The notes under the pieces were generated by a model. It saw nothing but the letters and a program-made list of their open reading frames with translations, had not been told where the DNA came from and searched no databases. From assembly GCA_963764715.1 (NCBI GenBank), contig CAVXTP010000021.1, positions 192,001 to 256,000 of the forward strand: a stretch of 64,000 nucleotides of DNA. The letters are read 5' to 3'. Of the stretch, positions 1-64,000 are shown piece after piece. This stretch comes from an uncultured Acidobacteriota bacterium (GTDB taxonomy: Bacteria; Acidobacteriota; Thermoanaerobaculia; UBA5066; Gp7-AA6). The position numbers were made by a program, and so were the translations under genes. Within the stretch, counting starts at the first letter, position 1. Each line of letters opens with the position of its first letter.

Positions 1-2578
1 CGGGCGCGAGGTCGCGATCAAGGTGCTTTCGGAGAAGGTCGCGGGAGACCCGGCGGCGCTCGCCCGGTTCGAGCGCGAGGCGCGCGCGGTCGCGGCTCTG
101 TCGCATCCGCACATCCTCGCGCTCCACGACTTCGGCCAGGACCGCGGGCTCACCTTCGCCGTCATGGAGCTGCTCGACGGAGAGTCCCTCGCGCAGCGGC
201 TGGCCCGCGGGCCGATGCCGGCGAGCGAGATCGCGCTGGCGGGAGCGCAGATCTGCGGCGCGCTCTCCGCGGCTCACCGCAAGGGGATCGTGCACCGGGA
301 CCTGAAGCCCGCCAACGTGATGCTGACGAAGTCGGGCGTGAAGCTGCTCGACTTCGGCCTCGCCAAGGCGGTGAGCGAGGTTCCCGAGGGCCTGACCACG
401 GAGCAAACCGCGGCGGCGGACGTCACCCGCGAAGGGACGATCATCGGCACCCTCGCGTACATGTCGCCCGAACAGGTCGAAGGCCGCGCGGCCGACGCCC
501 GCTCGGACATCTTCGCCCTGGGCGCGACGCTCTACGAGATGGCGACGGGCCGGAAGGCGTTCGTGGCGTCGAGCCAGGCCGGCCTGATTTCCGCGATCCT
601 CTCGGGCGAGCCACCGCCGGTCTCGTCGGTTCAGCCGATGTCGCCGCCGGCGCTCGACCGCATCGTGCGCGGCTGCCTCGCCAAGGACCCCGACGCGCGC
701 TGGCAGACCGCGCACGACGTGGGTCTGCAGCTGGCGGGCCTCGGGGATTCCGGGACGGCGGCGACGCCGGTGGCTCGGACGTCGGTGCGGCGCGGCCGCC
801 GCCTCCTGCCGTGGGCCCTGGCCGGGCTCTTCGCCGTGCTGGCCGCCGTCGTGCTCTGGAAGGGGTCCTCGCCCCCGGCGCCCGCCCGCATCGTTCGGTT
901 CCCGCTGCCGCCCCCTCCCGGACGTTCCTTCTTCACGACCTACGAATCGGTCACCGTCGCCGTCTCGCCGGACGGCTCGCGAATCGCTTATGTCTCGGCG
1001 CCCTTCGCCGTGTCCGCAGCCCGCCGCGGCATTGCTTCGCCCGAAGCTCCGGAGAACCGCAACATCTGGGTTCGCGACCTGGCGGCCCTCGAGTCCCGGC
1101 CCGTGCGCGGAACGGAGGGCGCCACGTCCATCTTCTGGTCGCCCGACGGCAAGTCGCTCGGCTTCTTCGTTCCGGGAAAGCTCAAGCGCATTTTCCTGGC
1201 GGACGGCGCGGCCGCCGTGCCCATCTGCGACGTACCGGCCGGGGGCGGCCGGGCCGGCACCTGGAGCCCGTCCGGGGAGATCCTGTTCGCGAGCATTCAG
1301 GCGCCGACCGTTCTGAAAGTGGCCGCATCCGGCGGCGTTCCGGAGAAGGCGTTCGAAATCGCCGGCGACGAGATCCGGATCAACTGGCCGTCGTTCCTGC
1401 CGGACGGGAAGAGGTTCGTCTACCTCGCGAGACTGCGCGATCGCACGGGCCGATTGATGCTCGGCGAGCTCGGCAAGCCCCCCCGCGTGGTGGCGCCGTT
1501 GACCTCTTCGATGCAGTACGTCGACCCGGGCTACCTCGTCTTTGCCCGGGATGGAGCGCTGCTCGCGCAACGGTTCGACCCGGAAGCCGGGCGTCTGACG
1601 GGCGACCCCGTCTCGATCGCCGACCCCGTCAGCTACTTCCTGTCCACCGGGCGAACGTCCTTCGCCATCTCGCGCTCCGGAACTCTCGTCTACCAGTCGG
1701 CCGACGACGTGAGCCGGCTCGAATGGTTCGATTTGGCCGGTCAGTCTCTCGGGAGCATCGGACCTCCCGGCAACTACCTCAATCTGGCGATGGACCGCGA
1801 AGGAGTCAGGGTTTTCTACGACCGGACGCGGCCCGGCATCGGTACTTTCGACATCTGGGCATGGGATCTCGTCCGCGGCATCGAGACGCCGATCACGACG
1901 GAAACCGATACCGAGATATCGCCGGTCGAGCTGGCCGACGGCAAGAGCATCATCTACTCCGCCAATCGCCAGGGAGCGCCAGAGCTCTTCCGCCGGAACC
2001 TCGCCAGCGGCACCGAGGCGCCTCTGGCGCCTGCCCAGAACGCGTTTCAGCAGGCGCAGGATCTGTCGCCGGACGGACTGACCCTGGCCTACGTGGAGCG
2101 CGCGTCGTCGGGGAACTTCGACATCTGGACCGTTCCGGTGTCCGGAACCGGGAAGCCATCGTCCTTTCTGCAGTCGGACTTCGACAAGAAGGAAGTGCGG
2201 TTCTCGCCGGACGGCCGTTACCTCGCCTTCGTGGCCAACGACTCGGGACAGCCCGAGGCCTACGTGACGCCCTTTCCTGGTCCGGGGGAGAAGGTGCGGC
2301 TTTCCTCGGGCGGGGCGCGCCTGCTCCAATGGAGCCGCGACGGACGCGCCCTGCTTTACGTGTCCCCCGACGGGCGGATGATGTCGCTGCCCGTCCAGAC
2401 CAGCCCGTCCCTTCGGACCGGGACGCCGACGGCGCTCTTCACGATCCCGGGCCGAGCGTGGCTGAACTTCCGGCTCTCGAACGATGGGAAAAAGATTCTC
2501 GCCGTGGTGCCCGAGTCCGCCGCCGACGAGCAGCCGATGACGGTCGTCGTCAACTGGCCGGCCACCCTCGCGAAGTAG
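1..2578 (+). CDS. Receptor-like Ser/Thr kinase K1 (kinase-TM-TolB/PD40 beta-propeller), 5'-truncated by the window edge
   Basis: Reads ..REVAIKVL from the edge; HRDLKP, DFG, YMSPE motifs; hydrophobic LLPWALAGLFAVLAAVVLW; repeated SPDG blades; C-terminal TVVVNW. Confidence 0.93.
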   Translation, partial: GREVAIKVLSEKVAGDPAALARFEREARAVAALSHPHILALHDFGQDRGLTFAVMELLDGESLAQRLARGPMPASEIALAGAQICGALSAAHRKGIVHRDLKPANVMLTKSGVKLLDFGLAKAVSEVPEGLTTEQTAAADVTREGTIIGTLAYMSPEQVEGRAADARSDIFALGATLYEMATGRKAFVASSQAGLISAILSGEPPPVSSVQPMSPPALDRIVRGCLAKDPDARWQTAHDVGLQLAGLGDSGTAATPVARTSVRRGRRLLPWALAGLFAVLAAVVLWKGSSPPAPARIVRFPLPPPPGRSFFTTYESVTVAVSPDGSRIAYVSAPFAVSAARRGIASPEAPENRNIWVRDLAALESRPVRGTEGATSIFWSPDGKSLGFFVPGKLKRIFLADGAAAVPICDVPAGGGRAGTWSPSGEILFASIQAPTVLKVAASGGVPEKAFEIAGDEIRINWPSFLPDGKRFVYLARLRDRTGRLMLGELGKPPRVVAPLTSSMQYVDPGYLVFARDGALLAQRFDPEAGRLTGDPVSIADPVSYFLSTGRTSFAISRSGTLVYQSADDVSRLEWFDLAGQSLGSIGPPGNYLNLAMDREGVRVFYDRTRPGIGTFDIWAWDLVRGIETPITTETDTEISPVELADGKSIIYSANRQGAPELFRRNLASGTEAPLAPAQNAFQQAQDLSPDGLTLAYVERASSGNFDIWTVPVSGTGKPSSFLQSDFDKKEVRFSPDGRYLAFVANDSGQPEAYVTPFPGPGEKVRLSSGGARLLQWSRDGRALLYVSPDGRMMSLPVQTSPSLRTGTPTALFTIPGRAWLNFRLSNDGKKILAVVPESAADEQPMTVVVNWPATLAK

Positions 2579-2580
2579 CT

Positions 2581-3150
2581 CTACTTCGGGGCGACTTCGT
2601 TCTTGGCGCCGGGCGGGGGCGGGTACTCGGCCAGCAGCTCCGAAACCGCGCGCCGGATGTCCCTGGCGATGGCGTCGGGGTTCGTTCCGAGAAGGGTCGA
2701 CTTCAAGCCGCGCCAGACGAGCTTGTATCCGGTGTCGCGGACGTCGATGTACAGCGTGCCTTCCTTTCGGTACTTCGTGCCTGCCCAGATCGTCCCGCTC
2801 CACCAGCTGTAGGCCCCGAACCGGTCCTGGGATTCCACGCCGTCCGGCCGCGTCGTGTACGAGACGTAGATGTCGGGCGCCTGGCCGGTCACGACGGGGT
2901 GGACGCCCCTTTTCAGAAGCGTTTCGTCGATCGCTTGGCGGACGGTCTCGTCGACGAAACGGCCGTCGACGATGGAGCTGCCTCCGGGCATCTGGAAGTT
3001 CGGGTCTTTGTACCAGGCGTAGGTCTTCGGCTGGGTGAACGTGTACGCCGGGTCGAAGGCATAGTGATAGCTCGGCGCGCCCGCGCACGCGAACTGAAGG
3101 GCGCCGAGCGCGCAGGCAGCCAGGGCGAGATGGCGGCGATGGTTATTCAT
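2581..3150 (-). CDS. DUF4136-like lipoprotein
   Basis: ATG at 3150 overlaps the upstream TGA (ATGA); signal peptide ending QFAC; KTYAW, EGTLYIDVRD..KLVWRG, LLAEYPP. Confidence 0.8.
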   Translation of the reverse strand: MNNHRRHLALAACALGALQFACAGAPSYHYAFDPAYTFTQPKTYAWYKDPNFQMPGGSSIVDGRFVDETVRQAIDETLLKRGVHPVVTGQAPDIYVSYTTRPDGVESQDRFGAYSWWSGTIWAGTKYRKEGTLYIDVRDTGYKLVWRGLKSTLLGTNPDAIARDIRRAVSELLAEYPPPPGAKNEVAPK

Positions 3151-3710
3151 GGCGTTCCATTCGTGGGAGCCGCGCCCGGCGGGGGCGGGAACTTGGCGAG
3201 CAGCGCGTCGATCTCGTGATGGATCTCGCGGCCGGCGGCATCGGGATTTTCCCCCTCGAGCCGGGTGATCGAGCCGCGCCAGATGAGCTTCTTGTCCGCC
3301 GTGCGGAAGTCGATCGTGATGGCCCGCGACTTCTCGTACATCATGCTTTCGTACCCCGTCAGCCAGGCGTAGTTGGGGTCCTTGACCTCGTCGCTCACGC
3401 GCGTGTCGCCGGTCAGAAACGCGACGAGCAGCGAGGCGCGTGCGGGGTCGACCTTCTGGTAGCCCTTTCCCGCGAGGCTCGCGTCGACGGCGGCGTGGAC
3501 GTGCTGCGAGATGAACTCGCCGTCGATGATCGAGTCGCCGTGGGGCGGCGGGTAGCCCGGCCCGACCCACCAGGCGTAGGTCTTTGCCGCCGCGAAGTCC
3601 GCCGTCTTGTCCCAGGCGAACTGGGGCACCGGGTGCGTTCCGCGGCACGCGGCGACGCCGATCACGCCGGCGACGAGAAGCAAGGACGGGCGTCGCAAGG
3701 TCCGGGTCAT
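3147..3710 (-). CDS. DUF4136-like lipoprotein (tandem paralog)
   Basis: Lipobox VAAC; [29 protein letters not shown]; GAAGGAG RBS upstream. Confidence 0.8.
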
Positions 3711-3771
3711 GTTCGCTCCTTCGAGGGTGCGGGGACATTACACCATGCGCGGGATCGCATACTCTTGCCCC

Positions 3772-5136
3772 GTGGGCGCCGGCCAGCGGGCGCCGGGGCC
3801 CCCGCGGCGTTATCCCGGCAGTCACCTCTTCGCGCTCCGCCGCGACCCTCTCGCGTTCCTGACGGGGATCGCCCGCGAGCACGGCGACGTCGCGCGCTTT
3901 CGTCTCGGGCCGGTCGACGTCCACCTGGTCAGCCGCCCCGACTGGATCCGGGACGTGCTCGTGACCCACGCCCACCTCTTCCACAAGGGCCGGGGCCTCG
4001 AGCGCGCGAAGCGTCTCCTGGGCGAGGGCCTGCTGACGAGCGAAGACCCGATCCACCTGCGCCAGCGGCGGATGATGCAGCCGGCCTTCCACCGCGACCG
4101 CATCGCCGGTTACGCCGGCGTGATGACGGCGCACGCCGAGGCGATGAGCGCGCGGTGGCGCGACGGCGAAACGCGCGATCTCGCCCAGGAGATGTCGCGG
4201 CTGACGCTCTCGATCGTCGGCCGGACGCTCTTCGATTCCGAAGTGGAGTCGGAGGCCGACGAGATCGGCGCCGCGCTGACCACCGCGATCCAGCTCTTCG
4301 GCCGGACCTTCTCGCTGCCGTTCTTCCAGGTCGTCGACCGTCTGCCGCTGCCCTCGAACCGGCGGTTCGCGAAGGCGCGCGCCCGGATCGACGCGACCAT
4401 CGGGCGGCTGATCGCGGAGCGGCGGCGTTCGCCGGGGGGACGCTCGGACCTGCTGACGCTGCTCGTCCAGGCGAGCGACACGGAGGGCGACGGCACCGGC
4501 ATGACCGACGTGCAGGTGCGCGACGAGGCCGTGACCATCTTCCTCGCGGGCCACGAGACGACGGCCAACGCGCTGACCTGGACCTGGTACCTCCTCTCGC
4601 AGAACCCCGAGGCCGAGGCGAGGCTGCACGCCGAGGCCGACGCGCTCGACGGCACCCCCGGGTTCGCCGACCTCCCGAAGCTCGCCTACACGGAGATGGT
4701 CTTCGCCGAGTCGATGCGCCTCTTTCCTCCGGCCTGGATCATCGGCCGGCGGGCGATGGCCGACTACGCGGTCGGCGGTTACGTCGTCCCGAGCCATTCG
4801 ATCGTCGTTTGTAGCCAATGGGTGACGCACCGGGACGCCCGTTTCTTCCCGGATCCCGAGCGGTTCGATCCGGAGCGTTTCCGCCCGGAAGCGAAGGAGC
4901 AACGGCCGAGATTCGCCTACTTCCCGTTCGGCGGGGGCCCTCGGGTCTGCATCGGCGAGGGGTTCGCGTGGATGGAGGGCGTCCTCCTGCTCGCGACTCT
5001 CGCCCGGCGGTGGCGCCTCCGGCTCGCGCCCGGTCATCCCGTCGTCCCCGCGCCGTCGATCACGCTGCGCCCGGAGCACGGGATGCGCATGCGGATCGAG
5101 TCGCGTTCTTCGACCGTTCCGGGACCGTTGTTGTAG
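3772..5136 (+). CDS. Cytochrome P450
   Basis: AGHETT I-helix, ESMR (ExxR), [16 protein letters not shown] heme ligand. Start is GTG 3772 (preceded by TACTCT-N6) or ATG 3745. Confidence 0.95.
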
Positions 5137-5258
5137 GCTTCGCCCACTGGATTCTGCAGGGCTGGGAACGTCGCTCGCTCGTGCGCGAGCCCTGCGCCTT
5201 CGGGCGCATCGGGAGAGTCTTGGCTCTGCGGACGACAGGCTGAGGAAGAAGGGCTGAC

Positions 5259-7916
5259 ATGAGCCTTGCCGCGGGAACACGCCTGGGGCCCTACGAGATC
5301 GTGGCGCCGATCGGGGCGGGCGGGATGGGGGAGGTTTACCGGGCGAAGGACACGCGTCTGGACCGGCAGGTGGCGGTGAAGGTTTTGTCGTCGCACCTGT
5401 CGGCGAGCGAGGAGGTGCGTCAGCGGTTCGAGCGGGAGGCGAAGACGATTTCGCAGTTCTCGCACCCGCACATCTGCTCGCTGTACGACGTGGGTCGGGA
5501 GGGCGAGACCGACTACCTGGTGATGGAGCTCCTCGAGGGCGAGAGCCTTGCCGACCGGCTGGGCAAGGGCGCGCTTCCGACGGAGCAGGTCCTGCGGTAC
5601 GGGATCGAGATCGCGGACGCGCTCGACAAGGCGCACCGCCAGGGGATCGTGCACCGGGACCTGAAGCCCGGCAACATCATGCTGACGAAGACGGGCGTGA
5701 AGCTGCTGGACTTCGGTTTGGCGAAGCCGCTGACGGCGGCGGGGGCGCGGCCCGTCTCGGGCGCCTCGGTCCTCGCGACGGAAGCCCAGGTGAGCCAGCC
5801 GCTGACCGAGCGCGGGACGGTGCTGGGGACGTTCCAGTACATGGCGCCCGAGCAGCTCGAGGGCGGCGAAGCGGACGGCCGGTCGGACATTTTCGCGTTC
5901 GGCGCGGTGCTGTACGAGATGGCGACGGGCAAGAAGGCGTTCACGGGCAAGAGCCAGGCGTCGCTGATCGGATCGATCCTGCGGGACGAGCCGCCGTCGA
6001 TCTCGGAGGCGGCGCCGATGATCCCGCCGGCGCTGAACCGCGTGGTGAAGACGTGCCTGGCGAAGGACCCGGAGGACCGGTTCCAGACGGCGCACGACGC
6101 GAAGCTGCAGCTCGAGTGGATCGCGGAGGGCGGCTCGCAGGCGGGGCTGCCGGCGCCGGTCGTCGCGCGGCGAAAGAACCGCGAGAAGCTCGCGTGGGCC
6201 GTCGCCGCGGTCGCCCTGCTCGCCGCCGGCCTCGCCACCTGGGGCTGGTTCCGCCGCGCGCCGGTCCCGCCCCTGATGGCACGTTTCGACATCATGTCTC
6301 CGGAGGATCTCGTGGCGATCGACATGCCGCGCGTTTCTCCCGACGGACGCACCATCGCGTTGAACGCGACGGACGCCGCCGGAAGAACCCGAATCTGGAT
6401 CCGGCCGTTGAACTCCCTGACGGCGCATGCGCTGGAGGGGACCGAGGGAACGACTCGTCCCTTCTGGTCGCCGGACTCGCGCTTTATCGCTTTTTTCTCC
6501 GAGGGCAAGCTGAAGAAGGTGGACACCTCCGGCGGTCCACCGCAGAAGATCTGCGACGCGCCGACCGGCGCCGACGGCTCGTGGAGCTCGGAGGGCGTAA
6601 TTCTCTTCGACGGCGTCACCGGGGATCCCATCCAGCGGGTTGCCGCCACGGGCGGAACCCCGGTCGTCGAGGTCAAGCCCGACCCGGCGCGCAAAGAAAC
6701 CCAGGTCGCCTGGCCGGAGTTCCTGCCCGACGGCCGCCACTACATCTATCTGGCGAGCGGCCAGAAACCGGAAGACAACCTCTACCGCATCGGCTCGCTC
6801 GGCTCGAAGGAATCGACACCGATGGCGTCCGCACAGACGCTTCTCAGCTATGCGGCGCCCGGATACATCCTCTTCGTGCGTGACAAGACTCTCGTCGCGC
6901 AGCGCTTCGACCTGAAGAAGCTCAAGACGATCGGCGAACCGGCCCCCGTGGCCGAGAAGATCGGCACGGATGCCGTGGGTCTCGCTCGCTTTTCGGTGTC
7001 CCGCAACGGCGTCCTCGCCTACCGCACGGGCGATTCCGGAAATCGACTGCTCTGGATGGATCGCGGCGGGAAGGAGCTCGAGACGGCCGGCGCTCCCGGC
7101 GACTACGGCAATCCGGCGTTGTCCCGCGCGGGAGACCGACTCGCGTTCAACGCCTCGGATCCGCGCAGCGGGAAGTTCGACATCTGGGTCCGGGACCTCG
7201 CGCGCGGCGTGAACTCGCGCTTCACGTTCGCCGCCGGCGTCAACATCTGCCCACTGTGGTCTCCGGACGGCTCCCGAATCGTCTTCACTTCGGAAAAGGA
7301 GGGCGCATCCAGTCTCCTCGAGAAGGCGTCCACCGGCCAGGGAGAGGAGAAATCGCTCCTCAAGAGCACCGACGGACGCGTCCTCGCCACCGATTGGTCG
7401 CGCGACGGGAAGTACATCGCCTATTCGCATCGGGGAAAGGAGGGCTGGGACATCTTCGTTATGCCGACCTCGGGCGACCGCAAGCCGATTCCCGTGGTTC
7501 AAACTCCGTTCAACGACCTGAATGCCACGTTCTCGCCCGACGGCCGATTCATCGCGTACCAGTCGAACGAGTCCGGGCGCGGCGAGGTCTACGTCCAGAC
7601 CTTTCCGGATCCCGGGGGCAAATGGCAGATCTCGACGGCGGGCGGCTTCGACGCGTCGTGGCGGGCGGACGGCAAGGAGATCTTCTTCCGCGCTCCCGAC
7701 CAGAAGCTGATGGCGGTGGACGTCCAGACCGCCGGGAACTTTCAGGCCGGCATTCCGCACCCGCTGTTCCTGGGTCGCATTCCCCCCGGCGCATCGCGCA
7801 ATCGGTACGCGCCGGCGGCCGACGGGCAACGCTTCCTCTACATCGCGCCGCTCGGGCGCGAGTCGATGACTCCGACGACGGTGATCCTCAACTGGTTCGA
7901 AGGGCTGGAGCACTGA
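5259..7916 (+). CDS. Receptor-like Ser/Thr kinase K2 (kinase-TM-beta-propeller)
   Basis: [29 protein letters not shown]; TM LAWAVAAVALLAAGLATWGW; SPDG repeats; VILNW. Confidence 0.95.
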   Translation: MSLAAGTRLGPYEIVAPIGAGGMGEVYRAKDTRLDRQVAVKVLSSHLSASEEVRQRFEREAKTISQFSHPHICSLYDVGREGETDYLVMELLEGESLADRLGKGALPTEQVLRYGIEIADALDKAHRQGIVHRDLKPGNIMLTKTGVKLLDFGLAKPLTAAGARPVSGASVLATEAQVSQPLTERGTVLGTFQYMAPEQLEGGEADGRSDIFAFGAVLYEMATGKKAFTGKSQASLIGSILRDEPPSISEAAPMIPPALNRVVKTCLAKDPEDRFQTAHDAKLQLEWIAEGGSQAGLPAPVVARRKNREKLAWAVAAVALLAAGLATWGWFRRAPVPPLMARFDIMSPEDLVAIDMPRVSPDGRTIALNATDAAGRTRIWIRPLNSLTAHALEGTEGTTRPFWSPDSRFIAFFSEGKLKKVDTSGGPPQKICDAPTGADGSWSSEGVILFDGVTGDPIQRVAATGGTPVVEVKPDPARKETQVAWPEFLPDGRHYIYLASGQKPEDNLYRIGSLGSKESTPMASAQTLLSYAAPGYILFVRDKTLVAQRFDLKKLKTIGEPAPVAEKIGTDAVGLARFSVSRNGVLAYRTGDSGNRLLWMDRGGKELETAGAPGDYGNPALSRAGDRLAFNASDPRSGKFDIWVRDLARGVNSRFTFAAGVNICPLWSPDGSRIVFTSEKEGASSLLEKASTGQGEEKSLLKSTDGRVLATDWSRDGKYIAYSHRGKEGWDIFVMPTSGDRKPIPVVQTPFNDLNATFSPDGRFIAYQSNESGRGEVYVQTFPDPGGKWQISTAGGFDASWRADGKEIFFRAPDQKLMAVDVQTAGNFQAGIPHPLFLGRIPPGASRNRYAPAADGQRFLYIAPLGRESMTPTTVILNWFEGLEH

Positions 7917-7917
7917 G

Positions 7918-10578
7918 ATGAGTCTTTCCGCCGGGGACGACGGCTGGGTCCGTACGAGATCGTCGCGCCGATCGGGGCGGGCGGGATGGGCGAGGTGTAC
8001 CGGGCGAAGGACACGCGTCTGGACCGGCAGGTGGCGGTGAAGGTGCTGTCGTCGCACCTGTCGGCGAGCGAGGAGGTGCGTCAGCGGTTCGAGCGGGAGG
8101 CGAAGACGATCTCGCAGTTCTCGCACCCGCACATCTGCTCGCTGTACGACGTGGGTCGGGAGGGCGAGACCGACTACCTGGTGATGGAGCTCCTCGAGGG
8201 CGAGAGCCTCGCCGACCGGCTGGGCAAGGGCGCGCTTCCGACGGAGCAGGTCCTGCGGTACGGGATCGAGATCGCGGACGCGCTCGACAAGGCGCACCGG
8301 CAGGGGATCGTGCACCGGGACCTGAAGCCCGGCAACATCATGCTGACGAAGACGGGCGTGAAGCTGCTCGACTTCGGGCTGGCCAAGCCGCTGACGGCGG
8401 CGGGCGCGCGGCCGGTGTCGGGGGCGTCGGTTCTGGCGACGGAAGCGCAGGTCAGCCAGCCTCTGACGGAGCGGGGAACCGTGCTCGGGACGTTCCAGTA
8501 CATGGCGCCCGAGCAGCTCGAAGGAGGGGAGGCCGACGGGCGTTCGGACATTTTCGCCTTCGGCGCGGTGCTTGTACGAGATGGCGACGGGGAAGAAGGC
8601 GTTCACGGGTAAGAGCCAGGCGTCGCTGATCGGGTCGATCCTGCGGGACGAACCGCCGTCGATCTCGGAGGCGGCGCCGATGATCCCGCCGGCGCTGAAC
8701 CGCGTGGTGAAGACGTGCCTGGCGAAGGACCCGGAAGACCGGTTCCAGACGGCGCACGACGCGAAGCTCCAACTCGAGTGGATCGCGGAAGGCGGCTCGC
8801 AGGTGGGCCTGCCCGCACCCGTCGTCGCGCGGCGCAAGAATCGCGAGAAGCTCGCGTGGGCCGTGGCGGCGGTGGCGCTCCTCGCCGCGGGGCTCGCGAC
8901 GTTCGGCTACCTGCGCCGGGCGCCGAAGCCGCCGCGGATCACGCGCTTCGAAATCGGGATTCCGCCGAACGTGATTGCGATCGACACGCCGCGGATCTCG
9001 CCCGACGGGCAGATCCTGGCCTTCAATGCCACGGATGCCGAAGGCAAGACGCGGATCTGGATCCGCCCCTTGAGCGCCCTCGCGGCCCAGCCGCTCGCGG
9101 GGACGGAGGGAACCACTCGCCCCTTCTGGTCGCCCGACAGCCGTTTCCTCGGCTTCTTCGCCAACGGCAAGCTCATGAAGGTCGACGTGGGGGGCGGTCC
9201 GCCGACCAAGATCTGCGATGCGCCGACCGGATCCGACGGAACCTGGAGCCCCGAAGGAGTGATCCTGTACGACGGCACGGGCGCCGACCCGATCCACCGC
9301 GTCCCGGCCGCGGGAGGCGCGCCAACGGTGGCCGTCAAGGCCGACGCGGCGCGCAAGGAGACGCAGATCGGCTGGCCCGAGTTTCTTCCCGACGGCCGCC
9401 ACTTCATGTACATGTGCATCAACGCAAAGGTGGACGACAGCGCCTATCGCATCGGCTCGCTCGATTCGAGCGAAACGAAGGCGTTTGCGCCGGCCCAGAC
9501 GATGCTCACCTACGCGCCGCCGGGTTACCTGCTCTTCGTGCGCGACCGGACCCTCGTTGCCCAGCGCTTCGATGCCAAGGCGATCAAGACGCTGAGCGAG
9601 CCCGTGCCGCTCGCGGAGCAGATCGGGACCGACGCCGTCGGCCTCGCACGCTTCTCCGTCTCGCGCGACGGCATCCTCGCCTATCGAACCGGGGAATCGG
9701 GGAACCGGCTGGTCTGGGTCGACCGGTCCGGCAAGGAGCTCGAAACGCTCGGTGATCCGGGCGAGTACGGCGAGCCGGACCTGTCGCCCACCGGCGACCG
9801 TCTCGCCTTCGACCTGGCTGACCTCCGAGCCAACAAGACCGACCTCTGGATCCGCGACCTCGGCCGCGGGGTCAACTCGCGCTTCACGTTCTCCCCGGGC
9901 AACGCCTTCTCGCCGCTGTTTTCTCCCCGCGGCGACACGATCGTCTTTGCGTCGGATCGGGACGGCGCGCCCGGACTCTACGAGAAGGCGGCCAACGGGC
10001 AGGGTGACGAAAAGCTGATCTCCAAGATGGAAGAGCTCGTCATCCCCGTCAGCTTCTCGCCCGACGGATCCATCCTCGCCTACCAGGTCCGCAACCCGAA
10101 GACGGGCTGGGACATCGTGATGCTGCCGATGACCGGCGACCGGAAGCCGGTGACTTTCGCCGGTGCGTCGTTCAACGAGAACGCGCCTCGCTTTTCTCCC
10201 GACGGGCGCTTCCTCGCGTACGTGTCGAACGAATCGGGTCGCGCCGAGATCTACGCGCAGAGCTATCCCGGCCCGGGCGGCAAGTGGCAGATTTCGAATA
10301 CCGGCGGCTCGGATCCCCACTGGCGCGCCGACGGCAAGGAGCTCTTCTACCGGAGCCCCGACCAGAAGCTGATGGCCGTCGAGATCCGGGGCGGGGCCTC
10401 GCTCGAGGCCGGCATTCCGCGGCCGCTCTTCGTGGGTCGCGTCCACATCGGAAACGCCCGCAACAAGGTCCTGCCGGCGGGCGACGGCCAGCGCTTCCTC
10501 TTCGTCGCGCCGCTCGGGCGCGACGCCATGAACCCGACGACGGTCGTGCTGAACTGGTTCGCCGGACTGGGGCGTTAG
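7918..10578 (+). CDS. Receptor-like Ser/Thr kinase K3, frameshifted as given (likely sequencing errors; pseudogene not excluded)
   Basis: ATG 7918 starts MSLSAG; extra G in 7933-7936, extra A at 7940 and extra T at 8572-8573 relative to K2; removing them gives 885 aa, the same length as K2. Confidence 0.88.
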
Positions 10579-10582
10579 TTCG

Positions 10583-13237
10583 ATGACGCTCGCCGCTGGA
10601 GCGAAGCTCGGGCCTTACGAGGTCCTCGCGCCGATCGGGGCGGGGGGGATGGGGGAGGTCTACAAGGCGAAGGACACGCGGCTGGGGCGGGACGTCGCGG
10701 TCAAGGTCCTTCCCGCGCACATGTCGGCCAACGCCGAGCTGCGGCAGCGGCTGGAGCGCGAGGCGAAGACGATCTCGTCGCTCTCGCATCCCCACATCTG
10801 CATGCTCCACGACGTCGGGCACCAGGACGGCACGGACTACCTCGTCATGGAGTTCCTGGAGGGGGAAACGCTGGCGGACCGGCTGGCGAAGGGCGCTCTT
10901 CCGATGGATCAGGCCTTGAAGTTCGGAGTCGAGATCGCCGGCGCGCTCGACGCGGCGCACCGGAGCGGGATCATTCACCGGGACCTGAAGCCCGGCAACA
11001 TCATGCTGACGAAGTCGGGCGTGAAGCTGCTCGACTTCGGGCTCGCGAAGCTCGCGGCTCCCGACAAGAGCGCCGCTTCCCAGGCGACGAGCCTGCCGAC
11101 GGCCATGCAGGAGAGCCAGCCCCTCACGTCGCGGGGGACGATCCTCGGGACGTTCCAGTACATGGCGCCGGAGCAGCTCGAAGGCAGGGAAGCGGACGCG
11201 CGGAGCGACATCTTCGCCTTCGGCTGCGTGCTCTACGAGATGCTCTCGGGGCAGAAGGCCTTCACGGGCAAGAGCCAGGCCTCGCTGATCGGGTCGATCA
11301 TGAACACCGACCCGCCGCCGATCTCGTCGATCCAGCCGATGATCCCGCCGGCGCTGGACCGGGTCGTCAAGGGCTGCCTCGCGAAGGAGCCGGAGCACCG
11401 CTGGTCGACGGCGCACGACGTGATGCTGCAGCTGCAGTGGGTCGCCGAGGGCGGGTCGGCCGCCGGGCTTCCGGCGCCCGTCGCCGCGCGCCGCAAGAGT
11501 CGCGAGAGGCTGGCCTGGGGCGTCGCGGCCGCGCTGCTGCTCGCCGCCGCGGCGCTCGCCTACGGCTTCGTCCGCCGGGCGCCGAAGCCGCCCCGCGTGG
11601 TGCGGTTCGAAGTCGCGATTCCTCCCGACATCACGGCCATCGATGCTCCCAAGATCTCGCCGGACGGCAAGTTGCTGGCGTTCAACGCCACCGACAAGGA
11701 CGGGAAGACTCGGATCTGGCTCCGGCCGCTCAATGCGCTGACGGCGCAGCCGCTGGCGGGGACCGAGGGGACACGGCGGCCGTTCTGGTCCCCCGACAGC
11801 CGGTTTCTCGCCTTCGTCGCCGACGGGAAGCTGAAGAAAGTGGACGTCACCGGCGGCCCGCCCACCAAGATCTGCGATGCGCCGACCGGAGTCGACGGGA
11901 CCTGGAGCCCCGAAGGCGTCATCCTCTTCGACGGAACGGGTCCGGATCCGATCCATCGCGTCAGCGCCGCCGGCGGAACGGCGGTCGTGGCGGTCAAGCC
12001 GGATCCGGCCCGCAAGGATTTCCAGATCGGCTGGCCGGAGTTCATGCCCGACGGGCGCCACTTCATTTACCTCGCCATCAATCAGAAGCCCGAGGACAGC
12101 GGGTATCGCATCGCTTCGATCGACTCGTCCGAGACGAAGCCGTTCGCTCCGGCCCAGACGATGCTCGCGTATGCGCCCCAGGGATATCTCCTCTTCGTCC
12201 GGGACAAGACGCTCGTGGCCCAGCCCTTCGATGCGAAGGCGATGAAGACCACCGGGGAGCCCGTGCCTCTGGCCGAACAGATCGGAACCGACGCGGTGGG
12301 GCTCGCGCGCTTCTCGGTGTCGCGCGACGGCGTGCTCGCCTACCGCACCGGGGAATCCGGGAACCGGATGATCTGGCTCGATCGATCGGGCAAGGAGATC
12401 GATACGGTTGTCTCGAAAGGAGACAGCCAGGACCCGCAGTTCTCGCCCGCCGGCGACCAGCTCGCCTACGACCTCCTCGACGAACGGAGCGCAAAGTCCG
12501 ACATCTGGATTCGCGACCTGGCGAGAGGCGTGAGCTCCCGTTTCACGTTCGACTCCGTGAACGCCTACACCCCCGTGTGGACCCCCCGCGGAGACGCGAT
12601 CGTCTACGCATCGGAGCGCGAGGGCGCGCCGGGGTTGTACGAGAAGTCGATGCTCGGCCAGGGCGAGGAGAAACTTCTGCTCAAGGCCGAAGCGCTGACG
12701 GTTCCTGCCGACATCGCCCCCGATGGCTCGGCGCTGCTCTACAACGTCCGCGATCCGAAAACGAGCTGGAACATCATGGTCCTGCCGAGGACCGGCGAGG
12801 CCAAACCCGTCGCATTCCGAGCGACGCCGTTCAACGAGGGCAACGCCAACTTCTCACCGGACGGAAAGTTCATCTCGTACATCTCGAACGAGTCGGGCCG
12901 CAACGAGGTCTATGTGCAGAGCTATCCCGGCCCCGGGCGAACCTGGCAGGTCTCGACCTCCGGCGGCACCGACGCGCACTGGCGCAAGGACGGCAAGGAG
13001 CTCTACTACCGCAGCCTCGACCAGAAGCTGATGGCGGTGGACGTGCAGACGGGCGAGACGTTCCAGGCCGGGATTCCCAGGGCGCTGTTCCAGGCGCAGA
13101 TCGCCACGGGAGCCGCGAGCACGAAGTACCTTCCGGACCGGTCGGGGCAGAAGTTCCTGTTCGTCGCGCCGATGGGACGCGATGCCCTCACGCCCACGAC
13201 GGTCGTGCTGAACTGGTTTGCGGCGCTCGGTAAGTAA
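10583..13237 (+). CDS. Receptor-like Ser/Thr kinase K4
   Basis: Complete kinase motifs, TM, propeller repeats, VVLNW end. Confidence 0.95.
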   Translation: MTLAAGAKLGPYEVLAPIGAGGMGEVYKAKDTRLGRDVAVKVLPAHMSANAELRQRLEREAKTISSLSHPHICMLHDVGHQDGTDYLVMEFLEGETLADRLAKGALPMDQALKFGVEIAGALDAAHRSGIIHRDLKPGNIMLTKSGVKLLDFGLAKLAAPDKSAASQATSLPTAMQESQPLTSRGTILGTFQYMAPEQLEGREADARSDIFAFGCVLYEMLSGQKAFTGKSQASLIGSIMNTDPPPISSIQPMIPPALDRVVKGCLAKEPEHRWSTAHDVMLQLQWVAEGGSAAGLPAPVAARRKSRERLAWGVAAALLLAAAALAYGFVRRAPKPPRVVRFEVAIPPDITAIDAPKISPDGKLLAFNATDKDGKTRIWLRPLNALTAQPLAGTEGTRRPFWSPDSRFLAFVADGKLKKVDVTGGPPTKICDAPTGVDGTWSPEGVILFDGTGPDPIHRVSAAGGTAVVAVKPDPARKDFQIGWPEFMPDGRHFIYLAINQKPEDSGYRIASIDSSETKPFAPAQTMLAYAPQGYLLFVRDKTLVAQPFDAKAMKTTGEPVPLAEQIGTDAVGLARFSVSRDGVLAYRTGESGNRMIWLDRSGKEIDTVVSKGDSQDPQFSPAGDQLAYDLLDERSAKSDIWIRDLARGVSSRFTFDSVNAYTPVWTPRGDAIVYASEREGAPGLYEKSMLGQGEEKLLLKAEALTVPADIAPDGSALLYNVRDPKTSWNIMVLPRTGEAKPVAFRATPFNEGNANFSPDGKFISYISNESGRNEVYVQSYPGPGRTWQVSTSGGTDAHWRKDGKELYYRSLDQKLMAVDVQTGETFQAGIPRALFQAQIATGAASTKYLPDRSGQKFLFVAPMGRDALTPTTVVLNWFAALGK

Positions 13238-13258
13238 GACGGTTTTGAAGGAGTCTCG

Positions 13259-15916
13259 ATGACGCTCGCGGCCGGACAGCAGTTGGGCCCTTACGAAATC
13301 CTCGCGCCGGTCGGCGCGGGCGGAATGGGGGAGGTTTATCGGGCGAAAGACACGCGGCTGGGCCGCGACGTCGCGGTCAAGGTCCTGCCCGCGCACATGT
13401 CCTCCTCCGCCGAGCTGAGACAGCGGCTCGACCGCGAGGCGAAGACGATCTCGTCGCTCTCCCATGCCCACATCTGCGCGCTCTACGACGTCGGCCACCA
13501 GGACGGGACGGACTACCTCGTCATGGAGTTCCTGGAGGGCGAGACGCTGGCGGACCGGCTGGCGAGGGGCGCGCTGCCGATGGACCAGGCCCTGAAGATC
13601 GGCATCGAGATCGCGGGCGCCCTCGACGCGGCGCATCGGAGCGGCATCGTCCACCGCGACCTGAAGCCCGGCAACGTCATGCTGACCAAGTCGGGCGTGA
13701 AGCTGCTCGACTTCGGCCTCGCGAAGCTCGCGGCCCCGGACAAGAGGGCGGTCTCGCAGGCGACGAGCCTGCCGACGGCGTTGCAGGAGAGCCAGCCGCT
13801 GACGACCCGGGGCACGATCCTCGGGACGTTCCAGTACATGGCTCCCGAGCAGCTCGAAGGCGGGGAGGCGGACGCCCGGAGCGACATCTTCGCGTTCGGC
13901 TGCGTGCTGTACGAGATGCTCACGGGCCAGAAGGCCTTCACCGGCAAGAGCCAGGCGAGCCTGATCTCCTCGATCATGGGCTCCGACCCGCCGCCGATCT
14001 CCTCGATCCAGCCGATGATCCCGGCGTCGCTCGATCGGATCGTCAAGGGTTGCATCGCGAAGGAGCCCGAGCACCGCTGGTCGACGGCGCACGACGTGAT
14101 GCTGCAGCTCCAGTGGATCGCGGAGGGCGGGTCGATGGCGGGTGTGCCGGCCCCCGTCGTCGCACGGCGCAAGAACCGCGAGAAGCTCTCGTGGGCCGTC
14201 GCCGCCGTCGCCCTGATCGCCGCCGCGGCGTTCGCCTGGGGCTTCATGCGCCGGGCGCCGAAGCCGCCCGAGCTCATGCGGTTCGAGATCGCGCCGCCGC
14301 CCGATGTCACCACGATCGACGTTCCTCGGATTTCTCCCGACGGAAAGATCCTGGCGTTCGACGCCACGGACACCGAAGGGAAAGCCCGGATCTGGATCCG
14401 CCCCCTCAACGCGCTCACGGCGCAGCCGCTTCCGGGAACCGACGGCGGGGTCCGCCCCTTCTGGTCGCCCGACAGCCGCTTCGTCGGATTCGTAGCGGAG
14501 GGCGTCCTGAAGAAGATCGACGTGACCGGCGGGCCGCCCACCAAGATCTGCGACGCGCCCGGAGCCTCCGACGGAAGCTGGAGCCCGGAGGGAGTGATCC
14601 TCTTCGACGGCACGGGCGCCGACCCGATCTACCGGGTCGCGGCCGCCGGGGGCACGAAGGCCGTCGCCGTCAAGCCCGACGAGGCGAAGAAGGAAACGTC
14701 GGTCGGCTGGCCGGAGTTTCTTCCCGACGGCAAGCAGTACCTCTACATGCTGACCGGCGAGAAGGCCGAAGACAGCGCCTACTGGGTCGCGTCGATCGAC
14801 TCGGCCGAGAAAAAGAAGATTGCGCCGGCGCAGAGCCTCGTGACGTACGCGCCCCCCGGCTACCTTCTCTTCGTCCGGGACCGGACGCTCGTCGCGCAGC
14901 CCTTCGACGCGAAGGCTCTCAGGACGACGGGCGAGCCGGTCCCGCTGGCCGAAAAGATCGGCACGGACAACGTCGGGCTCGCCCGGTTCTCGGTCTCGCG
15001 CAACGGCGTGCTCGCCTACCGCACGGGGGAGTCGGGGGGCCGACTGCTCTGGCGGGACCGTTCCGGGCGCGAGCTCGAGTCGCTGGGCGATCCGGGGGCC
15101 TACGGGAACCCGGCGCTGTCTCCCGCCAGCGACCGGATCGCGTTCAATCTCGCCGACCCCCGCAGCGCCAAGGCCGACATCTGGGTCCGGGATCTGGCGC
15201 GCGGGGTCAACTCGCGCTTCAGCCTCGGGCCCGGCAATAACTTCCGGCCCCTGTGGTCCGCGGACGGCGGGTCGATCGTGTTCACGTCCGACCGGGCCGG
15301 AACGCCGGACCTCTACGAGAAGCCCGTGCGGGGCCAGGGGGCGGAGAAGCTGCTGCTCCACAGCGACGAGCCGAAGTTCGCCTCGAGCTTCAGCCCCGAT
15401 GGGCGATACATGCTCTATTCCAGCCAGAATTCGAAATCCCTCGTCGACATCTGGGCCCTGCCGACCTTCGGCGAGCGCAAGCCGATCCCGATCGCCGTCG
15501 GACCGTTCGTCGAGTTCAACGGGGTCTTCTCCCCGGACGGCCGCTTCGTCGCCTACCAGTCCGGCGAGTCGGGCCGGGCGGAAATCTACGTGCAGACGTT
15601 TCCCGACGGAGCGGGCCGCTGGCAGGTTTCCAACGGCGGCGGCACCGACGCGAGCTGGCGCGGCGACGGCAAGGAGCTCTACTACCGCTCGCCCGATCAG
15701 AAGCTCATGGCGGTCGACATCCGCACGACCGGCACGGAGCTCGAAGCCGGCATCCCGAAGCCGCTCTTTCCGATCGCCATCCGCACGGGCAACGCGCGGA
15801 ACAAGTACATTCCCTCGCGCGACGGCCAGCGCTTCCTGATCGACGCCCCCCTCGGCCGCGAGTCGATGACGCCGACGACCATCGTGCTGAACTGGTCGGC
15901 GGGCCTCGGGAAGTGA
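13259..15916 (+). CDS. Receptor-like Ser/Thr kinase K5
   Basis: AAGGAG RBS; complete kinase motifs, TM, propeller repeats, IVLNW end. Confidence 0.95.
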   Translation: MTLAAGQQLGPYEILAPVGAGGMGEVYRAKDTRLGRDVAVKVLPAHMSSSAELRQRLDREAKTISSLSHAHICALYDVGHQDGTDYLVMEFLEGETLADRLARGALPMDQALKIGIEIAGALDAAHRSGIVHRDLKPGNVMLTKSGVKLLDFGLAKLAAPDKRAVSQATSLPTALQESQPLTTRGTILGTFQYMAPEQLEGGEADARSDIFAFGCVLYEMLTGQKAFTGKSQASLISSIMGSDPPPISSIQPMIPASLDRIVKGCIAKEPEHRWSTAHDVMLQLQWIAEGGSMAGVPAPVVARRKNREKLSWAVAAVALIAAAAFAWGFMRRAPKPPELMRFEIAPPPDVTTIDVPRISPDGKILAFDATDTEGKARIWIRPLNALTAQPLPGTDGGVRPFWSPDSRFVGFVAEGVLKKIDVTGGPPTKICDAPGASDGSWSPEGVILFDGTGADPIYRVAAAGGTKAVAVKPDEAKKETSVGWPEFLPDGKQYLYMLTGEKAEDSAYWVASIDSAEKKKIAPAQSLVTYAPPGYLLFVRDRTLVAQPFDAKALRTTGEPVPLAEKIGTDNVGLARFSVSRNGVLAYRTGESGGRLLWRDRSGRELESLGDPGAYGNPALSPASDRIAFNLADPRSAKADIWVRDLARGVNSRFSLGPGNNFRPLWSADGGSIVFTSDRAGTPDLYEKPVRGQGAEKLLLHSDEPKFASSFSPDGRYMLYSSQNSKSLVDIWALPTFGERKPIPIAVGPFVEFNGVFSPDGRFVAYQSGESGRAEIYVQTFPDGAGRWQVSNGGGTDASWRGDGKELYYRSPDQKLMAVDIRTTGTELEAGIPKPLFPIAIRTGNARNKYIPSRDGQRFLIDAPLGRESMTPTTIVLNWSAGLGK

Positions 15917-15934
15917 CCCGCGTCCCGACCACGT

Positions 15935-15969
15935 TTGATGGTAATCATGATGGTAGAATCAATGCCATG
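15935..15969 (+). promoter_or_regulatory. Putative extended -10 promoter and operator of vapBC
   Basis: TG-G-TAGAAT at 15951-15959, 7 nt before ATG 15967; TGATGGTA direct repeat; imperfect inverted repeat ATGGTA-N7-TGCCAT. Confidence 0.6.
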
Positions 15970-16239
15970 AGAACAACCATCGACCGTGCCGGAAGGCTCG
16001 TGCTGCCCAAGCCGATCCGCGACGCCGCCGGCCTCGTCCCGGGCGCGGAGCTCGAAATTCGCCTCGCCGACGGACGGATCGAGATCGAGCCCGCGCCGCT
16101 CGAGGTCCGGCTCGTCAAGCGCGGCTCGCTGACGGTCGCCGTTGCGCGCAAGCGCGTCCCGCCGCTGACCGCGGAGGCCGTGCGAAAGACGCTCGACGGC
16201 CTCCGCCGCCGGGGCGCCGACATGACCCGAGTCGAGTGA
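15967..16239 (+). CDS. vapB: AbrB/MazE/SpoVT-fold antitoxin (VapB)
   Basis: MRTTIDRAGRLVLPKPIRDAAGL..GRIEIEPAP; from memory resembles mycobacterial VapB40; GTGA overlap with the PIN gene. Confidence 0.9.
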   Translation: MRTTIDRAGRLVLPKPIRDAAGLVPGAELEIRLADGRIEIEPAPLEVRLVKRGSLTVAVARKRVPPLTAEAVRKTLDGLRRRGADMTRVE

Positions 16240-16676
16240 ACTCGTACCTCCTCGACACGAGCTGCCTGGTCGCCGCGGTTTGTGAATGGCATCGCCATCA
16301 CGAGGCGACGCGCAAGGAGATCGAACGCCGTGCTGCAGCCGGTGAGACGCCGACGCTGGCGGCCCACGCGCTCGCCGAAGCCTATTCGGTCCTGACGCGC
16401 CTGCCCGATCCCCACCGCCTGCGTCCGGACGACGCGCTCGCCGTGTTGGAGGCCAACTGGAGCGAGACCCGGCTCGTCGCGCTCGGACCTGCGGACTACC
16501 GGTCGACGCTTCGCCGCTGCCGCGACGCCGGGATCGGCGGCGGTGCCGTCTACGACGCCCTGATCGCGTCGTGCGCCCGGAAGGCGCGCGTGGCGACTCT
16601 CGTCACCTGGGATGTCGGCGCCTTCGAGCGCTTTCTGGACGATGAGCCGGCCGTGCGGACACCGGAGGCCCGATGA
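16236..16676 (+). CDS. vapC: PIN-domain ribonuclease toxin (VapC)
   Basis: LLDTSCLVA, AHALAEAYSVLTRLP, GGAVYDALIA, LVTWD acidic PIN residues. Confidence 0.92.
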   Translation: MNSYLLDTSCLVAAVCEWHRHHEATRKEIERRAAAGETPTLAAHALAEAYSVLTRLPDPHRLRPDDALAVLEANWSETRLVALGPADYRSTLRRCRDAGIGGGAVYDALIASCARKARVATLVTWDVGAFERFLDDEPAVRTPEAR

Positions 16677-16744
16677 CGCTGACTCGGACTCGAGGCGGCC
16701 CGCTGCGCGGGCCGACGGACGAGAGAGGGAAAGTCGCTTTGTGA
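16673..16744 (+). other. Coupled mini-ORF (23 aa) starting like a kinase gene (MTLT..), probable remnant
   Basis: ATGACGCTG overlaps the vapC TGA, with GGAGG at 16664-16668; matches kinase starts ATGACGCT(C/G). Confidence 0.45.
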
Positions 16745-16766
16745 AACATCTCCCGAGAAATCTCAC

Positions 16767-19427
16767 ATGACGCTGTCCGCCGGAGCCAAACTCGGTCCCT
16801 ACGAGATCGTTGCCCCTATAGGCGCGGGGGGGATGGGGGAGGTTTATCGGGCCAAGGACCCGCGGCTCGGGCGCGAGGTCGCGATCAAGGTGCTGCCGAC
16901 GTCGTTTTCGCAGGACGCGGATCGGCTGCGGCGGTTCGAGCAGGAGGCCAGGGCCGCCGGCGTCCTCAATCACCCCAACATCACCGCGGTCTACGACATC
17001 GGCTCTCACGAGGGCGCTCCCTACGTCGTCCAGGAGCTTCTCGAGGGCGACACCCTGCGGGCGGAGCTCGCGAGCGGCCGGTTTGCGCCGCGCAAGGCGA
17101 TCGAGTGTGCGCGGGAGATCGCCGAGGGCCTGGCGGCGGCGCACGAGAAGGGGATCGTCCACCGCGACCTGAAGCCCGAGAACCTCTTCGTCACCCGGGG
17201 AGGCCGCATCAAGATCCTCGACTTCGGCCTGGCGAAGCTGACCGAGGTCGAGTCGGGCGGTCAGGCGACAAACCTTCCGACATCCACGCCGACCGAGCCG
17301 GGGGTCGTCATGGGGACGCTCGGCTACATGTCGCCCGAGCAGGTCAAGGGCAAGCCGGCCGACGCGCGCTCGGACATCTTCGCCTTCGGCGCGGTCCTCT
17401 ACGAAATGCTCTCGGGCAAGCGCGCGTTTCACGGTGACTCGGCCGGCGAGACGATGGCGTCGATCCTCAAGGAGGACCCGCCGGAGCTTTCCGTCACCAA
17501 CCAGAGCATTTCCCCCGGCCTCGAGCGCATCGTTCGCCACTGTCTCGAGAAGAACCCCGAGCGGCGGTTTCAGTCGTCGAGCGACATCGCGTTCGCCCTG
17601 CAGTCACTGTCGGAAGGCTCCGGCAGCGTGGTGCCCGGGGCGCTCGGACTTCGCCCCCGCCGTGTTCCCCGAGGGCTTCCCTGGGGCATCGCCGGGCTTC
17701 TCGTCGGCGCCGTCGCGGCGAGCCTCCTCATGCTCGGGAATCGGCCTTCGCGAGATTCGGCGGGCCCGCCGGTCCGCTTCGAGGTGGCCCCGCCACAGGA
17801 CCAGCGAGTCGTCAGTAACCTCGCGCTCTCGCCGGACGGAAGTCGGTTGGCCTTCATCGCCCGTGAGCCGGGCGGCTCGACGGCCCTCTGGATTCGCGCT
17901 CTCGACAATCCGGTGGCGAAAATGCTGGGCGGGACCGAGGGAGCCCTGCTCCCGTTCTGGTCGCCGGACGGCCGGTCCGTGGGCTTCTTTGCGAGCGGAG
18001 CGCTCAAGCGCGTCGCGATCTCGGGCGGTCCGCCCCAGACGCTCGCCCCCGTGACGTCCGAAGCTCGCGGTGCTTCCTGGAGCGGAGACGATCGAATCGT
18101 CTTCGCCCCGGGCTACTTCGGGCCCCTCCTCCAGGTTTCGGCCTCGGGGGGAAAGGTCACGCCGGCCACGACGATCGACAAGGGGCGAAACGAGGGCACC
18201 CATCGCTGGCCGTGGTTCCTCCCGGACGGGCGGCATTTTCTTTACTACGCCGCGGGATCCACGGGCTCGGAGCCCGGCGAGATCTTCGTGGGGGATCTCG
18301 GTTCCGGCAAGGCGAAACACCTCCTGCAGGCGAGCTCGCTCGCGGTCTACGCGTCGCCGGGGTACCTTCTGTTTACCCGCGGCAGCGGCCTGGTCGCGCA
18401 GGCGTTCGACGCCGAGGGGCTGGAGGTTCGGGGAGAAACGACACCCATTGGGGTAGACCTCCCGGCCGTTTCGGTGACGGCCGGCCTGCGAGCCCTCTCG
18501 GCTTCGCTGGGTGGAACGATCTGCTGGCGCACGCAGCCGAGCTCGACGAGCCAGCCGGTCCTGTTCGATCGCCAGGGACGCGAGATCGGCCGGCTGGCGG
18601 AACCCGCGACCTGGAACTACCCCCGCCTCTCGCCGGACGGGCAGCGGGTGGCGATGGCGCGGGCGTCGGGCGAATCGACTGTCTCCGACATCTGGACGAT
18701 CGACCTCGCGCGTAACGTCGCGACGCGAATGACGCTCGACCCGGCGGACGACGTGCTCCCGGTCTGGTCGCCCGATGGAATGCGGCTCGTCTTCAACTCC
18801 GACCGCAAGGGCGCTTCGGGAGACCTGTACGTCATGCGGGCCGACCAGCCGGGCAGCGAGGAGCTTTTCGTCGCGAGTGAATTCGCGAAAACCGCCGACA
18901 CGTGGTCGCCCGACGGCCGCTCGGTGATCTTCGAGGCCACGATCCCTCAAAACCGGCAGGACCTCTGGCTCGTTCCTCTCGAGGGGGAGCGAAAGCCGGT
19001 TCCGTACATGGAGACACGCTTCACCGAAACGAATGCCCGCTTCTCTCCCGACGGCCGGTGGGTGGCATACACCTCGGATGTCTCGGGCACCCCCGAGGTC
19101 TACGTCCGGCCCTTCCGGGAGTCCGGCGGAACGTGGAGGGTCTCGAACCGCGGCGGCCAGACACCCTCCTGGAGGCGCGACGGCCGCGAGATCTACTACC
19201 TCGCGCCCGACGGCATGCTGATGGCCGCGCCGGTCACGGGGGCCGCGCCCTTCGAGACGGGAACTCCGGCGCCGCTCTTCAAGGTCGCGGTGCCCGAGTC
19301 GCCCGATCCCCAGTATGACGTTACCCCGAACGGCGAGCGTTTCGTCGTCAACCACCGGATCTCGTCGAAGGAGGAGCCGATCAACGTGCTCGTCGACTGG
19401 GCGGCAACCCTGAAGAAACCGTCGTGA
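16767..19427 (+). CDS. Receptor-like Ser/Thr kinase K6
   Basis: [16 protein letters not shown]; [22 protein letters not shown]; propeller repeats; VLVDW end. Confidence 0.95.
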
Positions 19428-21985
19428 GTCTCGTCGCAGGATCGAAGCTCGGCCCCTACGAAATCCTCTCGCCGCTCGGGGCGGGCGGGATGGGAGAGGT
19501 GTACCGGGCGCGGGACGCGAAGCTCGGGCGCGACGTCGCGATCAAGGTTCTGCCCGAACGGTTCGCGGTGGATGCGGACTCGCTGGCGCGGTTCGAGCGC
19601 GAGGCCCGCGCGGTGGCGGCGCTCTCGCATCCCAACATCCTTTCGATCTTCGACTTCGGCCGGGAGGGGAACCTCGCCTACGCCGTCATGGAGCTCCTCG
19701 AAGGCGAAACGCTCCGGGCGCGCCTGTCCGCGGGAGCGCTTCCGGCGCGCAAGGCGGTCGAGATCGCCGCGCAGATCGCACGGGGGCTCGCGGCCGCGCA
19801 CGAGAAGGGCATCGTCCACCGGGACCTGAAGCCCGAAAACGTCTTCGTCCTCGAGGACGGACGGGTCAAGATCCTGGACTTCGGCCTGGCGAAGGTGGCG
19901 GCGCCACCGAGCGATGAAACGAAGTCGCCGACCGTCGCAGCCTCGTCGGCGACGGAGCCCGGCACGGTGATGGGCACCGTCGGGTACATGTCGCCCGAGC
20001 AGGTGCGCGGACTGCCCGCGGACCACCGGTCGGACATCTTCTCCTTCGGCTCGATCCTGTACGAGATGGTGACCGGCTCCCGCGCCTTTCGCGGCGACTC
20101 GGCCGCGGAGACGATGGCCGCGATCGCGCAGAAGGATCCACCGGAGATCTCGGCCGTCGGCCAGCCGCTTTCACCGGCCCTCGACCGTATCGTTCGCCAC
20201 TGCCTCGAGAAGAAACCTACCGAGCGTTTCCAGTCCGCGCGCGATCTCGCTTTCGACCTGGAGACAGTCACGACGTCCCCTGGCGTTTCGCCCGTCGCGC
20301 TGCCGCCGGCCGCGCGCTCGAGGCGGCGCCTCGTCTTCGCGACCATCGGCACGGCCGGCCTCGTTCTCGCCTACCTGCTCGGTTCCCGGGTCGGAAGCGG
20401 GCGGCGCGCGCCGGCCCGGGTGTTCCAGCAGAAGACCTACCGCGGCCAGAGCATTTTCCGCGCCCGCTTCGCTCCCGACGGCCGGACGATCGTCTACAGC
20501 GGCGCCCGCGAGGGGAGCGTGCCGGAGCTCTACTCGCTGCGTCCCGAATATCCCGAGCCGGTGTCGCTGGGATTGTCCGGGGTCCATCTTCTCTCCGTCT
20601 CGTCGGGCGGCGAGCTCGCGGTCCTGACCGGAGCGAAATACCGCGACCATCTGAACTTCGTCGGCACGCTCGCCCGCGTGCCGCTCGGGGGTGGCGCCCC
20701 GCGGGAAGTGCTCGAGAACGTCCACGACGCGGACTGGTCTCCCGACGGGTCCCAGCTCGCCGTCCTGCGCGAGGTCGGCGGGAAGGACCGCCTCGAGTTT
20801 CCGATCGGGACCGTGGTGTACGAGTACGCCGGATACCTGTCCGACATTCGTGTTTCGCCGCGCGGCGACCGGGTCGCCTTCCTCGAGCACCCCGTCCGCT
20901 ACGACAATCGCGGGTCGGCCGTGATCGTCGATCGAGCCGGGCGCCGGCTCGCCGCGTCCGACGCGTACTGGGGAGAGGAAGGGCTCGCCTGGGTTCCTGG
21001 CGGCGACGAGATCCTGTTCTCGGCCGGCAAGGGCTTGACGGAGATGGTCGTGCGTTCCCTGTCCCCCTCGGGTCGGCAACGCGTCGTCTCGCAGATCGCC
21101 GGAACGCTCCTGGTCCGCGACGTCGCCCGGGACGGGCGCTGGCTGGCCACGCGAGACGATTCCCGCCTCCGGATCTTCGGCCGGAGCCCCGGCGAGCCTG
21201 AACGGGACCTCTCGTGGCTCGAGTCGGCGATTGCGCCGGTGCTCTCACGGGACGGCCGGACGCTTCTCCTGACCGATCAGAACGCGGCGGCCGGGCCGAA
21301 CTACGCCGCCTGCCTTCGGAAGATGGACGGCTCCCCGGTCGTGAGGCTGGGGGAGGGAACGGCCCAGGACATTTCACCCGACGGTCAATCGGCGCTCGTG
21401 ATCGTGCCCTCGACTCCGCCGGACATTCGAATCTACCCGACGGGCGCCGGATCGACGAAGTCGCTCGGAAACGGGGGCCTCGAGGCTGTCAGTCGGATCC
21501 ACTGGTTTCCGGACGGCCGGTCACTCGTCGTCTGCGGAAACGAGCCGGGACGCGGAACGCGTTGTTACGTGATGGACGCCGCCGGTGGAAAGCTCCGGCC
21601 CGTGACGCCGGAAGGGGGCGCTCATGGCCTGCCTTCGCCCGACGGGAAGTTCGTCGCGGCGAGGATGCCGGATGGCCATGTGCTCTTCCCGATCGACGGC
21701 GGGCCGGCGCGGCCCCTGACGGGCCTGGCCCCGGAGGAGCGCGCGATCCGCTGGAGCCCCGACGGCGCGTCGCTCTGGGTCTCCCGCCTGCCGGCGCTTC
21801 CGGCCCGCGTGGAGAGCTACGACGTCGCCACGGGACGGCGCGAGCCGATCCTGGAGATCCTCCCGGCGGAGCGGACCGGAGTGACCGGCGTGTACGATCT
21901 GATGCTGGCGGACGATCCGAAATCGTACGTGTACCTGACCTGGCAGCTCCTCTCGTACATCTTCGTCGTGGAAGAAGCGAAATGA
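19424..21985 (+). CDS. Receptor-like Ser/Thr kinase K7 (distinct ectodomain subtype)
   Basis: GTG start overlapping K6 TGA; kinase motifs; TM; [13 protein letters not shown]-type propeller; lacks the NW C-terminal motif. Confidence 0.94.
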
Positions 21986-24618
21986 CCCTCGCCTCGGGAA
22001 CGAAGCTCGGCCCGTACGAGATCCTCTCGCCGCTCGGCGCCGGAGGGATGGGAGAGGTATACCGGGCGCGGGACGCCAAGCTCAACCGCGAGGTCGCCAT
22101 CAAGGTGCTGCCGGAGGCGGTGGCGGAGGACGCGGAGCGTCTGGCGCGATTCCAGCGCGAGGCGCAGGTCCTGGCGTCGCTCAATCACCCGCACATCGCG
22201 GCGATCTACGGGCTGGAGAAGGTCGGCAACGTCGAGGCGCTGGTGCTGGAGCTCGTCGAGGGAGAGACGCTCGCCGAGCGTATCGGGGCCGGGCCCATTC
22301 CGGTCGACGAGGCCCTGGCGATCGCTCGCCAGATCGCGGACGCGCTCGAGGCCGCGCACGAGAAGGGGATCGTGCACCGGGACCTGAAGCCGGCCAACGT
22401 GAAGGTGACGCCGGACGGCAAGGTCAAGGTGCTCGACTTCGGCCTCGCGAAGGCGCTGTCGGGTGACGCCTCGTCCCCCGACCAGACGCACTCGCCGACA
22501 CTCACCGCGGCGGCCACGCAGGCCGGCGTCGTCATCGGGACGGCGGCGTACATGTCGCCCGAGCAGGCGAGGGGCAAGGCCGTCGACAAGCGCGCCGACA
22601 TCTGGGCCTTCGGCGCCGTGCTCTACGAAATGCTCGCGGGCCAGAAGGCGTTCGAGGGCGACACGGTCTCGGACACGCTGGCCGCCGTGCTGCGCGCCGA
22701 CATCGACTGGTCGCGCCTGCCGTCGTCAACGCCTCCGGCCGTGCAGAACGTCCTGCGCCGGTGCCTCGATCGCGACCCCAAGCACCGCCTGCGCGACATC
22801 GGAGACGCGCGCATCGCTCTCGAGGACCTCGCGTCGAGCAGCAGCGGCGCCGCCGCGCCTGCGGAATCGCCGGCTGCCCCCGTGCGTCGCCCGGCATGGC
22901 CCTGGCTCGCGGCGGTGATCGCGGCCCTGCTTGCCGGGACGGCTGCCGGCCGATTCGCGCTGGCTCCCCGCCGCTCCTCGGCGCGGCCCGTCCGCTTCGA
23001 GATCAGCGCGGGCACCGTCTCGTCGGCCGCAATTTCTCCGGACGGGCGGCAACTCGCGATCGCTTCGCGCGGCAAGCTCTGGGTCCGCGATCTCGCCCGG
23101 CTCGAAATCCGTGAGATCGAGGGGACCGACGGCGCCGTCCGGCCTTTCTGGTCGCCGGACAGCCGGACGATCGCCTTCGGCGCCCACGGGAAGCTGTGGA
23201 AGGTGCTGGCCGAAGCGGGAGCCCCGTCCGCCATCTGCGAGCTGGCGGGCGGCCTCTGGGACGACGATGCCGGCGGAGCGTGGCTGTCGGACGGCACGAT
23301 CGTCTTCAGCAACGGCAACGCCGGACTCTGGCAGGTGTCTTCGCAGGGCGGCGATCCGATCGAGGTGCTCAAGGTCGACCCGAAGCAGGAGCTCGACTTT
23401 CATACGGCGAGCGCCCTTCCCGACGGCCGCAGCGTGGTCTACGTGATCCACCGCGCCGCCGAAGGCGCCGGCGCCGACACGCTGGGGATCTGGTCCGGCG
23501 GAAAGGCGCGGCGGCTGTTCGAGGCGAAGGGCCAGTCCCTGGACAATCCGGTTTACTCGCCGAGCGGCCATGTCCTCTTCGAGCGCAGCCCCACCAATGC
23601 CGGCGTGTGGGCGCTCCCGTTTTCGTTGAAAAGGCTCGCGGCGACGGGTGAGGCGTTTCTGGTGTCGTCGGGCGCTCGGGGCCCGAGCGTGGGCTCGGAC
23701 GGAACCCTGGTCGTCCTTCCGCCTCGCCGCCGCCGTCCGATCAACCTGGCCTGGGCCGACCGGGACGGAAAGATCCTGGGCCGCGTCGACGAGCCCCGCC
23801 TCCGCGGCCTTTCCGCGATCTCGCCGGACGGCGATCGAATCGCCGCTACGGAGGTCAGCGACGGGAAGCGGGACATCTGGCTCTACGATCTCAAACGCAA
23901 CACGCGCATCCGCCTCACGAACGACGGCGGGGCCGAATCGCCGGTCTGGCTGAAGGATGGCCGGAGCATTCTGTACGAGAGCCGCGCCGCATCCGCGGGC
24001 TCGATCCGGCGGGTGCTGGCCGACGGCTCGGGGCGCGCGGAGGACATCGTTCCGGGTGCGGGACGGCCCGGAGTTTCTGCGCGCGGCGACCTCTTTTTCT
24101 ACGCGACGCGCAGCGGGGACGGATGGCGTCTCTGGTATCGCTCCCTCGCGGACGGAAAAGAAAAGCCCGCTCTTTTCCTGGACCAGGCTTTCTACTCGAT
24201 CGACGCCGTCCCATCGCCGGACGGCCGGTTCGTCGCGTACGAGGCATGGTCCGGGCCCGGCGCGTCGGAAATCTTCCTGCGGCGCTTCCCTCCGTCCGAG
24301 GGCGTCTGGCAGGTATCCTCGAACGGCGGAACCTCGCCGCGCTGGTCGTCCGATGGCCGGCTCTTTTTCGCGCAGGGCGCCGACATCCTGGAGGTGCCGC
24401 TGACCACAGACCCGGACGTCCGGCTCGGCGCCCCGACGCGGCTCTTCCGGCGGACGTCGCCGGGAGGCGGCAACGTCCCGCCCGCATTCGACGTCTCGCC
24501 CGACGGAAAGCGCTTTCTGATCTACGAGCCCGCCGGCGACATGACGGACGAGCGAATCGTGGTCGCCCTGGACTGGTTCGCGGAGCTACGCCGCGGCACC
24601 GGCGAGCCTCCAAAGTAG
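21982..24618 (+). CDS. Receptor-like Ser/Thr kinase K8
   Basis: ATG 21982 overlaps K7 stop, [13 protein letters not shown]; kinase motifs; TM; propeller; VALDW end. Confidence 0.95.
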
Positions 24619-24628
24619 GACGAAACAC

Positions 24629-27316
24629 GTGACGCTCGCCGCCGGAACCAAGCTCGGGCCCTACGAGATTCTGTCGCCGCTCGGCGCCGGTGGGATGGGG
24701 GAGGTGTACCGGGCGCGCGATGCCAAGCTCAACCGCGAGGTCGCGATCAAGGTCCTGCCGGAAGCGGTGGCGGAGGACGCGGAGCGTCTGGCGCGGTTCC
24801 AGCGGGAGGCTCAGGTCCTGGCGTCGCTCAATCACCCGCACATCGCGGCGATCTACGGGCTGGAGAAGGCCGGCAACGTCGAGGCGCTGGTGCTCGAGCT
24901 CGTCGAAGGCGAAACGCTCGCGGAACGGATCGCCGCGGGGCCCATCCCTCTGGACGAGGCTCTGCCGATCGCTCGCCAGATCGCCGACGCTCTGGAAGCG
25001 GCGCACGAGAAGGGGATCGTGCACCGGGATCTGAAGCCGGCCAACGTGAAGATCACGCCGCAGGGCAAGGTCAAGGTGCTGGACTTCGGACTGGCGAAGG
25101 CGCTGACGGGGGACCGGTCATCTCCGGACCAGACGCATTCGCCGACGCTGACCGCGGCGGCGACGCAGGCGGGGGTCGTGGTCGGGACGGCGGCGTACAT
25201 GTCGCCGGAGCAGGCGCGCGGCAAGTCGGTGGACAAGCGGGCGGACATCTGGGCGTTCGGGGCGGTCCTGTTCGAAATGCTCGCGGGGCGCAAGGCGTTC
25301 GAGGGCGAGACGGTGTCGGACACGCTCGCCGCGGTCCTGAAGACGGATCCGGACTGGAGCGCGCTGCCACGCGAGACCCCGGCCACGGTCCGGCGTGCGC
25401 TTCGGCGCTGCCTCGACCGGGACGCGAAGACTCGCTTCCACGACATCGCGGACGCGCGCATCCAGATGGACGAGGCAGTCGAGCCGGCCGCGGCGAGCGC
25501 CGCGCCGGCGGCTGCGGCGCGGCCCCGCAGCCGGCGGCTGGAATGGGCCGTCGCCGCGCTTCTCGCGGCCGTCGGAGCGGTCGGCTGGTGGCGCGCCCTG
25601 TCGGCGCCGAAGCCGGCGCCCGCGGCCCGCACCGCCTTCGCCGTGGCGATCCCAGAGGGAGACGTCGTCGCCTACGACGACACGCCGATCCTCTCCCTGT
25701 CCCGCGACGGCCGGCGGCTGGTGTATGCCGCCGAGCGGGCCGGCGCTCGGGCCCTTTTCCTGCGGACGCTCGGCGAGATCGAGCCCCGACCGCTCGAAGG
25801 CACGACCGGCGCGCGGAGTCCCTTCTTTTCGCCCGACGGCCAGTGGGTCGGGTTCTTTGCCGAAGGGGGCAAGCTGAAGAGGTCGCCGGTCTCGGGCGGG
25901 CCGCCACAGTTGATCTGCGAGGGCGTGAACGCGCAGCGCGGCGCGGTCTGGGCCGACGACGACACGATCATTCTGACCGCGGACTACGCGGCGGGGCTCT
26001 CCCGGGTTTCCGCCAGGGGAGGAAAGATCGAGCCGCTGACGAAAGTCGACGCCAAGAAGGGCGAGCGCACGCACCGGTGGCCCGACCTTCTGCCGGACGG
26101 CCAGAGCGTTCTCTTCACGATCGGTTCGGACAAGAGCCCCGGCAACTACGACGACGCGAAGATCGCGTTGTTCGACCGCAAGACCGGGCGCGTCCGCATC
26201 CTGCTCGAGGGCGGAAGTATGGCGCGCTATTGCCCGCCGGGCTACCTGCTCTACGTCCGTTCGAGGTCCCTGCTCGCGGTGCCCTTCGACGTGGCGCGCC
26301 GTGAGGTCGTGGGGGAGCCCTTTCCGGTGCCGGAGAAGATCGCGGGCGATCCTTCGAGCGGGATCGGCTACTTCGCGGTGGGAGGCGACGGATCGCTTGC
26401 CTTCGTTCCCGGCACGGCCGTGGCGGCCGAGAGCAAGCTGGTCCTGACGGACCGCAAGGGTGTGGCCACCGAGCTGCCGCTGCCGCCGCGCCAGTACCGG
26501 TTCCCGCGCTTCTCGCCCGACGGCACGAAGATCGCGTTTTCGATCGGAAGCGGCCGGGGTGCCGACGACGAGGTCTGGATCTACCAGCTCTCGGGCGGCG
26601 GCCTGACGCGTCTGACTTTTTCGAGCGGCAATTTCTGCCCGATCTGGTCCGGAGACGGCCGGCGCCTCGCCTACGTGTCGGCCCGCCCCACCAACGAGGG
26701 AATCTACGCGCGGCCCGCCGACGGCAGCGGGGCGGAAGAGTGGCTCTACGGCGATTTCACGGCCCGACTCCCCTCGGATTGGTCGCTCGACGGCAAGACG
26801 CTGCTCTTCACGCACCCCTCCAACCAGGTCTGGGTCGCGGCGTTGAAGGGCGCCGCGACTCGGTCGGGGGCGCCGGGAAACGACTCCCACATGATCGAGG
26901 CGAGTGCGTACGGTGGAGTCTTCTCTCCGGACGACCGCTGGATCGCCTACGCGGCTTCCGTCTCCGGTGCGGTCTCCGAGCTGTTCGTCCAGGCCGCCGA
27001 GGGAGCGGCCGCCAAGTGGCAGCTCACGACCGACGGCGGAGGCCAGCCGGTCTGGGCGGGGAACGAAATCTTCTTCATTCACGCTCCCTCGCAGGTCCGA
27101 GTGATGTCGGTCCAGACGCAGCCCGTGTTCCAGGCGGGCAAGGCGGAGACGCTCTTCGAGGGCCAGTTCGAGCTGCGCACCGCGCCGCTGCGCAACTACG
27201 ACGTCTCCCGCGACGGAAAGCAGTTCGTCTTCGTCCGGGGCGGCTCGGACCTCGGGGCGCGGGAGGTGGACGTCGTGCTCCACTGGGGACTGGAACTCGG
27301 AGGTCGAAACAGATGA
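24629..27316 (+). CDS. Receptor-like Ser/Thr kinase K9
   Basis: GTG start; kinase nearly identical to K8; different propeller; VVLHW end. Confidence 0.95.
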   Translation: MTLAAGTKLGPYEILSPLGAGGMGEVYRARDAKLNREVAIKVLPEAVAEDAERLARFQREAQVLASLNHPHIAAIYGLEKAGNVEALVLELVEGETLAERIAAGPIPLDEALPIARQIADALEAAHEKGIVHRDLKPANVKITPQGKVKVLDFGLAKALTGDRSSPDQTHSPTLTAAATQAGVVVGTAAYMSPEQARGKSVDKRADIWAFGAVLFEMLAGRKAFEGETVSDTLAAVLKTDPDWSALPRETPATVRRALRRCLDRDAKTRFHDIADARIQMDEAVEPAAASAAPAAAARPRSRRLEWAVAALLAAVGAVGWWRALSAPKPAPAARTAFAVAIPEGDVVAYDDTPILSLSRDGRRLVYAAERAGARALFLRTLGEIEPRPLEGTTGARSPFFSPDGQWVGFFAEGGKLKRSPVSGGPPQLICEGVNAQRGAVWADDDTIILTADYAAGLSRVSARGGKIEPLTKVDAKKGERTHRWPDLLPDGQSVLFTIGSDKSPGNYDDAKIALFDRKTGRVRILLEGGSMARYCPPGYLLYVRSRSLLAVPFDVARREVVGEPFPVPEKIAGDPSSGIGYFAVGGDGSLAFVPGTAVAAESKLVLTDRKGVATELPLPPRQYRFPRFSPDGTKIAFSIGSGRGADDEVWIYQLSGGGLTRLTFSSGNFCPIWSGDGRRLAYVSARPTNEGIYARPADGSGAEEWLYGDFTARLPSDWSLDGKTLLFTHPSNQVWVAALKGAATRSGAPGNDSHMIEASAYGGVFSPDDRWIAYAASVSGAVSELFVQAAEGAAAKWQLTTDGGGQPVWAGNEIFFIHAPSQVRVMSVQTQPVFQAGKAETLFEGQFELRTAPLRNYDVSRDGKQFVFVRGGSDLGAREVDVVLHWGLELGGRNR

Positions 27317-30006
27317 CGCTCGCGGCCGGGACCAAGCTGGGGCCCTACGAGATCCTCGCGCCGATCGGGGCCGGGGGGATGGGCGAGGTTTACAGGGCGC
27401 GGGACGAGCGACTGGAGCGGACGGTCGCGGTCAAGGTCCTGCCGCCGCACCTGTCGTCGAGTCCGGAGCTGCGGCAGCGTTTCGAGCGCGAGGCCAGGAC
27501 GATCTCGCAGATCTCCCACCCGCACATCTGCGCGCTCTACGACGTCAACCGCGAGGGCGAGACCGAATACCTCGTCATGGAGTACCTCGAGGGCGAGACG
27601 ATGGCGGACCGCCTGAGCAAGGGGCCGCTTCCCGCAGAGCATCTTCTCCGTTACGGGATCGAGATCGCCGACGCGCTCGACAAGGCGCACCGGCAGGGGA
27701 TCGTGCACCGGGATCTCAAACCGGGCAACGTGATGCTGACGAAGTCGGGGGTCAAGCTCCTCGACTTCGGCCTCGCGAAGTTCCAGGCGCCCGGGCGCGA
27801 CGTGTCGTCGGGCGTTTCGCGCCTGGCAACGGAGATGCAGGCGAGCCAGCCGCTGACGGAGCGGGGCACCGTCCTCGGCACCTTCCAGTACATGGCGCCC
27901 GAGCAGCTCGAGGGCAAGGACGCCGACGCGCGGAGCGACATCTTCTCCTTCGGCGCCCTGCTCTACGAGATGGCGACGGGCAAGAAGGCGTTCTCGGGCT
28001 CGTCGCAGGCTTCCCTCATCGGCGCCATCCTGCGCGACGATCCGCCGGCGATCTCGGAGATCTCGCCGATGATCCCGCCGGCCCTGAACCGCGTCGTCAA
28101 GACGTGTCTCGCCAAGGACCCGGAGGACCGCTTCCAGACGGCGCACGACGCGAAGCTTCAGCTCCAGTGGGTCGCCGAGGGCGGGTCACAGGCCGGGCTG
28201 CCGGCGCCCGTCGTCGCGCGCCGCAAGAACCGGGAGAAGCTCGCCTGGGCGGTCGCGGCGGCGGCGATCGTCGCCGCGGGCCTCGCGACGTTCGGCTACT
28301 TGCGCCGGGCGCCGCGGGCGGCGACGCGCGTCGGCGCGTTCGTGCTGCCGGCCGAGAAGTCGGAGCTCCAGTTGTCCGATGCCGGCTGCGGCTCGCTCAC
28401 GGTGTCGCCGGACGGCCGCCTGCTCACGTTCGCCGCGAAGGATGCCGACGGCAAGACCCTCTTGTGGCTGCGTCCCACCGGCGAGCTCGCGGCGAAGCCG
28501 ATCCCCGGGACGCATGGAGCGACGTTTCCGTTCTGGTCGCCCGACAGCCGGTTTCTCGCGTTCTTCGCCGACGGCAAGCTCCAGAAGGTGGACATTTCCG
28601 GGGCGCCCCCGCTGCCCGTGTGCGACGTGGCGAACGGGCGCAGCGGATCGTGGAACCGGGAAGGGATCATTCTCTTCTCGCCGGACACGACGACGGGCCT
28701 CGTTCGGGTCCCCGCGGCGGGCGGCACCCCAAAGCCGGCGACCACCCTCGATACCGCTCGCGGCGAGACGACGCACCGCTGGGCGACGTTTCTGCCGGAC
28801 GGCCGCCACTTTCTCTACATGGCGGGCGCGCATTCGGCCGGCACGAAGAGCGATTCGAACGCGGTCTACGTCGGGGCGCTCGACTCGAGCGAGAAGACCC
28901 TCCTCCTGCAGGCCCGCTCCAACGTCGTCTACGCCTCGGGCTACCTGCTCTACGTGCGCGAGCGGATCCTGCTCGCGCAGCGCTTCGACCCGGCCGCCCG
29001 GCGTCTCGTGGGGGAAGCCGTTCCGGTGACCGAGGGCGTGCAGTACGACCCGGCGTTTTTTCGGGGCGTATTCGCGGCTTCGGAAGACGGCGTCCTCGTG
29101 TACGCCCTCGGCTCGGCGGGTTCGGCCGCGACCCGGCTCACATGGATGGATCGCGCGGGAAAGCCGATCGGCGAGCCCCTCGGAGAGCCGGCGGAGTACC
29201 AGGGCCTTTCGCTCGCGCCGGACGGAAAGCGCATCGCCGCCTGGATCAACGATCCGTCGACGGGCGCCGGATCGATCTGGCTCATCGACAGCCGCGGAGT
29301 CCGCACCCGCTTCACGTTCGGCGAACTCTCGGAGTCGCCCGTATGGTCGCCGGACGGGAGCCGCATCGCGTTCCAGAGGCTGGACAAGAAGGGGGCCGAC
29401 GAGATCCGCGTGAAGGCCGTGAGCGGCTCCGGCCAGGAAGACGTCGTGTTTCATGGGGAGAGGCCGGCGACCCCGCTCGACTGGTCTCCGGACGGCGCGT
29501 ACCTCGCCGTGCAGATGCACCAGCGCAGCGGTGCAACGACGGGCGAAGACATCTGGATGATCCCGCTCTCCGGCGACCGGAAGCCGTTCCCGTTTCTCGC
29601 GGGCGAGTTCAACGAGGCCGGCGCGTCCTTTTCGCAGGACGGCAAGTGGGTGAGTTTCACGTCAAACGAGTCGGGGCGGGACGAGCTGTACGTCGTTCCG
29701 TTTCCGGGGCCCGGCGGCAAGTACCAGATCTCCGCGGGCGGCTCCCAGGGAGGAGCCTTCTTCAAGGGCGGCCGGGAAATTCTCTACGGAAGTCCGGAAA
29801 ACGACCTTGTCTCCGTGGACGTCCACGCCGCTCCCGCGGGCCTCGAGGTCGGCCCGCCGAAAAAGCTCTTCAAGGTCCCTTCAGCTTCCGCCCTCACGAT
29901 CACGCCGGACGGCGAGAGGTTCCTCGTGGCCCTGCTGCCGCAGGGGTCCGCCGCGCCGCGTGTGGCACTCGTGACCAACTGGACGGCGGGGTTCGAGAAG
30001 AAGTAA
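27313..30006 (+). CDS. Receptor-like Ser/Thr kinase K10
   Basis: ATG 27313 overlaps K9 stop; kinase and juxtamembrane close to K2/K3; LVTNW end. Confidence 0.95.
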
Positions 30007-30019
30007 GACGGCTCAGCAA

Positions 30020-32692
30020 ATGACGCTCGCCGCCGGAACCAAGCTCGGCCCCTACGAGATCCTGGCGCCCCTCGGCGCGGGCGGGATGGGGGAGGTCTAC
30101 AAAGCGCGCGATACGCGGCTCGAGCGGATGGTGGCGGTGAAAGTGCTGCCGGAGCGGCTGGCGGAGGACGCCGACGCGCTGGCGCGGTTCGGGCGCGAGG
30201 CGAAGGCCGTCGCGGCGCTGTCGCACCCGAACATCCTCGCGATCCACGACTTCGGGCACGAGGGCAGCGTCGCTTACGCCGTGTCCGAGCTTCTCGAAGG
30301 GGAGACGCTGCGCGAAGCGCTGGCGTCCGGACCGCTGTCTTCCCGCAAGGCGAGGGAGTACGGAGTGCAGATCGCGCTGGGCCTCGCCGCGGCGCACGAG
30401 AAGGGGATCGTCCATCGGGACCTGAAGCCCGACAACATCTTCGTGACGCGGGACGAGCATCTGAAGATCCTCGACTTCGGGCTCGCGAAGCCGGGCGCGG
30501 GGCCCGCGACGGCTCGCGACGAGACGCAGTCCCCGACGGTGTCGGGCTACACGGAGCCGGGCAAGGTCATGGGGACCGTCGGCTACATGTCGCCGGAGCA
30601 GGTCCGGGGCATGGCGGTCGACCACCGGTCCGACATTTTTTCTTTCGGGGCGGTGCTGTACGAGATGCTGACGGGAAGCCGCGCGTTTCAGCGGGAAACC
30701 GCGGCCGAGACGATGACGGCGATCCTGAAGGAGGACCCGCGGGAGCCGTCGTCGGTGGGGGCGGACGCGGCGGCGCTCGTCCCGGTGCTGCGGCACTGCC
30801 TGGAGAAGAAACCCGAGAAGCGGTTCCAGTCGGCGAGGGACCTCGCGTTCGCCCTGGAGACGGCGGCCGGCACAACGGGCTCGGCCGCCGTCGCGGCCGT
30901 GCCGCCGCCGCCGCTCTCGGCTGCGCTCGGGAGGTGGCTCGGTGTCGCGGCCCTCGTCGCCGCCGCGGCCGCCGCCGGTTATTTCTTCCGTCCCGGCCGC
31001 GCCGCATCGCCAGAGCCGGACTGGAGCGAGGCGACGATCGCGCCGCTGACGACCGATCCCGGCTACGAAGGGGAGCCGACGTTCTCTCCCGACGGGCAGA
31101 CGATCGCCTACGTCTCCGACCGCGACGGGAACTTCGAGATCTACCTGCAGCAGGTCGCGGGCGGCCCGGCGCTCAATCTCACGAACAACCCGGCCGCGGA
31201 CATCCAGCCCGCGATTTCTCCCGACGGCCGCGAGATCGCCTTCGTCTCGAATCGTTCGGGCGGCACGGACATCATGCACGCGGCCCCCAAGCTGCCCGTC
31301 GTCGGGGGCGACATCTGGGTGATGCCCGCCCTCGGGGGCCCGGCGCGCCGGATCGTTGAGAACGGGAATTTCCCGTCCTGGACACCGGACGGCGCGAACC
31401 TCGTCTACGTTCACGGCACGTTTCGGAATGTGCGAATCGCGATCGTGCCCGCGGCGGGCGGGGAGAGCCGCGACCTGCCGATCGAGGAGCCGTTCGTTCT
31501 CCGCTATTTCTTTCCCAGCATCTCGGAGGACGGAAAGTGGCTCCTCTACCAGAACGGCCACCAGGTCGAGGTCGTCCCCGCGGGAGGCGGAAAGCCGAAG
31601 GAACTCGCCCGGGGCGAGGCGCCCGCGTGGTGGCCCGGTTCGACGAGCGTCCTTTTCACCAGCAACACGCCCGGCAAGGGCCGGAGCCTCTGGAGGGCGC
31701 CGTTCTCGCTCGCGCGCGGCGAACTCTCGGGGCGGCCGCGGCCGCTGACCTTCGGGCGCGGCGCCGACCTCGGAGCGAAGGTCTCGCGGGACGGAAAAAC
31801 GATCGCATTCTCCGCCGTGGAGGAGAGCCTCAACCTCGAGGAGATTCCTTTCGATGCGGAGGCCGGTCGCGTGACCGGCCCGTCCCGGGAATTGACCGCC
31901 GGAAGCAACCGGGTGGGGTTCTTCGATGTCTCGCCGGATGGGAAGGCGGTCGTCTTCGAGGCGGAGCGGGGCGACCGGTCGCATCTCTGGCGTATCGATC
32001 CGCCCGCGCCTCCGGTCGAGCTGACACGGGACCCGGGCTATTCGGATACCTTCCCCGAGTGGTCGCCCGACGGCCGCGACATCGCGTTCTCGCGGGGGAC
32101 GGGTGGTACCGCCGAGGGCGCCCAGTCGCTCTGGATCATGCGGGCCGACGGCACCAACCCTCGGCGGCTCGGCGACTTCTCCGGACAACTGGTCTGGCTG
32201 CCGGATCGGAAGGCGATCGTCCAGCGCGGCCAGTCCATGGTGCGGCTGGATCTCGACTCCGGCGTCACCACCCCCGTCACGCAGGGCAAAGTCATCACTC
32301 TCCTCGCCGCCGATCGCGAAGGGAAGTGGTTGGCGTACCAGACCTCCGAGGGGAGTGCGATGAGGCTCGCGGCCATGCCGGTGACCGGCGGTCCCTCGCG
32401 TCTCGTCTCGACCGCGGGATACGACGCTTACCATCCGCTCTTTTCGCCCTCCGGCCGCTGGATCTACTTCCAGCCCGCTCACAAGAACCTGTACCGGGTG
32501 CCCGGTCCCGCGCAGGACTGGGCGACGGCCGACCCTCAGAAAGTGACGGACTTTTCGGGGCACGATCTCTACATCGAAAACCCCAGGATCACGCGCGACG
32601 GCTCAAAGCTCTTCTACACGCGAGGGCGAAGGACGGGGGATATCTTCATCCTTCGCCTCGGAGCGACGCCGGAAACGAAACCGGCTCGATGA
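30020..32692 (+). CDS. Receptor-like Ser/Thr kinase K11 (PD40-rich ectodomain)
   Basis: Kinase motifs; TM; [23 protein letters not shown] canonical PD40 repeats. Confidence 0.95.
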
Positions 32693-32724
32693 CGTCGTGC
32701 TGGAAAAACGGGAGGCTGAGATGA
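32689..32724 (+). other. Coupled mini-[14 protein letters not shown] bridging K11 and the M14 gene
   Basis: ATGA overlaps at both ends (32689-32692 and 32721-32724); starts ATGACG like the kinase genes. Confidence 0.4.
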
Positions 32725-33788
32725 TCCAGAGGACGCTCTGCGCCGCGATCGGAGTGCTCGTCGGCTGCGTCTGCTCGGCCGCGGGAGCGGGACAGACGCC
32801 GTTCGCCGTCGGGACGGCTTCCGCGAATCCCGGCCAGAAGTCGACCGGGGTTCTCGCGGTCCCCGCGGGCGCCGACGCGGCGCTCGACATCCCCGTCGCC
32901 GTCGTCCGGGGGGCGCGGCCAGGCCCGGTGCTGGCCCTCGTCGCCGGCGCGCACGGGACCGAGTACGCCTCGATCATCGCGATCGAGCGGCTGATCGAGA
33001 CGCTCGACCCGGCCGCGGTGTCCGGCACGGTCATCCTGGTCCCGCTCGTGAACACGCCGTCTTTCGAGCAGAAGGTCCCGCACGTCAATCCGGTGGATGG
33101 CAAGAGCATGAACCGTTTCTATCCCGGCAAGGCCGACGGGACGCAGACGGAGCGGGCTCTTCTTCTGATCACGCGGCAGATCGTCGAGCGGTGCGACTAC
33201 CTGATCGACTTTCACGGCGGCGACCTCGACGAGGATCTGCGGCCCTACAGCTACTGGCTGAAGACCGGAACCGAGAAGCAGGACGCCGCTTCGCGCCAGA
33301 TGGTCCTGGCGTTCGGCCTCGGCACGATCATCATCTCCGCCGACCGGCCGACGGATCCCGGCGCGTCGCGCTATCTCGACAGCACCGCGTCGACCCGAGG
33401 CAAGCCGTCGATCACCGTGGAGGCGGGCCATGCGGGAACCGTCGACCCCGCGGACGTGTCGGCCCTCGTCGACGGGACACTTTCGGTCATGCGGCTGCTC
33501 AAGATGCTGCCCGGAACGCCCGCGATGGTGGATCACCCGGTCTGGATCGAGTCGATCAAGACCGTCGCGAGCGAGCAGACCGGAATCTTCTATCCGCTCG
33601 TCGCCAGCGGAACCTACGTCGCGCAAGGGATGAAGCTCGGGTACGTCACGGACTACGTGGGCCGGAAGGTGTTCGAGGCCCGCGCGCCGGAGGCTGGCAT
33701 CGTGCTCTACATCTGCGCCGTGCCCTCCATGAAGAAGGGCGACACGATCGCCAACATCGGCGTCGTGGCCGCTTCGCCACCGCCATGA
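32721..33788 (+). CDS. Secreted succinylglutamate desuccinylase/aspartoacylase family (M14-like) metallohydrolase
   Basis: GGAGG RBS; signal peptide; GAHGTE (HxxE), MNR, DFHGG, TVEAG. Confidence 0.9.
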   Translation: MIQRTLCAAIGVLVGCVCSAAGAGQTPFAVGTASANPGQKSTGVLAVPAGADAALDIPVAVVRGARPGPVLALVAGAHGTEYASIIAIERLIETLDPAAVSGTVILVPLVNTPSFEQKVPHVNPVDGKSMNRFYPGKADGTQTERALLLITRQIVERCDYLIDFHGGDLDEDLRPYSYWLKTGTEKQDAASRQMVLAFGLGTIIISADRPTDPGASRYLDSTASTRGKPSITVEAGHAGTVDPADVSALVDGTLSVMRLLKMLPGTPAMVDHPVWIESIKTVASEQTGIFYPLVASGTYVAQGMKLGYVTDYVGRKVFEARAPEAGIVLYICAVPSMKKGDTIANIGVVAASPPP

Positions 33789-33853
33789 GTCTCGCTGCGG
33801 CGCCCGTCACGCTGGCGACGAACTGGACCCGGGAGCTGGAGAGGAAGAAATGA
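33785..33853 (+). pseudogene. 22-aa in-frame deletion remnant of a receptor kinase gene (MSLAAAPVTLATNWTRELERKK)
   Basis: First residues match kinase starts (MSLAA in K2); the rest matches kinase C-termini (PMTVVVNW.. K1, [15 protein letters not shown]10); ATGA overlaps at both ends. Confidence 0.75.
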
Positions 33854-35277
33854 GATTCCGCAGGAGTGTTCTCGTTGCGTTCGGGGTGGTGTTCGTGAGC
33901 GCCTCGGCCCGCGCCCAGGACGTCCCGGCCCGCATCGCCGGCGCCGCGCTGACGGGCGGCGGTGCCTCGGCCTTTCTCGAGAAGCTGACCGACTCGGTCG
34001 GAGGCCGTGTGACGGGGAGCCCGGAGCTGCGCCGCGCCTCGGAGCTGATTCTGGCGGAGCTGAAGCAGGCGGGCTACGCCAACGCCCGCTTCGAAGAGTC
34101 CCCGCTCGAGTCGCGGTGGTCGCGCGGACCGGCGTCGGGCCGGATCACGTCCCCGATCGATCGGGCGATCACGATCGGGTCGTATGCCTGGGTCCCGGGC
34201 ACGGCGGGACCGGTCGGGACGCCGCTCGTCGACATCGGCGCCCCGGCGTCGAACGCGCTGCCCGTGCCGGCCGAACGCGTGCGCGGTGCGGCCGTTCTCG
34301 TCGACCCGCAGAAGATCGGCGTCGATCCCTCCTTCGTTTCCCGCGCGGCCCTGGCGCGGGCCCTCGCCGAGGCGGGCGCGGTCGCGATGCTCATCCCGTC
34401 CGACAAGCCCGGACGGATGGTGTACACGTCGGCCTTCGGCTTCTATCCGAGGGCGCCGCTTCCGGTCATTTCCGTCGGGAAGGCGGATGCGCTGCTGCTG
34501 CGGCGGCTCCTCGCGAAGGGCCCGGTGAAGCTTTCCCTCGACGTCCGGAACTCCTTCGACACGAGCCCCTACCTCGAGCGCAACGTGATCGCGGATCTGC
34601 CGGGCCGGGACGCCTCCGAGATCGTCCTGCTCGGCGCGCACTACGACTCCTGGGACCCCGCCGAGGGAGCCGACGACGACGGCTCGGGCGTGGCCGCCGT
34701 GCTCGAGGCGGCGCGGATCCTGAGGTCGCTCGGAATCCAGCCCCGGCGGACGATTCGATTCGCGTTCTTCTACGGCGAAGAGGAAGCGACGCTCGGCTCG
34801 CGCGCCTACGTCGCGACACACGAGAAGGAGCTCGATGCGCTCAAGGCCGTCCTGGTGATGGACTCCGGCGCCCAGGCGCCGAAGGGCGTCGAGCTCCACG
34901 GACGGGCAGACCTCGAGGCGCCGATGAGAAGGGCGCTCCGATCCGTGGCGTCCCTGGGCGCCTCGTCGACCACGCTCGAGGCGAGCTTCGACCGCGACCA
35001 CGGGCCGTTCATGGTCGTGGGCGTCCCGGCGATGACTTTGTGGGTCGAGCCGGGAACATACGACGACCGCCACCACACGGTCATCGACACGTTCGACGGC
35101 GTCGATCCGCACTGGCTCGCCGTCGACACGGCGGTGATGGGGATTTTGGCGTGGGAGCTGGCGAACGGCCCGGAACCGGTCGGCCGCCGCCTCTCGCCGA
35201 CGGAAGCCGATGCCCTCCTGAAGGGCTCTGGCGTCGAGGGGACGAAGCGCATGGTCTACGGCGCCTCACCGCGCTGA
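33850..35277 (+). CDS. Secreted M28 family metallopeptidase (carboxypeptidase Q-like)
   Basis: Signal peptide; GAHYDSW, ADDDGSG, GEEEATLGS, HHTVID. Confidence 0.92.
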   Translation: MRFRRSVLVAFGVVFVSASARAQDVPARIAGAALTGGGASAFLEKLTDSVGGRVTGSPELRRASELILAELKQAGYANARFEESPLESRWSRGPASGRITSPIDRAITIGSYAWVPGTAGPVGTPLVDIGAPASNALPVPAERVRGAAVLVDPQKIGVDPSFVSRAALARALAEAGAVAMLIPSDKPGRMVYTSAFGFYPRAPLPVISVGKADALLLRRLLAKGPVKLSLDVRNSFDTSPYLERNVIADLPGRDASEIVLLGAHYDSWDPAEGADDDGSGVAAVLEAARILRSLGIQPRRTIRFAFFYGEEEATLGSRAYVATHEKELDALKAVLVMDSGAQAPKGVELHGRADLEAPMRRALRSVASLGASSTTLEASFDRDHGPFMVVGVPAMTLWVEPGTYDDRHHTVIDTFDGVDPHWLAVDTAVMGILAWELANGPEPVGRRLSPTEADALLKGSGVEGTKRMVYGASPR

Positions 35278-35292
35278 GGAGGAGGGCATCCA

Positions 35293-35805
35293 ATGACGAC
35301 CTACACGACGATTCTGGAAGAGGCCCTCGAGGCCTGGGAGTACACGCGGCGGGGCGTGATCGACGAGCTCCGCAACCTGCCCGAGAAGAGCATGGCGTTC
35401 CGCCCCTCGCCGGAGGGCCGGACGGTGGGCGAGCTCGCGCGGCACATCGTCGAGTCCGGGCTGCTGATGTCCGGGGAGCTGTCGCAGCGGGACGGCGACT
35501 TCCGGCGCAAGAGCTACGAGGCGCTCCTGCGGGAGCACGGCCGGGGCGTCGCGCGCCTGACGACGCGGCGGGCCCTGCTCGACGGGCTCGCGCGGAAGCA
35601 TCGCGACGGGGAGCGAGCCCTGCGGAAGGCGGGAGAGCTCCACATGCTCCAGAACATCCGGCGTTTCGACGGAAAGTACGGGACCCGGCTGGCCTGGATG
35701 CAGCACGGGATCTCGCACGAGGAATATCATCGCGGGCAACTCGCGCTCTACGCGCGCCTTCTCGGCCGCGTTCCGGCGCTCACGCAATTGATCATGGGAG
35801 GTTGA
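35293..35805 (+). CDS. DinB family protein
   Basis: GGAGG RBS; RTVGELARHI and HEEYHRGQL motifs. Confidence 0.9.
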   Translation: MTTYTTILEEALEAWEYTRRGVIDELRNLPEKSMAFRPSPEGRTVGELARHIVESGLLMSGELSQRDGDFRRKSYEALLREHGRGVARLTTRRALLDGLARKHRDGERALRKAGELHMLQNIRRFDGKYGTRLAWMQHGISHEEYHRGQLALYARLLGRVPALTQLIMGG

Positions 35806-35807
35806 CG

Positions 35808-36488
35808 ATGCGAGGATCCCGGATCGTTCGGATCGTGGCTCTCTCGGGCGCGGCGGTCGCCGCCGTCGCCATCGCGCAGGTCCAGACGAAGGAGTCGCAG
35901 GCGGCAATGACCCCGGCGGCGGCGCTCGCGCGCCTCAAGGAGGGAAACGCGCGGTTCGTCTCGGGGCAGCTCAAGCCCCGCGACTTGAACGCGAAAGTCA
36001 TCGCCACGGCGTCGGGCCAGTACCCCTTCGCGGCCGTCCTCTCCTGCATGGATTCGCGGGCGCCGGCGGAGATCGTCCTCGACCAGGGCATCGGCGACAT
36101 GTTCAGCCTGCGCTCGGCGGGCGACGTCGTCGACACGGACGTCCTCGGAGGCCTCGAGTACGCGACGAAGGTCGTGGGGGTGAAGCTCGTCGTCGTCCTC
36201 GGCCACACCGAATGCGGGGCCGTCAAGGGAGCGATCGACGGGGTCAAGCTCGGCAATCTGACGGCGCTGCTCGCGAAGATCCAGTCGGCCGTTCGCGATT
36301 CGGGGCCGGGGACCTCGAAGGACAAAGATTACGTGAAGAAGGTCACCGAGCAGAACGTGCGGGACTCGATCCACGAGATCCGCGAACGGAGCTCGATCCT
36401 GCGCGGCCTCATCGATTCCGGGCAGGTCGGCATCGCCGGCGCCCTGTACGACGTTTCCACGGGGACCGTGACGTTCATGGCGGACTGA
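35808..36488 (+). CDS. Exported beta-class carbonic anhydrase
   Basis: GGAGG RBS; signal peptide; LKEGNARF, CMDSR, GHTECGAV zinc ligands. Confidence 0.93.
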   Translation: MRGSRIVRIVALSGAAVAAVAIAQVQTKESQAAMTPAAALARLKEGNARFVSGQLKPRDLNAKVIATASGQYPFAAVLSCMDSRAPAEIVLDQGIGDMFSLRSAGDVVDTDVLGGLEYATKVVGVKLVVVLGHTECGAVKGAIDGVKLGNLTALLAKIQSAVRDSGPGTSKDKDYVKKVTEQNVRDSIHEIRERSSILRGLIDSGQVGIAGALYDVSTGTVTFMAD

Positions 36489-36528
36489 TCGCCCCGGGCG
36501 CTTCGGTCGATATAGGCTTTCCCCCATC

Positions 36529-38823
36529 GTGACGCTCGCGGCACGTACGCTCGGACCCTACGAAATACTCGGCCCCCTCGGCGCGGGCGGGATGGGGGAG
36601 GTCTACCGTGCGCGCGACCCGCGGCTCGAGCGCGACGTCGCGGTCAAGGTCCTGCGGGGCCTTTCGCACGGCAGCCCCGATGCGATCGCCCGATTCCAGC
36701 GCGAGGCGCGGGCGGTCGCCGCACTGTCGCACCCCAACATCCTGGCGATCCACGACATCGGAGAGGCGAATGGCGTGGCGTACGCCGTCATGGAGCTTCT
36801 CGAGGGGGAGACCCTTCGCGGACGGCTCGCCGCCTCCGCGATTCCGGCCCGGAAATCCGTCGAGTACGCGCTGCAGATTGCGCAGGGGCTCGCCGCGGCT
36901 CATGACCGCGGGATCGTCCACCGGGACCTGAAGCCCGAGAACGTCTTCCTGACGCAGAACGGCCTGGTCAAGATTCTCGACTTCGGCCTGGCGGTGCTGT
37001 CCACGCCGGGCTCGTCGGCCGACCTTTCGCAATCGCCGACGGTCGGTACGCAGCCGGGGGTCGTCCTCGGCACGCCGGGCTACATGTCGCCCGAGCAGGT
37101 ACGCGGCCGTCCGGTCGACCACCGCACCGACCTCTTCGCCCTGGGCGCGATCCTCTACGAGATGCTGACGGCCAAGCGGGCCTTTCGCGGGGACAGCCCG
37201 GCGGAGGCCATGATCGCCGTCCTTCAAGAGGACCCGATGTCCTCCCCGACGGGCACGCAGATCACTCCGGAGCTCGCCCGGATCATTTCGCACTGCCTCG
37301 AGAAGGAGCCCGGGGAGCGGTTCCAGAACGCCCGCGACTTCGCCTTCGCGCTCGAGGCGCTCCAGGTCGAGTCCTCCGCTCCCGGGACGGCGGCGGTCTC
37401 GGGCTCGGGCTTCGGGCCGGCGGAGGCCTCGATCGCGGTCCTCCCGTTTCGCAACATGAGCGCGGACCGCGAGGCCGAGTACTTCAGCGACGGGATCACG
37501 GAGGAGATCATCAGCGCCCTGGCGGGCCTCGAGGCGATGCACGTCGCGGCGAGGACCTCCTCGTTCGCCTTCAAGGGCAAGGACACCGACGTGCGGCAGA
37601 TCGGCCGCGACCTCGGCGTCCGCACTGTCCTCGAGGGAAGCGTGCGGCAGGCGGGGCGCCGCATCCGGATCACGGCGCAGCTCGTGGACGTCGCGAGCGG
37701 CTACCAGCTGTGGTCCGAGCGCTTCGACCGGGAAATGGAAGACATCTTCACCGTCCAGGACGAGATCGCGCGCGCGATCGCGGCGACGCTGAAGGTGCGG
37801 CTCGCGGCGCAGTCGGGGGCGGCGGTCGGGGCGCCGCCGAACCGCGACCTGGTGGCCTACGACTCGTACCTGAAGGGCCGGTTCGACTGGAGCCTGCGGC
37901 GCATGCCGTCGGCCGTGGCGCACTTCCGCGCCGCGGTGCAGCGGGACCCGGATTACGCGGCGGCGCACCTGGCCCTCGCGGATTCGTACGCGGTGTGGGG
38001 CTTCTACGGGGGCCTGCCCTGCTGGGAAGCGTTCGGCCGCGCGCGCGTGGCGGCCGAGAGCGCGGCGCGCCTCGAGCCCGATTCCTCCGGCGTCCACCTG
38101 TCCTTCGGCATCATCGAGCACTACTACGGCTGGGACACGGCGCGGGAGGAGCAGGAGCTGCGACAGGCGGCCGACAAGGATCCGCGGTCGGCGGATCCTC
38201 ACACCTGGCTTTCCCTGTGCTGGGCGGTCAGCGGGCGCTTCGAGGACGCGTTGGAGGCGGGACAGGAAGCGGTCCGGCGGGAGCCGCACTCGGCCAACGC
38301 CCGCGCGGTGCTCGGCTGGTCGTACGCCGGGTCGCGGCGATGGGCGGAATCCATCCCGATCCTGGAAAAGGCCGTCAGTCTCGAGCCCGACGCGGCCTTT
38401 CCCCGGTGGTCGCTCGGGCTCGCGCAGCGCTACGGGGGTCGACTCGACGAGGCGATCGCGACGCTCGAGACGGCCGTGGGATCCACGCGCCGCGAGCACA
38501 CGTATCAGCTCGGCCTCTACTGCGGCGCCCTGGCGGACGCCGGCCGCACGGCGGAGGCCCGCGCGATCCTCGCGGAACTGGAGGACCGGTCCCGCCGGAC
38601 GTACGTCCCGCCGTACGACCTGGCGATCTCGTACGTCGGCCTGGGCGAGAGGGAGAAGGCGATCGACGCGCTGGAGCGGGCCTTCGACGAGCGCAACGGG
38701 TTGATGTGGTACCGGATCCACAAGCCGATGCTCGACCCGCTGCGCGACGAGGCCCGCTACCGGGCGATCGCCGAAAACCTGGCCCGGCGGGCGCCGGTCG
38801 CGGACGCCGTCCGCGGATCGTGA
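36529..38823 (+). CDS. Ser/Thr kinase K12 with TolB_N-like module and TPR repeats (no evident TM)
   Basis: Kinase motifs; SIAVLPFRNMS..EYFSDGITEEII module; helical TPR-like C-terminus. Confidence 0.92.
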   Translation: MTLAARTLGPYEILGPLGAGGMGEVYRARDPRLERDVAVKVLRGLSHGSPDAIARFQREARAVAALSHPNILAIHDIGEANGVAYAVMELLEGETLRGRLAASAIPARKSVEYALQIAQGLAAAHDRGIVHRDLKPENVFLTQNGLVKILDFGLAVLSTPGSSADLSQSPTVGTQPGVVLGTPGYMSPEQVRGRPVDHRTDLFALGAILYEMLTAKRAFRGDSPAEAMIAVLQEDPMSSPTGTQITPELARIISHCLEKEPGERFQNARDFAFALEALQVESSAPGTAAVSGSGFGPAEASIAVLPFRNMSADREAEYFSDGITEEIISALAGLEAMHVAARTSSFAFKGKDTDVRQIGRDLGVRTVLEGSVRQAGRRIRITAQLVDVASGYQLWSERFDREMEDIFTVQDEIARAIAATLKVRLAAQSGAAVGAPPNRDLVAYDSYLKGRFDWSLRRMPSAVAHFRAAVQRDPDYAAAHLALADSYAVWGFYGGLPCWEAFGRARVAAESAARLEPDSSGVHLSFGIIEHYYGWDTAREEQELRQAADKDPRSADPHTWLSLCWAVSGRFEDALEAGQEAVRREPHSANARAVLGWSYAGSRRWAESIPILEKAVSLEPDAAFPRWSLGLAQRYGGRLDEAIATLETAVGSTRREHTYQLGLYCGALADAGRTAEARAILAELEDRSRRTYVPPYDLAISYVGLGEREKAIDALERAFDERNGLMWYRIHKPMLDPLRDEARYRAIAENLARRAPVADAVRGS

Positions 38824-38861
38824 GGAAGCACGCCGCCGCGAACCCATCGAAGGAGCACGCC

Positions 38862-39320
38862 ATGGCAACGCCGCTGTCCCGCTGCGAGTTCGAAGCGAGC
38901 GATCTCATCGTCAAGGTCGACATGACGCTGCCCGCGGACGTCAACGCCATTTCGCCGGTCGTCGAGAAGGTGATGCAGATCGTCACCGAGATGGGCTGCG
39001 CGGCCGGCCGCGAGTTCGAGATCGATCTCGCGCTGCGGGAGGCCCTCGCCAACGCGATCGAGCACGGAAGCGGCAACGACCCCTCCAAGCAGGTCGAGTG
39101 CTGCGTCGCGTGCGATCAGGCCCGCGGGATGCTGATCGTCGTGCGCGATCCGGGCCCCGGGTTCGACCCGGCGTCCATTCCCAGCCCGATCCAGGGACAG
39201 AACCTCTTCTCGACAGGCGGCCGCGGGATCTACCTCATCAACCAGCTCATGGACGACGTGAAGTTCGAAAAGGGCGGCACTGAGATCCACATGCGCACAA
39301 ACCCCCCCGCATCTCGATAG
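38862..39320 (+). CDS. RsbW-like anti-sigma factor / HATPase_c_2 protein
   Basis: AAGGAG RBS; EALANAIEHG, DPGPGFD, GGRGIYLI. Confidence 0.9.
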   Translation: MATPLSRCEFEASDLIVKVDMTLPADVNAISPVVEKVMQIVTEMGCAAGREFEIDLALREALANAIEHGSGNDPSKQVECCVACDQARGMLIVVRDPGPGFDPASIPSPIQGQNLFSTGGRGIYLINQLMDDVKFEKGGTEIHMRTNPPASR

Positions 39321-39358
39321 CCGCTTTCCCCCTCCCTCGCCCGACTGTTTCATCTGTT

Positions 39359-39514
39359 CGCGGCGCGAATAGTCTCCCGACCGGGGGGAGGGAGGAGGTT
39401 CGCGCCGCGGGAGCGCAGCGGGCGGCGGGGGTCAGGCGTGCGGTCGAGCGTCGTCCGCGAGCCGCACGCCGGTGCGTCCTTAGGACGCAGACCCCCGACA
39501 CCCGTGGAGCGACG
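39359..39514 (-). repeat. Structured intergenic element, copy A (ncRNA-like or palindromic DNA repeat)
   Basis: Four stems; reverse complement aligns to 60930-61085 with compensatory substitutions. Confidence 0.75.
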
Positions 39515-39515
39515 G

Positions 39516-40772
39516 TTAGATTTCTGCCGAGCCCGCCGCATCGGGCAGTGTCTGCTCCGTTTCGGTGTGGCGGGAGGGCTCCGGGAGCTTCACGAAGATC
39601 GCGGCGGCGAGCGCTCCGAGGAGAAAGGTCAGGCCCCAGAGCACGCGGGCCCCGGCCCGCTCGAGCACGACGGTCCCCGCCCACGGGCCGATGCCGAAGG
39701 CGATCGAGAAGACCATCGTGTACAGGCCGCTGTACTCGCCGCGCCGGGCGTCGGGCGCGATGTCCGTGGCGTAGGCCGCCGATGCGGGGAAGAAGAGCAT
39801 TTCCCCGAACGTCCAGATGACGACCGTCCCGGCGAGCGACCAGAAGTCCCGGGCGAACGCCATCGCGCCGAAGCCCGCCCCCGACAGGATCGCGCCCAGC
39901 GCGAGCGTCCGCCGGTGGGACCAGTGCGCCGTGGCGGCATTGAGCGGGATCTCGAGGACGACGATGAGCAGGCAGTTGAGCGAGAAGAGCAGGCCGAAGG
40001 TGCGCGGCGTGAAGCCGAGGCCGTCGACGATGTAGAGGGGCATCGAGGAGATGTGCTGAAAGAAGATGACCGTGACGGGCAGCACCCCCGCGAGAAAAAA
40101 CAGAAAGCGCAGGTCCGCGTGGGCGGCCGTCGAGAGACGCAAGCGGGTGGCCGTCGTCGGGGCGGGAGTGCCGGCGGGGACGACGGCCTTCTTCTTCTTG
40201 CCGTTCGGGAGGGCCGCGCCGGCGAGCACGAGCCCGGCGGCGAGCGACGTCGCGCCGTCGACGAAGAAGAGGTACCGGAAGGCGATCGTGGCGAGGATCC
40301 CGCCGATCGCCGGCCCGATCGCCATTCCGAGGTTGATCGCCAGGCGGTACACGGCGAAGGCCGACTTGCGCCGGGAGGGCTCGACGGTCTCGGCGAAGAA
40401 CGACATCGCGGCCGGCCGGAAGGCCTCCGTGAGCATCGCGAGGACGATCGTGACCCCCGCGATCGCCAGCCTGCCCTGCGCGAAGGGGTAGACGAAGAGG
40501 GTCGCGCCCGAGAGGAGCAGGGACGTCCGCATGAGGGGCACCGACCCGAACCGGTCGCTCAACCGGCCGGCGAGCGGTCCGCACACGATCGCCCCCACTC
40601 CGTACAGGAAGAGGACGAAGCCGGCCTGCTCGGGCGAGAAGCCCCGCTCCCGCGTCAGATACAGGACGAGGAACGAGAGGACCATCGAGCCCGCGCGGTT
40701 GACGAGCTGCGAGCCGGCCACCACCCAGACCGGCCGGGGCAGGTACCTGAGGTCTTTCCAATACTTCAGCAC
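39516..40772 (-). CDS. MFS transporter
   Basis: About 12 hydrophobic segments; GRLSDRFG motif A. Confidence 0.93.
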   Translation of the reverse strand: MLKYWKDLRYLPRPVWVVAGSQLVNRAGSMVLSFLVLYLTRERGFSPEQAGFVLFLYGVGAIVCGPLAGRLSDRFGSVPLMRTSLLLSGATLFVYPFAQGRLAIAGVTIVLAMLTEAFRPAAMSFFAETVEPSRRKSAFAVYRLAINLGMAIGPAIGGILATIAFRYLFFVDGATSLAAGLVLAGAALPNGKKKKAVVPAGTPAPTTATRLRLSTAAHADLRFLFFLAGVLPVTVIFFQHISSMPLYIVDGLGFTPRTFGLLFSLNCLLIVVLEIPLNAATAHWSHRRTLALGAILSGAGFGAMAFARDFWSLAGTVVIWTFGEMLFFPASAAYATDIAPDARRGEYSGLYTMVFSIAFGIGPWAGTVVLERAGARVLWGLTFLLGALAAAIFVKLPEPSRHTETEQTLPDAAGSAEI

Positions 40773-40810
40773 GGGCGCACGGAGTGATTACGGCCCGCGC
40801 CGGGTCCGGG

Positions 40811-40942
40811 TTATGCGAATCGTCTCAGGAGCCACGCCGCGGCGAGAGCGAGCAGTGCGAGGGCCCCCATGAAACCGAGCACGTAGAAGAGGATCGGCAG
40901 GAACCGCGCCTTCCGCGGGTCGTCGTCCTCCGGATCATCCAT
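40811..40942 (-). CDS. Small single-pass membrane protein (43 aa), not in the ORF track
   Basis: [43 protein letters not shown]; start overlaps the trxB stop by 8 nt. Confidence 0.6.
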
Positions 40943-41885
40943 GGATTCCCTGGGCCGCGAGCCAGCGCTCGGCGTCGATCGCGGCCTTGCAGCCTTCGCC
41001 TGCGGCGGACACGGCCTGGCGGTAGGTCGGATCGGCGACGTCGCCGGCGGCGAAGACCCCTTCGACGGAGGTGTAGGTCGAGGGATGCCGGACCTTGACG
41101 TAGCCGACGTCGTTCATCTCGAGCTGGCCCTTGAAGACCGCCGTGTTCGGCGAGTGGCCGATCGCGACGAAGACGCCCTGCGTCGCGAAGGGCTCGGTGA
41201 GCTCCGTGCGGGTGTCCTGGAGGGTGACGCCGGTGACGCCCTTTTCGTCGCCCTGGATGTCCACGATCGTCGCGTTCAGCCTCCAGGCGATCTTCGGATT
41301 GTTGCGCGCCCGGTCGAGCATGATGCGGGACGCGCGGAACTCCTCGCGCCGGTGGACGATCGTGACCTTCGTCGCGAACTTCGTCAGGAAGTTGGCCTCC
41401 TCCATCGCGGTGTCGCCGCCGCCGACGACCATGACCTCCTTGCCCTTGAAGAAGAAGCCGTCGCACGTCGCGCAGGCGGAGACCCCGCGGCCCATGAGCC
41501 GCTTCTCGGATTCGAGGCCGAGCAGCTTCGCCGACGCGCCGGAGGAGACGATGACGGCGTCGGCGGTGATCGAGCCGCCGGCGTCGAGGTGCAGCTTGAA
41601 GGGACGCCGGTCGAAGTCGACGCCCGAAACGGTGTCGAGCACGACCTCGGTCCCGAAGCGCCGGGCCTGCTCGCGGAAGACCTCCATCAGCTCGGGCCCC
41701 TGGATGCCGTCCTTGAAGCCGGGGTAGTTCTCGACTTCCGTCGTGATGGTGAGCTGGCCGCCCGGCTGGGGGCCCTCGAAGACGACCGGCGCGAGGTCGG
41801 CGCGGGAGGCGTACAGGGCGGCAGTCCAGCCGGCGGGGCCGGATCCGATGATGGCGATGTGGTAGTGGCTCTTGGTCGGTGGCAT
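40935..41885 (-). CDS. trxB: Thioredoxin-disulfide reductase
   Basis: [46 protein letters not shown]. Confidence 0.97.
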
Positions 41886-41930
41886 GGCGCCGGGAGGATA
41901 TCAGCGGCGCCGGGCCGGTATCATCCGCGG

Positions 41931-43103
41931 ATGCGGTCCGCGCTGTCCCGACGGCTCGAGGGATTCGGCACGACCATCTTCACCGAGATGACGCGCCTCG
42001 CCAACGAGCGCGGAGCGATCAACCTCGCCCAGGGGTTCCCCGACTTCGACGGGCCGGAGTTCGCGAAGGCGGCGGCGATCGACGCGATCCGGTCGGGCCA
42101 CGGCCAGTACGCGCGGATGACCGGGATCCCCGAGATCCACCGCGCCCTCTCCGCGAAGTACCGGCGCGACTGGGGCCTCGAGTACGCGGCCGACGCGGAG
42201 ATCACCGTGACCTCTGGCGCGACCGAGGCGATCTTCGCGGCGATCCAGGGCGTCTGCGACGCCGGCGACGAGGTCGTCCTCTTCGAGCCCTACTACGACT
42301 CCTACAAGGCGAGCGTGATCATGGCCGGCGCCGTGCCGCGGGTCGTCACGCTCCGCGCTCCGGACTGGACGTTCGACCCCGGCGAGCTCGCGGCGGCGTT
42401 TTCGCCCCGGACCCGGGCCCTGCTCCTGAACTCCCCGCACAACCCGACCGGCAAGGTCTTCGCGCCGGCGGAGCTCGAGGTCCTGGCCGCGCTCTGCCGG
42501 GAGCGCGACGTCCTCTGCATCACCGACGAGGTCTACGAACACCTCGTGTACGAGGGCCGCCACGTCCCGATGGCGACTCTCCCCGGGATGCGCGAACGCA
42601 CGATCACGATCTCCTCCTTCGGCAAGACGTTCTCGCTGACCGGCTGGAAGATCGGCTGGGCCGCGGCCCCGCCGGAGCTGACCGCCGCCGTGCGCGCGGC
42701 GCACCAGTTCGTCACCTTCGCCACGGCGACGCCGCTCCAGCACGGCGCGGCGGCGGCCCTTCAGGCGGGGCCGGACTACTACCGGACGCTCCTCTCCGAC
42801 TACCGGGGCAAGCGGGACTACCTCGTCGGAGAGCTCGAACGGATCGGGTTCGCCGTCCGCCCCCCGCAGGGGACCTACTTCGCCTGCGCGGACTTCCGGC
42901 CCTTCGGGTTCGACGACGACCGCGCGTTCGTGCGGCACCTGATCGAGACCGCGGGCGTCGCCGCGATTCCCCCGAGCGTCTTCTACGACCGGCCGGAGCA
43001 CGGCCGCCACTACGTCCGCTTCGCGTTCTGCAAGAAGCGGGAGACCCTCGAGGCCGCCGTCGCCCGGCTCGCGTCGCTGTCCCGGCGGGAGACGGCCGTA
43101 TGA
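41931..43103 (+). CDS. Class I/II PLP aminotransferase (YbdL/methionine-glutamine transaminase-like)
   Basis: AINLAQGFPDFD, NSPHNPTG, DEVY, SFGKTFSLTGWKIG. Confidence 0.92.
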   Translation: MRSALSRRLEGFGTTIFTEMTRLANERGAINLAQGFPDFDGPEFAKAAAIDAIRSGHGQYARMTGIPEIHRALSAKYRRDWGLEYAADAEITVTSGATEAIFAAIQGVCDAGDEVVLFEPYYDSYKASVIMAGAVPRVVTLRAPDWTFDPGELAAAFSPRTRALLLNSPHNPTGKVFAPAELEVLAALCRERDVLCITDEVYEHLVYEGRHVPMATLPGMRERTITISSFGKTFSLTGWKIGWAAAPPELTAAVRAAHQFVTFATATPLQHGAAAALQAGPDYYRTLLSDYRGKRDYLVGELERIGFAVRPPQGTYFACADFRPFGFDDDRAFVRHLIETAGVAAIPPSVFYDRPEHGRHYVRFAFCKKRETLEAAVARLASLSRRETAV

Positions 43104-43879
43104 ACCCGCTGCGTGTCGCGCTGGTCCAGATGGACCTCGCCTGGGAGGACGTCGCCGAGAACCACCGGCGCGCGCGGCGGCACCTCGAGCGGGCGCGCGA
43201 CGGCGGGGCCCGCCTCGCCCTGCTGCCCGAGATGTTCTGCACCGGCTTCTCGATGGAGTCCGACCGCATCGCGCAGCCGCCCGGCGGGCCCTCGGAGACC
43301 TTTCTTCGGGACGCCGCGCGCGAGCTCGGGATCTCGATTCTGGCGTCGGTCCCGGAAGCGGGGCAGCCCCGGCCCCGCAACATGGCGATTCTCGCCGGCC
43401 CCGACGGGGCGCTGGCGAAGTACGCCAAGATCCATCCCTTCACGTTCGGCGGCGAGCATCGCGTCTACGCCGGGGGCGAAGGGATCGTGACCGTCCCGGT
43501 CGAAGGCGCCCGCGTGACCCCCTTCGTCTGTTACGACCTGCGCTTTCCGGAGCCCTTCCGTCTCGCCGCGGACGACACGGATCTCTTCGCGGTCGTCGCC
43601 AACTGGCCCGAGCCTCGCCGCGAGCACTGGCGCACGCTCCTGCGGGCCCGGGCGATCGAGAACCTGTGCTTCGTCGCGGGCGTCAACCGCGTCGGCGAGG
43701 GAGGCAAGCTCCGTTACGCGGGCGACTCGGTCGTCGTGTCGCCCTGGGGCGAAGTCCTCGTCGAGGGAGGGGCCGAAGAAGCCGTCCTCTTCGCCGACGT
43801 CGACCCCGCCGCCGTCCGCGACGCCCGGGCGAAGTTTCCGGCCCTCCAGGATCGCCGACCCGAGGCCTACCGAAAATAG
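43100..43879 (+). CDS. Carbon-nitrogen hydrolase (omega-amidase YafV-like)
   Basis: ATGA coupling; LPEMF, KIH, CYDLRFPE triad; ARAIEN. Confidence 0.92.
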   Translation: MNPLRVALVQMDLAWEDVAENHRRARRHLERARDGGARLALLPEMFCTGFSMESDRIAQPPGGPSETFLRDAARELGISILASVPEAGQPRPRNMAILAGPDGALAKYAKIHPFTFGGEHRVYAGGEGIVTVPVEGARVTPFVCYDLRFPEPFRLAADDTDLFAVVANWPEPRREHWRTLLRARAIENLCFVAGVNRVGEGGKLRYAGDSVVVSPWGEVLVEGGAEEAVLFADVDPAAVRDARAKFPALQDRRPEAYRK

Positions 43880-43943
43880 CTCTCTGGTCCGATTGCATCT
43901 GTCGCGGGGCCGGGCATCGGCAGACGCTTGCTCCGGACAAGCG

Positions 43944-44603
43944 ATGGGCCGACTCGTGCGGACCTCGATCGCCCTGGCCGCCCTGGGTCTGGCGCGAGTG
44001 CTGGAGGCGCAGGGTCCCGTCGGCCCGCCCCCGCAGCGGCACGTCGACCTGGCCGTGATGGCCGGCTACCGGTTCGAGAGCACGATCACGTTCGAGTTCC
44101 CGGGAGATTACGACCGCATCGAGGTCGACGACGCCCCGACGTGGGGCGTAGCGCTCGGCTACGGCCCGAACCCGAACTGGGAGTTCGAGCTGCAGTACAG
44201 CTACACCAGGGCTCCGGCGACGGCGATCGGTACGAATCCGAGGGTCGTCAACCAGGCCTTCGACCTCGGGCTGCACGACTTCCAGCTCGGCGTGCTCGGC
44301 TACCTCGCCTCGGCGCAGGAGCAGCTGCGACCCTACGTCGAGCTGTCGCTCGGCACGACGCTCGTCAACACCGGCGAGGGCTTCGGCAACACCGCCCACT
44401 TCTCGCTCGCCGTGGCCCTCGGCCTGAAGTACTACTTCAACGAGCACCTGGGGCTGCGCGCCGAAGTCCACTACATCCCGGTCTATCTTTATTCGTCGGG
44501 AGAGAGCGGCGTTTGGCTCTGCATCGACACCGTCTGCTGGGACACGGGTTCACGCTTCCTGCAGCAGTTCGACCTGCGCGCGGGCTTGACGTTCCGGTTC
44601 TGA
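43944..44603 (+). CDS. Outer membrane beta-barrel protein
   Basis: Signal peptide; amphipathic strands; terminal GLTFRF. Confidence 0.8.
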   Translation: MGRLVRTSIALAALGLARVLEAQGPVGPPPQRHVDLAVMAGYRFESTITFEFPGDYDRIEVDDAPTWGVALGYGPNPNWEFELQYSYTRAPATAIGTNPRVVNQAFDLGLHDFQLGVLGYLASAQEQLRPYVELSLGTTLVNTGEGFGNTAHFSLAVALGLKYYFNEHLGLRAEVHYIPVYLYSSGESGVWLCIDTVCWDTGSRFLQQFDLRAGLTFRF

Positions 44604-44648
44604 CCGGGACGGCGCCAATCCGAAAATTCGAGACCTGACCCCGCGTTG

Positions 44649-45926
44649 TTACGGACGGCTGGTCGCCGAGCCGATAGTGGCGAGCAGCCGCTCGGCGTTC
44701 CCGCGAAGGATGGCCTGCTTCTGCTCGGGCGTCAGGACTTCCGATCCCGTGATGGCGTCGAGGGCTCTCGCCATGCGTGCGGCGGTCGTGGCGCCCGAGG
44801 CGAAGAGGATCTGGTCCTTCAGGCCGGAGCCGACGAGGCGAGCGATGTAGCCGTCGAACTCGTATCGGGCCAGGGCCCACGCGATTCCCGCCGTGTCCGC
44901 GTAGACACGGGGATAGCGCCACATCAGACCGGCCATCGCGTCGGCGAAGGGCCAGGCCGCGCCGGAAACGATGATCGTCAGCTTGGGATGGCGCACGAGA
45001 ACGCTCTCGAGCTTGAGGGGGTCGCCGAGGGCGACGCGGTACTTCGCGCCGCTCTCGTCACGGTCCACGGGGCCGAGCGGAAAAACGACGGGGAGGTTGA
45101 GCTCTTCGGCGAGGGACCAGTAGGGTTCGAGCCGCGGATCGTCCGGCGCGATCCCGTCCGACTGGGCCAGCACGGGACCGATGAAGCGCGCCCGGGTTTT
45201 CGCGAGCGTGCGACGCAGCGCGGCGAGCCCGGGTCGGCGCTCGTCGACGTGAAAGCCCTCGGCGCCGGCCGTGAAGTCGACGACCGCGTCGGAGGACGGC
45301 GGCACGGTCGGAAGCGGCGTGCCCGTGGCGGCAGGCGCCGCCGGCCGCGGAGTCGCCGGCAACGTCGGCACGGGTGCCGTGGAGGGTGCTCGCGGTGCGG
45401 GCGTCGCGGTGGGCGACGGCGATGCAGGCGCGGCGGCCGCGACCGGCGGCGGGGGAGCGGCCGGCGTCCGTGTCGACGGGACCGTGGCGGTCGCGACGCC
45501 GGGCGTCGGAATGGGCGGCACCCCCGGCGCGCGGTGGGGATCCACGTCCACCATGACCCAGTAGCCGGGGTTCGGCGCCCGTGGGAACACCGTCTCGCGG
45601 ATCGTCCAGCGGAGGCACACGGCGACCGGCACCGGGGGACGCAGCAGGACCTGCGACGCGCGGCCGTCGGGGCCGAGCGCGAGAAGCACCGTGAACGGCA
45701 CCGCGTCCTCCGGCCGCGCGGACTCCGTGCAGGTCACGAGGGCGTCGCGGAGCTTCTTTTCGTCGAAGCGCGCGGCGACGCGCTGCTCGAGCTCGCGGCC
45801 CGCGGGAGTCGCCGCGGCGGCCTTCGCGAGATTGAGCGAGTCCTCGAACTTGTCGGCCCGGAGCGGCGGGCCCGCGAGCGCCAGCGCCGCGGCGGCCAGG
45901 GCGAGCGCCCTCGGCGCGGTTCGCAC
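44649..45926 (-). CDS. Secreted protein: TonB_C-like domain, Pro/Thr/Ala linker and degenerate amidohydrolase_2 half-barrel
   Basis: Signal peptide; PDDPRLEPYWSLAEELNLPV, RHPKL, YPRVYADT, ILRGNAERLL; metal ligands absent. Confidence 0.65.
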   Translation of the reverse strand: MRTAPRALALAAAALALAGPPLRADKFEDSLNLAKAAAATPAGRELEQRVAARFDEKKLRDALVTCTESARPEDAVPFTVLLALGPDGRASQVLLRPPVPVAVCLRWTIRETVFPRAPNPGYWVMVDVDPHRAPGVPPIPTPGVATATVPSTRTPAAPPPPVAAAAPASPSPTATPAPRAPSTAPVPTLPATPRPAAPAATGTPLPTVPPSSDAVVDFTAGAEGFHVDERRPGLAALRRTLAKTRARFIGPVLAQSDGIAPDDPRLEPYWSLAEELNLPVVFPLGPVDRDESGAKYRVALGDPLKLESVLVRHPKLTIIVSGAAWPFADAMAGLMWRYPRVYADTAGIAWALARYEFDGYIARLVGSGLKDQILFASGATTAARMARALDAITGSEVLTPEQKQAILRGNAERLLATIGSATSRP

Positions 45927-45929
45927 CGC

Positions 45930-47123
45930 CTAGGGTCGTCCGGAGGTCGCGTGCGCGAACGCCGCCAGCGCCTCGACGCCGCCCGCGATCATCTCCTCCG
46001 AGACCGAGAACGAGAACCGCAGGTGTCCCTCGCCCTCCGGGCCGAAGACGATCCCCGGCACGGTCGCGATCTTCGCCTCGTCGAGGAGCGTGCGCGCGGC
46101 CGCGCGCGAATCGGGCGGGAGCCAGGCCGGGGTCTTCGGAAAGAGGTAGAGGGCGGCCCGGGGCGTCTCGAGCTCGAAGCCCGCGGCCTTCAGCCCGGCG
46201 ACGAGCCGGTCGCGCCGCGAGCGGTAGCCCGCCTTCCACTCCGCGACGAACTCCGTGCCCCGCCCGAGGGCCTCGACCGCCGCCCACTGGGTCGGCGTCG
46301 AGACGCCGTTGGTCGTGTACAGCACGACGGTCTTGATGGGCATCTGGTAGCGCTTCGGCGCGAGGACGTAGCCGAGGCGCCAGCCCGTCATCGAGTAGCT
46401 CTTCGACAGCGTGTAGCAGGTGATCGTGCGCTCGAACATGCCGGGCAGCGAGGCGATCGGCACCGCGGGCTCGCCCTCGTAGACGAGGTCCTCGTAGGCC
46501 TCGTCGGCGATGACCGCGAGGCCGCGCTCTCGGGCGAAGGCCGCGACCTCCTGCGTTTCGGCGGCCGAGAAGACGTCGCCGGTCGGGTTGGCGGGGTTGT
46601 TCCAGTAGATGACCTTGGTGCGGCCGGTCGTCCGCGCCGCGAGAGCGGCCGCGAGTCCGCCGCGCCGCGCGGCGGCGGTCGCGACGAGCACCGCCCGGGC
46701 CTGGTGATACGCGACGAGGTCGACGATCGGCGTCCAGTACGGCGAGAGCATCAGCACCTCGTCGCCCGGATCGAGGAGCGTGGCGAATGCGGCGAAGAGC
46801 CCCTGCATGCCGCCGTTGACGACGACCGGGGCCTCGTCGTCGGCGGGGATGCGGTTGCGGTCGCGGGCCTTCGCCAGGATCGCCTGCCGCAGCTCGGGGA
46901 TCCCCGACGACGGCGCATACCGCGTCTGGTTTCGGACGAGCGCCGCTCCCATCGCGGCCTTCACGGTTTCCGGGGTGTTCATCCAGGGCTCGCCGCCCTC
47001 GAAGCGCCAGACCTTCTGGCCCGCGGACAGGAGCTCGATGACGCGGTTGCGGACCTTGACGATCTCGGAGAAGCCGACGTTCTCGAAGCGCTTCGCGGTG
47101 GAGGGAAAGGCGCCGTCGGTCAC
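45930..47123 (-). CDS. Aspartate aminotransferase-like PLP enzyme
   Basis: GIPELR, NNPANPTG, DEAY, SKSYSMTGWRLG. Confidence 0.93.
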   Translation of the reverse strand: MTDGAFPSTAKRFENVGFSEIVKVRNRVIELLSAGQKVWRFEGGEPWMNTPETVKAAMGAALVRNQTRYAPSSGIPELRQAILAKARDRNRIPADDEAPVVVNGGMQGLFAAFATLLDPGDEVLMLSPYWTPIVDLVAYHQARAVLVATAAARRGGLAAALAARTTGRTKVIYWNNPANPTGDVFSAAETQEVAAFARERGLAVIADEAYEDLVYEGEPAVPIASLPGMFERTITCYTLSKSYSMTGWRLGYVLAPKRYQMPIKTVVLYTTNGVSTPTQWAAVEALGRGTEFVAEWKAGYRSRRDRLVAGLKAAGFELETPRAALYLFPKTPAWLPPDSRAAARTLLDEAKIATVPGIVFGPEGEGHLRFSFSVSEEMIAGGVEALAAFAHATSGRP

Positions 47124-47133
47124 CGTGCGCCCC

Positions 47134-47328
47134 TCAAACCGCGGCCTTCCGGCCGGGGCCCATCAGAAAGTACAGGATCATGCCGAGGACCGGCAGCAGG
47201 ATGACGAGAACGCACCAGAGCAGCTTCGTTCCGCTGTCGGCCGAGCTCTTCAGGATCGACACGATGGCGATGACGTCGAGGACGGTGACGACGAGCCAGA
47301 GGAGCGGGTTGCCGAAGGTGTGAAACAT
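47134..47328 (-). CDS. PLDc_N-type small membrane protein (64 aa)
   Basis: AAGGAGG RBS; KLLWCVLVILLPVLGMILYFL. Confidence 0.85.
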   Translation of the reverse strand: MFHTFGNPLLWLVVTVLDVIAIVSILKSSADSGTKLLWCVLVILLPVLGMILYFLMGPGRKAAV

Positions 47329-47339
47329 CGCGCCCTCCT

Positions 47340-48887
47340 TCAGAGCTTCTCGGAGATCGCCTTCTGCTGGGTGAAGAGGTACAGGTACTCGCGGCCGCCG
47401 GCCTTGGAGTCCGTTCCCGACATGTTGAAGCCGCCGAAGGGATGGACGCCCACGAGGGCGCCGGTGCACTTGCGGTTGAGGTACAGGTTGCCGACGTGGA
47501 GGTCGCGCTTCCCGCGCTCGAGCCGCTCCCGCACGCGGGAGTAGAGCGAGCCGGTCAGGCCGTACTCCGAGTGGTTCGCGACCTTGATGCCTTCCTCGAA
47601 CGTGCGGACCGTCAGCACCGAGAGGACGGGGCCGAAGATCTCCTCGCAGGCCAGGCGCGCGTTCGGCCCGACGCCGTCGACGACGGTGGGCATGACGAAG
47701 TAGCCCTGCTTCGGGCCGGCCTTTCCTCCCGCGACGACGCGGCCTTCCTTCTTTCCGAGAGCCGCGTACTCGAGGATCTTCTTGTGCGCCCGCGCGTTGA
47801 TCACGGCGCCGACGGTGTTCTTCGGGTCGCGCACGTCGCCGACCGAGAGCGCCTTCGTCTTCGCGACGACGCGGGCGAGCAGGTCCTTGTGGACCTTCTG
47901 GTGGACGATCAGGCGGGAGCAGGCCGAGCATTTCTGCCCCTGGAAGCCGAACGCCGCCGCCACGATTCCGTTGGCGGCGTCCTCGACGTCCGCGGTCTCG
48001 TCGACGAGGATGAAGTCCTTGCCGCCCATCTCGAGAATGGCCCGCTTGATCCAGATCTGGCCGGGCACGACGCGTCCGGCCTTCTCGGAGACCTGCAGGC
48101 CCACGTCGCGCGAGCCCGTGAACGCGATCAGCCGTGTCTTCGGATGCTCGACGAGGGCGTTGCCCGCGATCGCGCCCCCGCCCGTCAGGAAGTTCAGGAC
48201 GCCGTCGGGCACGCCGGCCTCGTCGCAGGCGTCGAGGAACATGGAGGCGATTCCGGCGGCGTCGGAGGAGGGCTTGAGGACCACGGTGTTGCCGGCGACG
48301 AGGGCCGCGGTCGTCATGCCGGTCAGGATCGCGAGCGGAAAGTTCCAGGGCGGGATGACGACGGCCACGCCCAGCGGGATGTGCTCGAGCTCGTTGTACT
48401 CCCCGGGGTAGGGGGTCAGCGGCTGGGGGAGCGCGAGGCGCTCCATCTCGCGCGCGTAGAACTCGCAGAAATCGATCGCCTCCGCCGTGTCGCCGTCGGC
48501 CTCGGCCCAGGACTTCGACTCCTCGAGGACCATCATGGCCGAGAACTCGTGCTTGCGGCGCCGCAGAATCGAGGCGATCCGCAGGACGAGCGCCGATCGT
48601 TCGGCGTGCGGCGTCCGGCTCCAGCTCGGGAAGGCCTTCGTCGCGGCGTCCACGGCCCGCGACGCGTCGGCCGCGGAGGCCTCCGGGAAGCGCCCGATCA
48701 CCTGTTTGAAGTCGGAGGGATTGAGGGACTCGAAATCCTTCGGGGCGCCGAAGTCCTTGCCGCCGATCCGGTTCTTGCCCTTGATCGGGAGCCGTTTTTC
48801 GACGGCCGCGAGGGCGGCGCGGAAGGCCTTGGCGTTGGCGTCGACGGAGAAGTCGGTGAAGGGCTCGTTGCGGAATTCGGGAAGCAA
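47340..48887 (-). CDS. pruA: L-glutamate gamma-semialdehyde (P5C) dehydrogenase
   Basis: TTG start after GGAGG; FRNEP, PWNFP, EMGGK, GQKCSACS, EEIFGP, GTDSKAGG. Confidence 0.93.
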   Translation of the reverse strand: MLPEFRNEPFTDFSVDANAKAFRAALAAVEKRLPIKGKNRIGGKDFGAPKDFESLNPSDFKQVIGRFPEASAADASRAVDAATKAFPSWSRTPHAERSALVLRIASILRRRKHEFSAMMVLEESKSWAEADGDTAEAIDFCEFYAREMERLALPQPLTPYPGEYNELEHIPLGVAVVIPPWNFPLAILTGMTTAALVAGNTVVLKPSSDAAGIASMFLDACDEAGVPDGVLNFLTGGGAIAGNALVEHPKTRLIAFTGSRDVGLQVSEKAGRVVPGQIWIKRAILEMGGKDFILVDETADVEDAANGIVAAAFGFQGQKCSACSRLIVHQKVHKDLLARVVAKTKALSVGDVRDPKNTVGAVINARAHKKILEYAALGKKEGRVVAGGKAGPKQGYFVMPTVVDGVGPNARLACEEIFGPVLSVLTVRTFEEGIKVANHSEYGLTGSLYSRVRERLERGKRDLHVGNLYLNRKCTGALVGVHPFGGFNMSGTDSKAGGREYLYLFTQQKAISEKL

Positions 48888-48947
48888 GTTGTGGACCTCC
48901 GAAGCCGAAAATCTATCAGAAGGGCGCCCCGGCGGGCCGCTTCTGAG

Positions 48948-50129
48948 ATGATCCCGGACGTGGTCACGGCGGCTGGCGCGGCGGCGCTCTCGAACGAGGA
49001 AATCCGCCGTTACGCGCGACACCTGATCCTCCCGGAAGTCGGGCCGGAGGGCCAGAAGAAGCTGAAGGGAGCAAAAGTCCTCCTCGTCGGCGCGGGGGGG
49101 CTCGGGTCGCCCGCGGCGCTCTATCTGGCGGCCGCCGGGGTCGGCACCCTCGGCCTCGTCGACTTCGACTCCGTCGACGAGTCGAACCTGCACCGCCAGA
49201 TCCTCTACGGAACCTCCGACGTGGGCCGGCCGAAGCTCTCGGCCGCGGCCGCGCGCCTCGCCGACGTGAATCCGAACGTGCGCGTCGTGCCGTTCGAGAC
49301 GCGCCTGACCTCGGAGAACGCCCTCGGGATCCTGTCCGACTTCGACGTCGTCGCCGACGGCACGGACAACTTCCCGACGCGTTACCTCGTCAACGACGCC
49401 TGCGTCCTGCTCGGGAAGCCCAACGCCTACGCCTCGATCTTCCGGTTCGAGGGGCAGGCCTCGGTCTTCGGCGCGCCGGGCGGGCCCTGCTACCGCTGCC
49501 TGTACGCGGAGCCGCCGCCTCCCGGCGTCGTGCCGTCGTGCGCCGAGGGCGGAGTGCTCGGCATTCTGCCGGGGCTCCTCGGGACCATCCAGGCCGCCGA
49601 GACCATCAAGCTCGTCCTCGGCGTCGGCGAGCCGCTCGTCGGCCGGCTGCTCCTCGTCGACGCGCTCGGCATGCGATTCCGGGAGCTCCGGGTCCGCAGG
49701 AACCCGGACTGCGCGGTCTGCGGTCCGCGCCCCACCGTGACCCGGCTCGTCGACTACGAGGCGTTCTGCGGGGGGCCGCCCTCTGCTATCGTCCCGCCCA
49801 TGCACGCCCACGTCGAAGAGGTGACGGTCGAGGAGCTCAAGCAGGCCCGCGACCGCGGCGAGACGATCGTTCTCCTCGACGTGCGCGAGCCCCGCGAGTG
49901 GGCGATCTCCGACCTGCCGGATTCGATCAAGATCCCCCTCGGCTCGCTGCCCGACAGCCTCGACAAGCTCTCGAAGGACGACGACATCGTCGTCTACTGC
50001 CGGAGCGGCGCGCGCAGCGGGAACGCCGTCCAGTTCCTGATGCAGCGGGGCTTCGACAAGGTCCGCAATCTCGCCGGCGGCATCAACAAGTGGGCGGAGC
50101 GCATCGACACGTCGCTTCCGCGTTACTGA
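48948..50129 (+). CDS. moeB: MoeB/MoeZ-type adenylyltransferase with C-terminal rhodanese domain
   Basis: RYARH, GAGGLG, SNLHRQ, two CxxC motifs, rhodanese CRSGARS. Confidence 0.95.
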   Translation: MIPDVVTAAGAAALSNEEIRRYARHLILPEVGPEGQKKLKGAKVLLVGAGGLGSPAALYLAAAGVGTLGLVDFDSVDESNLHRQILYGTSDVGRPKLSAAAARLADVNPNVRVVPFETRLTSENALGILSDFDVVADGTDNFPTRYLVNDACVLLGKPNAYASIFRFEGQASVFGAPGGPCYRCLYAEPPPPGVVPSCAEGGVLGILPGLLGTIQAAETIKLVLGVGEPLVGRLLLVDALGMRFRELRVRRNPDCAVCGPRPTVTRLVDYEAFCGGPPSAIVPPMHAHVEEVTVEELKQARDRGETIVLLDVREPREWAISDLPDSIKIPLGSLPDSLDKLSKDDDIVVYCRSGARSGNAVQFLMQRGFDKVRNLAGGINKWAERIDTSLPRY

Positions 50130-50142
50130 ACCCGCCACCGCG

Positions 50143-50316
50143 ATGCGCCGCGTCGGTCTGATCTTCCTGGCGGCGGGACTGGCGGGCTTTCTGTTCGCCT
50201 CGAGTCAGCGCGCGCGGCATTCCTCGGTCGACGCCTGGGAAACGGGCCGGTGGCTCTTCGTGGGGATGGCGGTGATGGGGGTCGTGTTCGTGGTCCTCCC
50301 CGGCCCCCGCAACTGA
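50143..50316 (+). CDS. Small two-TM membrane protein (57 aa), not in the ORF track
   Basis: MRRVGLIFLAAGLAGFLFASS..WETGRWLFVGMAVMGVVFVVLPGPRN fills the intergenic gap. Confidence 0.6.
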   Translation: MRRVGLIFLAAGLAGFLFASSQRARHSSVDAWETGRWLFVGMAVMGVVFVVLPGPRN

Positions 50317-50326
50317 GCTTCCGTCC

Positions 50327-51391
50327 TTACTCTTTTTCCTTCTCCTTCGCCGGCGCGACCTTCTTCGGCGGCGCCGCGGGCGGGGCGCCGACCTTCCGCC
50401 CGGACTGCCCGGCGCGGCGGTGGAGGCTCTCGCACCAGTCCCAGATCCGGTCGAACCGCGCGCGCGCGTCGGCGTGGGCATCGGGGCTCATGCCGGCGAA
50501 CCGGCGCGCCTCGACCGTCACGACCTGGTTGAGGACCTGCACCCGCAGCCGCGAATAGTGCGTCGCGAACAGGTTGCGGGGGAGCGAGGCGGCGTCGCTC
50601 GCCTGGAGCACGGCCACGAGATCGCGGTACTCCGCCTCGGACAGCTCGATTGCGCGCACGGAGGAGGACGCCTTGCCGGGGGAGCCCGAGCGGTCGAGCG
50701 CCCGCCGCCCCGACACGACGAGGAGCCACGCCTCCGCGGCCTCTCCCGCGCCCGGATGGTCCGTCGAGCGCTGCGCCAGGACCTCGAGCGCCTCCGGCGC
50801 GAGGGCGCCCGAGGCGAGCTTCTCGAGACCTTCCTTGAGGCCCTGGATCCGGATGCCCGTTTTCGAAGGCCCCTCACCGGCCGCGAGCACCGCCCGCGCG
50901 AGCTCCTCGAGCTCCTCGTCGGGCTTCTCGTCCCCGACGACCGCGACGCTGTGCGTGACGTCGCCGAGCGTGACCGCGATGCGTCCCTGGATTTCCTTCT
51001 CGCCGCCCTCGGACTCGCCGACCTCGGCCGGAAACGTGCCGAACCGGGTCCGGCGCACCGCCTTCATGAGGGCCAGCACCTGCTTGCGATCGACGCGGAA
51101 CTGGATCTGGCGGTTCCAGAGCCCCACGCCCGCGCCGTCGATGCGGCAGGCCGTGAGGAGGCCCGGCCGGGTCGGCCAGGCGACGTCGATCGTGAAATCG
51201 GCGGGGCTCTTCTTGCCGGCGATGCGCGCGTCGAGGTCGGCCGCAAGCGGATCGGGCTGGCGCCGCCTCGCCTCCTCGCGCTCCTTTTCCTCGCGCGCTT
51301 CCTGCGCCGGGGTCTCCTGCGCGGCCAGTCGAGGCGCCGGGGCGAGGGAGAGCAGGCACGCGGCGGCGACGAGGGCGCGGGTCAGGCGCAT
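50327..51391 (-). CDS. Secreted hypothetical protein (paralog of 51816-52811)
   Basis: Signal peptide; shares GVG.W..QF, RFG..P, LP..L.A, R.F.GM, FDRI with the paralog. Confidence 0.75.
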   Translation of the reverse strand: MRLTRALVAAACLLSLAPAPRLAAQETPAQEAREEKEREEARRRQPDPLAADLDARIAGKKSPADFTIDVAWPTRPGLLTACRIDGAGVGLWNRQIQFRVDRKQVLALMKAVRRTRFGTFPAEVGESEGGEKEIQGRIAVTLGDVTHSVAVVGDEKPDEELEELARAVLAAGEGPSKTGIRIQGLKEGLEKLASGALAPEALEVLAQRSTDHPGAGEAAEAWLLVVSGRRALDRSGSPGKASSSVRAIELSEAEYRDLVAVLQASDAASLPRNLFATHYSRLRVQVLNQVVTVEARRFAGMSPDAHADARARFDRIWDWCESLHRRAGQSGRKVGAPPAAPPKKVAPAKEKEKE

Positions 51392-51434
51392 GGGCCCGGC
51401 GAGCGTCGCCCGCCCGCCCGGACCGGCGGAGACT

Positions 51435-51806
51435 TCAGCCGGCAGTCGTCGCATTCGGGTCCTCCTGAAGCAGGCGGTCGATCCTGGCGGCGAGGATGAA
51501 GTCGTTCTCGTGGAGCCCGCCGATCTTGTGGGTCCAGAGCGTCAGGTCCACCCGGTTCCAGTGAATCGCGATGTCCGGGTGGTGGCCTGCGGCCTCCGCG
51601 ACGTCGGCGACGCGGTTGACGAACTTCATCGCCTCGACGAAGTCGCGGAACTCGAAGTGGCGCTGGAGACGCGTCGCCGCGGCGGCGAGCGACCAGTCGG
51701 GAGTCCCGACCGCGAGCTCCCGGGCGGCCTCTTCGGAGAGCGGCGGGACGCCTCCCCGGCAGGGCTGGCAGTGGCGGCCGGCGAGGCCTTCCATGTCGTC
51801 GACCAC
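51435..51806 (-). CDS. Pterin-4-alpha-carbinolamine dehydratase
   Basis: CQPCRGGVPPL, HHPDI, WTHKIGGLHENDFILAA. Confidence 0.95.
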   Translation of the reverse strand: MVDDMEGLAGRHCQPCRGGVPPLSEEAARELAVGTPDWSLAAAATRLQRHFEFRDFVEAMKFVNRVADVAEAAGHHPDIAIHWNRVDLTLWTHKIGGLHENDFILAARIDRLLQEDPNATTAG

Positions 51807-51815
51807 GGGCGGATC

Positions 51816-52811
51816 CTATCGGAGGCCCGCGCCGGGGGCCCCGTGCCCGGGCGGAGGAGGCGTGGCGATCGGAGAGGGCGTCGTTTCCGGGGCTTCGAGG
51901 CGGGCGTGGAGCGAGTCGAAGGCCGCGACGATCCGGTCGAACGCATTCTGCCGCTCCCCGTTGGTCTCGCGGGTCATCCCGCGGAACTTCCGTCCCGCAA
52001 CGGTTCGCGTGTACCTCATGACCTGCAGCGTGAGGTCGGTGTAGCTCTCGGCGTAGAGGCTCTGCGGCAAGGTCGCGGGCTCCGCCCCGGCCAGGAGGGT
52101 CGCGAGGTCGTGAAACTCCTCTTCCGAGAGGGCGCGCGCCGGGCCCGGGGCCGGCGGCCGGCCCGCCTCGCTCCGCTCGAGGCGCGCGTCGCGGCCTTCG
52201 ATCCTCAACGTCCAGCCGGGCGTCCCCGGCGGGTCCGGGCGCCGCTGCACCGCGGCCTCGAGCACCCTTGGCGAAAGCCGCCCCGCCGCGACGAGGCGAA
52301 GCCCGTCGTCGAGGCTCGTGGCGCGCACGCCCGTCTGCGCCGGGCCCTCGCAGATCCGCAGGATCTTCTCGACGAGCTTCGCGAAGGCCTTCGACTGATC
52401 GCCGTTGACGAGCTGGACCGTCGTCTTGCGCGCGGCGCCGGCGCGGACCACGAGGCGGCCCCGCAGTCGCGGCCCTTTGTCCTTCTCGCCCTCCTCGTCC
52501 TCGCCGAACCGGTCCGGCATCGACCCGAACCGCGCCTTCCGGAGAAGCTCGAGGATCTCGAGAACCCGGGCCTTCGGAAGCTCGAACTGCGCCTCGCCCT
52601 GCCAGACGCCGACCCCGTCCCCGAAGACTCGCGCCGTCGTCGCGCGGCCGGCACCCGACCAGAAGACGTCGAGACGCACGTCCCCGAGTCCGGCCCGGCC
52701 CTCGAGCCGCGCCTCGAGAGCGGGGGTGAGCACGTCCTCCGAAAGGCCGGCGGCCGGCCAGGCCAGCCCGGCCGCTAGTAAAAGTCCCAGCAGAGGCGAT
52801 CGGCGGTCCAC
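51816..52811 (-). CDS. Secreted hypothetical protein (paralog of 50327-51391)
   Basis: GTG 52811 gives signal peptide MDRRSPLLGLLLAAGLAWPAAG; motifs shared with the paralog. Confidence 0.72.
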   Translation of the reverse strand: MDRRSPLLGLLLAAGLAWPAAGLSEDVLTPALEARLEGRAGLGDVRLDVFWSGAGRATTARVFGDGVGVWQGEAQFELPKARVLEILELLRKARFGSMPDRFGEDEEGEKDKGPRLRGRLVVRAGAARKTTVQLVNGDQSKAFAKLVEKILRICEGPAQTGVRATSLDDGLRLVAAGRLSPRVLEAAVQRRPDPPGTPGWTLRIEGRDARLERSEAGRPPAPGPARALSEEEFHDLATLLAGAEPATLPQSLYAESYTDLTLQVMRYTRTVAGRKFRGMTRETNGERQNAFDRIVAAFDSLHARLEAPETTPSPIATPPPPGHGAPGAGLR

Positions 52812-52935
52812 GCTAGTCTTCGAGCCGGCGCGGATGCTATCGCAGCCCTCCGCGGACTCTCGACTCTTCGGATGCGTCCTCGGGACGGAGCGCTCGGGCG
52901 CCCGTTCTCCGGTCGCTCGCCAACGGAGGAACTGG

Positions 52936-55900
52936 ATGTACCGAAACGCCGCGGCCCGCCTCTCGACTTTCATCGTCTCGATCGGGACCGCCGTCCTTCT
53001 CGCCGCGGCGCCCGCTTCCGCGAGCGACCGGCCGCTCGGAAAGACGCCCACCGTGGGGTTCTCCGCGCGGCACGCGAAGTCTTCGCGACTCTCGAGCTAT
53101 CGCGCCGTCGGCCCCGTCCGGCCCCGCCCGAATCGCGAGATCCTGAACGAGGCCACGCCGAAGAAGGGCGCGGGCGCGGCGACGCGCGGGATCGACCCCG
53201 TGCTCCAGAGCCGGTTCGGTCTCTCGCAGCCGGAGCCCTCGGTGCAGTTCGAGGGCGCCTCGGACGACGACAACGCCGCGGTGCTCGGCCAGCGCACCGT
53301 GCCTCCCGACACCGAGGGCGACGTCGGGCCGAACCACTACATCCAGTACATCAACAACGTCGCCGTCATGTACGACAAGTCCGGCAACATCGTCCTCGGG
53401 CCGATCCCCGGCAACGCCTTCTGGGCCGGGCTCGGCGGCCCCTGCGAGATCCAGAACGACGGCGATCCGCTGGTGCGCTACGACCGGCAGGCCGACCGGT
53501 GGGTGTTCTCGCAGTTCGCGCTTCCCAACTTCCCCGACGGCCCCTTCTACCAGTGCTTCGCGGTCTCGACGACGAACGATCCGACCGGCGAGTACTGGCA
53601 GTACGAGTTCGAGACCAGCGACACCTTCTTCACCGACTACGGAAAGCTCGGCGTGTGGCCCGATGCCTACTACATGTCCTTCAACATGTTCGGGCCCGCC
53701 GGGGAGTTTCAGGGAGGCGCGTACGCCTTCGACCGCGCCGCGATGCTCGCCGGCGCGCCCGCGGGGATGATCGCCTTCGACACGGGCGCCCAGGGCGGAG
53801 CCCTGCCGTCGGACCTCGACGGGCCGACGCCTCCGCCCGCCGGTTCCCCGAACTACTTCATGACCTTCGACGTCAATCCCGCGCGGCTGCTCGAGTGGCA
53901 GTTCCACGTCGACTGGACGACCCCCGGCGACAGCACCTTCACCGGCCCCGTCGAGATCCCCGTCGCCGACTTCGTGTACCCGGTGTGCGACGCGTTCCGC
54001 GGCCAGTGCGTTCCCCAGTTCGAGACGTCCGAGAAGCTCGAGACCCTGGACGACAAGCTGATGTACCGGCTGGTCTACCGCAACTTCGGCGACCACGAGT
54101 CGCTCGTCGTCAACCACACCGTCGGCACGGCCTCCGGCGCCGCGGCCCCGCGGTGGTACGAGATCCGCGACCCGGGCGACGCGCCCGTGCTGTACCAGCA
54201 GGGGACCTACGCGCCTGACGCGGCCTTCCGCTGGATGGGCTCGATCGCGATGGACGGCAACGGCAACATGGCCCTCGGCTACTCGAAGTCGAGCTCCACG
54301 ATGTACCCGTCGATCGGAATCACGGGCCGGCTCGCCGGCGACCCGCTCGGCCTGATGGGCGCCGAGGACGTGTGGTTCGCGGGCGGCGGCAGCCAGATCG
54401 CGAGCTCGAGCCGGTGGGGCGACTACAGCACGATGTCGATCGATCCGGCCGACGACTGCACGTTCTGGTACACGCAGGAGTACTACGCCGAGAGCGGCAG
54501 CTTCGACTTCAAGACGCGGATCGGCGCGTTCCGGTTTGCGAGCTGCACGGGCGGGCCCGCGGGATCCCTCGAAGGAACGGTCTCCGGCGATTCGGGGCCG
54601 ATCGAAGGCGCGACGGTGGAAGCGTCGCCGCAGGCGCTCGCCGCCGGCGCGTCGTCCACGACGACCGACGACGCCGGGCACTACCGGTTCCTGACGCTGC
54701 CGGCCGGCGCCTACGACGTGACCGCGTCGAAGTACGGCTACGCGCCTTCGACGGTCGCGGGCGTTCCGGTCGCGGCCGGGGCGAACACGGTGCAGGACTT
54801 CGTGCTCGCCGCGAGCCGAAACGTTCTCGTGAACGGAACCGTCAAGGACGGCTCGGGCCACGGCTGGCCGCTCTACGCGCGGCTCGTGGTGTCCGGCCCG
54901 AACGGGTTCCCGGGCGCGACGCTCTTCACCGATCCGGTCACGGGCTACTACGCGATCACGCTGCCGGCCGGATTCACCTACGACTTCGCGGTCACCGCGC
55001 TCGTCCCGGGCTACGCCCCGGGCGGCGGTCCCCTCGCCGTCACGGTCCCGGCGGCGCCCGCGGCTTCGGGCGGCCTCGTCGCCAACTGGACCGTGTCCGC
55101 GGCGCCGTCCTGCACCGCGCCCGGCTACGGGCCCGGCGCCTTCGCGAATCCCCCGGCGCTCGCCGAGGGCTTCGACGCCGGCGTGATTCCGGCCGGCTGG
55201 ACCGTGCAGACGATCTCCGGAACGAGCTGGAAGGTCCGGACGGGTGCCGACGACTGCGGCCAGTTCGACGACAACCGGACCGGCGGCTCCGGGCCCTACG
55301 CGATCGTCAACAGCGCCTGCGAGTCGGTCGGCTCCGTCGACGACTCCTTCCTCGAGAGCCCGCCGATCGACCTGACCGGCCGCTCGAGAGCGGCGATCCG
55401 GTGGGCGAACGACCTGATCAACTTCGGCTCGGGCGCCATTTCGAGCGTCGACGCGAGCGCCGACGGCGGCGCCACCTGGCGAAACGTCTGGCGGGAGACG
55501 GGGCCCGACCTGCCCGGACCGGGCACGCAGATCGCGGACATGTCGTTTGCGGCCGGGCAGCCGGACGCCCGCGTGCGCTTCCACTACGAAGCCTTCTTCG
55601 GCGGATGGTGGCAGGTGGACGACGTGGCCGTGGGCGCGTTCACATGCGACGTGCTTCCCGGCGGCCTCGCGGTCGGGAACGTCACCGACATCAACACCGA
55701 TGCGGCCTTGAACGGCGCGACAGTGCTCAACCTGCCCGGACGACGGCTCGACGACGACGTTCTCGACTCCCGACGATCCTTCCGAGGGCGACGGGTTTTA
55801 CGCCCTCTTCGCCGGGAGCGGGTCGCAGCCCTTCGAGGCCTCGTACCCGGCTTACGAGCCGTCGACGAAGAGCGTCATCGTCGTTCCCGAACGCCACGGT

Positions 55901-57701
55901 GCGCCTCGACTTCGCGCTCAAGTCCGGCCGGCTCTCGGCGAGCCCCCGGCCGCTGTCGATGTTCATGAGCCCCGGGGGGACACAGGCGCTGACGCTGAAC
56001 CTGACCAACACCGGCACCGCCAGCGGCGGCTACGTCATCCGCGAGGTCGACGTGCCGCCCTCGAGCCTGGTCCCGGCGGGTCCCGCGACGTTCGCCGACC
56101 CGGCGGACGTCCGGGCGGCGCTCCGGCGGGTGGGGTTCTCCCGGTTGAACGACCCGGACCGGACCGGCGTGCCGGCTCCGCCCAAGGCCCCGACCAACGT
56201 TCCGCAACTGGCGCAGGCGGGCAATGTCCTCAGTTCATTCCCGACGGGCCTTTCCGAGGGCCGTGGCCTCGCGTACGACACGGACGCCGACAGGCTCTGG
56301 ATCTCCGACCCCAATGCGCCCGAGATCTTCGTGTTCGGCGACGGCTTCAACCACCAGTACCTTCCCGACGGGACTTCGACCGGCGACACGATCGACATTC
56401 ACGACACGGGCGGCCTCCTGCAGGCCGACGGGACCTACAACGGACGGACCGGAATGCTCTGGCAGGTGAACGTGGGAGGCGACAACTGCCTCTTCGAGAT
56501 GGATCCGGTCGCGAAGGTCGTGACGGGCAGGAAAATCTGCGGCTCGTGGACGGCCAACTCGCAGCGCGCCGTGGCCTACGACTACTCGACGGACACCTAC
56601 TACGTGGGCGGAAACAACGAAGCCACGGTCTACCACATCGACGGTTCCGGCGCCGTTCTCGACTCGCGGTACGTCGGTCTGGGGATGGTGGGGCTCGCGT
56701 TCAACCCGTCGACGCGGCACCTCTTCGCTCTCACCGAGTTCGCCTCGCCCTTCGAGGTCTGGGTGCTCGACGCCGCCGACCAGTACAACGTCCTCGGCGG
56801 CTTCGTCGTGACGAGCGGCGGTGCCCCCGTTCTGCAGAACGAAGGCATCAATCTGGAAGCCGACTGCAACGGCCACCTCTGGGTCAACACCCGCTTCTCG
56901 CAGATCGTCTACGAGTTCGAATCGGGGGAGACCGGCTGGTGCGTCGACGACATCCCGTGGCTTTCCGAGACGCCCTCGGCCGGATCGGTTCCGACCGGGA
57001 GCTCGCTCCCGGTGTCGGTCACGTTCGATCCGTCGGGCCTCCTTCCGGGACTGCGGCAGGGCTCGCTCATCTTCGCGACCGACACCCCGACCGGCGTCGA
57101 CCCGGTGCCGGTCGACTTCACGGTTCTGTTCAACGACGTGCCCGAGGGCAGCTTCGCCTGGAACTTCATCTACGGCGCGGCGGGGGCCGGCGTCATGCCG
57201 GGCTGCGCTCCGCAGACCCCGACGTTCACGTTCTGCCCCGACCAGGTGGTCACGCGCCGGACGATGGCCGGCTTCATCGAGCGCGCGGTCCACGGCGCGC
57301 TGACGCCGCCGCCCGTCTACCTCGGCGAGTTCGGCGACGTGCTGGCCGGCAGCTTCAACGCGAATTACATCCAGGGCCTCGTCGACGACGGGATCACGGC
57401 GGGGTGCAACGTTGCGCCGCCTCTCTACTGCCCGGATGTTCCGGTGACCCGGGCGCAGATGGCGGTCTTCGTATGGAAGGGGCAGCACGGCTCGCAGGAA
57501 CCGCCACCCTGCACGCCGCCCGGGACCTTCGGCGATGTGCCGTGCCCGGGAGGGTTCGCGGTCGACTACATCGAGGGAATCGCCGCCGAGGGAATCACCG
57601 TCGGCTGCGGCGACGGCAACTACTGCCCGAATGCGACCATCACGAACGCCCAGATGGCGGCGTTCCTGGTGAAGGCGTTCCAGCTCCCGTACCTCCCATG
57701 A
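52936..57701 (+). CDS. Large surface protein (uncharacterised N-domain, carboxypeptidase-regulatory-like, jelly-roll, propeller, Cys-rich SLH); two frameshifts as given
   Basis: GGAGGA RBS and signal peptide; removing one base near 55735-55739 and one near 55886-55888 restores collinearity with the downstream paralog (1587 aa); VTRAQMAVF and ITNAQMAAFL SLH motifs. Confidence 0.85.
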
Positions 57702-57733
57702 GGTCCGTCATGAAGAAACAGGAAGGAACTGCC

Positions 57734-60703
57734 ATGAGCCCCCTGAGAATGAGACGGATCGCCGGCTTGATGTTCTGCGCGGCCATGCTCGGAGCGAGTG
57801 CGGCGCATGCCGGCTCGCCGAGCGTCCACGTGAGCGGCACGGTCACGGACGGCTCGGGCCACGGCTGGCCGCTCTACGCGCGCATCGAGATCACGTCGGA
57901 GTTCACCGAGCCCGTCGTCGTCTACGCGGACCCCGTCACCGGCGCGTATGCCGCCGATCTTCCGGACGCCACGTCCTACGCGTTCGCCGTGACGGCCGTC
58001 GGCCCGGGCTACGCGCCGGGCGGCGGACCCGTCGTGACGGCCGGCTCGGCCGTCGTCGCCAACTGGGCTCTCTTCGCCTCGGCGCTCTGCATCGCGCCGG
58101 GCTACGGTCCGGGCAGCTACGGGCCTCCCGTGTTGAGCGAGAGCTTCGATGGCGGCGTGATTCCGCCGGGCTGGAGCGTGGAGACGGTTTCCGGCGTGAG
58201 CTGGGAAGTCATGGCGGGGGCCGATCCCTGCGGGCTCTTCGACGGAAACCGGACCGGCGGGTCCGGGCCGTTCGCCATCGTCAACAGCGACTGCGGATTT
58301 TCGTTCGACGACACCTACCTCGTGACGCCGCCGATCGACCTGTCGGCGAGCCCGAACGCCGCCATCCGCTGGGCGAACGACTTCATCGACACCGGTTTCG
58401 GCGACATCGCCGAGGTGGACGTCTCGACCGACGGAGGCGCGACGTGGGCGAACGTCTGGAAGGCGCCCGGAGGCGTCCCGGGCCCCGGCACCATCACCGC
58501 GGACATGTCGTTCGCGGCGGGACACGCCGCCGTCCAGGCGCGCTTTCACTATCAGCAGTTCTTCGGCTTCTGGTGGCAGGTCGACGACGTGTCGATCGGT
58601 CCCTTCGCCTGCCCGGTCCTGCCCGGCGGCCTCGTGGTCGGCCACGTCACCGACGCCAACACGAGTCTCGGGTTGAACGGCGCGACGGTCGAGAACCTCG
58701 GGGACGCCAGCTCGGCGAAGACCGTGGCCGCGCCGGGGCAGGGCGACGGCTTCTACTCTCTCTTCGCCGCGGGAAGCGGCTCGCAGGGCTTCGAGGCCTC
58801 GGCGAAACTCCATGCCTCCCTGACGAAGAATGCGGCGATCGCGACCAATGCCGTGGTGAATCTCGACTTCTCGCTCGCGGCGGGGCGTCTCGAGGCCGCT
58901 CCCCGGCCGCTCTCGGCGGTGGTGGGCCCCGGCGGCAAGCAGTCCCTGACGCTCGACGTGACCAACACCGGGACCGGCGACGGGACCTTCGTTCTTCACG
59001 AGGTCGACCTGCCGCCGGCGGGCGCCCCGACGGCCTCGAGGCCGGCCCCGATCGACAGCCCCGAGGATCGGCGCGCGGCACGGAGGCGCCTTCCGTTCGG
59101 CCGGTTCGACGCGACGGACTCCCTCGGGCCGCTGCCGAACGCGCCGGCGAACGTGCCGCTCGCCGGGGGCGCGGGCAACGTCATCGGCTCCTTCCCGACC
59201 GGGCTCTCCTACGCCTACGGCCTGGCGTACGACTCCGACTCCCACCGGCTCTGGATCTCCAGCTCCTCGGTCGACGGAGCGGGCAATGTCCTGGGCGACG
59301 GCCTCGACCACGAGTACATGCCGGACGGCACGCCCACCGGCGAGACGATCGACCTCGCGGACGCGCCGAGTCCCTGGCAGGGCGACGGCACCTACAACGC
59401 GCGGACCGGAATGATCTGGCAGACCGGAATCGCCTTTCGCACCGACGCCGGTCCCCAGTGCATCTTCGAGATCGATCCGGTCGTGAGGACCGTCACGGGC
59501 AACCGGATCTGCGGGCCCTGGGGGAATTGGCCGCCGCTCGTCGGGCTGGCCTACGACTACGCGACCGACACGTACTACGCGGGCGATTCGCTCGGCAACA
59601 TCAAGCACGTCGACGCCGCCGGAACCGTCCTCGATGAGGGCTCGATCGGGCTGCAGATCACGGGGCTCGCGTACAACCCGACCTCGCGGATCCTGTACGT
59701 CGGCACCTACCAGAACAGTCCGTACGACATCTGGCTGGTGGATCCGGCGGGCGGCTATGCCGTCCTGAGCGGCTTCTCCGTCAAGAGCAACGGCGTCCCC
59801 GTGCTCAACGCTTCGGGTGCGAGCCTCGAGGCCGACTGCGACGGTCACCTCTGGGTCTACCACGTGTTCGACAACAAGGTCCTCGAGTTCGAGTCGGGCG
59901 CGCGCGGCTGGTGCGTCTCCGAGATTCCGTGGCTCACGGAGGACCCCGCGTCCGGCACCGTCCCCGGCTCCGGCGGCGGCTCGCGCCCGACCGGCGGCGG
60001 CAACACGCTGCCGGTGACGGTCACGTTCGACGCGGCGGGCCTCGCGCCCGGGCTCCGACTGCGGTCGCTCGTCTTCACGACGGACACGCCGGACCCGGTC
60101 GCTCCGGTCCCGGTCGATTTCACCGTCCTCTTCAACGACGTGCCGCAGGGCAGCTTCGCCTGGAACTTCATCTACGGCGCGGCGGGCGCCGGCGTCATGC
60201 CGGGCTGCAATCCGTACGCGCCCTCGTTCGTCTTCTGCCCCAACGAGGTCGTCACCCGACGGAGCATGGCCGGCTACATCGAGCGCGCCATGCACGGCGC
60301 GCTGAGTCCGCCCCCCGTCTACCCGGGCGAGTTCGACGACGTCCTGCTCGGCAGCTTCAACGCCGACTACATCCAGGGTCTGGTCGAGGACGGCATCACG
60401 GCCGGCTGCAACGTCGCGCCGCCGCTCTACTGCCCGGAGTCGCCGGTCACGCGGGCGCAGATGGCGGTCTTCGTGTGGAAGGGTCAGCATGGCGCACAGC
60501 CGCCGCCGCCCTGCACGCCGCCCGGAACTTTCGCGGACGTGCCGTGCCCGGGCGGGTTCGCGGTCGACTACGTCGAGGCGATTGCCGCCGAGGGAATCAC
60601 GGCCGGGTGCGGCGGCGGGAACTACTGCCCGAACGCCAGCATCACCAATGCGCAGATGGCCGTGTTCCTCGTGAAGGCGTTCCAGATCCCGTACCTGCCG
60701 TAG
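57734..60703 (+). CDS. SLH-domain surface protein, paralog lacking the N-terminal domain
   Basis: GAAGGA RBS; signal peptide; DGSGHGWPLYAR to the C-terminus collinear with the upstream gene; alternative starts 57698 and 57710. Confidence 0.88.
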   Translation: MSPLRMRRIAGLMFCAAMLGASAAHAGSPSVHVSGTVTDGSGHGWPLYARIEITSEFTEPVVVYADPVTGAYAADLPDATSYAFAVTAVGPGYAPGGGPVVTAGSAVVANWALFASALCIAPGYGPGSYGPPVLSESFDGGVIPPGWSVETVSGVSWEVMAGADPCGLFDGNRTGGSGPFAIVNSDCGFSFDDTYLVTPPIDLSASPNAAIRWANDFIDTGFGDIAEVDVSTDGGATWANVWKAPGGVPGPGTITADMSFAAGHAAVQARFHYQQFFGFWWQVDDVSIGPFACPVLPGGLVVGHVTDANTSLGLNGATVENLGDASSAKTVAAPGQGDGFYSLFAAGSGSQGFEASAKLHASLTKNAAIATNAVVNLDFSLAAGRLEAAPRPLSAVVGPGGKQSLTLDVTNTGTGDGTFVLHEVDLPPAGAPTASRPAPIDSPEDRRAARRRLPFGRFDATDSLGPLPNAPANVPLAGGAGNVIGSFPTGLSYAYGLAYDSDSHRLWISSSSVDGAGNVLGDGLDHEYMPDGTPTGETIDLADAPSPWQGDGTYNARTGMIWQTGIAFRTDAGPQCIFEIDPVVRTVTGNRICGPWGNWPPLVGLAYDYATDTYYAGDSLGNIKHVDAAGTVLDEGSIGLQITGLAYNPTSRILYVGTYQNSPYDIWLVDPAGGYAVLSGFSVKSNGVPVLNASGASLEADCDGHLWVYHVFDNKVLEFESGARGWCVSEIPWLTEDPASGTVPGSGGGSRPTGGGNTLPVTVTFDAAGLAPGLRLRSLVFTTDTPDPVAPVPVDFTVLFNDVPQGSFAWNFIYGAAGAGVMPGCNPYAPSFVFCPNEVVTRRSMAGYIERAMHGALSPPPVYPGEFDDVLLGSFNADYIQGLVEDGITAGCNVAPPLYCPESPVTRAQMAVFVWKGQHGAQPPPPCTPPGTFADVPCPGGFAVDYVEAIAAEGITAGCGGGNYCPNASITNAQMAVFLVKAFQIPYLP

Positions 60704-60724
60704 GGTAAGGAACAGTTGAGTTAC

Positions 60725-60767
60725 CGCCGGGACGAACGCGGGTCTTCGACCCGCGTTTAGCCCGGCG
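60725..60767 (+). terminator. Strong hairpin after the SLH genes (terminator or REP-like)
   Basis: AACGCGGGTC-TTC-GACCCGCGTT core with outer CGCCGGG/CCCGGCG; weak U tract. Confidence 0.5.
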
Positions 60768-60803
60768 TCCCCTACTGCCGTGGGTTTGCCTCTGGTGGTC
60801 GGG

Positions 60804-60832
60804 TTGACCTTCCGGGGCCATCCTTAGATAAT
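60804..60832 (+). promoter_or_regulatory. Sigma70-type promoter of tRNA-Gln
   Basis: TTGACC-N17-GATAAT followed by a GC-rich discriminator. Confidence 0.7.
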
Positions 60833-60850
60833 CCGCGTCCCCCGGACGAC

Positions 60851-60924
60851 TGGGAGGTCGTTCAATGGTAGGACAACTGGCTCTGGACCAGTGAATCGGG
60901 GTTCGAGTCCCTGCCTCCCAGCCA
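60851..60924 (+). tRNA. tRNA-Gln (anticodon CTG)
   Basis: Acceptor TGGGAGG/CCTCCCA, anticodon arm ACTGG-CTCTGGA-CCAGT, GTTCGA T-loop, encoded CCA. Confidence 0.97.
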
Positions 60925-60929
60925 AATCA

Positions 60930-61085
60930 CGTCGCTACGCGCTTCGCTTCGGGTCTGCGCCTGACGGCGCACCGGCTCGCGGCTCGCCTGTGGGCTCGAC
61001 CGCGAGCCTGACCCTGCGCTCCGCGCGTCGCTTCCGCATCGCGGACCTCCTCCCTCCCTCCGGTCGGGAGACTTTCCGCGATGCG
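60930..61085 (+). repeat. Structured intergenic element, copy B
   Basis: Same stems and conserved loops as the reverse complement of 39359-39514. Confidence 0.75.
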
Positions 61086-61270
61086 AGCGGTTGAACTCTC
61101 ACGGCTCCCTCGCTTCGCACGGCGTTCCCTACTGCCGGGGGTCTGCGTCAGCGCCGCGCTGTGCACGGCGCTCGCTACTGCCGGGGGTATGCCTTCGCGG
61201 GTCGGGTCGGTGGTAGGGTCACGCCGCGAACGGATGTTCTTTGCGGGGCGGGTGTCAGGGGCCCTCGGTC

Positions 61271-61295
61271 GTAGGGGCGGGGCTTGTCCCCGCCC
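61271..61295 (+). repeat. GTAG-type REP-like palindrome
   Basis: GTAG-GGGCGGGG-CTTGT-CCCCGCCC. Confidence 0.65.
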
Positions 61296-61355
61296 TCTTG
61301 AAGGCGCGACTACTCTTGACGCGGGCGTGGACCCGGCGGATGGAGCGTCGTGGCG

Positions 61356-62357
61356 TCAGCGGGTGGGGCGGGAGCGGGGGCTTTTGCGCCAGTGGGCGAG
61401 GTCCAGGATGAAGGTCTCGATCCGGCGGTCCCAGGTGTGCTCGCGGAGGGCGCGCTGGCGGGCCCGGCGGCCCATGGCGAGCCGTGCGGGCTCGTCGGCG
61501 AGGACCGCCGCGGCCGCCGCGACGACGTCGTCCTTGGACGGGAAGACGGCGATCTCGACGCCCGGCGCGAACGACTCGGGAAGGCGCGGGAAGGACTCGA
61601 TGAGGCTCGGGACGCCGCAGGAGGCGGCGAAGAAGGCGCGCGGCGTGATCCGGTACGTTCCGCGGTACTTTCCGTGGACATCGTCGACGAGCGCGGTCTC
61701 CAGAGCGACGCGAGCGCCGTTCAGGGCCGCGCAGAGCGCGTCGGGGGTCTCGAGCGGCGGGCGCACCGGGACGCTCCAGCGCGTGTCGCCGGCGTACGCG
61801 TGGACCCGGACGGAGAAGCGGGACGCGAGCGCCGTCACGAGATCGTTGCGGTAAGGCGTCCACTTTCCGTAGTAGAGGATGTCGCACTCGGCCGCGGTCT
61901 TCAGCGGCCGGTAGAGCTCGGGGTCGGTCGCCGGGTCGCAGCGCCGGGCGGCGATCCCGCGGCCTTCGTAGTCGTGCAGCGTCTGCGGGTCCTGCGTGTA
62001 GAAGAGGTCGAACTCGGGGGCGATCGCAAACGAGGCCTCGAGCCCGTACGGGTCGGAGAGGGCGAAGCCCGCGATGGCCGTCGAGCGCGAGAGCGCGCGC
62101 CGCGCATGCTTCGAGAAGTGCAGGCCGCCGCCGAGGCAGACGACGGCCTCGGGCGGGGGATCGGTGTGGGCGAGCACGGCGTCGTCGGGAACGAGGGCCG
62201 GCTTCGCGCCCCCCGTCGGCACGAAGCCCGGGACCTGCGCGGGCTCGACGAGCACGGTCTTGAAGGCCCTCTGGAACGCGCGCAGCGGGGGATAAAGGTT
62301 GTTGCAGAAGGGCGGCTGGCTGACGTTGCCGAAGAGCACCAGGTCGGCGCCGCTCAA
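61356..62357 (-). CDS. Glycosyltransferase (CgeB / Glyco_trans_1_2-like)
   Basis: TTG start after AGGAG; ATDPELYRP, ITPRAFFAASCG, ALREHTWDRR. Confidence 0.85.
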   Translation of the reverse strand: MSGADLVLFGNVSQPPFCNNLYPPLRAFQRAFKTVLVEPAQVPGFVPTGGAKPALVPDDAVLAHTDPPPEAVVCLGGGLHFSKHARRALSRSTAIAGFALSDPYGLEASFAIAPEFDLFYTQDPQTLHDYEGRGIAARRCDPATDPELYRPLKTAAECDILYYGKWTPYRNDLVTALASRFSVRVHAYAGDTRWSVPVRPPLETPDALCAALNGARVALETALVDDVHGKYRGTYRITPRAFFAASCGVPSLIESFPRLPESFAPGVEIAVFPSKDDVVAAAAAVLADEPARLAMGRRARQRALREHTWDRRIETFILDLAHWRKSPRSRPTR

Positions 62358-62468
62358 CGCGCGCTCCTGTTCGAACGGACAGGCGTCGTCGGGTCGGCGT
62401 TCACGTCACCTTAAATGTACGACGGAACGGCGCGCGGCCGTCGTGCGCTGCCCTACAATCGAGCGCCG

Positions 62469-64000
62469 ATGGACAGCCCGCGGTCCCGCGCGTCGCTCGC
62501 CCTGTCGCTCTTCGCCGCGGCGGCGCTCGGCGGCCAGTCCGCGCTGGCCTCGTCCTCGCTCCGCTTCCACGGCAACGGGACGGGCGACATCGACCGCGTG
62601 AAGGTCGCGATCGACGATCCCGCCACCGCTTCTCCGGGCCCTCCGGCCGACGTCGGCGCGGGGGACTTCACGATCGAGTTCTGGCTGAAGGCGAACGCCG
62701 CGGACGACCCGGCGCCGGCGGTGTCCTGCGGCGCGAACGTCGCCTGGCGCGACGGCCACGTCGTCGTCGATCGCGACCGGCTCGGCCTCGACCGCTCCTT
62801 CGGCGTCTCGATCGCGGGCGGCTCGGTCGTCTTCGGCGTGCGCGGCGACGGCACCGGCGACCGGACGATCTGCGGGTCGCGGGACGTCCTCGACTCGCGA
62901 TGGCACCACGTCGCCGTCGAACGTCGGCGCTCCGACGGTCGGATGTGGATCTACGTGGACGGCATCCTCGACGCCGAGGCGGACGGCCCGGACGGGGACG
63001 TGTCGTACCCGGACGACGCGACGCCGGCGGAGGCGAACGATCCGTTCCTCGTTTTCGGCGCGGAGAAGCACGACGAGAACGCCGGGCTCCATCCCTCGTA
63101 CGACGGCCTCCTCGACGAGATCCGGATTTCCACGGCGCGGCGCTACACGGGCGGCTTCACCCGGCCGACGAACCCCTTCGCCGCCGACGCCGACACGGCC
63201 GCCCTCTACCACCTCGACGAGGGCGTCGGCGACGTGGTCGGCGACTCGTCCGGGGCGGCGGGCGGGCCCTCGGACGGGGAACGCAAGTTCGGCGGCTCGC
63301 CGGCCGGGCCTGCGTGGTCGACCGACGTGGCGCCGCTCGGAGGAGACCCGGCGGTCTCGTTCACCCTGGTGACGAACGCCGTCAGCCAGCCGGTGCAGGT
63401 GACGTATCCGCCGGGAGACTTCGCGCGCCTCTTCATCGTGTCGCAGGGCGGCACGATCCGCATCGTCAAGAACGGCACCCTTCTCGGGACGCCGTTCCTC
63501 GACATCGGGGCCCTGACCTCCGACGGCTCGGAGCAGGGACTCCTCTCGATGGCGTTCGACCCGGATTACGCCACCAACGGCGACTTCTACGTCTACTACA
63601 CGAACAACCTGGTGACGCCGGGCGACGTGACGCTGGCCCGTTACCACGTTTCGGCCAATCCCGACGTCGCCGACCCGGCGTCGGCGGCGATCGTGCTCGT
63701 CGTGCCTCACCCGACCAACTCCAATCACAACGGAGGACAGCTCGTGTTCTCGCCCGTCGACGGCTACCTCTACATGGGCACCGGCGACGGAGGCTCGGGC
63801 GGGGATCCGCCCAACAACGCGCAGAACAAGGACGTCCTGCTCGGCAAGCTCCTGCGCCTCGACGTCGGAGGGACCGGCGCGGTGCCCTGCGGCCAGTCGA
63901 CGCCGGCGCCCTACGCCATCCCGCCGTCCAATCCCTTCGTGGGCGCGCCCGGCTGCGACGAGGTCTGGGCGTACGGCCTGCGCAACCCGTGGCGCTACAG
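62469..64000 (+). CDS. Secreted LamG-like + PQQ-dependent sugar dehydrogenase (GSDH) protein, 3'-truncated; absent from the ORF track
   Basis: MDSPRSRASLALSLFAAAALGG signal; DFTIEFW, WHHVAV, LDEIRIS (LamG); NHNGGQLVF, GTGDGGSGGDP, WAYGLRNPWR (GSDH). Confidence 0.9.
   Translation, partial: MDSPRSRASLALSLFAAAALGGQSALASSSLRFHGNGTGDIDRVKVAIDDPATASPGPPADVGAGDFTIEFWLKANAADDPAPAVSCGANVAWRDGHVVVDRDRLGLDRSFGVSIAGGSVVFGVRGDGTGDRTICGSRDVLDSRWHHVAVERRRSDGRMWIYVDGILDAEADGPDGDVSYPDDATPAEANDPFLVFGAEKHDENAGLHPSYDGLLDEIRISTARRYTGGFTRPTNPFAADADTAALYHLDEGVGDVVGDSSGAAGGPSDGERKFGGSPAGPAWSTDVAPLGGDPAVSFTLVTNAVSQPVQVTYPPGDFARLFIVSQGGTIRIVKNGTLLGTPFLDIGALTSDGSEQGLLSMAFDPDYATNGDFYVYYTNNLVTPGDVTLARYHVSANPDVADPASAAIVLVVPHPTNSNHNGGQLVFSPVDGYLYMGTGDGGSGGDPPNNAQNKDVLLGKLLRLDVGGTGAVPCGQSTPAPYAIPPSNPFVGAPGCDEVWAYGLRNPWRY

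Follow-up and report, generated by a model that had tools for sequence, protein, structure and literature searches.

Does a long run of receptor kinase genes in an acidobacterial genome represent a diversifying, immune-like repertoire, or a stable set of distinct sensors? The question is raised by a stretch of 64,000 nucleotides (the window) from the metagenome-assembled genome of a soil acidobacterium of the Thermoanaerobaculia (Acidobacteriota), which carries eleven co-oriented genes with the layout Hanks kinase, transmembrane (TM) segment and PD40 repeats (K1-K11) and one kinase-TPR gene (K12). A reading made from the sequence alone had favored the first possibility. Acidobacteria belong to the most abundant bacteria of soils, and the open-access literature searched contained nothing specific on kinases of Thermoanaerobaculia or on acidobacterial kinase arrays.

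The array of co-oriented kinases exists as the sequence-only reading had described it, and its genes sit at the coordinates then given. All kinase genes in the window lie on the plus strand. K1 (<1-2578, 892 aa) has its start codon 100 nt to the left of the window and carries Pkinase, PD40 and a TM segment; it is followed by K2 (5259-7916, 885 aa), the disrupted kinase-PD40 gene K3 (7917-10578, ATG at 7918), K4 (10583-13237), K5 (13259-15916), K6 (16767-19427), K7 (19424-21985), K8 (21982-24618), K9 (24629-27316), K10 (27313-30006) and K11 (30020-32692), with K12 (36529-38823, assigned by Pfam and motifs) at the right end. K2 and K4-K10 were assigned by Pfam matches, TM segment and motifs, supplemented for K2 by an AlphaFold2 model of the ectodomain and for K7 (sensor class B) by the ectodomain tree, while K11 (sensor class C) was assigned by its PD40 match, TM segment, motifs and the same tree, and K3 by alignment to K2 and to its orthologue in a related genome, G012. 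The suspicion that the array might run past the left edge also proved right, as g12 (kinase-TPR), g13 and g15 (both kinase-PD40) were found at C21:180764-189091 in contig coordinates, so that kinase-TPR genes stand at both ends, g12 on the left outside the window and K12 on the right. The complete run comprises 15 kinase genes over ~50 kb of a single strand; with 75 Pkinase matches in a genome of 4.36 Mb, a uniform distribution would place ~0.9 matches in such an interval. Packing is tight, with a 4-nt overlap (GTGA or ATGA) linking K6 to K7, K7 to K8 and K9 to K10, and gaps of 1 nt (K2/K3), 4 nt (K3/K4), 21 nt (K4/K5), 10 nt (K8/K9) and 13 nt (K10/K11). K5 and K6 are parted by a VapBC pair at distances of 53 nt from K5 and 90 nt from K6. 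A promoter scan of the locus returned no promoter-like sites, and terminator-like sites were no more frequent than in shuffled sequence, with none at intergenic junctions. When sequencing runs were searched with window positions 7001-17000, no RNA run matched, and DNA runs contained at most 0.23 of the words.

Several other genes lie among the kinases. The intervening pair consists of a VapB-like antitoxin of the MazE/AbrB fold (15970-16239, plus strand; MazE_antitoxin, 37.4 bits) and a VapC-like PIN-domain toxin (16236-16676, plus strand; PIN, 48.5 bits); both matches are above cut-off and the two genes overlap by 4 nt, while the VapC subfamily model TIGR00028 stays below its cut-off (45 bits vs 73.6). 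Between K1 and K2 are two minus-strand genes and a cytochrome P450 gene on the plus strand (3607-5136, true start probably downstream of 3607; Pfam p450, E 7e-79). The former are a DUF4136 lipoprotein-like gene (2581-3130, end approximate), whose DUF4136 match lies at the C-terminus of a long minus-strand ORF and, in contig coordinates, at C21:194617-195063, and a second DUF4136 gene (3147-3710; 62.6 bits). Between K11 and K12, all on the plus strand, are an AstE/AspA-family deacylase (32697-33788; Pfam AstE_AspA_cat) beginning 4 nt past the K11 stop, an M28 aminopeptidase (33850-35277; Pfam Peptidase_M28 and synteny), a DinB-family protein (35278-35805; Pfam DinB) and a beta-carbonic anhydrase (36031-36488, start approximate; Pfam Pro_CA at residues 640-785 of the ORF 34116-36488). 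Homologues of the M28 gene accompany the related arrays as well, lying 4 nt behind an intact kinase gene in G011, overlapping the end of a kinase ORF in G013 and occupying the right-hand end of the array in G017 and G016. The window contains no FHA and no PP2C_2 match, in agreement with the earlier remark that it held no phosphatase or FHA partner; elsewhere in the genome there are nine and two such matches, respectively.

The kinase halves are uniform and appear catalytically complete. Pkinase (PF00069) matches K1-K12 at 131-177 bits (cut-off 31.7), the K3 match being to its kinase-frame piece. Each of the 11 intact genes, and the K3 piece as well, has the lysine motif (ten residues, not shown, followed by (I/V)K) together with HRDLKPxN and DFG; thus the catalytic K, HRD and DFG are retained as first noticed, and the G-loop is present too. 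Among the 13 kinases scanned for TM segments (10 intact kinase-PD40 genes of the window and the three genes of the left extension), each has a sole hydrophobic segment at about residue 300-330. An N-terminus of the form MxLxxGxxLGPYEI is common to 42 kinase units in the genome, so a single receptor-kinase family accounts for that many units in a genome with 75 kinase matches. The predicted topology, with a kinase, one TM helix and an extracytoplasmic beta-propeller, is of the PknD type; however, the PknD model NF009651 scored 145-170 bits (cut-off 839) and covered the kinase domain alone, and the same was true of the model for the PASTA kinases PknB/Stk1 (NF033483; 290-328 bits vs 450). No PASTA domain was matched by Pfam in the array kinases.

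For the sensor half, PD40 was found in all eleven kinase-PD40 genes at 44.9-149 bits (cut-off 20.9), the weakest scores being those of K7 (45.5 bits) and K8 (44.9 bits) and the strongest that of K11 (149 bits). With Pkinase and PD40 both above cut-off in 11 of 11, the count of eleven kinase-PD40 genes stands as far as domains are concerned, but K3 is frame-broken in the assembly. The K2 ectodomain, the one sensor modelled, is predicted by AlphaFold2 to be all-beta with ~46 strands (pLDDT 90.6, pTM 0.82), and in this model it is two tandem beta-propellers. Structurally it comes closest to TolB and to complexes of TolB with Pal: residues 256-532 of the model align with 13 TolB entries at Z 26.6-29.8 and rmsd 2.3-2.6 A, and the superposition of this second, six-bladed propeller covers 243-257 residues at 17-20% identity. 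The full model matches the double propellers of LRP6 at Z 20-22 with large rmsd. The domain annotation and structure prediction suggested at the outset therefore bear out the Pkinase/PD40 layout and, for K2, indicate a TolB-like sensor. TolB proper is not represented, as TIGR02800 gave 29-148 bits (cut-off 343) and the N-terminal domain of TolB is missing.

This likeness suggests that the kinases might monitor the state of the envelope instead of acting as receptors for ligands, with TolB-like propellers docking, as TolB does on Pal, on lipoproteins of the outer membrane or on peptidoglycan, and the kinases reporting envelope integrity or growth. Beyond the structural matches, such a reading can point to the two DUF4136 lipoprotein genes inside the array, out of four in the genome; but this link comes from one locus, the TIGR02800 scores weighed against it (116-148 bits) are far from TolB proper, and dozens of diverged sensors fit poorly with a single envelope signal. 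Envelope monitoring therefore seems improbable. DUF4136 lipoproteins were also considered as general partners of such arrays and rejected, since the genome's other arrays contain none; g14 in the left extension encodes OsmC, not DUF4136.

As the array consists of repeats assembled from a metagenome, its soundness has to be considered, together with the broken gene K3. Compared with K2 and with the G012 orthologue, K3 has three 1-nt insertions (near 7930 and 7941, and at 8572), which leave the kinase core in a different reading frame from the start codon and from the C-terminal part. Equal open-frame lengths had raised the suspicion that G012 shared the frameshift; its orthologue is intact. The first two of the three insertions in K3 are missing from one related metagenome contig. 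These three odd insertions, two of which are missing from that contig, together with ~400 nt at 99% identity between K2 and K3, could indicate that repeated kinase segments were collapsed or wrongly joined. The remaining paralogue pairs, however, do not exceed 90% protein identity, like arrays lie between the same flanks on long contigs in five further genomes, and stretches of the locus are matched by short contigs of independent runs at 0-1 differences, so it is very hard to regard the array as an assembly artefact.

The kinase and sensor halves appear to have had different histories. Kinase halves are much closer to one another than sensor halves, which upholds the earlier view as far as variable sensors are concerned: amino acid identity of kinase vs ectodomain is 90 vs 62% for K4/K5, 87 vs 32% for K8/K9 and 82 vs 42% for K2/K10. 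At the DNA level, K2 and K3 are 97-99% identical over nt 75-375 of the kinase and ~70% identical in the sensor. In the kinase tree K8 and K9 are sisters (SH-aLRT 96), whereas in the sensor tree, which was flagged for long branches and composition, K9 is sister to g15 (100); the K8+K9 grouping, a post-hoc choice made with the kinase tree and identity matrix already known, is rejected in the sensor tree (AU p 0.001). Three sensor classes occur within one kinase clade (SH-aLRT 99, 8 rows). The conflict between the trees points to gene conversion and module shuffling, and the data show that 5' kinase modules have been homogenised between neighbors by gene conversion and brought into new combinations with four or more classes of sensor. 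Because baseline codon identity is already higher in the kinase (57-70%) than in the sensor (40-60%) and paralogue synonymous sites are near saturation at 90% GC3, gene conversion is clear-cut for K2/K3 only and the cases of K4/K5 and K8/K9 are suggestive. Among orthologue pairs, dS of the kinase half is lower in five of seven and higher in two. A recombinant origin of K9 from two G013 genes was considered and discarded on DNA alignment, the K9 kinase being 86.4% identical to the gene with the orthologous sensor and 70.5% to the other.

Comparison with relatives shows that the array is a hot spot of birth and death between conserved flanks. The flanking genes g04-g11 and g36-g45 are syntenic in five congeners. 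Among the congeneric genomes the kinase units that they enclose number 15, 15, 14, 12, 11 and no fewer than 11 (the G006 contig begins within the array), and these differ in order and content too. Units rather than intact genes were counted, since many of the frameshifts in copies from G013, G016 and G017 might stem from errors of long reads. A comparison of gene number and order had been proposed from the outset, with invariance across relatives as the outcome that would speak against a diversifying locus; since both vary among the congeneric genomes, that invariance is absent. Copies have thus been gained, lost and rearranged. In the five syntenic loci, K6 has no sensor orthologue above 40% ectodomain identity, and none above 56% exists for K6, K7, K8 or g15. 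The sensor orthologues of K4, K9 and g13 are 89-95% identical (K4 95% and K9 90% to those of G013), and K5 orthologues in four relatives have ectodomains 73-88% identical to that of K5. The family itself is widespread, each of 31 relatives yielding 30 or more scored matches to K2 (a tally that includes the unpublished G024) and the K2 sensor being present in 68 of the 151 Acidobacteriota genomes sampled (including the unpublished G054). It is confirmed that the array is real and dynamic, and that its gene family is an already known one of phylum-wide occurrence.

Such turnover would fit propellers that are positively selected to follow changing non-self ligands (phage, competitors or metabolites), as in plant receptor-like kinase (RLK) and NLR clusters. 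The far greater divergence of paralogue sensors than of kinases, the differences in copy number and order among congeners, the lack of orthologues of K6, K7, K8 and g15 in the five related loci and the VapBC module inside the array can all be cited in its favor. Selection on the sensors argues otherwise. Orthologue dN/dS is 0.17-0.32 for sensors and 0.04-0.28 for kinases, and the sensor values fall within the range of flanking genes (0.07-0.34), so purifying selection acts on the orthologous sensors, no diversifying selection is evident gene-wide, and the label 'diversifying' finds no support in the sense of positive selection. Paralogue values near 1 are confined to saturated dS, which makes the dN/dS of distant paralogues uninterpretable. 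Several sensors are 75-95% conserved between species, those of K4, K9, g13 and K5 by 80-95%, and it is shown that individual sensor modules are old and held by purifying selection. A similar result was reported for Candidatus Solibacter usitatus Ellin6076, with large sets of kinase paralogues and no positive selection (PMC3174227). The suggested phage or non-self sensing likewise finds no backing in defense annotation. PADLOC matches to 'PD-T4-6', considered as evidence of defense and dismissed, cover only the generic kinase domain (residues ~1-330), as do those to MAD6, Stk2 and PglW, and the NCBIfam defense kinase models scored far under their cut-offs (MAD6 148-172 vs 460; PglW 63-87 vs 990). 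The locus is without other defense genes, and Pfam searches of the window turned up no partner genes of BREX or MADS. An immune-like repertoire under diversifying selection is therefore improbable, and no better placed than the envelope reading.

The reading that we consider probable is that the 15-gene array of bitopic Hanks-type receptor Ser/Thr kinases provides a stable repertoire, its distinct sensors mounted on a kinase chassis that can be exchanged, which is neither hypervariable nor engaged in an arms race and serves ligand-triggered signalling. Each PD40-type product is predicted to have a cytoplasmic, catalytically complete kinase, one TM helix and a periplasmic propeller sensor. A periplasmic ligand would bind the propellers; our best guess, by analogy, is that ligands may be peptides or proteins, including envelope components, a guess drawn from the fold likeness to TolB and S9 peptidases and from the neighboring peptidase genes. 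Binding would then cause receptor dimerisation and trans-autophosphorylation, as modelled on PknD, and the active kinase may phosphorylate cytoplasmic targets, for instance the FHA-domain proteins of the genome, after which PP2C phosphatases would reset the signal; the steps of dimerisation and of FHA phosphorylation are borrowed from mycobacterial kinases. A more far-reaching view, possible but considerably less probable than the stable sensor set, is that this birth-and-death locus is a bacterial counterpart of eukaryotic receptor-gene clusters, in which a homogenised 'constant' kinase module is recombined at the juxtamembrane/TM boundary with a 'variable' library of old, individually conserved TolB-like double propellers, and unequal crossing-over of neighbors creates new pairings through which soil Acidobacteria would sense periplasmic peptides or proteins combinatorially. 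For the stable set, the locus offers concrete material, as K2 has a confident propeller model, the sensors have conserved orthologues and they could be expressed for ligand screening.

Among known systems, PknD of Mycobacterium tuberculosis is described as a receptor kinase with an extracellular beta-propeller that is allosterically activated by dimerisation (PMC1847690). The array kinases resemble it in having an N-terminal Hanks kinase, a single TM helix and a C-terminal extracytoplasmic beta-propeller, with dimerisation as the working model for activation. PknD is, however, a single gene with one six-bladed NHL propeller, whereas the array kinases form a 15-gene set and K2 has, in its model, two tandem propellers of the PD40/TolB type. 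One paper lists PD40 with the most frequent fusion partners of prokaryotic Ser/Thr kinases (PMC2877116); the available parts of that paper and of the Solibacter study (PMC3174227) describe no tandem arrays, between-species locus dynamics or exchange between kinase and sensor. With TolB the array shares PD40 repeats and the six-bladed fold, matched by the second propeller of K2; the array sensor differs in being fused to a kinase and TM helix, in being devoid of the TolB N-terminal domain and, in the K2 model, in having its propeller duplicated. Plant RLK clusters, to which the sequence-only reading had likened the array, are tandem and co-oriented, with a conserved kinase, diverged ectodomains and copy-number change between relatives, and in all these respects the array is alike. 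It differs from them in its sensor fold, propellers being unrelated to LRR or lectin domains, in having no gene-wide positive selection and in its operon-like packing with 4-nt overlaps. On the present evidence no new kind of system is revealed; set beside these systems, the locus is a clean natural case of bacterial receptor kinase evolution by tandem duplication, loss, gene conversion between neighbors and re-assortment of modules.

The source genome (4.36 Mb in 26 contigs, 96.8% complete, about 70% G+C) carries twelve Hanks-type kinase genes in the window (C21:192001-256000; K1 to K12, all on the plus strand). When the long plus-strand ORFs were searched with Pfam, all twelve genes scored over the curated cut-offs for the domains that the sequence-only reading had assigned to them: Pkinase and PD40 in eleven genes, Pkinase and TPR in the twelfth, K12 (36529-38823). 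With start codons assigned via the strongly conserved N-terminus MxLxxGxxLGPYEI, the kinase-PD40 genes lie at <1-2578 (K1, whose start codon is 100 nt left of the window), 5259-7916 (K2), 7917-10578 (K3, disrupted), 10583-13237 (K4), 13259-15916 (K5), 16767-19427 (K6), 19424-21985 (K7), 21982-24618 (K8), 24629-27316 (K9), 27313-30006 (K10) and 30020-32692 (K11). The genes are tightly packed, as had been noticed, with GTGA/ATGA overlaps at the K6/K7, K7/K8 and K9/K10 junctions and gaps of 1-21 nt at five further kinase junctions. Each of 13 kinases scanned has a single hydrophobic segment at about residues 300-330 and no second one, followed by the propeller or TPR ectodomain (the sensor). The G-loop and the catalytic motifs (I/V)K, HRDLKPxN and DFG occur in all 11 intact window kinases and, for the frameshifted K3, in the kinase-frame piece. 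The suspected leftward extension exists. It consists of g12 (kinase-TPR, C21:180764-183172) and of g13 and g15 (both kinase-PD40, up to C21:189091), all on the plus strand; interspersed among them are ispG (GcpE), an OsmC gene and a ferredoxin-type gene. The array ends in a kinase-TPR gene on each side. Of the genome's 75 Pkinase matches, 15 fall in this cluster of about 50 kb, all on the plus strand, where about 0.9 would be expected under uniform spread. The array is real and non-random.

Several non-kinase genes accompany the array according to Pfam. Between K1 and K2 are a cytochrome P450 gene and two of the four DUF4136 lipoprotein-like genes of the genome (2581-3710, strand opposite to the kinases); DUF4136-like ORFs of 37-41% identity also lie within the arrays of four relatives (G013, G011, G016, G006). 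A MazE/AbrB-like antitoxin gene (15970-16239) and a PIN toxin gene (16236-16676), overlapping by 4 nt, form a VapBC-type pair inserted between K5 and K6, with no homologue among the listed ORFs of five syntenic loci (ORFs under 100 aa are unlisted). Elsewhere in the window, at 52405-60703, very long plus-strand ORFs match CarboxypepD_reg and, at the C-terminus, SLH (S-layer homology).

Aligned to K2 and to an intact orthologue in the relative G012, K3 has three extra bases, two just past the ATG (near 7930-7941) and a third at 8572, so that neither the start codon nor the TM-sensor part is in frame with its kinase core. A short soil-metagenome contig (run X1, depth 4.3) is without exactly the first two extra bases, which restores MSLSPGTRLGPYE, and no confirmed contig spans 8572; K3 is either a recent pseudogene or the product of assembly errors. 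Similar two-frame splits occur in kinase genes at C9:83791-84574, C23:1177-1960, C15:31775-32558 and C14:102898-105775, and either the assembly has more than an occasional indel error or several family copies are decaying. On the minus strand at C23:35068-40296, a single frame of 1742-1751 aa without any stop contains two complete kinase-propeller units in tandem; either two adjacent genes form a read-through fusion here or a stop codon has been lost.

The flanks of the array are syntenic in five same-genus genomes (genes g04-g11 on the left; K12, an MFS transporter, aminotransferases and an aldehyde dehydrogenase on the right), with protein identities mostly of 70-95%. Between these same flanks the number, order and content of kinase units differ, in agreement with the idea of a dynamic locus: kinase-domain clusters number 15 in the source genome, 15 in G013, 14 in G016, 12 in G017, 11 in G011 and at least 11 in G006, the last a lower bound as its contig starts within the array. 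Many kinase copies in G013, G016 and G017 are spread over several frames, and these assemblies combine few contigs with low estimated completeness, a pattern consistent with indel errors of long reads; kinase units were therefore counted rather than intact genes. The position of ispG is one example of the varying order. This essential isoprenoid gene (g16, C21:189104-190543) lies on the opposite strand amid the kinases and is 89-96% identical across relatives, yet its place among the kinases shifts. Sensor orthologues were found in the five loci for K4 (best match 95%), K9 (90%), g13 (89%), K5 (73-88%, in four genomes), K11 (79%), K10 (74-77%) and K1 (76%), and none for K6 (best match at most 40%), K8 (33%), K7 (49%) and g15 (56%). 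The K2 kinase is 97% identical to that of its positional counterpart in G013, although the sensors differ (62%; best match anywhere in the five loci 63-65%).

Within the array, kinase identity is likewise far above ectodomain identity (K4/K5, 90 vs 62% of amino acids; K8/K9, 87 vs 32; g15/K9, 83 vs 45; K2/K10, 82 vs 42; K7/K11, 71 vs 19), which bears out the reading of variable sensors on a conserved kinase. Stronger constraint on the kinase could by itself give some such contrast, and three observations are evidence, at the level of sequence, that the contrast exceeds it. First, DNA identity between K2 and K3 is 97-99% over nt 75-375 and 88-97% to about nt 900, then drops to about 70%, a sharp break that means gene conversion or partial duplication. 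Second, the adjacent K8 and K9 are sisters in the kinase tree (SH-aLRT 96), and in the sensor tree, which carries long-branch and composition warnings, K9 is sister to g15 (100); forcing K8 and K9 together was rejected (lnL difference 75.8, AU p 0.001) and a K8+K9+g15 sensor clade was not rejected (p 0.27), the tested group having been chosen after inspection of the identity matrix and kinase tree. Third, a single eight-row kinase clade (SH-aLRT 99; K6, four genes on contig C1 and three on C23) bears three sensor classes. Four such classes, each on a branch with SH-aLRT of 97-100, were obtained in the sensor tree, a maximum-likelihood tree of the ectodomains of 35 full-length paralogues: class A (K1, K2, K4, K5, K6, K8, K9, K10, g13 and g15), class B (K7 and the C1 array), class C (K11) and class D (TPR sensors, e.g. 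g12). Codon identity at identical residues is also higher in the kinase than in the sensor for K4/K5 (77% vs 60%) and K8/K9 (70% vs 55%), a signal that is only suggestive because the baseline is itself higher in kinases (57-70%, against 40-60% in sensors) and paralogue synonymous sites are near saturation, with GC3 at 90%.

Diversifying selection on the sensors, as had been proposed, finds no support in the orthologues. By the Nei-Gojobori method, seven pairs (six with G013, one with G017) gave dN/dS of 0.04-0.28 for kinases and 0.17-0.32 for sensors, and nine flanking genes gave 0.07-0.34 (dS 0.22-0.63); the sensors are thus somewhat looser than the kinases, yet under ordinary purifying selection. 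Published work on Solibacter kinase paralogues likewise reports no positive selection (PMC3174227). The kinase half has the lower dS in five of the seven pairs and the higher in two (K9 and K4), and these opposite directions fit mosaic histories. For K4 (10583-13237 vs G013:C2 ~487297-489952) the sensor dS of 0.11 is under that of all nine flank genes, which hints at a recent exchange of this sensor between lineages.

The MxLxxGxxLGPYEI-type N-terminus is common to 42 kinase units in the source genome, where further runs of family kinases are found on C1 (seven) and C23 (about seven). Close relatives of K2 at 66 public loci lie mostly on contigs titled as Thermoanaerobaculia or Acidobacteriota MAGs, with a minority titled Vicinamibacteria, Polarisedimenticolia or Candidatus Eisenbacteria. 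In all 31 genomes of a set made up of the source and 30 others from its genus or order (the unpublished G024 among them), K2 has at least about 30 scored matches, and the K2 sensor alone has matches at E <= 1e-20, chiefly in open frames of 880-950 aa, in 68 of 151 sampled phylum genomes (57 of 106 genera; the unpublished G054 included). Judged by these matches, the kinase-propeller family is phylum-wide and not special to the window.

The K2 ectodomain (550 aa) was modelled with AlphaFold2 from a 45-row alignment (mean pLDDT 90.6, pTM 0.82). The model is all-beta with about 46 strands, and Foldseek matched it best to double-propeller proteins and to TolB. Its residues 256-532 could be superposed on thirteen TolB entries (VIA; Z 26.6-29.8, rmsd 2.3-2.6 A, 243-257 residues, 17-20% identity), and the modelled ectodomain is read as a tandem pair of propellers, of which the second is a six-bladed one like that of TolB and the first is deduced from strand pattern, PD40 matches and double-propeller alignments. 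LRP6 also has tandem propellers, and the full model matches them with Z of 20-22; the rmsd is large, so the inter-propeller geometry differs. No NCBIfam equivalog reached its cut-off (TolB, 116 vs 343; PknD, 170 vs 839; PknB-PASTA, 302 vs 450).

As had been observed, the window contains no match to FHA (PF00498) or PP2C_2 (PF13672); nine and two matches, respectively, elsewhere in the genome may represent downstream partners. Two family kinases have an FHA gene directly upstream: C24_10380_13034 (FHA gene at C24:13200-13391) and the split kinase at C9:83758-84783 (FHA gene at C9:83376-83528). These FHA genes are candidate phospho-dependent partners. Sensing of non-self was not supported. That the sensors bind peptides or proteins is a guess from weak points: TolB binds peptide and Pal (titles of solved complexes), Pfam gives weak S9/DPP-IV propeller matches, and peptidase genes adjoin (S10, M28 and an AstE/AspA-family deacylase beginning 4 nt after K11).

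Like the array members, PknD is a kinase with a beta-propeller sensor; its published description reports unknown activating stimuli and allosteric activation through dimerisation (PMC1847690). By analogy, the array kinases are probably N-in, and ligand-driven dimerisation of the receptor would lead to trans-autophosphorylation. In a published list, PD40 is one of the commonest domains attached to prokaryotic Ser/Thr kinases (PMC2877116), and kinase paralogue expansion in Acidobacteria has been published (PMC3174227), so the array belongs to a known kind. A search of open-access literature yielded no report of Thermoanaerobaculia kinases or of acidobacterial tandem kinase arrays, and what is added here to PD40-kinase tethering and acidobacterial kinase expansion is the dynamics of the locus and the exchange of kinase and sensor modules.

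Follow-up and report, generated by a model that had tools for sequence, protein, structure and literature searches.

A dispersed, modular family of CGTC-tagged hairpin repeats behind genes of uncultured Thermoanaerobaculia, probably of the REP/BIME kind

Two copies in the window and their fold

The window, i.e. the whole 64,000-nt stretch of DNA that was analysed, contains two full copies, A and B, of an unannotated structured element. Copy A is read from the minus strand; its tag (39515-39509) abuts the TAA (39518-39516) that ends an MFS transporter ORF. Copy B is read from the plus strand, with a tag that starts at 60930, 5 nt past the 3' end of tRNA-Gln(CTG). The features of both loci are as follows.

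39349-39523, minus strand: copy A, full form with 5' tag, three-way-junction domain, P4 hairpin and short tail (covariance model, 163.7 bits, E 1.1e-31, model 1-174; fold z = -6.83)
39509-39515, minus strand: 5' tag CCGTCGC of copy A (from the sequence; tag kept across family alignments)
39357-39411, minus strand: P4 hairpin domain of copy A, with 11-bp outer stem, internal loop, CUCCC/GGGAG inner stem and apical mini-stem (consensus structure and MFE fold)
39516-40772, minus strand: MFS transporter ORF, the sense gene 5' of copy A (ORF list; Pfam MFS_1, E 8.2e-54)
60921-61095, plus strand: copy B, full form (covariance model, 164.8 bits, E 6.4e-32, model 1-174; fold z = -4.66)
60930-60935, plus strand: 5' tag CGTCGC of copy B (sequence and model alignment)
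61034-61085, plus strand: P4 hairpin domain of copy B (model alignment and MFE fold)
60851-60924, plus strand: tRNA-Gln(CTG), the sense gene 5' of copy B (ARAGORN; Rfam tRNA, 59 bits)

The two copies are 83% identical across 193 aligned columns. A sequence-only reading of this DNA had described them as a pair in opposite orientations with stems P1-P4 that differ by paired changes, a 29-nt segment within P4 identical at 27 positions, a conserved 5' CGTCGC tag that is indeed kept in the family alignments, and a start at a gene end in sense orientation. Our analysis reproduces all of these features; both copies are real, but they are not a pair, as the genome holds about 39 copies. None of 200 dinucleotide shuffles per copy folds as well as A (z = -6.83) or B (z = -4.66). 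In a search of the window with the covariance model, A and B are the only full matches; the P4 domain of copy A is near-palindromic and its plus strand (39359-39409) also scores with the model. A weak match at 5160-5258 on the plus strand (15.5 bits, E 0.089) is either a degraded short form or chance. Immediately 3' of B, between 61100 and 61200, lie two copies of another short repeat, which ends in CTACTGCCGGGGGT and is similar to the tail part of a larger repeat of GTAG type present elsewhere in the genome.

The description of the element as unannotated stands. An Rfam search of the whole window at gathering thresholds returned tRNA only, the region around B gave nothing beyond chance-level matches at E <= 10, and ten loci comprising full, short and distant-genus copies gave 0 matches.

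In the consensus layout an unpaired 5' tag, (C/A)CGTCGC, is followed by an outer helix, P0/P1, which closes a three-way junction whose other arms are the hairpins P2 and P3, and then by P4 and a tail that varies between copies. In P3 the internal loop is conserved and the tip varies. In P4 an 11-bp stem leads through an internal loop to an inner stem and a 2-bp tip, which covaries too. CGTCGC is invariant or nearly so, being present in 27/27 aligned copies (one with a 1-nt gap) and in most of 102 model matches, and within the genus the 29-nt pyrimidine-rich segment hardly varies.

Structural selection, proposed earlier from the paired changes between A and B, is borne out in larger alignments. 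RNAalifold applied to 27 copies of this genome gives 46 pairs, 23 of them with compensatory changes; the covariance model likewise derives from 27 copies of this genome. In the alignment of 102 model matches from other MAGs (100 distinct rows), which was fitted to the model and so favours structure, and whose copies are related, so that the figures overstate independence, 97.7% of the cells pair compared to 84.5% after column shuffling, with 0 of 500 shuffles reaching 97.7%; double changes occur in 32 of the 46 pairs, and the covariation score is 0.255 as against 0.072 for shuffled columns and 0.016-0.048 when the partners are slid. The base pairing of the stems is thus under selection, and we infer that selection sees the fold of each repeat copy. 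At paired positions G-U combinations are barely in excess of A-C (48 versus 35), and the fold is therefore not clearly strand-specific.

Two other explanations of the conserved sequence were rejected. A read-through peptide or small ORF is incompatible with indels between copies that break every frame and with a tail ATG that is not conserved. A hammerhead-like three-way junction was considered as well; its core motifs are absent by eye, and Rfam gives no match.

Copy number, modules and position at gene ends

In the genome of the window (4.36 Mb, 70% GC) BLAST and nhmmer find 43 matches, 38 of them near full length; with the covariance model the count at E <= 1e-6 is 39. The covariance model and genome search suggested by the sequence-only reading extend the family across the genus: every one of 24 genomes sampled has matches, from 1 to at least 67 where 67 candidates were scored per genome. 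Matches were also obtained in 4/4 genomes of g3, a genus of another family in the same order, and in 1/3 genomes of genus g4; scoring more candidates raises the count to at least 71 copies in G026 and at least 93 in G028, both of g3. The model has no match in the nine genomes of genera g2, g5, g6 and g7. An exact P4-core pattern, searched in one genome per species, hits at least 125 stretches, and among the matches listed all 80 belong to Acidobacteriota/Thermoanaerobaculia MAGs; viral contigs contain 0 exact matches to it. The repeat family is dispersed and lineage-specific, and its presence and copy number differ between sister species. A search of literature listings returned nothing that joins Thermoanaerobaculia with repeat terms.

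Identity between copies within the genome has a median of 0.715 and a maximum of 0.933 apart from one duplicated segment. The copies in this genome are old, and near-identical copies marking recent movement were not found in it. The duplicated segment comprises two regions (G000:C19:22800-23495 and G000:C20:15500-16200) that are nearly identical including their flanks, with element copies 99.4% identical; they probably reflect duplication in the assembly or variation between strains, and not recent transposition. Matches to a short 'solo site' pattern, CGTCGC...CGCGA(A/G)C, number 144, lie nearly all in coding DNA and are uninformative at 70% GC; the heptamer CCGTCGC alone is common, with 4169 matches.

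The family is modular. Full forms of ~165-175 nt occur beside forms of ~105-115 nt, in which the junction domain is replaced by a plain hairpin, and ~85-nt forms that consist of the tag and P4 only; a single copy has up to six helices. In the g3 genome G028 a P3-like module is found 3' of P4. Among the g3 copies (G026, G028) some have exchanged the CCUCC...GGGAG inner helix for an unrelated, still-pairing sequence. The pyrimidine motif is therefore one helix variant and not a conserved single-stranded signal, which weakens the earlier suggestion of an anti-Shine-Dalgarno (CCUCC) function. Among 36 P4-core matches in the genome there is no sign of an autonomous parent, i.e. of a P4 core without the 5' part or split from it by cargo; only two matches lie outside known copies, and both are noise inside coding sequence.

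The position of the copies is anchored on the 5' side. In the window's genome 17 of 28 distinct copies start 1-4 nt past a coding-like sense stop, and three more overlap an ORF end or follow a short 5' stub; a stricter automatic count places 16/38 at 0-2 nt from a sense stop. In other MAGs, 44 of 92 copies lie directly past a sense stop, at 0 nt (n=6), 1 nt (n=26), 2 nt (n=10) or 6 nt (n=2), and the stops before the repeat are TAA in 20, TAG in 16 and TGA in 8 of these 44. A sense tRNA gene of one of six tRNA species lies 0-7 nt 5' of the repeat for 9/93 copies in other MAGs and 2/38 in this genome. The 3' side is unanchored, with 5-120 nt to the stop of the convergent gene, and convergent gene pairs enclose about half of the copies. 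The upstream genes are functionally unrelated; 16 of 19 ORFs have Pfam matches, among them ribosomal protein L9, EF-Ts, ClpP, GGDEF, MFS and VWA.

As a control, GTAG REPs of the same genome have a sense stop 0-2 nt before GTAG in 1/224 cases and overlapping GTAG in 27/224, an imperfect comparison since the REP unit seems to begin ~9 nt upstream of GTAG. At sister-species loci without the element the native spacers are ~4-50 nt, and at 7 of 8 loci the native stop codon lies at the same position whether the site is filled or empty. Target-site duplications were found neither in the flanks of 36 copies nor in comparisons of filled and empty sites. Other mobile repeats and small elements likewise land directly after stops in these compact genomes, and short native spacers may account for part of the stop adjacency; the dominance of the 1-nt distance is not covered by them.

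Turnover at the same site and candidate enzymes

Eight sites were compared with their counterparts in sister species. At site A the element is absent in 8 of 11 other genomes, in place in 2 and inverted in 1. One of the two in-place copies is partly deleted and the other belongs to another subfamily; the inverted copy is joined to the convergent gene, whose ORF extends 16 nt into the repeat. After tsf, six of 14 genomes carry the element, one (G017) has a decayed remnant and in seven it is missing. At the clpP site G017 has P4 alone straight after the stop and the window's genome the full form. Other junctions in sister genomes are occupied by a 'solo' form, in which the tag is fused to the 3' end, by another subfamily or by a different MITE. 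The solo forms (G013, G041) and the P4-only form (G017) are either empty targets or deletions between short direct repeats. Modules are thus gained, lost and exchanged at a given site, and pairing is kept despite sequence divergence.

Ten same-site comparisons show how the stems change: 35 double changes keep pairing, 11 single changes break it and 6 keep it via G-U. At 6-11% coding divergence, this ratio of 35 double to 11 plus 6 single changes argues for replacement or exchange of whole hairpins at the same site and points away from stepwise compensation. Much of the stem 'covariation' between same-site copies would then reflect whole hairpin modules exchanged between copies. The rate of divergence differs between sites. 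The tsf copy diverges by 2.4-3%, versus 5-7% in the coding flanks and 11-16% in the distal spacer, whereas other same-site copies diverge by 12-18%, versus 6-11% in coding flanks and 23-26% in spacer. The slow divergence of the tsf copy could indicate a local function.

Linked RAYT/HUH or GIY-YIG genes, to which the sequence-only reading had drawn attention, were looked for beside the repeat and not found. The genome has five Y1_Tnp matches, and no repeat copy lies within 1.5 kb of them. A RAYT-like Y1 gene of 172 aa (G000:C17:16536-16853; L034:1324-2133) has GTAG REPs only on both flanks; the GTAG REP 10-mer has 265 matches in the genome, and these REPs are a family separate from the 165-nt repeat. 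Two TIRYT-like Y1 genes of ~320 aa (L031:1396-2428, L033:1379-2446) have 31-45-nt terminal inverted repeats with GGGGTCAG. Across the 24 genomes of the genus, copy number follows the presence of neither Y1_Tnp nor small GIY-YIG genes. No Y1 match occurs in G019 (30 copies), small GIY-YIG genes are missing from G023 (61 copies) and from the window's genome (39 copies), and G014 has such a gene and 1 copy. MITE-like derivatives of TIRYT-type repeats in G013 and G017 sit at junctions that hold the 165-nt repeat in the window's genome.

Relation to known repeats and competing readings

Taken together, A and B are probably small non-coding, non-autonomous repeats of the REP/BIME kind, i.e. mosaics of GC-rich hairpin modules whose single-strand fold is under selection. 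The family is high-copy, extragenic, hairpin-forming and mosaic and lies after ORFs, in line with broad REP/BIME-like criteria. According to PMC3733652, REP/BIME elements are likewise dispersed non-coding GC-rich hairpins whose stems keep pairing, carry an unpaired terminal tag that gives orientation, combine modules into mosaics, and are found 3' of ORFs, mostly between convergent or co-directional genes, with a lineage-specific distribution and variable copy number; the paper also states that REPs adjoin ORF 3' ends and that GTAG tags can supply TAG stops. Read in this way, the 165-nt repeat is a large, branched, modular, CGTC-tagged REP/BIME variant and not a new kind of RNA gene, and the supplementary family lists of PMC3733652 and PMC11893778 might already include an Acidobacteriota entry. 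A trans-acting enzyme would recognise the fold in single-stranded DNA and copy or recombine the repeat; alternatively or additionally, the fold may act as 3' untranslated RNA of the upstream gene. Handling of the repeat as a single-stranded nucleic acid, one of the options raised earlier, fits a dispersed, modular and variable family better than a stand-alone ncRNA does.

Several differences from known REPs speak against this assignment. With 85-175 nt, up to six helices and a three-way junction, the repeat is far larger and more branched than a REP of 20-40 nt, its tag is CGTCGC and not the GTAG of REPIN-RAYT systems, and no copy flanks the RAYT-like gene or is linked to any mobilising enzyme. 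Its start is fixed 0-2 nt from native stop codons, a spacing not predicted by any known REP mechanism. Target duplications and near-identical copies that would show recent movement are lacking, and the tsf copy is more conserved than its flanks.

The tag leads to the second of two REP superfamilies, GTAG- and CGTC-tagged, of which the CGTC type is without transposase according to Di Nocera et al. (2013, PMC3733652). Like CGTC-tagged REPs, including the Neisseria dRS3/NTS repeats and Ssn-related motifs, the 165-nt repeat has an unpaired 5' CGTC followed by a hairpin and no transposase beside its copies, four matching bases being weak evidence of membership. In PMC3733652 the families CGTC-1 to -4 have stems of 8-9 bp that begin with A/T pairs, loops of 4-5 nt and the tail CCA. 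In contrast, the first helix of the 165-nt repeat is GC-rich and variable (2-9 bp), it encloses anything from a short loop to a junction domain of up to 100 nt, and there is no CCA tail.

Other classes of mobile repeat agree less well. Unlike MITEs, the repeat has no terminal inverted repeats beyond a 7-8-nt imperfect complementarity between its ends (5' CCGTCGC, 3' GCGA(A/G)CGG) and no duplication. The constant 4-5-nt left target of an IS200/IS605-type PATE is not seen, the left flanks varying between TAA, TAG, TGA, CCA and T-runs, nor is a link between orientation and the direction of replication, as copies on the two strands are intermingled along the chromosome of G028, a single-contig genome, judged by eye.

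ERIC/IRU, enterobacterial RU-1/RU-2, pneumococcal BOX and Neisseria Correia elements are 100-170 nt long, modular or imperfectly palindromic and non-autonomous, and lie in transcribed intergenic regions. The repeat would be alike in size class and modularity; it differs in having neither terminal inverted repeats nor target duplication, and no sequence or Rfam relation to them was found. Integron attC sites lie right after the stop of the upstream ORF, have conserved ends around a variable, sometimes branched centre and work as a folded single strand. The repeat shares the position right after the upstream stop and the conserved ends around a variable, branched centre. However, its copies are single and scattered behind housekeeping genes in conserved synteny, with no R''/R' core consensus at the ends, and an integron attC was rejected for this dispersed single-copy context without cassette arrays.

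It is possible, if on balance unlikely, that the repeat works primarily in cis as an RNA device in the 3' UTR of the upstream gene, transcribed together with that gene, and has spread through the genome only secondarily; this reading and the REP-like one can both hold. Possible roles of such a device are 3'-end stabilisation, termination or insulation of transcription where convergent genes are tightly packed, or supply of a processing site; alternatively, its folding could be linked to the ribosome at the stop codon, under which the tag and the 5' half of the outer helix would lie. This would be consistent with the sense orientation, the adjacency to stops (17/28 in this genome; 0-2 nt in 42/92 elsewhere) and to tRNAs, the use of all three stop codons with an unanchored 3' side, and the location of about half of the copies between convergent genes where native spacers at empty sites measure only ~4-50 nt. 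The conservation of the tsf copy relative to its surroundings and the pairing kept in old, diverged copies point in the same direction. However, genomes of a single genus carry anything from 1 to at least 67 copies, in most species the orthologues of the upstream genes lack the repeat, remnants are decaying (G017 at tsf, the partly deleted copy at site A), and the same-site copies other than tsf diverge faster (12-18%) than coding flanks (6-11%). Moreover, the G-U to A-C ratio of 48 to 35 is unlike that of typical strand-specific RNA structures, there is no U-tract 3' of P4, and landing right past stops is shared with other mobile repeats.

The anchoring can also be taken by itself. Its components are the start 0-2 nt past native stops of three kinds or 0-7 nt past six tRNAs, the constant sense orientation, the lack of duplication and the re-occupation of junctions by other subfamilies. 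That these reflect gene-end-directed integration by an undescribed mechanism, or a portable 3'-end RNA module, we regard as decidedly unlikely; for such a module, folding would be tied to translation termination by the ribosome or to maturation of the tRNA 3' end. The anchoring to stops and tRNAs and the re-occupation of junctions could serve to study site choice and whether the repeats act on the upstream transcript.

A very unlikely reading is that the repeat is a variant Ssn-related motif, a CGTC-tagged hairpin that would be bound and cut as ssDNA by an SsnA-type GIY-YIG nuclease. In PMC11893778, such nucleases are described for the Neisseria NTS/dRS3 repeats, CGTC-tagged hairpins are tied to small GIY-YIG ssDNA nucleases, and the NTS is a CGTC-led 28-nt hairpin whose upstream tag SsnA requires. 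The unpaired 5' CGTC, the hairpin behind it and the defined orientation of the 165-nt repeat fit this picture, and small single-domain GIY-YIG ORFs occur in ~12-14 of 24 genomes of the genus, 4/4 of g3, 1/3 of g4 and 0/9 of genera without the repeat. In the window's genome with its 39 copies, however, the sole GIY-YIG match lies in a UvrC-sized 603-aa frame and canonical SRM repeats have 0 matches. Six relatives do have ~100-aa GIY-YIG genes, which are flanked by CGTC-tagged ~28-nt hairpin repeats and not by the 165-nt repeat; these loci give no full covariance-model match with filters off. A single-domain GIY-YIG homologue flanked by the 165-nt repeat was thus found neither in the window's genome nor at the GIY-YIG genes of the six relatives. 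The canonical SRM repeats of the relatives are a separate family, gene presence does not track copy number, and the sequences diverge after CGTC. The GIY-YIG loci of the relatives (L238-L243) fit the SsnA/SRM architecture of Neisseria, which is absent in the window's genome, and at one of them (L243 in G017; 1240-1396, 1848-1866) the ~28-nt repeats form an array with a 46-nt period.

A stand-alone trans-acting ncRNA, a ribozyme or an anti-Shine-Dalgarno sponge around the CCUCCUCCCUC loop, options raised by the sequence-only reading, are barely credible: the multi-helix fold covaries and the 29-nt segment is nearly invariant in the genus, but a genome holds dozens of diverged copies of a modular family whose presence differs from one sister species to the next and some of whose members decay, copies can do without the junction domain, some g3 copies swap the CCUCC/GGGAG helix, CUCCC is paired with GGGAG in the fold and hence not free, Rfam has no match, and the copies abut upstream genes, which leaves no room for a promoter. 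For genome scans this means that covariation between two copies may stem from a module-exchanging repeat family and need not mean an RNA gene.

Knowledge of small structured repeats, one of the least understood components of bacterial genomes, derives almost entirely from Proteobacteria. In uncultured soil Acidobacteriota (Thermoanaerobaculia), a large, branched, modular relative of REP/BIME elements would thus exist beside GTAG REPs, TIR-type elements and, in relatives, SsnA-type repeats. The 165-nt repeat and the GTAG REPs are often close neighbours. A GTAG REP lies at most ~130 nt downstream on the same strand for 13 of 38 full-length copies of this genome (copies too near a contig end being skipped), frequently ~45-55 nt 3' of the repeat with a poorly conserved linker. 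At one locus (L021; G000:C8:5917-6290) a partial tandem array of three units with an 83-nt period is found, in which each unit joins the 3' half and tail of P4 to the 5' half of a GTAG REP, suggesting recombination between the two families.
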